Shown: positions 1 through 30,113 of the stretch, one piece after another
Numbering within the stretch: position 1 is the stretch's first letter
How the letters are laid out: the number at the start of each line of letters is the position of its first letter
Source: a virus
Taxonomy: Duplodnaviria > Caudoviricetes
IMG/VR virus record: IMGVR_UViG_3300002966_000052
Coordinates: 1 to 30,113 of that record
Length of the DNA: 30,113 nt
Direction: 5' to 3' (one strand)
Program-made: the position numbers and the translations under genes
Notes under the pieces: generated by a model
What the model was told of the DNA's origin: nothing
Seen by the model: the letters and a program-made list of their open reading frames with translations, nothing else
Database searches by the model: none

Positions 1-171
1 CAATTCAGACATCAACTCATTAGACCATTTTTTAATAATTACAACTTTTCTTTTCCTTGATAATGCGTTATTTAGTTCACTTGCGGCAAGTTCCAACTTA
101 TCTTGATTTTTACCAAGCATCTTAAATTGGTTTCTTAAAAACTCAATTCTTTTTCGTTTTATATCTTCCAT
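1..171 (-). CDS. Partial ORF; probable N-terminus of the protein whose C-terminus is at 29473..30113
   Basis: Own translation: ATG at 171, open to base 1, MEDIKRKRIEFLRNQF...VVIIKKWSNELMSEL; ends as an xSEL repeat appears to begin. Confidence 0.7.
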   Translation of the reverse strand, partial: MEDIKRKRIEFLRNQFKMLGKNQDKLELAASELNNALSRKRKVVIIKKWSNELMSEL

Positions 172-175
172 AGTT

Positions 176-499
176 TTAATCTTGAACTTTTCTTATTTCT
201 TCTAAAAAGTAATCATATTCTCTTTCATTGCCCACTTCGTAAATTCCTTCTGGTAAGGTGATTATTTTATGCTCTTGGTGTGTTAGTGTAGCCGCATTAG
301 AAAGTTTAATATAATATCTTCCACTCTCATCTTGTAAAATCTCCATAGTTTGTGGTTCAGCAACTAATGTATGCTTATGTCCTGTTTGTTCTCCTTCTGC
401 TAATATAAATTGATTTTCCTTGCTGACGACCTTTAAATTTTTTGGCAATTCCTCTATTTGTTTTATAATAATATCTCCCTGACGATATATTTTTCTCAT
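176..499 (-). CDS. Conserved phage protein with RQGD / EGExTGHxH / HxEH motifs (probable His-metal protein)
   Basis: Motifs YRQGDI, LAEGEQTGHKH, LTHQEH, LPEGIY, REYDY. From recall, this family usually neighbours DUF6745-like genes. Confidence 0.75.
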   Translation of the reverse strand: MRKIYRQGDIIIKQIEELPKNLKVVSKENQFILAEGEQTGHKHTLVAEPQTMEILQDESGRYYIKLSNAATLTHQEHKIITLPEGIYEVGNEREYDYFLEEIRKVQD

Positions 500-819
500 A
501 GTTTTAATTATTTTTTTAATTATTTTTCTGACCCTTTATTTATTTTCAAGATAGTCAAAACAGCCAGGACAAGCAACCCCTTTTCGTCCTTCGCCCACAT
601 CTTCAAATACTCTGATTTCTTTTTTTTCAATTGCTGGGAATTCTCTGCCACATACTTCGCAAATTTCTGTTTCATTGCCAATTATCTTTTCGTAGCATAT
701 TGGACAAAAAATGGTTTTATTGCCATATTTGTCTTGAATTATTTCTGCTCTATTGTTGGGGATAAAATCCCCGCACACTATACATTTTAATGTTTCCATA
801 GTTTTAATTATTTTTTTAA
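497..819. repeat. Exact 23-bp direct repeat of a start codon plus leader
   Basis: catagttttaattatttttttaa at 497-519 and 797-819; partial copy catagttttaat at 169-180. Confidence 0.85.
536..799 (-). CDS. Double zinc-ribbon protein
   Basis: Four CxxC motifs (CIVC, CPIC, CEVC, CPGC) in 87 aa. Confidence 0.75.
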   Translation of the reverse strand: METLKCIVCGDFIPNNRAEIIQDKYGNKTIFCPICYEKIIGNETEICEVCGREFPAIEKKEIRVFEDVGEGRKGVACPGCFDYLENK

Positions 820-826
820 CGACCTT

Positions 827-985
827 TTAATAATTTTTTTTATTTTCTTTTTCTGCGATTTTAACTTTGTCCTGCCACTTGCTCTTTCCCATTTCTTCTT
901 CAAGTCCTTCTTCTGAATAAGCAGAGATTTTAACAATCACTTCGTCTGTTTCCTCATTTATAATTTTAGCTTCAAAAATATACAT
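827..985 (-). CDS. Small hypothetical protein, 52 aa (not in ORF track)
   Basis: MYIFEAKIINEETDEVIVKISAYSEEGLEEEMGKSKWQDK...; preceded by AAAGGTTG at 1006-1013. Confidence 0.7.
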   Translation of the reverse strand: MYIFEAKIINEETDEVIVKISAYSEEGLEEEMGKSKWQDKVKIAEKENKKNY

Positions 986-1117
986 AGTTTTTTTATTTTA
1001 TTTTGCAACCTTTTAATTTATTAAGTTAATAAATTTTTCGTAATGACCGCTTAAATCTCCCTCATAACCCCCCCCGCATATTTCACCATAAAGAGCCAAA
1101 CAATTATTTGCACAAAA

Positions 1118-1321
1118 CTAATCATCGGGTTTTAGTTCGTCTTCCCAAACCCAAAAAGGAGAAGTGAAATTTCTAAACTTCGGGTCTGCAAGTTGGGCAT
1201 CAATTACTTTATAAATTGGTTGACGGCGGTTATTGTAGAATTCATTTATTGGAGAATCAAGCCTGTCAAGAATTTTTACTTTCATCCCGCACCACTTGAC
1301 AGTGCTATTTATTCTGAACAT
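1118..1321 (-). CDS. Hypothetical protein, first gene after the tandem promoters
   Basis: 67-aa ORF with AAAGGTCG leader at 1348-1355. Confidence 0.65.
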   Translation of the reverse strand: MFRINSTVKWCGMKVKILDRLDSPINEFYNNRRQPIYKVIDAQLADPKFRNFTSPFWVWEDELKPDD

Positions 1322-1357
1322 ATTTTTAGAATTTTTTAATTTTTTTCCGACCTTTAT

Positions 1358-1471
1358 TATATTATATTCCCCTATTTTAAAAAGTCAAGGGGTTTTGTAT
1401 TTTTGCTGATTTTTATCATTTCAATGCTTCTATATATATTATATTCCCTTGTTTTAAAAAGTCAAGGGGTT
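1358..1471 (-). promoter_or_regulatory. Two tandem sigma70-type promoters within a 37-bp direct repeat
   Basis: Copies 1358-1394 and 1435-1471 match at 35/37. Each has TTGACT-16 nt-TATAAT (1383-1388/1361-1366 and 1460-1465/1438-1443). Confidence 0.8.
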
Positions 1472-1486
1472 AGACAATTTTAAAGC

Positions 1487-1608
1487 AAAATAAAAAGCCG
1501 GGCTTGGGATTGGGCATACATTAATAAATAATTACTTATTGGCGCCCCCCCCTTAAAGGGGGGTGTCTTTTTAATAAACATATACCCAACAAAGTCCACA
1601 AGCCCAGC
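1487..1608 (-). terminator. Long rod-like stem-loop plus U-tract at the end of the late operon
   Basis: Minus-strand RNA pairs GCUGGGCUUG/CAAGCCCGGC and UUGGGUAUA/UAUGCCCAA, has an apical C6/G8 stem, and is followed by UUUUUAUUUU. Confidence 0.6.
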
Positions 1609-1621
1609 CCATTTTATTCTA

Positions 1622-1870
1622 TTATTTTTTTTCTGGAACGTCAAGTTTAACCGAAACTCTTTCTTTATTTTTCAACCCAAACACCTTTGCCAATGTTCTT
1701 AATGCATTAATAGTGCTTCCTTTTCTACCAACTAAAATTCCAGCATCTTCTTCACTTGGCACAATCGTTAATAATACTCCCATCTTGTCTATGGTTTCTT
1801 TAATCTTAATCTTGTCTGGATTGTTTACCATTTCCTTAACAATATTTTCAAGAAATTCTTTACTACTCAT
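1622..1870 (-). CDS. khpA: KH-domain RNA-binding protein KhpA
   Basis: 82 aa; EFLENIVKEMVNNPD, GVLLTI, DAGILVGRKGSTINALRTL with GxxG loop. Confidence 0.9.
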   Translation of the reverse strand: MSSKEFLENIVKEMVNNPDKIKIKETIDKMGVLLTIVPSEEDAGILVGRKGSTINALRTLAKVFGLKNKERVSVKLDVPEKK

Positions 1871-1893
1871 TTTTTTTAGTTTTCTTAATTAAC

Positions 1894-2184
1894 TCAACCG
1901 ACCTTTTCTTTCTTTAATATTGATTTTGTTAAAACATCATAACCGCCACTTGCCATTAACCCAACAAAAATCCCATATATGATATTTTGAAGAAGGCCCT
2001 GGGGTGTATATCCTCCACTTAAAACAAAAAGCAAAATAGCAATACCAATAGAAAGAAGCGGTAATCTTTCTTTTGGAATTTCTTTCCCAAAATCTTTTAA
2101 CAAAATCTTAATTGCCTCAACAGTTGCCCCAACTACCACAACTGCCGGAATACCAAATAATAATAATTGCGATGTATCAATCAT
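1894..2184 (-). CDS. Holin
   Basis: Three hydrophobic segments, LPLLSI and GLMASGGYD motifs, basic C-terminus, adjacent to the endolysin. Confidence 0.85.
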   Translation of the reverse strand: MIDTSQLLLFGIPAVVVVGATVEAIKILLKDFGKEIPKERLPLLSIGIAILLFVLSGGYTPQGLLQNIIYGIFVGLMASGGYDVLTKSILKKEKVG

Positions 2185-2238
2185 AATTTTTATTCAATTA
2201 AATATTTATTTTTCAACCTTTGTTTATAAGTTAATTAG

Positions 2239-2772
2239 TTAACATACACCTCCGCTCCATACATAATTCCCTCTTATGGTTTTATACCACTTATTATTAT
2301 TCCCCACGGTTTGTCCATCAACTACGCCCACAACAGTAATAACCGTTCCATAATATAAGACCCTTGAACCAGCCAAAGGAGCCGATGTTGTTGGTCGTGC
2401 CCTTACTCGTAAGGCGGGAACAATCACTTTAACTTGCTTTGGGAAGCCGGGTGTCTGTTGTGCTGGAACCAAAACATTTGGTGGTCTAAAATATCCAAGT
2501 ATCTTTAATTCTTCCCTTGTTCCTGTCCTTCTTGTTATTTCACATCTTTTAAAATTAGCCTCTTCTATTGTAATTTTATCACCATTAACAGCAACGACAA
2601 TACCAACGTGCCCCCAAGGATAACCACAATCCATTATTGCTACCTCGCCAACCAAAGGAATATAACTATTAACTATTTTCATTTTGTCGGCAAGCGTCCA
2701 TAGTCCTCCCGGAAGAGAGGGAACTTTACTTTTTGCATAAAGAACACAATTGCATTTTATATCTTCTCCCAT
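2239..2772 (-). CDS. Endolysin, CHAP domain plus SH3b-like domain
   Basis: NCVLYA (Cys), WGHVGIV (His), IEEANF, GYFRP; proline-rich linker; LRVRARPTTS...WYK...YVW. Confidence 0.88.
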   Translation of the reverse strand: MGEDIKCNCVLYAKSKVPSLPGGLWTLADKMKIVNSYIPLVGEVAIMDCGYPWGHVGIVVAVNGDKITIEEANFKRCEITRRTGTREELKILGYFRPPNVLVPAQQTPGFPKQVKVIVPALRVRARPTTSAPLAGSRVLYYGTVITVVGVVDGQTVGNNNKWYKTIRGNYVWSGGVC

Positions 2773-2807
2773 AATTTTATAATATTATTATAAATTGACC
2801 TTTATTT

Positions 2808-2836
2808 ATTTTAACGCTCACCACAATTAAAGTCAA
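2808..2836 (-). promoter_or_regulatory. Sigma70-type promoter upstream of endolysin-holin-khpA
   Basis: TTGACT (2831-2836), 17 nt, TAAAAT (2808-2813). Confidence 0.6.
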
Positions 2837-2848
2837 GAGTTTTAAAAA

Positions 2849-3103
2849 TCAGTGGACTTGTATTAAATAACCAATAATCGTTATTAGTATACCAAGAATA
2901 AATGTTCCAATACCAACTATAGTTGAAAGCAGTTTCCAGTTCGGTTGCTTTAAAACCACGTCCTTTAGGTTTTCTATTTCTTCTTGTATGCATTTAAGAT
3001 GATTGTCCTTAATCTCTTTTATATCTTCTTTAATATAATGAATATCTCTCTTTATAATCGCAATTTCAATATCTTGTTTTTTATTGTAATTGTTTTCTGG
3101 CAT
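2849..3103 (-). CDS. Coiled-coil plus C-terminal TM protein (XhlA/holin-like lysis-associated)
   Basis: IAIIKRDIHYIKEDIKEIKDNHL then a hydrophobic C-terminus; start moved to ATG 3103 to avoid overlap. Confidence 0.6.
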   Translation of the reverse strand: MPENNYNKKQDIEIAIIKRDIHYIKEDIKEIKDNHLKCIQEEIENLKDVVLKQPNWKLLSTIVGIGTFILGILITIIGYLIQVH

Positions 3104-3165
3104 AGTTATAGGTAAGCACAAACAAAAAGAATTATTAATTGCGACATTGTTTTTCTTACATATTT

Positions 3166-3966
3166 TTATGGTATCCAAAAATGAATTATACTATCTACAG
3201 ATATTCCATTGGTTTGGTCCGAAGAAAGACGAATTGAGGTGATTGGATTACAAGCAAAATTTGCAGCACCAGCCCGATAATTTAAGAAAACACCTGATGG
3301 TGCCCCCTGTACTACAGAGGAATAAAACTTGGCATAAGAATCAGTTGCTATCTGAATAAATCCAGTTATACTTCCTTTTTCTGTACTATTTAAATAAGCA
3401 ATCGTTGAATTATTATCCCTTCCTGCACTAGTGCTTGTTCCAGCGACAGTAAGATATTGTGTATAATAATTTGTCTGTGTATAGTTCCCATTAAAAAATA
3501 AAGAAAATCTTGCCGATGAAGAAGCGGCATTTCTTAAATTCAGCGAGAAATAACAGGTATGATTAAAACCCCTATCAATTATAAGATTAGTAATATCAAT
3601 ATAGGTTTTGCTTGAAGTAACATATTCATAATAATGCCTACTCGTCTGATAAGAACATAATTCTTTGGTGAGGGTAAATGCTGGATTGGTAATTGCCTCG
3701 TTATTCAATGTATAATTTGGACCAAAATAAACCGTTATAGTTGTTGAAGTAACCGCTGTAATTATTCCATATTTTGTACCATCAGTTTGTTGAGTAATAC
3801 GAATTCTCATTCCCTTTGTGTATCTTTGGGTTGCGTCAGAAGGAACAGTAATTACACCAATTCTTGTAGAGGAATTCCAAGAGGAATAAGACCAAGTTTC
3901 ATTTGGTTGTATCCATCCATCACGTAGATTTTCAATTGTTAAATTTGCTCCAGAATAAATTGACAT
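3166..3966 (-). CDS. Putative receptor-binding / tail fibre protein
   Basis: Last tail-module gene; S/T/Y-rich beta composition; N-terminal DGW...W.Y...KGMRIRITQ, C-terminal ITSIRL. Confidence 0.6.
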   Translation of the reverse strand: MSIYSGANLTIENLRDGWIQPNETWSYSSWNSSTRIGVITVPSDATQRYTKGMRIRITQQTDGTKYGIITAVTSTTITVYFGPNYTLNNEAITNPAFTLTKELCSYQTSRHYYEYVTSSKTYIDITNLIIDRGFNHTCYFSLNLRNAASSSARFSLFFNGNYTQTNYYTQYLTVAGTSTSAGRDNNSTIAYLNSTEKGSITGFIQIATDSYAKFYSSVVQGAPSGVFLNYRAGAANFACNPITSIRLSSDQTNGISVDSIIHFWIP

Positions 3967-3986
3967 AATTTTTTATTTTTTCTTAT

Positions 3987-4571
3987 TTAAAGACCTTTAG
4001 GTTTTTCTTCTGGTTCTTTAAGTTGATGTTCTTTAGCCCCCTCATTAAATCTTTTAGCATTATCATATATTTTATTGTCTTTTATTTTTTTAAATTCTCC
4101 ATCGGGAGTTAACTCCAGCACCTTTTTTCCTTTTGGATTGATAAAAACTAGGCTTTCGTCCTCCTCTGTAATAACCCAATTATTTTTAAAGATTAAATCG
4201 CCAGTTGTAAACCCACCGGAAGAATGAATATTTACAAAATATCCATCTTTAAACCTATAATTTGAAGCCCCCAACATTACTGTATCATGATTTGCTGGGA
4301 AAACCAAGGGACTTCCAGCAACTACCCTTGAAAATCCCAATACGTTATCACCATAAATATTTTTAATTCTTCCGTATTCATCAAATTGAATATTGCCCCC
4401 AAACCAACTAATAAGATCTCCACCATTTGATATTCCAAATGCTCCAATATAACACCCATTTCCAAGAATTATAGAATTTTTATCAATACACCAACCAGTC
4501 AAGGATGCACCGCCACCTTGGCCAGGTATTTCACGTGGGGGGCGGGGTATATTGTTTGATGTTATTGCCAT
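3987..4571 (-). CDS. Putative tail tip / fibre-associated protein
   Basis: Gly-rich beta content, LGASNYRFKDGY and TGDLIFKNNWVITE segments, position in tail module. Confidence 0.55.
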   Translation of the reverse strand: MAITSNNIPRPPREIPGQGGGASLTGWCIDKNSIILGNGCYIGAFGISNGGDLISWFGGNIQFDEYGRIKNIYGDNVLGFSRVVAGSPLVFPANHDTVMLGASNYRFKDGYFVNIHSSGGFTTGDLIFKNNWVITEEDESLVFINPKGKKVLELTPDGEFKKIKDNKIYDNAKRFNEGAKEHQLKEPEEKPKGL

Positions 4572-4594
4572 AATTTTATAATGTTATTATAATT

Positions 4595-5128
4595 TTAAGA
4601 AGAAGAGAGAGTGAATAATCTCTCAATAATTAATGCATTAGTATTTGTTTTGTTTCCCTCTGATTGTGATAAAGCAATCACAGAAAGCAAAACTCCACTA
4701 TTTGCCGTTTCAACATCTCCCGCAATAAAAATACCCTCTTCTGTAAATTGCCCTGTGCACTCTTCTGGCAAATAATGTGATAAAATCAAAAACTTATTTT
4801 GATATGATTCCCTTGATGAAACATATTTTCTATATTTCTCTGAAAAAAGTTGGGTTGATGATGCTGTATGCGTTCCTGTTCCGTCGCCAATTGCACAAAT
4901 TGATGGTGCAATCTCGACAATACTCAAATTAACATTCCCAGCCAATACTCTCGCAATTCTTTCGAGCCCCTTATTAGTAATCAAGTTGTGCTTGGTTGAT
5001 TTAAAATAAGCAAGTTTTTTGATTTTATCAATCTCACCGTTTTTTAAAAGTTTTCTATACTCCCTACAATCTTTAATTTTATATATGTTGACCCTTTCAT
5101 TTTTAAATATAAATTCTGACTTTTTCAT
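4595..5128 (-). CDS. Putative baseplate / tail tip protein
   Basis: NLITNKGL, AIGDGT, TQLFSEKYRK, TEEGIF motifs; start ATG 5128 just after the upstream stop. Confidence 0.6.
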   Translation of the reverse strand: MKKSEFIFKNERVNIYKIKDCREYRKLLKNGEIDKIKKLAYFKSTKHNLITNKGLERIARVLAGNVNLSIVEIAPSICAIGDGTGTHTASSTQLFSEKYRKYVSSRESYQNKFLILSHYLPEECTGQFTEEGIFIAGDVETANSGVLLSVIALSQSEGNKTNTNALIIERLFTLSSS

Positions 5129-5132
5129 ATTT

Positions 5133-6608
5133 TTAAGAAATTTTTGCCCCGCCATCAATTACTGCTGTTCTTATTGTGTCGGTTGGCCAGGGATTACTTG
5201 AAAAATGCTCTCCAATAACATAAGTCGGTTCTGTGGTCCCAAGTGTTTTTGATACTGACTCGTCAAATATTAAACTTTCTGAATGTTGTCCGTGCTTAGT
5301 AATGATGGCACTTTTATCAATGTCGAGCTCTTTTGCCTTATCAAGCAATATTTTTTGAAGAACATCTACAACCCCCAATGTCTTTTGTGTTATTAATGAA
5401 ACATTATATTCAAAATCAGTTGGTGTTCTCATATTAAAATCTACACTTTTGATAATAAAATCCTGATTAACTCCCCTTATTGTTGAATTTATATTAAGAA
5501 GTTGCCCAGCCCTCCATCCTGATGTTGTGCTTTTAAACCCTCCCTCACAAATCTGATCTTTATAAGCATCCATAATTGATGCAGCATATTGGGCTGCCTG
5601 TGCATAACTTAAAATATTCTTATTTATCTCATATTTTTGGCGAATTCCATATTGGTTAATTGATTCTTGGTCACTTGCCAACAATCTTATTGGAACAATC
5701 TCTCTTCCAATTAATGTAATTTTATCAGTAATTGTTGGTCTACAATCTTCTCTAAACCTAATCCATTTTCCATTAAAGTCCCACATAACCTCATAATCAT
5801 TTGGATTATCTAATCCATTAACACCGACACTATATTGATATTCCATATAAGTTCCATAATCCTTATAAACTGATGGTTTTTCTCCATATTCTATTACTGT
5901 TGGCCATTCTCTCCTATAATCTGAAAAATCACTTTCCCACACAACAAAATCGTGTCTTTGGGCTTCTCCCAAAAAAGAACCACCATCAATTATAACGCTA
6001 TTAATAATATTGCTCCAGTCAAAATTTATTTCTAAACTATCAAACACATATCCGCCACTTGTATCTGTTAAGTTCATCGGTGCAGTTTCTTCACCCCTTG
6101 CAAAAAAATGAATATCTTTATCTGGATCAATATACCAGCAATAGCCAATTAAATCCGCCAGTTCATCGATACACTTTGAGACCGGCTTTCCATTAAATAC
6201 AATATAAGCAATTTCGGCATCGCAATTAACATTATTCATCGTAATTCCAGTATCGGTTAAATAATTATTAACAAGGTAATCAATAATGTAATTAACTGTT
6301 TTTTTTTCAAATATCTCAAAAACAATTCTACCATCCATTATTTCTGAATAATCCTTTGCTTCTGCCCTGCACCTTACTAGCCCTCCTTCTAATGATTTTG
6401 AAATCTTTGTTATTATCCCACCAAAAATCTTGCTGGCTCCATCATAAATAGCAATATCGTCATTGCCATCAATCCCAGGATCCCTGTTTCCATAGATATA
6501 ATATTCCAGTTCCGCAGTATCTGGATCGGAATTCAAATTATTTTTAACTGACACTTTTTTAAAATAATTTGTCTTATCTATTCCGTTTATTTTAACTGTA
6601 ATTGACAT
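5133..6608 (-). CDS. Tail hub / Tal-like (gpD-like) protein
   Basis: Follows tape measure; IFGGII, LADLIGYCWYIDPDKDIHFF, SINQYGIR, GWRAGQLLNI. Confidence 0.72.
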   Translation of the reverse strand: MSITVKINGIDKTNYFKKVSVKNNLNSDPDTAELEYYIYGNRDPGIDGNDDIAIYDGASKIFGGIITKISKSLEGGLVRCRAEAKDYSEIMDGRIVFEIFEKKTVNYIIDYLVNNYLTDTGITMNNVNCDAEIAYIVFNGKPVSKCIDELADLIGYCWYIDPDKDIHFFARGEETAPMNLTDTSGGYVFDSLEINFDWSNIINSVIIDGGSFLGEAQRHDFVVWESDFSDYRREWPTVIEYGEKPSVYKDYGTYMEYQYSVGVNGLDNPNDYEVMWDFNGKWIRFREDCRPTITDKITLIGREIVPIRLLASDQESINQYGIRQKYEINKNILSYAQAAQYAASIMDAYKDQICEGGFKSTTSGWRAGQLLNINSTIRGVNQDFIIKSVDFNMRTPTDFEYNVSLITQKTLGVVDVLQKILLDKAKELDIDKSAIITKHGQHSESLIFDESVSKTLGTTEPTYVIGEHFSSNPWPTDTIRTAVIDGGAKIS

Positions 6609-6609
6609 A

Positions 6610-8226
6610 TTAATAAGCTAATTTAATTCTATTTCTTAATCTTTCAGCAAGAACCCTATCTACCCTATCAACAACCTCATCTAGGTTAACGAACGTATTG
6701 TCTTTAACAATAACTGTTATATTTCCAATTCCGCTTTTGTTTAATGGAACAACCACTTCTGGTCCTGCCTCACCCACCATTGCTAAAGTTGGTTGTGTAA
6801 TTAATCCCCCTTCTGCCAAATAAGGAATATAACCTATATTAAATCCAAGAGATTTTCCACCCAGGCCCGGAACCCAACCTGGAATACTAATGTGTATTTT
6901 ATTTAATCCACTTATCATTCCGTTTATTGCCCTAATAATGCTATTGATAAATCCCTTTATTCCATTAACAATTCCGCTCCAAATCCCATATGTTACAGCT
7001 GATATTCTAAACCAGATATATTGAAAAAAATCATAAATAGTTTTTAATTTTGTTTGTATCTCTATCCAAGCCGTATGCAGGGGTATTACCACATAAGCGT
7101 GCCATAGGTTAGATATTGTACTCATTGCTCCATGCCAATTTCGTGCCACTACATAAATTGCTGCACCAATAATAGTTAATAATCCAATAACTATTAAAAT
7201 CGGAGAAGAAAGTGCTCCCATAATAGCACCAAACATGGTTAGTATTGTTCCAAATCCTATTAATACACTTATAACCGCTAAAACAGCCTTAATAAGTTCG
7301 GGGTGTTTGCTTGTCCATTCCTCAAATTTATTAATTATCTTCATTATAATTGGCATCACAAATGCCGCAATAACCCGCCCAAATTCAACTGCAGCCCCCG
7401 CCAGTTTTTTAAACATCTCTACTGTTTCTGGTCTTTGTGCCCATTCTGTTATTTTTTTAATAAAAGGAGTTAATGCAGTAGCAAGCGTCTCGCCAATAGT
7501 TTCTTGAAGATCGTCAAGTGCATTTTGCATTTGAGCTATATTGCCAGAGGTTGTCTTGCCCATTTCCTCGCCAAGACCACCAAAATTCTGTCTAAGTATT
7601 TCAGTCATAATATTTAACCTTTGCTCCATTGTCCCTGTTTTTAAGATTTGCTGTTGAGTTGGTGTCATTATTACACCAACCCTCCTTAATGCACCAGTTA
7701 ATCCCTCAATATCTTCACCACCAAGTGCTTTTGCAACCATTATCGCATTTTGCTCAAGATCTGGCATTGAGCCATCAACTCTTGCAATCCCCTCTGCCAT
7801 ATCAATCAAAGATGGAGTTAATCTTTCAATTTGTTTTTGATTTAGTTGAAAGGTTGCTAATATACCCTGTGCTGATATTATTTGTTCATCACTAAATCTT
7901 GTTACTTTTTGAAGTGCATCAGCCTGTGCCAATAATGAGGTAATATCATTATCTCTTGCTGTTTTTACATTTTTTAAGGCTCCCTCCAGTCTTCTTACTG
8001 CATTTTCTTGTTTCATATAAGAATCAAGTGCTTTTTTCCCTTCAAAAACCAAAGCACCAGCCATTGCAGTTCCGGCGGCCATCATTTTTGTACCCACACT
8101 TTGCATTGTTTTCCCAACAGAATGAATCTTCTCTTCAATATTTTTTATATTGCTCTCAACTCCCCCAAAGGTGGAACTTGTTTTATCTATTGCATCAATT
8201 ATAATTTGTAATGTTTCTCTTGTCAT
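6610..8226 (-). CDS. Tape measure protein
   Basis: LQIIIDAIDKTS N-terminus, helical Ala/Leu-rich core, hydrophobic segments, W-spaced repeats, LAEGG...VGEAGPEVVVPL. Confidence 0.93.
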   Translation of the reverse strand: MTRETLQIIIDAIDKTSSTFGGVESNIKNIEEKIHSVGKTMQSVGTKMMAAGTAMAGALVFEGKKALDSYMKQENAVRRLEGALKNVKTARDNDITSLLAQADALQKVTRFSDEQIISAQGILATFQLNQKQIERLTPSLIDMAEGIARVDGSMPDLEQNAIMVAKALGGEDIEGLTGALRRVGVIMTPTQQQILKTGTMEQRLNIMTEILRQNFGGLGEEMGKTTSGNIAQMQNALDDLQETIGETLATALTPFIKKITEWAQRPETVEMFKKLAGAAVEFGRVIAAFVMPIIMKIINKFEEWTSKHPELIKAVLAVISVLIGFGTILTMFGAIMGALSSPILIVIGLLTIIGAAIYVVARNWHGAMSTISNLWHAYVVIPLHTAWIEIQTKLKTIYDFFQYIWFRISAVTYGIWSGIVNGIKGFINSIIRAINGMISGLNKIHISIPGWVPGLGGKSLGFNIGYIPYLAEGGLITQPTLAMVGEAGPEVVVPLNKSGIGNITVIVKDNTFVNLDEVVDRVDRVLAERLRNRIKLAY

Positions 8227-8227
8227 T

Positions 8228-8422
8228 TTATTTCTTGATTTTTCTCAACTCTTCAATTTCTGCCTTTCTATCTTCATTTTCCTTTGCTAGAATTGTTTCA
8301 ATAAGCCATTGTGGTTGTTCCAAAAACTCATCATAAGTCCAGCCAGTTTTTTCACAAATAATCGCAACCATCATTTCGTGGGTTAGCTTTCCTGATTTGT
8401 AGTATTTTCTACTATCCTCTGT
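8228..8422 (-). CDS. Tail assembly chaperone gpT-like extension in the -1 frame
   Basis: Open -1 frame from the A9 run (8422-8430): TEDSRKYYKSGKLTHEMMVAIICEKTGWTYDEFLEQPQWLIETIL...KIKK stop. Confidence 0.8.
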   Translation of the reverse strand, partial: TEDSRKYYKSGKLTHEMMVAIICEKTGWTYDEFLEQPQWLIETILAKENEDRKAEIEELRKIKK

Positions 8423-8775
8423 TTTTTTTTATCTCCCTCTATAATTTTATTGATTTCTGCCATAACAAAATCAAAATCACTCTTGCAAAAATTAAGAACC
8501 ACTTCATTTAGATTTTCTTTAACTCCATCAACTGAAACAACTAATGTATTAATTTTTGCATCTTCTTCTGCGTTTGACATCTTAAATGCATCCAAAAGAG
8601 TTATTTCAATTTCTCCAGATCTTTTCATTGCTTCAAATTCTGCCTGATTAAACCTGTATTTAATCTCATCGCTTGCCCCTGCCAGCTGAATTTCTCTAAA
8701 ATCTCTTGCAGTTAATGTTTTTTTAATCTCAACTTTATGTTTTTCTATCGGGGTTTCTATTATTTTCGTTTCCAT
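8383..8775 (-). CDS. Tail assembly chaperone (gpG-like)
   Basis: Acidic 130 aa between tail tube and tape measure, with a slippery site near its end. Confidence 0.82.
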   Translation of the reverse strand: METKIIETPIEKHKVEIKKTLTARDFREIQLAGASDEIKYRFNQAEFEAMKRSGEIEITLLDAFKMSNAEEDAKINTLVVSVDGVKENLNEVVLNFCKSDFDFVMAEINKIIEGDKKKQRIVENTTNQES

Positions 8776-8804
8776 AAAATTATTTTTATCTCAACGACCT
8801 TTAA

Positions 8805-8827
8805 GACCCCGCCAAAAAGACGGGGTC
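8805..8827 (-). promoter_or_regulatory. Stem-loop after the tail tube gene
   Basis: GACCCCGUC-UUUUU-GGCGGGGUC, 9 bp; no long U-tract. Confidence 0.65.
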
Positions 8828-8831
8828 GTTT

Positions 8832-9830
8832 TTATGCTGGTACATAACCAGTTTGGGTATTAGTCAAAACAACAATAATTCCCTTTGCGTCTGTCTCGCT
8901 ATAATGAGCCTTAAAATTAATTTCTTCTGAAACAATATCGTCCAGCTCTCTCTTTTGGTCATACTTTTCAAAAGAAATTTTTGGTAAATCAATCCTTAGT
9001 TTTGGATGCTGATCAGACCCAATTGTTATATCGCTTCTTGTCATCTCTATTCTCATTGCTTTATAACTTCCGCCCTTAAAAACATCATAATTTGTTTTGG
9101 AAGTATAGTTTCCACTTAACTTTCCCTCAATTTTCATTCTTAATGCCAAAATATCAGCAGGATTTAAACTACCAATTACCTCATCTTCTTTTGCGGTATT
9201 TTCAATTGACAAATTGAGTTCTTTAAGATTAATTGGATTTGCCGTATCAAGCCCAGAAAGACTTGAAGCAATTTTTACCACACAGTCTTGCTGTCTAAAA
9301 TATCTATCAGAGCTTGAAAAACTTGGAGAAAGCTGACTAATCTCGCTTTCACTTTTTGCAATAAAAGATGATTTTGCCACAACCAAATCGTCTGGCTTAA
9401 TATTAATTTCTAATTTTCCAACCAAAGCATTTGGATAAGCATATGCCTGAATTGATTTTTGCAACGAAAGCGTTAATGTCGGATTTTGAACATTGTTAGA
9501 CAAAACACTAAAAGTGTGATCATAAACTGTTTGATTTGGACTTGCTTTTGCTGCAGAGCTAACAGAGCCAAGCAAGCTTAATAATAAATAACCAATTGAT
9601 TCATACCTTAAATTAAACTCTAAATCGCCCTCTGCTTTTTGCTGAACTATCTCTGAACCATAGCTTTCAAACTTTGTTGCTTTTGTTTCTTCAACCAACT
9701 TTTTATCAATCGTAGAAATTATGCCAGATGGTGTTCTTGATGGAATGTAAACCTGTGGGGTAACAGCTGTTCCTCTTGTTGCTTCAATTCCAACACCTAA
9801 AATTATTGAATCTCCTATTTCAAGTGGCAT
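8832..9830 (-). CDS. Major tail (tube) protein
   Basis: GVGIEATRGTAV, GDLEF, IGYLL..LLG, YDHTFS, LSIEN, LRIDLP motifs; position. Confidence 0.88.
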   Translation of the reverse strand: MPLEIGDSIILGVGIEATRGTAVTPQVYIPSRTPSGIISTIDKKLVEETKATKFESYGSEIVQQKAEGDLEFNLRYESIGYLLLSLLGSVSSAAKASPNQTVYDHTFSVLSNNVQNPTLTLSLQKSIQAYAYPNALVGKLEINIKPDDLVVAKSSFIAKSESEISQLSPSFSSSDRYFRQQDCVVKIASSLSGLDTANPINLKELNLSIENTAKEDEVIGSLNPADILALRMKIEGKLSGNYTSKTNYDVFKGGSYKAMRIEMTRSDITIGSDQHPKLRIDLPKISFEKYDQKRELDDIVSEEINFKAHYSETDAKGIIVVLTNTQTGYVPA

Positions 9831-9991
9831 AGTTTTTTAGCTTCATCAAGGCTTTTTGCCTTAACGGTTTTATTTAAAAGAGGGAAGAAAAATTCTTTTA
9901 ATTTTTCCTCCTCGACCTTTGTTTTTGTTTCGACTTTTAATTCTTTGTCTTCAAACTTATTTATTGCCTTATTTTTAAATTTTCTTTGCAT
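9815..9991 (-). CDS. Small hypothetical protein, 58 aa (not in ORF track)
   Basis: MQRKFKNKAINKFEDKELKVETK...EFFFPLLNKTVKAKSLDEAKKLCHLK; fills the gap, preceded by AAAGGTCA at 10020-10027. Confidence 0.65.
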   Translation of the reverse strand: MQRKFKNKAINKFEDKELKVETKTKVEEEKLKEFFFPLLNKTVKAKSLDEAKKLCHLK

Positions 9992-9996
9992 GTATT

Positions 9997-10422
9997 TTAT
10001 ATTATTTCAAAGGGTTTTCTGACCTTTATTTCTAAATTTAAAACCCTCATATTCAATTCTCTGTCAACCCAACTATTTCCAGCAACCACCCATACTCCAA
10101 TAATATCAGCAACCGATGACAAATGCCTATCTTTATCAAATGTATCAATAATTGAATCAGTAATAGAATCCAAAATTTCCTCGCCAGTTTCTGCCCCTCT
10201 TCCTTCTTTTTCAATCTCTTGATAAATTTTAATATTAAAAACCCAGTCTCTTATGTTGGTAGCGGTATCACTCCATTCATTTGTTTCAATTTTAAATCCG
10301 CTTATTACAGCACTTGGATATCCTTCTAATTCTCCTTTTTCCCACGCATAAACATTTTTAATCTCTGATATTGATTGAAGTTTGCTTATAATTGCCGATT
10401 TTATGTTTAAATAATCACTCAT
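9997..10422 (-). CDS. Tail terminator / completion protein
   Basis: Size, position before the tube, IKSAIISKL and GYPSAVI motifs. Confidence 0.7.
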   Translation of the reverse strand: MSDYLNIKSAIISKLQSISEIKNVYAWEKGELEGYPSAVISGFKIETNEWSDTATNIRDWVFNIKIYQEIEKEGRGAETGEEILDSITDSIIDTFDKDRHLSSVADIIGVWVVAGNSWVDRELNMRVLNLEIKVRKPFEII

Positions 10423-10871
10423 AATTTTTTAATTATTCTGCTTATTGCGTTTGCAAAAATTTCCTCTACCCTTCTTTTTGCATCATTAACCGCCCTTCTA
10501 AAAAATGGATTTCCTTTGTATCTTGGAATATTGGCTCTTTTTGCATAAACTATTTTCCCGCTTTTTGTTTTAAATCTTAATGCCCCTGCTCTTACTGGAT
10601 AAATTGTATGTGCTCGGTATCCTTCGTGAACAGGAATTGCATAGTTTTGATTGGTATAAACGCTAACCTGAATTGGCTTATAACTCATACTTATGCTTCT
10701 TCTTAACGCCCCTGTCTTTATTGGACTTTCTTTTTTAGAGGCGGACATCAAAACTGCCCCGGCGTCTTTTGTCGCTTTTTCAAGCTCTGGACCAACAACC
10801 CGTGGTGCCTGCTCAAATTTTTTTCTTAACTCATTCAGTCCCTTAACTTGTAAATGAATGGATACTGCCAT
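10419..10871 (-). CDS. HK97 gp10-like tail component
   Basis: VKGLNEL, SPIKTGALRRSI, YAIPVHEG, GNPFFRRA. Confidence 0.85.
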   Translation of the reverse strand: MAVSIHLQVKGLNELRKKFEQAPRVVGPELEKATKDAGAVLMSASKKESPIKTGALRRSISMSYKPIQVSVYTNQNYAIPVHEGYRAHTIYPVRAGALRFKTKSGKIVYAKRANIPRYKGNPFFRRAVNDAKRRVEEIFANAISRIIKKL

Positions 10872-10872
10872 A

Positions 10873-11181
10873 TTAACTCTCAAGTTCTTCTATTATTACT
10901 TCCTTGACCTTTATACCCCACAAATTAAATGTTCTTATGCCCGCTACAATATAATTAATTGAATTGTATGATACTTTATCTGTTTCTTTTATATCTGAAT
11001 CGTGGTATGTATATAAAATATAAGTTTTTGACGGATTTCCTTCACTTAACATAACCGATTCTGCATCAATTGGTAAAATAATCCCGTATATTGTTCCATT
11101 TGGTTTATATTCTTCTTTATTTGTTCCAACTACTGTACCCAATCTGCTAACAGATATTGCATTTTTAAAAAGCGATTTCAT
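10873..11181 (-). CDS. Head closure (stopper) protein
   Basis: 102 aa beta-rich, DIKETDKV...Y.V, directly after the adaptor. Confidence 0.7.
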   Translation of the reverse strand: MKSLFKNAISVSRLGTVVGTNKEEYKPNGTIYGIILPIDAESVMLSEGNPSKTYILYTYHDSDIKETDKVSYNSINYIVAGIRTFNLWGIKVKEVIIEELES

Positions 11182-11185
11182 GTTT

Positions 11186-11755
11186 TTATATTGATACTTT
11201 TTTATAGCGTTCTAAAATCAATCTATCTTCATCATCAATAAATTTTCCCCAGGTAATATTAGCCGGTCCAAGCCCCTCTGATGCATGTCCCTCTGATTGT
11301 CTTTTTTCATATAATCTTCCAACCAATCTTTGGCACAATCCCTCTAAATCATAAGGAATTATAGTGTATCCAGCCTCGTATGTTATTTTATAATTTCTTT
11401 TTCCTTTAACCTGATTATAAAAATAAATCTTTCCTTCGTTTAAATATTTTTCATAATCTTCGCCCTCGTCTAATCTTGTCCAGTTTGGATTGTCTGTTGT
11501 CCCGTCATTTTGTTCTATTTTTGTTATCTCTATTACTGGATACTGATTTAAATAAAGAACCCTATCAAAACTATCACCATCATAAATTTCCTCATGAGTT
11601 GTCTTTAAAAATCTTCTTTGGCAATATTCCTCAATAAAATCAGTTGCAAAGTTAATCAACCTCTCTAAAAGAGTATCGTCTGTTGAAACGCTAATTCCAA
11701 GATAAGTTTTAACTTTTTCTACCGTTGTTAATGCATAACTTACTAATTCTGACAT
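11186..11755 (-). CDS. Head-tail adaptor (HK97 gp6 / SPP1 gp15-like)
   Basis: LTTVEKVKTYLGI, DDTLLERLI..A..FIEEYCQRRF, YEAGY..IPYDL. Confidence 0.88.
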   Translation of the reverse strand: MSELVSYALTTVEKVKTYLGISVSTDDTLLERLINFATDFIEEYCQRRFLKTTHEEIYDGDSFDRVLYLNQYPVIEITKIEQNDGTTDNPNWTRLDEGEDYEKYLNEGKIYFYNQVKGKRNYKITYEAGYTIIPYDLEGLCQRLVGRLYEKRQSEGHASEGLGPANITWGKFIDDEDRLILERYKKVSI

Positions 11756-12708
11756 AAAATTTTAATATATTGTTTTTTAAGTTTTTGCCACGACCAATTT
11801 TCTGCTATTATGTTTGATATATTTGAATATTTTGAAATATCTTTGTTTGCGATGTCATCTATTGCTCTGGCAAACAGTTTTGGCTCAACATCATATACCT
11901 CAATTGGTTTTCTTATTGTTTGAATTGTTTTTGATGTTGGCTTAACTAATAATCTATTTGGTAAAAATAAGTTTTGTGGCTTAACATCTAATGATAATAT
12001 TGCCATTCCCGATGCCATTGCTTCATTAAGAATTAAAGATAATCCGCCATACCTTCTTGGAAACAATAATACATCTCCATCGTTATATGCTTCCCAATAA
12101 TTGTCTTTGTCCTCAATAATATATTCAACCCTCGGGTCATTTATTTTGGGTATTTCCTCTTGGCTTTTGATTATAAATTTAACATCGTTTTTAACTAATG
12201 GAATTGCTTTTCTTATTATCTCAAATCCGTTTCTGTCATATCCACCATAAGAATTGCCATAATTATAAAAAAACTTTTTTGCCACTCTTCTTCTTTTAAA
12301 TGGAATAACATCTCTATTGATTGGAACTGGTAAATATATTTTGGGCGATGGTATATCTTCAAAATGCCATAAACTTGGTGCAAGGTATATGTCTGCTTCG
12401 TCATCAAGCCACTCATAATTTAATTGTAAAAATGTCTTAACCCCTTTCTGTCTTGCTATTTTGGGAAGCCATTTATAATACCAAGTTTCAAAAGATACAA
12501 TACAATCAACCCCATCTAAAAGCCAATCTATATTTTTTTCTATATCTTGTAAGGTGCAAAATTTAGCATCTGGAAATCTTTCTCTATATGTTTTCTTCTC
12601 GTTTATCTCAACTATCAAAGTTTTTTGGGGGTTAATATGTCTATAAAATTCCCAAGATTGAATTCCAAGTCCCCTATTATTATCTCTACCTAACATTGCT
12701 ATTCTCAT
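11743..12708 (-). CDS. Glycosyltransferase, GT-B fold (GT4-like)
   Basis: GLGIQ N-terminal loop; DVLLFPRRYGGLSLILNEAMASGMAIL signature; NWSW C-terminus. Confidence 0.85.
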   Translation of the reverse strand: MRIAMLGRDNNRGLGIQSWEFYRHINPQKTLIVEINEKKTYRERFPDAKFCTLQDIEKNIDWLLDGVDCIVSFETWYYKWLPKIARQKGVKTFLQLNYEWLDDEADIYLAPSLWHFEDIPSPKIYLPVPINRDVIPFKRRRVAKKFFYNYGNSYGGYDRNGFEIIRKAIPLVKNDVKFIIKSQEEIPKINDPRVEYIIEDKDNYWEAYNDGDVLLFPRRYGGLSLILNEAMASGMAILSLDVKPQNLFLPNRLLVKPTSKTIQTIRKPIEVYDVEPKLFARAIDDIANKDISKYSNISNIIAENWSWQKLKKQYIKILCQN

Positions 12709-13162
12709 ATTTTTGAAGCCAAAATTCTAATCCTTTATTTTTCTTTTTTCTTTTAATAACAATAAATCTTGCCTTGGTAATATATCCAAAATTTTGACAA
12801 TATTCTTTATATGGGTCAAATATATCAAACGTTTCAAGCGTAAATAATCTTTTATGGGTTATATCCCTCCAACCAATTTCTGGGTGGTCTGCATCTGGAA
12901 CCCTTATAAAAACCTTGCCATTATCTTTTAACACCCTCCACACTTCCTCCATTACCCTTAATGGCTCATTTAGGTGCTCAAGAACATCCCTTAAAATAAC
13001 CAAATCAAATTCCTTATCATTAAATGGATAAGGAAACTGATTTAAATCCCAAATAATATCAACCTTTTCTGTCTTAACTATGTCAACCCCTACAATCTCT
13101 CCTTTTGCCAGTGGCTCTTCCCATCTGCCAATTCCCAATACTAATGTTTTAAATTGCTCCAT
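12686..13162 (-). CDS. Class I SAM-dependent methyltransferase (type 11-like)
   Basis: LVLGIG, VGVDI, WDLNQFPYPF, DVLEHL, EVWRVLKDNG, DITHKR. Confidence 0.88.
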   Translation of the reverse strand: MEQFKTLVLGIGRWEEPLAKGEIVGVDIVKTEKVDIIWDLNQFPYPFNDKEFDLVILRDVLEHLNEPLRVMEEVWRVLKDNGKVFIRVPDADHPEIGWRDITHKRLFTLETFDIFDPYKEYCQNFGYITKARFIVIKRKKKNKGLEFWLQKYENSNVR

Positions 13163-14099
13163 CTTTTTTTAAAATATTTAACATCTGTAAAACTTTATGG
13201 CGATAAGTATGGTTTTTTTTAACCCATTGATGTCCCGCAATTCTTATTTTTTCTCTTTCTTCATCGTGCTTAAGATAATAATCAATTATCATTTTCAATG
13301 TTTTAAAGTCTCCATACCAATACGGAACGAAGTGCTCATAATATCTATATTGCTTTTCAAGCCCCTCAACCTTGGGGTGGATTAAAAATCCTCCCCTTCC
13401 AAGCGTTTCTGGAATTCTATCAGACCAATAATATGGCGAATACAAACTATCTCCAACAGCAATTTTAGCACTTGCATAAAGATTATTTAAGTCGTCTCCC
13501 CTAATACAGTCTGCATCTCCCCATAATCTAAATCTGTCTTGATAAGTTTCTCTTAAAAAATCAATTAATACTCTTCTATATCCCCATTCTGCGTGGTATC
13601 TATAACTTCCAACAAAAACCACATCTTTTTCAAATGCTTGTTTCTTTGTTCCCAAATAACACTCCTTGTCATATACTCCTGGTGATAACCAATAATGATT
13701 TATTCCTTTTTCCTTAAATTCTTTTGAGTGTCCACCATCTGCTGTAAAAACATAATCTGATTGAAAAAATGTATCGTTTTCTATTCCTACTCCTCGTGAT
13801 ATTCCAAAATATAAATCCAAGGTAAATGAAACCGTTGGAATTTTAATGTGCCGCAAAATTTCTCCATATAACAGTCCTGTTCTCGCCCAGGTTCTGGTAT
13901 ATAACAAAAATTTACACCCACCAGTTTTCTCAAGCACCTCCTCTGGTCTTCTTATTTCATCTTCCTGAACGGGAATGACCTCCCAGCCAAGTCCCTCAAA
14001 TGTTTTTTTAATGTGGTTCTCGGTTGAGTGGGGTGGTCTGAAGTTTCCAATATAAACTATCCTATTTTGTGAACCTTTTTTAAATGACTTTTTACCCAT
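13149..14099 (-). CDS. Glycosyltransferase, GT-B fold (CgeB-like)
   Basis: DVVFVGS, LNNLYASAKI, YWSDRIPETLGRGGFLI, EREKIRIAG...HTY. Confidence 0.87.
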   Translation of the reverse strand: MGKKSFKKGSQNRIVYIGNFRPPHSTENHIKKTFEGLGWEVIPVQEDEIRRPEEVLEKTGGCKFLLYTRTWARTGLLYGEILRHIKIPTVSFTLDLYFGISRGVGIENDTFFQSDYVFTADGGHSKEFKEKGINHYWLSPGVYDKECYLGTKKQAFEKDVVFVGSYRYHAEWGYRRVLIDFLRETYQDRFRLWGDADCIRGDDLNNLYASAKIAVGDSLYSPYYWSDRIPETLGRGGFLIHPKVEGLEKQYRYYEHFVPYWYGDFKTLKMIIDYYLKHDEEREKIRIAGHQWVKKNHTYRHKVLQMLNILKKDGAI

Positions 14100-14365
14100 C
14101 TTTTTGCCTTATACTTTTTACCACAAATTGGACAAATTAAATCCTCTCCTTTTGGCTTCTTTGGCAGTGGTTTTTGTGAAATATTTGCACTATAATCAGC
14201 CATCGTTCTGGTTATTCCCTCAAGTGGAAAAAACTCTTTTTCTTCAAACTTTTCAACCCTTTTTTGTCTTGATAACCGATTATATTCTTCGATTGTAATC
14301 CAACAAACATCTCCAGCCTTATATGGCGTATGGGGTTCTAAAAACCTGACTAAAATTTTTATCAT
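14057..14365 (-). CDS. Small post-capsid protein with C-terminal C2H2 zinc finger
   Basis: VRFL...YKAGDV N-terminal module; CPICGKKYKAKRWVKSHLKKVH. Confidence 0.75.
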   Translation of the reverse strand: MIKILVRFLEPHTPYKAGDVCWITIEEYNRLSRQKRVEKFEEKEFFPLEGITRTMADYSANISQKPLPKKPKGEDLICPICGKKYKAKRWVKSHLKKVHKIG

Positions 14366-14379
14366 ATTGGATACTTATT

Positions 14380-14414
14380 ACTGTTGCTGGACCATTAAAG
14401 ATCACAGCAACAGT
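14380..14414 (-). promoter_or_regulatory. Stem-loop after the major capsid gene
   Basis: 10-bp inverted repeat actgttgctg/cagcaacagt; no U-tract, so a stabiliser or leaky terminator. Confidence 0.6.
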
Positions 14415-14428
14415 CTATAAGAACCCAA

Positions 14429-15475
14429 TTATTTAACGCCGGTTAATACCTTGAAAGCGTCTGACAAAACTACACAACCATCAACTGCTTCGTGAAATAC
14501 TATTCTTGATTGCATATAATCAATTATCTTATCCCTTTCTGCAATCATTTCAACACCATCTTTAATCCAGTAATAAGAAAGGTCTGCAAACCAAATCTCT
14601 GTTTCGTTTCCAGAGGTTCCAAGATTTGAAGGAATATCCTCTGTTTCGATTAATGGTTTGCCGAATACTGTATTGTCTGTAACATTGAAAATTGGCATTC
14701 CGTTTTCATCTTTAATTCTCTTAATTAATTTCACTCCAGCAGTTGATGTGATAAATACGGCTCCCTGCCTATATTGTTCTTTTAACTCATAATACAAATT
14801 AACTAAATCATCATAAGCAAGGGTGTCCCCCTCCAAATAAACCGTGCCAACTGATTCTTGTCTAAATCCTCTTGGCTTTGAACTTCCGTCTCCAGCGACA
14901 AAATCAGTTTCTTCAAGGTTGGCAAGTGCTCTTCCACAAAGATTTGAAACAAATGCCTCAACGTTTATTGCAGATGTGTCTAAAAGTTTGTAGGGGATTA
15001 ATACCCTTGCGGCCAAATACCAATCATCTAAACTCTTCTTTCCAATAGTTGGATTACTTTCTGTCACCTGGACATTTTCACCAACATGATAAGCAGTAAC
15101 GGCTGTTGATTCAACTGGTAAATCAAACTTTCCCGACATTTTAAATGTAGTTGCTCTTGGTCTTACTTTTGCAATCTTGTCTCTTTTTTCAAGAACCTTA
15201 TTGGCAAGAGAAGTAGGAACCGTATACCCAAAAGACGTAGACTGCGTACTAATTGCCTTTCCCTCAATAAGATCTTTAATAAATTTCTTTGAAACCTCTG
15301 GATCGTTTTCTTCTTTTACTTCTTTCTGGCTCTTTAATTCTTCCTTTATTCTCTTTATTTCTTCCTCAATACTTTTTGTGGTTTCAGCAACGGTTTCTTT
15401 CATTATCCCCTTTAACTCATCAAGCGTCAAAACCTCCTCTTTCTGTTCCATTACTTCACTTTTTTTGTCTTCCAT
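14429..15475 (-). CDS. Major capsid protein, HK97 fold
   Basis: N-terminal coiled-coil delta domain, GYTVP, VGE, GDGSSKPRG, IKDENGMPIF, FGKP, FADLS. Confidence 0.95.
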   Translation of the reverse strand: MEDKKSEVMEQKEEVLTLDELKGIMKETVAETTKSIEEEIKRIKEELKSQKEVKEENDPEVSKKFIKDLIEGKAISTQSTSFGYTVPTSLANKVLEKRDKIAKVRPRATTFKMSGKFDLPVESTAVTAYHVGENVQVTESNPTIGKKSLDDWYLAARVLIPYKLLDTSAINVEAFVSNLCGRALANLEETDFVAGDGSSKPRGFRQESVGTVYLEGDTLAYDDLVNLYYELKEQYRQGAVFITSTAGVKLIKRIKDENGMPIFNVTDNTVFGKPLIETEDIPSNLGTSGNETEIWFADLSYYWIKDGVEMIAERDKIIDYMQSRIVFHEAVDGCVVLSDAFKVLTGVK

Positions 15476-15479
15476 TTTT

Positions 15480-16799
15480 TTATTGTTTTATTATTCTAAG
15501 CAATACTTCACTATCTCTGTGAAGTTGCTTTGCTGTGTGCCTGATCCTTATAAGCTTTTTGTGGCTATAAGGAATTGGCTCGACCTTCTTCTCCCACTCC
15601 TGGGGAGCATTAAGTGTTTTTTCTTGGTCAGTAGGTGGTTCTGTCGCATTATATAATTCTGTTAAAACATCAATTGCTTTTTTAATAATTGCTCTATTTT
15701 TGGCAGATAAAACCCTCCCTTCTTTCTTTCCCGTTTCTTCTTCTTCTATCTCTTTAAATGGTGGAACTTCTTTATCAAATTGTTTATAATGCTTTGCAAG
15801 GTGGTTATAAACTCCTTTTTTGTCGCTTTCTGGAATATTTACTCCGCCCCTTGCTCCAAGCAAAGCCGCCATTGCTGCCCTCACGCCATTCCAAACAACT
15901 TTATAATCTGATGCTCTGTGATGCGGCAACTTATAAGACGACTTAACATCTGGATTTTCGCTATCATACCACGCACACATTATTTTTAAATCTTCAATTT
16001 CAGCATTTGCAACTTCTTCTGGTCCATTCCAGGGAGTATCCTCATCTGCCGTTGGATATTCTTTATAAGGAATTACTCCTTTTTCTCCCGCTGGCTCAAA
16101 TATCCCTCCCTTTTCTTGACAATAATTTTTTGCCTCTTCCTCTGTCCATATTTTTTTATCAAATCTCATTGCCTGTAATTCTGTTTTATTATCTTTTATT
16201 CCGTAAATAAAATCTATACACTTTCCATCGTGTTTTGCTGCACAATTTTTCCTTGAAAATTTTTCATATTTAGATGGATCCTCTAATCTGCAAGAATGTT
16301 CATTTGGGTAGGGCTTCTCTTCTAATGATTTAATTGAAATAAGTTCTGTTTGGTCATTTGCCCCAACCAAAACCGGAGACCACTCATATAAAGTAAGTTT
16401 TTTTAGGTTTCTAACACCATTTTTATCGATCTCGTCTTCTTCTACCTTATACCCAATTGAAAATTCATCAATTACTCCTTCTTTCATTAACTCATATGCC
16501 TCTTTGGCTTGCTGAACGGTTAATATTAATTTGCCGACAATTTTTAACCCCTTTTCATCTTCAACAGCAGAAATAGTGGTTGCAATTGGCTTTTCCCAAT
16601 TATGCATCCAAACTCCCTTTGGAAGCTTTCTTTTTAGACTGTCTTTAAATGCTCCTGGTAAAATTCTTTCATTTTGCGAATCAACATTGTTAAAAATGCT
16701 AACATATGCTTCAATTATACCCCTTTCCTTAACTTTATATTCTGCGTGATAGTTTTTGTATTCAATTCCTTTTGCTTTGGTTTGGTATTCTGTTGGCAT
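15480..16799 (-). CDS. HK97-family prohead protease with two extra domains
   Basis: YVSIFNNVD, GAF, WMHN, FSIGY, EWSPV..GAN; start set at ATG 16799 from the leader motif at 16819-16826. Confidence 0.9.
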   Translation of the reverse strand: MPTEYQTKAKGIEYKNYHAEYKVKERGIIEAYVSIFNNVDSQNERILPGAFKDSLKRKLPKGVWMHNWEKPIATTISAVEDEKGLKIVGKLILTVQQAKEAYELMKEGVIDEFSIGYKVEEDEIDKNGVRNLKKLTLYEWSPVLVGANDQTELISIKSLEEKPYPNEHSCRLEDPSKYEKFSRKNCAAKHDGKCIDFIYGIKDNKTELQAMRFDKKIWTEEEAKNYCQEKGGIFEPAGEKGVIPYKEYPTADEDTPWNGPEEVANAEIEDLKIMCAWYDSENPDVKSSYKLPHHRASDYKVVWNGVRAAMAALLGARGGVNIPESDKKGVYNHLAKHYKQFDKEVPPFKEIEEEETGKKEGRVLSAKNRAIIKKAIDVLTELYNATEPPTDQEKTLNAPQEWEKKVEPIPYSHKKLIRIRHTAKQLHRDSEVLLRIIKQ

Positions 16800-16824
16800 A
16801 TTTTTAATTATTTTTTTGTGACCT

Positions 16825-18915
16825 TTATTCAACTAATGGTGTGAAATCACATTCACAATTTGGATGAACTGGAATTTCATCCCTAATTTCATTTATTAAC
16901 CATTCTCTTTTTTCCATTTCCTGACAAATTTCACAAGGATTTGGTCCGAGCAACCACTCTGCTTTTTCAAATCCAAGTTCATCCCAAATAATTGCGTGCG
17001 ACTCTATTGTTGCTCTTGCTGTTTCCGTTCTTGCAATCATATCTGCCCTATAAGAACCAATTTCGCTAAAATAATCCTCAATATTATTTCCCAACTCATA
17101 TACTCCCAATCCCTGTTCTAATCCATCTTTTAAAAGAGCCGCCAAATCTTCAAATGTGGTATCTGTAATTTCTTCTGCATATTCTTTTGCTATTCTTTCT
17201 ACCCACCTTCTTGTTTGTGGTAAATTAATAATATCAATTATTTCTTCCCCCACTAATCTTGACGCATCTTCGGCACCAGCCATTAATGTTTGATAATAAA
17301 GTGGTTCAATTATTTTTATTGTTGCCCTAATCTCTCTTTGTTTTGGTGGCAAGATATTATTAACTAATGATTTTCTTCTTTTTAGCCTTTCGATAATTTT
17401 TTCTTTTTGTTTTTTAAATAATTTAGTAATTGCTTTTCGCCACTCCTCTTCCAGTATTCTTTTCTTTTTTGTTCGTGTTTCATAAAATTTTTCTTTTGCT
17501 TCTTGCGAAATTTGCTTTTTTTTTGAAATAATTAAAACCTTATTTGCCTTTCTTTTTTCTTTTATTTTGGTCTTTATTTTTTGTTCAAATTTTTGCTCTA
17601 TTTCTTTTTCAATTTTTCGCTGATTTAAATTTCTTGCCAAGATATTTTTTCTAATAGTCTTTTGTATTTTAAGATTTAACCCAGCCTTTGGTGTCTTAAC
17701 TTTTATTACTCTTTCACCTTTTGAACCCCCAACCGGCATTACATTAAATGACATATAAAGATAATCTCCACCGTCTACCTCTGGCAACCCAATCTCTTTT
17801 CTAATTTCATTAATCGTCATCCATCGATTAACTGCTTTATCATATCTTAATAATTGAATTTCTTTGTCTTCAAAAACTAACGGCTCAAAATCAAGCCAAA
17901 GATTTTCACCAAACTCTGGAACTATTTTTTTGTTTAATTGGCTAGTTATTTTTTTAAGTTTTGGCTCTAATGTGTATTTTGCAAAATTAATTTCTGCTTG
18001 CTCCATTGATGCCCTATTTACATTTGACTCTAATCCTAAAATTGATTTTGGCACACCGAAAGAAGAAAGTATTTTGTCTCTTATTTGGTCCCGTGAAGAA
18101 GAGAAATCTAATTCTTTTGGACTGTATCCCCTAGAATCAACTTCTGCCCCACCAGTCAAAACAAGAACTTTTTTGTATGCCCTATTAAATCCCTGATATT
18201 GTTGTCTAAACATTTCTTGCAGTTTTTCTTTTTGTTCTTCGGTCAATGGTTCTGGATATTTAATTATCATTGGTGGTCTTGCATCGTTTTCCATTAATCC
18301 AATATTCCAATCTGTCATATACATTTCAAGGTTAAGTGACTTTTTAATTGCCTCAAGTGGTGCATTGGCTTCAATAACTGGATTTTTCGGACTTGGATAT
18401 TTAAGGTCAATTATGTCTTCATTTTTATATTCAACTTTTTTATTACCAAAACTATATTCCCAAACTAATGGATAACCATTTTCATCAACTTTTTTTATTT
18501 TTAAGGATGGCGGCAGGGCTGGCCACAATTCATTTGGCTTTCCCGTGCTATCCCTAAAAATAACTAACGGCATTCTCCCATAAATTTCACCAAGAGTAAT
18601 TATCATTTCTTTAAAATCATATTCTGACATTATGGGATTTGGATTTTTTAAAAGGGCTAAAAGTTCGTGGTCTTCTATTTCAACAACCTCATTATTACTT
18701 TTTAATTCAAAAAGCCTCCAATCGCTATTTGCTATTCCTTGTGCAATTTTTGAAATGCAGGCATATCCCCAAGAAGTATAATATTCAAAATCCTCAAGTT
18801 CTCCCAACTGAAATCCCATTGTACCAACAGCATTTATTGATCCGTATGGCAAATCATTTTTTGCCTTAAAACTAATTGGTCTTCTTAAAAATGAAATAAT
18901 GTCTTTAAATGTCAT
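16825..18915 (-). CDS. HK97-family portal fused to a Mu gpF-like head morphogenesis domain
   Basis: YACISKIA, LLKNPNP, FGVP..LG, MTINEIR, GGD; C-terminal RADMIARTE, CEIC, PVHPNCEC. Confidence 0.92.
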   Translation of the reverse strand: MTFKDIISFLRRPISFKAKNDLPYGSINAVGTMGFQLGELEDFEYYTSWGYACISKIAQGIANSDWRLFELKSNNEVVEIEDHELLALLKNPNPIMSEYDFKEMIITLGEIYGRMPLVIFRDSTGKPNELWPALPPSLKIKKVDENGYPLVWEYSFGNKKVEYKNEDIIDLKYPSPKNPVIEANAPLEAIKKSLNLEMYMTDWNIGLMENDARPPMIIKYPEPLTEEQKEKLQEMFRQQYQGFNRAYKKVLVLTGGAEVDSRGYSPKELDFSSSRDQIRDKILSSFGVPKSILGLESNVNRASMEQAEINFAKYTLEPKLKKITSQLNKKIVPEFGENLWLDFEPLVFEDKEIQLLRYDKAVNRWMTINEIRKEIGLPEVDGGDYLYMSFNVMPVGGSKGERVIKVKTPKAGLNLKIQKTIRKNILARNLNQRKIEKEIEQKFEQKIKTKIKEKRKANKVLIISKKKQISQEAKEKFYETRTKKKRILEEEWRKAITKLFKKQKEKIIERLKRRKSLVNNILPPKQREIRATIKIIEPLYYQTLMAGAEDASRLVGEEIIDIINLPQTRRWVERIAKEYAEEITDTTFEDLAALLKDGLEQGLGVYELGNNIEDYFSEIGSYRADMIARTETARATIESHAIIWDELGFEKAEWLLGPNPCEICQEMEKREWLINEIRDEIPVHPNCECDFTPLVE

Positions 18916-18920
18916 ATAAT

Positions 18921-19024
18921 TAAAAATAGCCCACCATTCAAGTCAAATAATTGACTTCTGGGTGGGCTGTCGGGTGTTTCCCGAGTAGCTCGGTTTGCAT
19001 CAAAATGATGCCTGATTAAATTGT
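18921..19024 (-). promoter_or_regulatory. Structured 5' leader of the portal operon, possible attenuator
   Basis: Four predicted hairpins; the last is followed by AUUUUU just before the portal ATG. Confidence 0.6.
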
Positions 19025-19030
19025 TAATTC

Positions 19031-19058
19031 ATTATATTCATTTTAAATTTTTTGTCAA
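19031..19058 (-). promoter_or_regulatory. Consensus sigma70 promoter for structural genes
   Basis: TTGACA (19053-19058), 16 nt, TATAAT (19031-19036). Confidence 0.78.
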
Positions 19059-19061
19059 GAC

Positions 19062-19196
19062 CTAAATAATCATAATATCAATTTTTTCTTGGTAATGCTT
19101 TTTTTGAATTACTTCATATTCAATTCGATATTTATTTTGATAAATAATAATCTTGCAAGTTGGCAATTTTGAGAGTATTTCTTCTATCTCTTTCAT
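19062..19196 (-). CDS. Small hypothetical protein, 44 aa (not in ORF track)
   Basis: MKEIEEILSKLPTCKIIIYQNKYRIEYEVIQKKHYQEKIDIMII; TAATG coupling to the upstream gene. Confidence 0.55.
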   Translation of the reverse strand: MKEIEEILSKLPTCKIIIYQNKYRIEYEVIQKKHYQEKIDIMII

Positions 19197-19582
19197 TATT
19201 TCTCTTCTATGTTCAGCTGGGGTGTTTTTTTCCATTTTTCGTAAGAAAGAATTTTAAATGATTTTATTTTTTTTCCATTTAATCTTTTATGTCTATTAAG
19301 TGCGGTTAATTGTCTCTCTAATTTATCTCTCAACTCAACTGAGTATTTATCTTGAATTTCTTTTGCCATTATTTTTTTAGCAAATTTTTTCCCAAGCACT
19401 TTTACTAAATTTCCTTCTGGTGGCAACTCTATAAACTCAACTAAAAATGCTTTTTCTTTTTTGCCATTCGTCCATTCTATTTCTGCCGGAAGATAGCCCC
19501 ACAGAACTGGAGAGGTTATGCCAAATGCATTTTTTTTAAGTCCAACTGAAATGAGCAAATTTTCTCTAATTTCTTTTTTCAT
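19196..19582 (-). CDS. Hypothetical protein
   Basis: 128-aa ORF, ATGA overlap with terL. Confidence 0.7.
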   Translation of the reverse strand: MKKEIRENLLISVGLKKNAFGITSPVLWGYLPAEIEWTNGKKEKAFLVEFIELPPEGNLVKVLGKKFAKKIMAKEIQDKYSVELRDKLERQLTALNRHKRLNGKKIKSFKILSYEKWKKTPQLNIEEK

Positions 19583-20964
19583 ATAAAAAATGCAATATCT
19601 TCAACATTTACTTTAAAAGGAAGCCCCTCAATTGCCAAACAAAAAGCATCAGCCATATCATCGTGGCTCCCCCTTGGCAACGAAAGCAATTCTTGCCTAA
19701 ATATTTCTTGCATTGGATCATCTTTTTTTAAAAAGACCTTTCCATTTTCAAATAATGGTGCTAATTCAAATGTAAACTTTTCAATTTTATTTTTTGTCGT
19801 TTTAATTCCTTTTATATTTAATGCAGTATTTCTTTTTAGCATTTGAACTGTATCTGCCTGAAAAACATTTTCTTCAATTTTAATCACTTGCGGTCTATAA
19901 ACCTTGGCAAGCTCTACAATTTTTCTTAATCTTATTGGAAAGTCAATTCTGTCCCTAAAAACATTTATAATATAAATATTTTGCTGACGGTCAACTCCAA
20001 CTGTAATGCCTGCAGTATAGTCTCCCTGGTCTATATCCTTTCCAACAGACAAATCCCAACCAGAATAAATTGTTAAATCCTTGGGGAGTTCACTATAATA
20101 CTTAATCCATTCTGGCTTAATAATTTCTCCCAAAAGATTAATTGGCAGGTTTCTATATTCTTTTAAAAACCATTTTTCACCAAAAACAGAAGTAATTTCT
20201 TTTTTCTTTTTCATTAATTCTTTCCAACTCCATTTTTGAGGAAATAGCGTTATCTTTTTTTCTTCATCCACAATGGCGTCATATGTTTTTGAAATTGAAT
20301 CTTCTCCTAAGTCAACTGAATAAATATCGTCTTCTCTTTGCATTGTCCCAATTATAACTATTTGCGTATGGGGTTCTGCCATTGGAAGAATTTCACTAAC
20401 TAACCTTTCTTTTGCTTTTTTATTCTGCTCATCTGAATAAATAACCTGCACATCAACCACATCGTCAAGAATAATATAATCAGGATGGCCACCCCTCATC
20501 TTACTCATATATCCCTGAACATAGATTCTGCTATCATTCCCAAACCTTATCTCTGTTTTATTATCAATGTCTGCTCCCCTTAATAATTTTTCAAATGGTG
20601 GAAGTTTAGCAAATTTTTTAACATTATTTAGTTTTTCAATTGCTAATGCATCAGAACCAGTAAAATATCTTATTTCAATATCTGGATAAAAACTACACAA
20701 TTGCAATGCCCTTGCCTCAAAAAAGAAAAATGTTTTTAAGTGGTCCCGTGGGGCTTTAATGTTTATTTTTTTATAATTAAGCAAAATTTCATTCCATTCA
20801 TTGTGAAGTTCTCCAAGTTTCCAATTATTTGCTATTGCTTTCGGATAATTCTTGTAAATCTTGTCCTCTATCATCAGTGGAAGATCTAATTGATAGACTA
20901 TCTCCATCGCCTGCTCTTGCGTTAAGTTCTCTAACAAGTGAGATATATTTTTTTCTTGTTTCAT
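19579..20964 (-). CDS. terL: Terminase large subunit
   Basis: Walker A APRDHLKT, Walker B YIILDD, IIGT, RNase H-like GWDLS, DYTA, HDDMADA. Start uncertain because it overlaps terS. Confidence 0.95.
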   Translation of the reverse strand: MKQEKNISHLLENLTQEQAMEIVYQLDLPLMIEDKIYKNYPKAIANNWKLGELHNEWNEILLNYKKINIKAPRDHLKTFFFFEARALQLCSFYPDIEIRYFTGSDALAIEKLNNVKKFAKLPPFEKLLRGADIDNKTEIRFGNDSRIYVQGYMSKMRGGHPDYIILDDVVDVQVIYSDEQNKKAKERLVSEILPMAEPHTQIVIIGTMQREDDIYSVDLGEDSISKTYDAIVDEEKKITLFPQKWSWKELMKKKKEITSVFGEKWFLKEYRNLPINLLGEIIKPEWIKYYSELPKDLTIYSGWDLSVGKDIDQGDYTAGITVGVDRQQNIYIINVFRDRIDFPIRLRKIVELAKVYRPQVIKIEENVFQADTVQMLKRNTALNIKGIKTTKNKIEKFTFELAPLFENGKVFLKKDDPMQEIFRQELLSLPRGSHDDMADAFCLAIEGLPFKVNVEDIAFFI

Positions 20965-21289
20965 TGTCGGCTTTTTTTAGAAGATTAGCTAAAAATAAAA
21001 TGTTTATATTTTGCTGTTGGCCCCCTTCAATATCAATTGTTTCTTTTGGTTTACCATACAATCTATCAAGCAAATCTTTGTAAAATGAATAATTTCCAGT
21101 CATCCCCTCTTTAATACCTCTTTTTACTAATTGTATTTGAATTGCATCTGGATCTTTTCCTAAATTAAGAGCCTCAGCGACCTCTTTTGCCGCTTCACGA
21201 AAAATGGTCTTAAAGCTTCTTGCTCCTTTCGGCTTACCGGGGTTTCCTTTTTTAAATTGATGTTCTTTTGGGGGTTGTTTATATGGCAT
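20825..21289 (-). CDS. terS: Terminase small subunit (DUF5681-like)
   Basis: QFKKGNPGKPKG and LLDRLYGKP motifs; upstream of terL. Confidence 0.8.
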   Translation of the reverse strand: MPYKQPPKEHQFKKGNPGKPKGARSFKTIFREAAKEVAEALNLGKDPDAIQIQLVKRGIKEGMTGNYSFYKDLLDRLYGKPKETIDIEGGQQQNINILFLANLLKKADNETRKKYISLVRELNARAGDGDSLSIRSSTDDRGQDLQELSESNSK

Positions 21290-21311
21290 ATTTCCGTAAA
21301 ATTCCCGTAAA

Positions 21312-21891
21312 TTATAATTTTTTAGCTTTTTTACCCGTAAAGGCCTCCCACCTATCTATTATAACCTGAACATATAATGGCTCTAATTCCATACCATAGC
21401 ATATTCTATTTGTCTTTTCGCAAGCAATTAAAGTCGAGCCTGAACCTAAAAATAAATCTAAAACTATTTCTTCTCTTTTAGATGAATTTAATATTGCTTT
21501 TTCTATTAATTCAATAGGTTTCATAGTAGGATGTAAATCTGATTCCACAGGCTTATCTACTTCCCAAACTGATTGCTGTTTATTACCATAAAATTTATGC
21601 TTGCCATACCAACAATATATAATTAGCTCGTGTTTAGGTAAATAATCTAATCTACCTAAAACTATATTATTTTTTAACCAAACAAGTATTTGCGATAAAT
21701 AAAAATCATTATCTTTAAGAGAATTCAATAAAACAATTAAATCTTTATCTGAAAAAGTTATATAAACAGATACGAGGATTTCCATCAAATAATTTTAAAT
21801 CTTTTATTTTTCTTTTTTCTGTTTTCCAAGTTAAATCCATAATTTTACTTTTTAATTCTTCTTCGTGTCCACATCTACAAATAATTTTCAT
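21312..21891 (-). pseudogene. Internally deleted, frameshifted ParB-like/DNA N4-N6 methyltransferase
   Basis: Frame 21745..21891 has WKTEKRKIKDLKLFDGNPR then stops. Frame 21312..21788 has HPTMKP and DLFLGSGST but no DPPY. Confidence 0.78.
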
Positions 21892-21915
21892 AATTAGCCC
21901 GCCCTCATTACACTC

Positions 21916-22005
21916 TCACCATTGTTTCGAATTGACTAATCCAAACTTTTTAATACTATCGGTTAAATTCTTAATTGCTTCTTTGGTTGGTTTGTATTTT
22001 TTCAT
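21916..22005 (-). CDS. 29-aa ORF, possible ParB-like fragment
   Basis: MKKYKPTKEAIKNLTDSIKKFGLVNSKQW; leader AAGGGTCG at 22025-22032. Confidence 0.45.
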   Translation of the reverse strand: MKKYKPTKEAIKNLTDSIKKFGLVNSKQW

Positions 22006-22033
22006 AATTCTTTAATTATTTTTCCGACCCTTT

Positions 22034-22210
22034 TTATTTTTCATCTTTCACTTCAAAACATTTAACACATTGAAACCCAAATTCTCCTTCGCCCAATTCC
22101 ACCTCCTGCCACTCGTGATTACAATTTTTAACCTTTTCCAATTCACGTTCTAACTCTTCCAATTCTTGCCGTTTCTTTTGTATTTCTTCTTTAAGTTTTT
22201 CTTCTTTCAT
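22034..22210 (-). CDS. Small coiled-coil plus CxH...CxxC protein, 58 aa (not in ORF track)
   Basis: MKEEKLKEEIQKKRQELEELERELEKVKNCNHEW...FQCVKCFEVKDEK. Confidence 0.7.
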   Translation of the reverse strand: MKEEKLKEEIQKKRQELEELERELEKVKNCNHEWQEVELGEGEFGFQCVKCFEVKDEK

Positions 22211-22239
22211 ATATTTTGAATTGAGAATTAAAATGTGGT

Positions 22240-22310
22240 CGGGAGCAACCAGATACCCATTCGTTAATCGCTGTTAACGATTAATGGGAGGTCGTCGCCG
22301 GTTGCCCCCG
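22240..22310 (-). ncRNA. Candidate structured intergenic RNA element
   Basis: 13-bp basal stem that is complete only on the minus strand (G-U pairs), with nested inner stems. Confidence 0.5.
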
Positions 22311-22315
22311 TTAAA

Positions 22316-22534
22316 CTAATCTGTGCCTTCGCACTTGTTAAGGTAATAACCGCAACAAATGGCGATGGCAACTATCGTGTCTTCCAAGAGTTCGCCAAGA
22401 ACCCGAAGGGCGTGACAGTAGATTGCCATCAACTCTGGGTCGTTGCTTTTTGCTTCCATCATCAGGTCCCGGAGAACATCTTGAGACAACGCTATAAGGG
22501 TGATAAGTTCTTTCATTGCCAGTTCATCATTCAT
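22316..22534 (-). CDS. Hypothetical helical protein
   Basis: SD AGGAGG at 22541-22546, 6 nt before ATG 22534. Confidence 0.65.
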   Translation of the reverse strand: MNDELAMKELITLIALSQDVLRDLMMEAKSNDPELMAIYCHALRVLGELLEDTIVAIAICCGYYLNKCEGTD

Positions 22535-22808
22535 CTTCTTCCTCCTCATCTTCCCAGTTTTTATTATCTGGAAACAGGTAATACCATTTTCTTGCCCAGC
22601 CGTTTGATAGAACCCAATCCCAGAACTTGATTTTGGTTAACTCGTTATCAATAATTGCTATGTAATCTTCAATCGCTGACAAGAGTTCTTTTGTAATCTC
22701 TTGGGATTTGGGGTGTAAAGCCGCTGGGACATTTTCCGCTTCCACCATTTGCTTGAGTTGCCTGAGACAAGTAAGCAGAAACTCATAGTATTGTATTGTC
22801 GGTCGCAC
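22527..22808 (-). CDS. Hypothetical helical protein
   Basis: GTG start with SD GAGGTGA at 22815-22821. Confidence 0.7.
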   Translation of the reverse strand: MRPTIQYYEFLLTCLRQLKQMVEAENVPAALHPKSQEITKELLSAIEDYIAIIDNELTKIKFWDWVLSNGWARKWYYLFPDNKNWEDEEEEDE

Positions 22809-22821
22809 TTTTTATCACCTC

Positions 22822-23004
22822 TCATTTTTTCTCCTTTTTCTCAATGAGCGGATATCCACACTGATTGCAAAAAAGAATATATATCGTTTGTCCTGTTGGT
22901 GTCATTGCTTTCAAAATTGAAAGAGGATTTTGACACCTTTCGCACTTTATGTTCCTTGCCATTGAGAAACTACTCATTATCTCGTGGTTTTTCTTATTAG
23001 TCAT
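22822..23004 (-). CDS. Zinc-ribbon protein
   Basis: CERC...CNQC; SD GGGAGGTG at 23011-23018 before ATG 23004. Confidence 0.7.
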   Translation of the reverse strand: MTNKKNHEIMSSFSMARNIKCERCQNPLSILKAMTPTGQTIYILFCNQCGYPLIEKKEKK

Positions 23005-23138
23005 TTTTTCCACCTCCCTATTTCTTTTAGAATTTTCTTGAATTTTTTGTATTGGCGATAATTTTTTATCCCATTAACAATATTATAAACCATAAGTGGG
23101 ATAAAAACAATAGCCAACAATATTAAGTCTTTTTTCAC
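23001..23138 (-). CDS. Small single-TM protein, 45 aa (not in ORF track)
   Basis: MKKDLILLAIVFIPLMVYNIVNGIKNYRQYKKFKKILKEIGRWKK; SD-like GGGGGGTGA; ATGA coupling. Confidence 0.65.
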   Translation of the reverse strand: MKKDLILLAIVFIPLMVYNIVNGIKNYRQYKKFKKILKEIGRWKK

Positions 23139-23154
23139 TTTAATCACCCCCCTT

Positions 23155-23391
23155 TTAAAGAACTGTATTTAAAAACTCTATTATCTTTTCTGCCAATTCT
23201 TCTGCCCATTCTGGATTTATCCGCCAGAAAAACGGCTCTTTTTCTTCAATAATGAAACAACTTCCTCTTTTCTTATCGTATTTGCCATAAGGCAACCAAT
23301 ATTCAGTATTAGCAAGAATAAGTTTTTTTAATTTTTCTTTTATTAATAATTGTTTTTTATTTTTCATTTCAACTTTAACAACTTTTGGCAT
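23155..23391 (-). CDS. Hypothetical protein
   Basis: 78-aa ORF, tightly packed with neighbours. Confidence 0.6.
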   Translation of the reverse strand: MPKVVKVEMKNKKQLLIKEKLKKLILANTEYWLPYGKYDKKRGSCFIIEEKEPFFWRINPEWAEELAEKIIEFLNTVL

Positions 23392-23392
23392 A

Positions 23393-23731
23393 TTATTTAT
23401 TTAAATCTTTTAAAAAATTTTTGACATCATTAACATTATATGTTCTATCATCTATCGCAATATCGCAACTTGTTTTATTGTTAGAAATTGCTTGAAATGG
23501 TATGTCGTGTTTTCGCAGCCACTTAACGGTTGCTGATAAAAGATGGTCTTTTCTTGCCGTCCAAATTACAACAAAGTGGTCTCTTGCAATTTCTCTTTCA
23601 AGTTCAATCATTTTTTTATTGGGTATGGCATTTAAACATTCTTTTTCTGTCCAACAGGTATTTTTGGTAAGCGTGCCATCAAGGTCAAATAATACTACTT
23701 TAATTGCATTTCTTTTTCTTTTTTTTCTCAT
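23393..23731 (-). CDS. Capless HAD-superfamily phosphatase
   Basis: FDLDGTL, WTAR, K, IDDR motifs; start set at ATG 23731. Confidence 0.85.
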   Translation of the reverse strand: MRKKRKRNAIKVVLFDLDGTLTKNTCWTEKECLNAIPNKKMIELEREIARDHFVVIWTARKDHLLSATVKWLRKHDIPFQAISNNKTSCDIAIDDRTYNVNDVKNFLKDLNK

Positions 23732-23759
23732 AATTGTAATTTTTGACAATAATTATTGT

Positions 23760-23794
23760 AAAAACTGGTAGGGGAGCAGGCGAGCCCGCTCCCC
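23760..23794 (-). terminator. Probable intrinsic terminator
   Basis: GGGGAGCGGG-CUCG-CCUGCUCCCC followed by UACCAGUUUUU. Confidence 0.65.
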
Positions 23795-23804
23795 ATAAAA
23801 TGTG

Positions 23805-24662
23805 CTATTGTGAAGCGTGAATATCAAACTTGTCAGCGAATAACTTAAACTTTGGCGAACCCTTACGTCCAAGTCCCATTCCACCCTCTTGGGCATAAGA
23901 GTCATCGTAGCCAAGATAGTGTCCAGTTAAACAGATAAATCTCTTTGGTTGAACAACCTTTTTGCGTTTTGCTGATACATCCATAAAATCTCTCTCTACT
24001 ACAACATTTTCGTGAACGTGTCCCATTGCTACGATATGGGCATTTGGTGCAACATTCTGTGCTATATCACTTACTGCTTTAACTTTTGTCCAGAGCATTC
24101 TTGCTCCCGACTTGCCGTGTAGGGCGTAAATCTTATAAGATTGATTACCGACATAAAACAAATTCCACATTGCTCCGCCAAGATATGGAATTCGCAATAT
24201 GCGGCAGATAATCTTTGCTGGGTCCATACCAGTGGTTTTTAAAATTCTGTTCTCGTGATTGCCACGATATAGTCCCAGCACAAGACCTGCTTCTGATAAC
24301 GGCAAAAGGAGTTCAATAATCCTTTCTATTTGGCTCTGGGGGTCAAGAATTTGTTTGAAAACGGAATCGCCCACAGAGTCTCTTGTTCCTGCCTCCATCA
24401 GGTCTCCCATTAAAAGCAAATAAATGCGATGAGAAAGGCAGTAATCAAGGTTCTCTTTAAGGTCATCAAAAAGACAGGTTGGATAGCCAAGATGCCAATC
24501 TCCGCAAAAAAGCAATTCAGCATAATTCTTTCCCCTTTTAACCTCAAGCCTTCTCTTGTTTAGTCTTATTGGGCGACCTATCAACTTATCCATTCCTTCG
24601 TAAGCCTGAAGTGCATCCTTCACTATCACGCTCACCACCTCCTTCGATTTTGGTTTTGTCAT
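23805..24662 (-). CDS. Calcineurin-like metallophosphoesterase
   Basis: GDWH, GDLME, GNHE, HG, GHVH. SD AAGGAGGTG at 24636-24644 suggests a GTG start at 24629. Confidence 0.9.
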   Translation of the reverse strand: MTKPKSKEVVSVIVKDALQAYEGMDKLIGRPIRLNKRRLEVKRGKNYAELLFCGDWHLGYPTCLFDDLKENLDYCLSHRIYLLLMGDLMEAGTRDSVGDSVFKQILDPQSQIERIIELLLPLSEAGLVLGLYRGNHENRILKTTGMDPAKIICRILRIPYLGGAMWNLFYVGNQSYKIYALHGKSGARMLWTKVKAVSDIAQNVAPNAHIVAMGHVHENVVVERDFMDVSAKRKKVVQPKRFICLTGHYLGYDDSYAQEGGMGLGRKGSPKFKLFADKFDIHASQ

Positions 24663-24731
24663 ATAAAGAACTATGCTTCCACTGAAAATATATTATTTTT
24701 CAGTGAAGGCAAATTTTTAATTGTGGGACTT

Positions 24732-25073
24732 TTATTTTTCATTTTTTAATTGGTTAATGGCTTCTTGAATTTTTTGGTTGATTTCTTCTACGGCTTGATT
24801 ATATCCACTTTCTATAAATCCATAAACCCCAAAATCGTCTTGTTTTTCTATCTTCAATCTTTCCAATATCTCAATAAACTTCTGGCGCTCTTTGGCTTTC
24901 TCTTGGCGGATAAAATCCCTTAAATCTTTTAAAAAATCAGCCCCAGCCATTCCAACAAAAGGAGAATTACCAAACCAAAACTCTCTCAATTTTTGGGTTA
25001 ATTCATCATCGCCCTCAATAAATTCGGCTTTTAAATTATCTTTTAATTCTTTTTCCCAATTTTCTTTATTCAT
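24732..25073 (-). CDS. Hypothetical phage protein
   Basis: 113-aa ORF with GYNQAVEEI motif. Confidence 0.65.
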   Translation of the reverse strand: MNKENWEKELKDNLKAEFIEGDDELTQKLREFWFGNSPFVGMAGADFLKDLRDFIRQEKAKERQKFIEILERLKIEKQDDFGVYGFIESGYNQAVEEINQKIQEAINQLKNEK

Positions 25074-25818
25074 ATTTTAATTGGTGAATAGTCTTTTGCC
25101 AAACATCTTTTCTTACTATTTCCCCTTGTAAAGAATAATACTTTGCTCCTTCCCATTCTAATGCAGGAGTGGTTGTTGAATGGAGTTTTCCTTTTTGACA
25201 TCTAATTATTTTTGGACGGGTTATGACAATAACTTTATTTTCAAAAACCCAATAAAAAAACACACCATTTTTTAATAAATTAAATTGTAATTCGCAAAAC
25301 TTTTTTCTAAACTTACATATTTTGCAATTATCATCTTTATCACAACAGTTCAGACAGGCAACATACCAAGTAGCATCCAGAGGAGCGTTTCGGGGGATAC
25401 TTACCACGGTGCCCAAAACCGCCTTCCAATAATAATAATCCTCAATGGGAAAATTAAAAGCAATATTAAAAAAGGTTCCATAAATGGCATCCCAAGCGAT
25501 ATACCAAGCGGTATTCTTAACAATGTCCCAGACAACCATTTGAGTATTACCCAAAAGAGCGGGGGCAGTTTGAGTAGTTCTATAAAGAGTATCCCGAATC
25601 TCTTTCCAGGCAGTATCTTCTTTAACCTTCTTAACGGTTTCACAAACAGCACCCCATCCATTTAAATTATCATATAATTCAACTTTCCTTTTGGGTAGCC
25701 CAACTTTTTTAAAGTGCTCGTCAAAACTTTTCTGAATGGCATTTTTATCAACATAATAATATTGTAATATATACTTGATTTCTTTTATTGCTTTTTTTGC
25801 TTTTTCATTTAGTTTCAT
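25066..25818 (-). CDS. DUF6745-like protein with degenerate AW repeats, apparently C-terminally shortened
   Basis: TAW/VVW/IAW/ATW repeats, then ITRPKII...GKLHSTTTPALEW...YSLQG. Confidence 0.6.
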   Translation of the reverse strand: MKLNEKAKKAIKEIKYILQYYYVDKNAIQKSFDEHFKKVGLPKRKVELYDNLNGWGAVCETVKKVKEDTAWKEIRDTLYRTTQTAPALLGNTQMVVWDIVKNTAWYIAWDAIYGTFFNIAFNFPIEDYYYWKAVLGTVVSIPRNAPLDATWYVACLNCCDKDDNCKICKFRKKFCELQFNLLKNGVFFYWVFENKVIVITRPKIIRCQKGKLHSTTTPALEWEGAKYYSLQGEIVRKDVWQKTIHQLKYE

Positions 25819-25822
25819 ATTT

Positions 25823-26158
25823 TTACTTTATAGTAAAATAATAAATCTTCATACTCTTTCCATTTTCAAACATTGATTGTTTTATCTCATACTCTTTTCT
25901 TTTTTCTTTTTCTTTTAGTTCTTTCCTTGTCGGAACCCTCATTGAAACCTCTCTTTTTCCAACCATAACTATAAACTTATCAACACCTTCATTTATCGCC
26001 CTATTAATCAACTTTTCATTTATTCCAAAACAAAAATAGCCATTATTAAAGAATGGTTTTTTAATATAGAGTTTCCAAAGAAGATAATCATCACTGTATA
26101 TCTCTTCGTATTTTATCCCCCAGATTTTCTTTAGGATAGTTGGGGCTGTTGTTAACAT
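25823..26158 (-). CDS. Hypothetical protein
   Basis: 111-aa ORF overlapping the upstream stop. Confidence 0.6.
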   Translation of the reverse strand: MLTTAPTILKKIWGIKYEEIYSDDYLLWKLYIKKPFFNNGYFCFGINEKLINRAINEGVDKFIVMVGKREVSMRVPTRKELKEKEKRKEYEIKQSMFENGKSMKIYYFTIK

Positions 26159-26469
26159 AATTTTATTATAAGTGGTGTTTTATATATAACCTTTTTTAAT
26201 CTTTTTTCTTTTGGATAATAAATTAGATAAGCGTGAATTTTATTTTTCTTTGCCATTACTTTTATTTTTTCTATTTGTTTTTTTTCTCTGGGGCTGGGAT
26301 AAAACCTTTTCCCAAATCCCTCTTTCACTTCCCATATTTCTAATTTATTTGGTTTAATAATAATGTAATCTGCTACTTCTCCTATTGCTAATTTTACTAT
26401 AAACTTTCCTTCCTTTTTTATCTTTTGTCTAAATTTATATTCTGCCTGATAACCCCTTCTTTTTTTCAT
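26152..26469 (-). CDS. PD-(D/E)xK nuclease, Hjc-like Holliday junction resolvase
   Basis: RGYQAE, ADYII, IWEVK pattern in 105 aa. Confidence 0.72.
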   Translation of the reverse strand: MKKRRGYQAEYKFRQKIKKEGKFIVKLAIGEVADYIIIKPNKLEIWEVKEGFGKRFYPSPREKKQIEKIKVMAKKNKIHAYLIYYPKEKRLKKVIYKTPLIIKLC

Positions 26470-26525
26470 CTTTTTTGTTTTGGAACATAGTTTTTAATCA
26501 TTTTTTTGTATTTGTTTATTAAATT

Positions 26526-26849
26526 TTAACCACTATTAAAAGAAGACAAAATTACTCCCTTTTTTAATCCTGGTTTTGCTTCACCAATATATTCAACTTT
26601 TATTTCGTCTAAATTATTTGTCCAACAATCATCACTTCTACTATCTATTATTCTTCCGTTTTCCAACCCTTCCATAAACTTTTTCTTTTTCTCGTCGTAA
26701 AAAATATCATCGTTCCACCAACTACCGGCAGAGGCGGGGTGTATTCTCTTTGCTTCCTCTTCATTTTCTGCACAAACTACTGCACCATCAAACTGGTATA
26801 AAAACCACCAATTTTCATCTGAATGAATGGAAATTACAAATAATTTCAT
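26526..26849 (-). CDS. Conserved phage hypothetical protein
   Basis: FDGAVVCAENEEEAKRIHP...VEYIGEA...GVILSSFNSG. Confidence 0.7.
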   Translation of the reverse strand: MKLFVISIHSDENWWFLYQFDGAVVCAENEEEAKRIHPASAGSWWNDDIFYDEKKKKFMEGLENGRIIDSRSDDCWTNNLDEIKVEYIGEAKPGLKKGVILSSFNSG

Positions 26850-26883
26850 AATTTTTTATTTATTTTTTACCAACCTTTTTCAT

Positions 26884-27246
26884 TTATTCATTAACTTTAT
26901 CAACAAGTATTGATAACCCTTCTTGAAGTTCATCAATTTTCTTTTCAATTGTTTTGATGTTATTATTAATGGTTGTTAAACAAGCGATAATTGTATTGGT
27001 ATCGGCATTATCTGGCTTGGTTTCCCTAAAAGCAATTTTCGCTTTGTGAATTTCTATTCCATCTTCTGTGTGATAATCGTTTTCTGGGTCCCATTCAACC
27101 CAAATTGAATGATATAGTTTTGGTTTTTCTTTGCTAAATAGCATCCATACTTCTTCTTTATTATTTTCTTCCCAAATATTATAATACGGAATACCTGTTG
27201 CGGCTTTCTTTTCTGTAATTTTACTAATTTTTATTTTTTTCCTCAT
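26884..27246 (-). CDS. Hypothetical protein (beta-rich N-terminus, coiled-coil C-terminus)
   Basis: ORF with start set at ATG 27246. Confidence 0.6.
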   Translation of the reverse strand: MRKKIKISKITEKKAATGIPYYNIWEENNKEEVWMLFSKEKPKLYHSIWVEWDPENDYHTEDGIEIHKAKIAFRETKPDNADTNTIIACLTTINNNIKTIEKKIDELQEGLSILVDKVNE

Positions 27247-27562
27247 TGTTTTTAAGTTTTTCAATTCTTTCTATTACATCATTAGAAATTTCTTCCTTTG
27301 TATTTAGTCCATATTCTTTACTTATTTCTTCAACAATTTCTTTTGCCTGTTGAGTAATTAAATTTATGTCTATTTCTTTATTAAACCCTTGACCGCTCCA
27401 AAAATCACACAACGCTTTAAACACGCTTTGAAACATTATCTGTTTGTCTTTGAGTTGAAAAGGATAATTTTCTTTATCCCTCCACTCTTTATAACTATCT
27501 ATTAACGGCTCTAAAAGACCTTTTCTATTTAAGTATTCTGCAAATTTGATATCTATTTCCAT
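27224..27562 (-). CDS. Hypothetical protein
   Basis: 112-aa ORF with AAAGGTTG leader. Confidence 0.65.
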   Translation of the reverse strand: MEIDIKFAEYLNRKGLLEPLIDSYKEWRDKENYPFQLKDKQIMFQSVFKALCDFWSGQGFNKEIDINLITQQAKEIVEEISKEYGLNTKEEISNDVIERIEKLKNNEEKNKN

Positions 27563-27653
27563 AAGTTTTATTTTATTAACTCTTTTTATTTACAACCTTT
27601 TTATTAATTAAACATAAATATTTATTTAAAACCACCTGAATTGAAAATGACAT

Positions 27654-27914
27654 TTATTTTTGAATTAAATTTTTAATTGCCTCTGTAGTTAATACGTGGG
27701 TTTTTCTCCACTTTCTTCCGACCTTAATTAAATATCCCTCTTCTTGAAGTTGTTCCATTTTTTGTCTTGCCCTTTCTTTTGAAAAACCAAAAGTATCTCC
27801 TATTTCTTTTAGGGTTGGCATTTTTCCAGTAGCGGCAAGGTAATCAATGATATACAAATAAATCTTTTTATTGAGTTGTTTTCTTTTTATAATTGACCTT
27901 GTTTCTTTTTTCAT
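27654..27914 (-). CDS. LexA-like winged-HTH regulator, DNA-binding domain only
   Basis: IYLYIIDY...GKMPTLKEIGDTFGFSKERARQKMEQLQEEGYL; no peptidase domain. Confidence 0.82.
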   Translation of the reverse strand: MKKETRSIIKRKQLNKKIYLYIIDYLAATGKMPTLKEIGDTFGFSKERARQKMEQLQEEGYLIKVGRKWRKTHVLTTEAIKNLIQK

Positions 27915-27922
27915 ATTACTCT

Positions 27923-27951
27923 ATCTTAAAAAATTTTTTTAAAAAAGTCAA
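27923..27951 (-). promoter_or_regulatory. Sigma70-type promoter giving a near-leaderless transcript
   Basis: TTGACT (27946-27951), 17 nt, TAAGAT (27923-27928), 8 nt before ATG 27914. Confidence 0.6.
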
Positions 27952-27954
27952 GGG

Positions 27955-28662
27955 TTAAAGTTTATACTCTTTAACTTGATCAATTTTTTTAACAACCGTT
28001 GAGAGTGTCCAATCAAATCCACCTTTTTCTGCGGCAAATTTTGCAAGATTTTGGGCCACCAAAATATCTTTTGTTTTATATGGTGTAAGTTGGCTGGCAT
28101 ATTTTCCGTGTCGTTTAATAAAGTCTTGCAATTTCTTTTTAGCATTTTTCGCCTTTTCTTCTGGTGTTTTTCCTTCTACATCCGTAAAATCAATATTTTT
28201 CTCTTTTGCATACCATGCTAAAATCCTTAAATGTCTCTGTTTAGAGGAACTAAGCATTTTAAGAATTTCTTCGTTATTATTATATTTATATAATAATAAA
28301 TTATTATTTATATTGTTTTCTTTAAGTTTTCTTAAATAGCCCTTTTTAAGTTTTTTTAAATAGGGGGTGGGTTTTGGTAGGGGTGTTAAGTATATTTTTC
28401 TTAGGTTTCCTTCTTCTTTATTTATCTCAATTTTAATAAATCCAGCCTTTTCTAATGTTTGAAGAGTCATTGAAATTTGAGTAATTGATTTATTATATAA
28501 TTCAGCAAAATAAGCGTTAGAAGCCCGGCAATATCCTTCTTTATCACAAAGAGCCGTTATTTCAGAATACAAAAGTTTTGCTAATAAAGATATTTTTTTG
28601 CTATATCTTACTTCTGCCGGTAAAATTGAATAATAAGATGGTTTAATTTTTTCTTCTGCCAT
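27955..28662 (-). CDS. Phage replication initiator with N-terminal wHTH
   Basis: YYSILPAEVRY, AKLLYSEITAL, GYCRASNAYFAELY, L..LEKAGFI; N-rich linker. Confidence 0.87.
   Translation of the reverse strand: MAEEKIKPSYYSILPAEVRYSKKISLLAKLLYSEITALCDKEGYCRASNAYFAELYNKSITQISMTLQTLEKAGFIKIEINKEEGNLRKIYLTPLPKPTPYLKKLKKGYLRKLKENNINNNLLLYKYNNNEEILKMLSSSKQRHLRILAWYAKEKNIDFTDVEGKTPEEKAKNAKKKLQDFIKRHGKYASQLTPYKTKDILVAQNLAKFAAEKGGFDWTLSTVVKKIDQVKEYKL
28272..28363. repeat. Probable replication origin: two 19-bp iterons plus AT-only tract
   Basis: tttaagttttYttaaatag at 28321-28339 and 28345-28363; A/T-only run about 28274-28314. Confidence 0.62.
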
Positions 28663-28678
28663 AATAAGCCCCTAATCT

Positions 28679-28708
28679 CTCTCCTTGTATCCGAAGACAC
28701 AAGGAGAG
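28679..28708 (-). promoter_or_regulatory. 13-bp cUUCGg hairpin upstream of the initiator gene
   Basis: CUCUCCUUGUGUC-UUCG-GAUACAAGGAGAG. Confidence 0.75.
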
Positions 28709-28720
28709 CAAATTAGATGC

Positions 28721-29293
28721 TTACTCAAAATAGTCAAGATATTTGCGATATGTTCCTGTTCTGTAGGTTGTCCATTGAGACCAGTCCGTTCCACCCCTTG
28801 ATAATTGGTAGGCAACATCTATATTATATTCCCAGTTTAATAACCTTGAGCAGTCTACCCATCCACAATGGCAACTATTAATCTGGGCAATACCCCTATC
28901 AACTGAACCATCAGCGTTTATATTTTGGGCATCGGCCCTTAATCCACTTTCTGCGTTAAATATAGCCAGAGCAATTTTGCTTCTATTTCCAAATTTTTTT
29001 TGCGTATATTCTACGATAGGCGTAACATCTTGTCCGCTTCTATTGATATACACTCTTTTTTCAATTACTTTTTCTTTTATTTTTTCAATTACTTTCGGTT
29101 CTTGGTTTTGCAGATTCCACACTTTTTCCTGAAGTTCTTGATTTTTTCTCCGCATTTCTTGACTATAATTGTAGTGGGCTATTATCTGGCTTATCGTAAG
29201 AATAAGCACAAATAATTTAACCCACCACGGTATTCTCCACAGGTTTTCTTTTGGCTTTCTGCCTCCGATTCGCCTGTGGAGGGTTGTACTCAT
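28721..29293 (-). CDS. Membrane-anchored lytic transglycosylase (SLT-like)
   Basis: N-terminal TM, coiled coil, AESG (catalytic Glu), DRGIAQIN, YNIDVAY, WSQWTTY. Confidence 0.88.
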   Translation of the reverse strand: MSTTLHRRIGGRKPKENLWRIPWWVKLFVLILTISQIIAHYNYSQEMRRKNQELQEKVWNLQNQEPKVIEKIKEKVIEKRVYINRSGQDVTPIVEYTQKKFGNRSKIALAIFNAESGLRADAQNINADGSVDRGIAQINSCHCGWVDCSRLLNWEYNIDVAYQLSRGGTDWSQWTTYRTGTYRKYLDYFE

Positions 29294-29311
29294 ATTCAAT
29301 ATTTCACCCTG

Positions 29312-29446
29312 TTATTTAATTAGCGAGGCGACCTTTAATAAATCCGCCGCTAATTTACCGATGTAAAGAGCCATTAATAAACATATTATAATACCTCCCA
29401 AAAGTGAAATCAAGCATTGCTTCTTTATTTTGGAAATTTTGTTCAT
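29312..29446 (-). CDS. Small single-TM protein, 44 aa (not in ORF track)
   Basis: MNKISKIKKQCLISLLGGIIICLLMALYIGKLAADLLKVASLIK; AAAGGTCG leader. Confidence 0.6.
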   Translation of the reverse strand: MNKISKIKKQCLISLLGGIIICLLMALYIGKLAADLLKVASLIK

Positions 29447-29472
29447 AAGTTTATTTTATTTTTCCGACCTTT

Positions 29473-30113
29473 TTATGTTTCTTTTTCTAAATTATTTAAA
29501 TAATCATCAATAGTTATCTCCATTTTCCAAGACATACAATAATCAGCATTTGGATTTTGTTGGGCTACATTGGGGTCAATTCCGCTAACATATACCCGAC
29601 CAGTAGATGGACAGACATATTTCAAAAAGTAAGCGGGTTGGCTAAAAACATTCTCTATCAAATAAAGTTCATTTCCTTTTTCTGATTTATCTAATAACTT
29701 TGCCTTGCTTTCTTTTAAAAGTTTTTCAGCATCCATCATCTTTAAAGCAACCATTCTTTGTTCTATGTTTTTTATAGCCATTATCTCTTTAAAAGACATT
29801 TTTTTGCCAACAACTTTCTGCCATAAATCTTTATCAAACTTTACTCCTTCTATCCAATATGTTTCTTTATCAGCAAATTTTAAAGCATAACCATTCAAGT
29901 TGTGTAATTGTTTTTTTTCGTTTAAATGAATTTCTGGAAAAGGTAGAATATAAAGTTTTTCTTTTGAAATCCAAATATAAGCATTGCCCGCTTCAACAAT
30001 CTTTTTAATCGCCTCTACTTTTCTTTTATTTTTTTGTAAAACTTTTAAATGTGGATAAAACTCGTTAATAAACAAAATCCAGTTATTTTCCCAGTATCCA
30101 AAAGTATCAAACC
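29473..30113 (-). CDS. DUF6745-like protein, 5'-truncated by the window end
   Basis: Frame open to 30113 (FDTFGYWENNWILFINEF); LHNLNGYALKFAD, YWIEGV, IKNIEQR, CPSTGRVY. Confidence 0.75.
   Translation of the reverse strand, partial: FDTFGYWENNWILFINEFYPHLKVLQKNKRKVEAIKKIVEAGNAYIWISKEKLYILPFPEIHLNEKKQLHNLNGYALKFADKETYWIEGVKFDKDLWQKVVGKKMSFKEIMAIKNIEQRMVALKMMDAEKLLKESKAKLLDKSEKGNELYLIENVFSQPAYFLKYVCPSTGRVYVSGIDPNVAQQNPNADYCMSWKMEITIDDYLNNLEKET

What the first reader, a model, noticed from the sequence alone, without database searches (positions are those of the whole stretch)
529..29472. Genome-wide non-Shine-Dalgarno leader motif AARGGTYR (AAAGGTCG) 18-35 nt upstream of start codons
Seen: most genes have no SD. 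At least 17 starts are preceded, usually across an A/U-rich spacer, by this motif. Motif start on + strand -> ATG: 529->499, 820->799, 1006->985, 1348->1321, 1899->1870, 2214->2184, 2796->2772, 3991->3966, 8795->8775, 10020->9991, 10905->10871, 16819->16799, 22025->22005, 26871->26849, 27593->27562, 29329->29293, 29465->29446. It lies just after a -10 box in two cases (1348, 2796), overlaps or abuts upstream stop codons (536, 827, 16825, 22034, 29473), and is sometimes written into the upstream protein's tail (holin KEKVG, KPKGL). Internal variants are C->U and A->G, the changes G-U wobble would tolerate against 5'-CGACCUUU-3'; only the terminal base mismatches. Established: calicivirus TURBS elements recruit ribosomes by pairing with helix 26 of the small-subunit rRNA. 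Inference: this is an RNA-level ribosome-recruitment or reinitiation signal pairing with host rRNA outside the anti-SD. From recall, 16S helix 26 in Patescibacteria contains UAUCGACCC, a candidate partner. Some gene-internal copies also exist (e.g. 427, 9913).
Basis: partly seen in the sequence, partly recalled or inferred. Interest (0 to 1): 0.9.

Follow-up and report, generated by a model that had tools for sequence, protein, structure and literature searches.

The report
Leader motif matching 16S helix-26 loop
A phage that likely infects tiny Patescibacteria puts the same eight-letter signal 18-35 bases before a third of its genes; the signal recurs in related phages and hosts and is the complement of a near-invariant loop of the host ribosome, so it may be a second ribosome-docking site besides Shine-Dalgarno, though the pairing is untested.

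Summary
The motif is real: 16 of 53 genes carry AARGGTYR in the last 50 nt (shuffles: mean 1.0, max 4). The window is a tailed-phage contig whose captured khpA points to a Paceibacteria host. AAAGGTCG recurs in other phages (73 vs 1.4 expected, seed sites excluded) and in about 2-4% of host leaders (groES, atpE, HU, pilins, khpA). In other phages no non-seed AAGGTCG site lies under 16 nt from the ATG. It has no fixed distance to promoters and favours uncoupled genes. Its core GGUCG(A) complements the 16S h26 loop, NN-UCGACC in 99 of 100 Paceibacteria. Enrichment follows that loop (162/91 and 120/87 motif/control) and vanishes where the loop differs (85/95). Against pairing: no compensatory change was found, the strict AAA is not complementary, the last G is often A, and enrichment is not tied to anti-SD loss. 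The rival is a protein site, KhpA being the lead. It works like HCV IIId/TURBS docking but fails the TURBS test. The scan noted this motif before in a Patescibacteria genome (e1-1052756) and read it as a regulatory element, not a ribosome site.

The parts
529..536 (-). motif AAGGGTCA, 29 nt before ATG 499, overlapping the upstream stop
820..827 (-). motif AAAGGTCG, 20 nt before ATG 799
1006..1013 (-). motif AAAGGTTG, 20 nt before ATG 985
1348..1355 (-). motif AAAGGTCG, 26 nt before ATG 1321, 5 nt after a -10 box
1361..1388 (-). sigma-70-like promoter TTGACT-16-TATAAT upstream of the 1348 motif
   Evidence: consensus match only
1622..1870 (-). khpA-like KH-domain gene (82 aa, GRKG loop intact, lacks the host C-terminal tail); best matches in Paceibacteria
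1899..1906 (-). motif AAAGGTCG inside the holin 3' end, 28 nt before the khpA ATG
2214..2221 (-). motif AAAGGTTG, 29 nt before the holin ATG 2184
2796..2803 (-). motif AAAGGTCA, 23 nt before the CHAP endolysin ATG 2772, 4 nt after a -10 box
2808..2836 (-). sigma-70-like promoter TTGACT-17-TAAAAT upstream of the 2796 motif
   Evidence: consensus match only
3991..3998 (-). variant AAAGGTCT, 24 nt before ATG 3966, inside the upstream gene's tail
8795..8802 (-). motif AAAGGTCG, 19 nt before ATG 8775, right after a hairpin
10020..10027 (-). motif AAAGGTCA inside the upstream gene, 28 nt before ATG 9991
10905..10912 (-). motif AAAGGTCA inside the upstream gene, 33 nt before the tail-completion ATG 10871
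16819..16826 (-). motif AAAGGTCA at the portal stop, 19 nt before the prohead protease ATG 16799
22025..22032 (-). motif AAGGGTCG, 19 nt before ATG 22005 (a 29-codon ORF)
26871..26878 (-). motif AAAGGTTG, 21 nt before ATG 26849
27593..27600 (-). motif AAAGGTTG, 30 nt before ATG 27562
29329..29336 (-). motif AAAGGTCG inside the upstream ORF, 35 nt before the SLT-gene ATG 29293
29465..29472 (-). motif AAAGGTCG at the upstream stop, 18 nt before ATG 29446
427..434 (-). gene-internal AAAGGTCG with no start nearby; the copy at 9913-9920 is also internal, 82 nt before the tail-tube ATG

Best explanation
AAAGGUCG is a leader element shared by Patescibacteria and their phages that likely helps load ribosomes on uncoupled genes, most likely by pairing its GGUCG(A) core with the single-stranded UCGACC loop at the tip of 16S helix 26. 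Shown: enrichment, strand, a 16-35 nt window before the ATG, occurrence in hosts and other phages, the complementary near-invariant loop, and the lineage correlation. Inferred: (1) the host is a Paceibacterium; (2) the 30S platform captures the leader through a 5-6 bp duplex (about -6 to -8.5 kcal/mol; the GGUCA variant gives 4 bp, -5.5); (3) the three strict adenines would run along the h26 stem as in an intermolecular H-type pseudoknot, which would explain why A and not G precedes GG; (4) the A/U-rich unstructured spacer and the A-rich start context then place the AUG; (5) coupled genes such as major capsid and tail tube do without it. It would be an enhancer for selected genes, heavily used by phages, not a genome-wide replacement for Shine-Dalgarno.
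For: Window: 16 of 53 genes vs 1.0 in shuffles. Other phages, seed sites excluded: AAGGTCG in 73 of 1352 leaders vs 1.4 expected, and 44 of 1123 vs 0.7 with an independent GGTCA seed; a control seed gave 2 of 1062 vs 0.8. Non-seed spacers: none under 16 nt, plateau at 16-30, so the site lies outside the start region, which fits docking better than occlusion. Distance to -35/-10 promoters varies from 5 to 38 nt. Hosts: 60 of 120 genome hits are titled as Patescibacteria groups (hand count); GGTCG in 18 of 598 non-seed leaders vs 1 for the reverse complement. h26 loop NN-UCGACC in 99 of 100 Paceibacteria with varying stems. Motif/control counts: Paceibacteria 162/91 (30 genomes), other Patescibacteria with the loop 120/87 (25), changed or absent loop 85/95 (25); Fisher p 0.001. 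khpA leaders in unselected genomes: 5 of 19 with the loop, 0 of 24 without, p 0.012, although KhpA is found in both groups. PMC9297842 independently flags 16S nt 837-850 as conserved in Parcubacteria with unknown role. The h26 apex is a proven docking site for HCV-like IRES IIId and TURBS motif 1 and lies at the bacterial mRNA exit.
Against: No compensatory covariation in any of four tests: khpA leaders of 24 variant-loop genomes, genome chunks of 4 variant-loop genomes, CIRCE spacers of 30 mostly variant-loop genomes, a variant-seeded phage scan. No extension to a 7th pair in genomes with a GUGUCGACC loop: C follows GGTCGA in 11 of 150 listed rows (the A-type comparison was not run). The AAA is strict but not complementary, and a G there would pair better with a melted stem (-14.2 vs -9.3 kcal/mol) yet is seen 1 time against 73. 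The last G to A change (a mismatch to C) is enriched 8-fold, the wobble-neutral C to U change only 3-fold. The lineage correlation is confounded by descent. Within Paceibacteria the motif/control ratio is the same with (40/23) and without (75/44) an anti-SD (hand tally). 279 of 1024 5-mers occur in all 15 Paceibacteria 16S, so a short match alone is weak. The major capsid gene lacks the motif.
Confidence: 0.5

Rival explanations
1. The motif is the binding site of an RNA-binding protein, KhpA being the lead candidate, which activates translation of or stabilises these mRNAs and regulates its own gene; some phages carry a tailless KhpA to tune this.
For: The strict AAAGGUC-purine profile looks like base-specific protein reading. 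The motif precedes khpA in 14 of 17 motif-selected genomes and in the phage copies here and in L025. KhpA is in this phage and in 1 clear plus 1 weak case of 15 motif-rich phage records, although no PHROG matches it. The motif often sits in what reads by eye as a hairpin loop in khpA and groES leaders. The GXXG loop is intact.
Against: KH-family hits over the cut-off occur in 31 of 33 genomes of the mostly variant-loop set, where the motif is not enriched and not in khpA leaders (0 of 24). 13 of 15 motif-rich phage records show no KhpA, including all 4 rated complete. The passages read on C. jejuni KhpA/B give no sequence motif. groES, atpE and DUF378 also recur among motif genes, so khpA is not unique. 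Variant-loop lineages also have diverged KhpA, so the first point is not decisive.
Confidence: 0.3
2. The motif binds 30S subunits through h26, or another factor, only to shield the mRNA from 5' decay or to mark a processing site, like a stabilising SD, without raising initiation.
For: Some copies sit at the very start of predicted transcripts (4-5 nt after a -10 box) or right after a hairpin or stop. It coexists with an SD in 3 of 4 G180 matches.
Against: The tight 16-30 nt window before ATG is not needed for stability alone. 0 of 84 tRNA leaders and 2 of 104 16S leaders carry it (weak, few expected).
Confidence: 0.12
3. It is a DNA element: a promoter part or a repressor operator.
For: Two window copies abut -10 boxes. 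Host -10-like boxes show a mild cluster 4-9 nt upstream.
Against: It is non-palindromic and strand-specific. Distance to promoters ranges 5-38 nt while distance to ATG has a sharp floor. 31 of 98 sites in other phages lie inside the upstream CDS. In four leaders it fills the free spacer of a CIRCE-like inverted repeat.
Confidence: 0.06

Closest known systems
HCV-like (type IV) IRES domain IIId pairing with the apical loop of 18S h26/ES7 (10.1101/2025.05.13.653779, passages)
   Same: G-rich mRNA bases pair with cytidines in the h26 apical loop to recruit the small subunit without prior translation.
   Different: Eukaryotic, part of a large folded IRES and proven. Here it is an 8-nt linear bacterial element, repeated over many genes, and the pairing is only inferred.
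Calicivirus and influenza B TURBS motif 1 (PMC3035654, passages)
   Same: Short motif complementary to the h26 apical loop, upstream of the start, sometimes shown in a hairpin loop.
   Different: TURBS lies inside the upstream ORF, needs translation through it and a close stop/start. Here most sites are at or after the upstream stop, or in 5' UTRs, before uncoupled genes.
Shine-Dalgarno / anti-SD pairing (PMC6107228, passages)
   Same: Short purine-rich leader motif with a preferred spacing and an rRNA complement; strength tunable by wobble.
   Different: The partner would be an internal loop, not the 3' tail. Spacing is 16-35 nt, not about 7. It is used by only about 2-4% of host genes. Amin et al. 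found no variant SD matching a variant tail.
Proposed h26-loop pairing with G-rich 5' UTRs in Staphylococcus aureus (PMC5137454, passages)
   Same: Same idea in bacteria: h26 at the mRNA exit pairing with leaders.
   Different: Stated there as an untested hypothesis without a motif; here a defined motif, spacing and lineage correlation.
KhpA/KhpB RNA-binding proteins (10.64898/2026.10.12.757534, passages); CsrA-type leader sites and STAB-SD (both recalled)
   Same: Leader sites, often in loops, including before the protein's own gene.
   Different: No KhpA sequence motif in the passages read. CsrA sites overlap the ribosome-binding region, whereas this motif stays at least 16 nt away.

Membership tests
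TURBS (termination-reinitiation) | Motif complementary to the h26 apical loop | tested here: met
   GGUCG(A) vs UCGACC in 99 of 100 Paceibacteria; by sequence only
TURBS (termination-reinitiation) | Motif inside the upstream ORF, before a closely spaced stop/start | tested here: not met
   15 of 18 motif genes have gaps of 15 nt or more vs 11 of 37 others, p 4e-4; other phages 71 of 98 vs 159 of 275, p 0.011
TURBS (termination-reinitiation) | Dependence on translation through the element | not testable with these tools
   Sites in 5' UTRs just after promoters argue against it
TURBS (termination-reinitiation) | Motif 2/2* stem presenting motif 1 | tested here: inconclusive
   Hairpin-loop context by eye in several khpA and groES leaders; folding of the phage leaders was uninformative
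Shine-Dalgarno site | Complementary to the 16S 3' tail | tested here: not met
   Only AAAGG matches CCUUU; 16 of 17 motif-selected bacterial 3' ends lack CCUCC
Shine-Dalgarno site | About 5-10 nt from the start codon | tested here: not met
   18-35 nt in the window; no non-seed site under 16 nt in other phages
mRNA-rRNA pairing site (general) | Compensatory covariation between motif and rRNA | tested here: inconclusive
   None found; the motif is lost where the loop changes, but those lineages may not use the mechanism
mRNA-rRNA pairing site (general) | Physical pairing and rescue by compensatory mutants | not testable with these tools
   Needs ribosomes
KhpA target site | Direct binding by KhpA | not testable with these tools
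   No protein-RNA tool
KhpA target site | Motif co-occurs with KhpA | tested here: inconclusive
   KH-family hits over cut-off in 71 of 73 Patescibacteria, with or without the motif; 2 of 15 motif-rich phage records
Core promoter element | Fixed distance to the -10 box | tested here: not met
   5-38 nt in 21 promoter-linked cases

The most novel reading that the evidence does not exclude
Patescibacteria have a second anti-Shine-Dalgarno: the helix-26 apical loop UCGACC pairs with AAAGGUCG 16-35 nt upstream of start codons, forming an intermolecular pseudoknot on the 30S platform. It is a bacterial counterpart of HCV-IRES/TURBS docking, used for abundant host proteins and exploited by their phages, and it may have eased the loss of the classical anti-SD in half of Paceibacteria.
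Probability: 0.45. Interest if true: 0.92.

Novelty: new variant of a known kind. Interest (0 to 1): 0.78.

Why it matters
How Paceibacteria start translation when about half lack the anti-SD, and why their h26 loop is so conserved, are stated open questions (PMC9297842). This gives a defined motif, spacing and partner that one compensatory-mutation experiment can test. If true, it would be a bacterial case of initiation guided by pairing to an internal 16S loop, a device my searches found established only for eukaryotic viral and cellular mRNAs. If the KhpA rival holds instead, it gives a sequence motif and regulon for a widespread bacterial RNA-binding protein. Either way the motif is a usable marker for phages of Patescibacteria and for start-codon calling.

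Tried and rejected
Rfam and tRNA scans of the window: nothing. RNA runs: no RNA holder listed, which is no evidence either way. A full CGACCUUU or UGACCUUU partner in the 16S-23S stretches of 60 loci: no conserved site. A second UCGACC near 16S h42 is variable and in a stem. Mimicry of an rRNA protein-binding site: TAAAGG hits in 16S are not at one homologous place. An rRNA-leader or tRNA-leader role: 2 of 104 and 0 of 84. Compensatory k-mers in variant-loop genomes G144, G121, G120, G072: not enriched in 49-119 genes each, low power. CIRCE spacers: motif in 1 of 70 genomes, no compensatory spacer. Non-Patescibacteria controls: 102 vs 105 in 5 genomes, but h26 was recovered for only 1 of 5 and differs, so the question of other phyla with the same loop stays open. 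The tool's backward-pattern control was not used because it ignores CG depletion. Local folding of the phage leaders was uninformative. Capsid relatives gave one identical contig and two weak hits. The KhpA tree has few columns and long-branch joins, so it supports but does not prove the host. Literature: no paper held the motif strings, the h26/apical loop/SD/30S set from 2017 on, or the Patescibacteria/phage/SD/host prediction set; searches listed nothing describing it. Subscription journals are mostly not searched, and I read no supplements (the alignments in those of PMC9297842 may bear on h26).
Full report
Observation. All 17 sites are present as listed. AARGGTYR occurs 28 times on the coding (minus) strand and twice on the other. 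16 of the 28 lie 15-40 nt before a start (p 7e-15). 16 of 53 genes carry it in their last 50 nt, against 1.0 on average and at most 4 in 1000 dinucleotide shuffles of the same leaders. SD is nearly absent (GGAGG in 2 of 53), and starts have an A-rich context (A at -6..-3, T at -1). Small corrections: 3991 is AAAGGTCT, 22005 opens a 29-codon ORF, and a weak site at 26187-26194 was missed.

Context. The window is a whole 30-kb virus record with terminase, portal, prohead protease, HK97-type capsid, tail tube, tape measure, holin and CHAP endolysin, all on one strand. It also encodes an 82-aa KhpA-like KH protein at 1622-1870. Among the 59 loci that matched it (60 Patescibacteria and 9 other loci searched), its six best matches are anti-SD-less genomes from the motif scan with Paceibacteria-type 16S (45-50% identity). 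Non-Patescibacteria reach at most 34%. The tree groups it with Paceibacteria, with long-branch caveats. The host is therefore inferred, not shown.

Beyond this phage. A strict motif-spacer-ATG pattern gave 122 viral stretches and 120 genome stretches, 60 of them titled as Patescibacteria groups (hand count, with about a dozen more unnamed). With seed sites removed, AAGGTCG is in 73 of 1352 viral leaders vs 1.4 expected and in 15 of 862 host leaders vs 0.8. An independent GGTCA seed gives 44 of 1123 vs 0.7. A control seed gives 2 of 1062 vs 0.8. 15 of 77 viral loci hold three or more further sites. In host genome chunks only about 2-4% of genes have it. Among 94 of 113 candidate host genes annotated are groES (3), atpE (2), HU, pilins (6), a mechanosensitive-channel helix protein (4), Hsp20, glutaredoxin, DUF378 (2), fabG-like (2) and khpA (4): largely small proteins that are usually abundant (my knowledge).

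Anatomy. Non-seed spacers in phages start at 16 nt and plateau to 30. Distance to -35/-10 promoters runs from 5 to 38 nt and is always downstream, so this is a transcribed element tied to the start codon rather than to the promoter. Motif genes are mostly uncoupled: 15 of 18 have a gap of 15 nt or more, vs 11 of 37 other genes (p 4e-4); in 15 other phages 71 of 98 vs 159 of 275 (p 0.011). 25 of those 98 sites end 5-9 nt after the upstream stop, which supplies the adenines, and 31 lie inside the upstream gene. Major capsid and tail tube, both coupled, lack a leader site. In khpA and groES leaders the motif often sits in what reads as a hairpin loop, in four cases the spacer of a CIRCE-like repeat.

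The candidate partner. All 24 h26 sequences recovered from motif-selected genomes read AGURUCGACCC, and 16 of 17 bacterial 3' ends lack CCUCC. In an even sample of 331 genomes of the class, 99 of the 100 with a match have the loop NN-UCGACC while the stem and first two loop bases vary. Of 62 valid 3' ends 29 have CCUCC, 5 a partial and 28 none, close to the published 48%. Outside this group 52 of 89 typed genomes keep the loop. PMC9297842 (passages and section 8 part 1) reports nt 837-850 as unusually conserved in Parcubacteria and says its role is unknown. PMC5137454 (passages) places h26 at the mRNA exit and proposes, untested, loop pairing with leaders. GGUCGA with the loop computes to -8.5 kcal/mol, against -10.1 for a strong SD. 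A short match alone is weak: 279 of 1024 5-mers occur in all 15 Paceibacteria 16S. Only 14 of those are also missing from 30% or more of 70 other Patescibacteria, and CGACC is one (threshold chosen after the fact, genomes mostly motif-selected).

Tests of the pairing. Correlation: motif vs reverse-complement control before HHATG gave 162/91 in 30 Paceibacteria, 120/87 in 25 other genomes with the loop, and 85/95 in 25 with a changed or absent loop (Fisher p 0.001). khpA leaders in unselected genomes have it in 5 of 19 with the loop and 0 of 24 without. Descent confounds both. Covariation: none found in khpA leaders, genome chunks, CIRCE spacers or a variant-seeded phage scan, and no seventh pair. 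Substitution profile: the AAA is strict though not complementary to the stem's CUU register (A to G before GG, 1 vs 73), and the last G to A is the commonest change (24 vs 3.0), ahead of the wobble-neutral C to U (8 vs 2.8). It can be reconciled by an intermolecular H-type pseudoknot in which the adenines lie in the stem's minor groove (inference from general pseudoknot knowledge), but it fits protein recognition equally well. Within Paceibacteria the ratio does not depend on anti-SD loss (40/23 vs 75/44, hand tally), and G180 has motif and SD in the same leaders. So it is an added element, not a substitute. The strict-pattern hits were richer in anti-SD-less genomes (16 of 17 vs 33 of 62), but that pattern also selects A-rich starts.

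Rival. I confirm it there in 14 of 17 motif-selected genomes and before two of three phage khpA genes examined (this one and L025, not L044). KhpA is in 1 clear and 1 weak case of 15 motif-rich phage records and in none of the 4 complete ones. It is present in hosts whether or not they use the motif. The KhpA/B preprint passages give no sequence motif. This rival stays open at about 0.3.

Comparison. It would work like HCV-type IRES IIId and TURBS motif 1, which pair with the apical loop of 18S h26 (passages). It is not a TURBS, since the position test fails, and not an SD, since partner and spacing fail. Searches for the motif and for bacterial h26-loop pairing found no description (open-access library only).

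Verdict. A real, lineage-wide, apparently undescribed leader element. The h26-docking model is the best single explanation (0.5) and would answer a published open question, but it rests on complementarity and correlation, without covariation or any physical test.

Noticed in passing
window 22316-23150 (-): A block of four short genes with textbook SD sequences (GGAGG/GAGGTG, 5-8 nt before the start) and 39% GC in an otherwise SD-less 33% GC phage; looks like a cassette from a phage of an SD-using host.
   Followed up: no
window 1622-1870; L365-L424: Most Patescibacteria KhpA proteins have an acidic C-terminal tail ending in a D/E-D-L-K-L-like motif that the Firmicutes and Desulfobacterales copies lack; this phage's KhpA stops before it. 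KhpA also occurs in phage loci L025 and L044, and weakly in G533.
   Followed up: partly
G060, G069, G095, G031, G112, G092, G168, G071, G042: khpA (often after rpsP) lies within about 8 kb, often 1-3 kb, of the 16S gene in at least 9 Patescibacteria genomes.
   Followed up: no
window 21312-22005 (-): The DNA-methyltransferase region appears fragmented: a 29-codon ORF, a 48-codon ORF and an overlapping 158-codon methylase ORF in different frames.
   Followed up: no
window 11743-14099 (-): Two glycosyltransferases and a SAM methyltransferase sit between the capsid and head-tail adaptor genes.
   Followed up: no
L173, L198, L239, G073:C6:22581-22607: In a Paceibacteria subgroup the motif fills the spacer of a CIRCE-like inverted repeat, before groES in the three loci annotated.
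   Followed up: partly
L021; L528, L540, L544: Other phage leader motifs: CTGGAACT-like in 9 of 32 leaders of L021, and GCAGAAG in 4-5 leaders each of three related loci.
   Followed up: no
host and viral loci: Among genes without the motif, promoter-to-ATG distances peak at 5-9 nt (11 host, 15 viral cases), suggesting leaderless transcripts as another route.
   Followed up: no
L190 / G040; G328: L190 is titled Pacearchaeota but its 16S is bacterial and Paceibacteria-like; G328 carries an h26 unlike the rest of its class. Possible mislabel or contamination.
   Followed up: no
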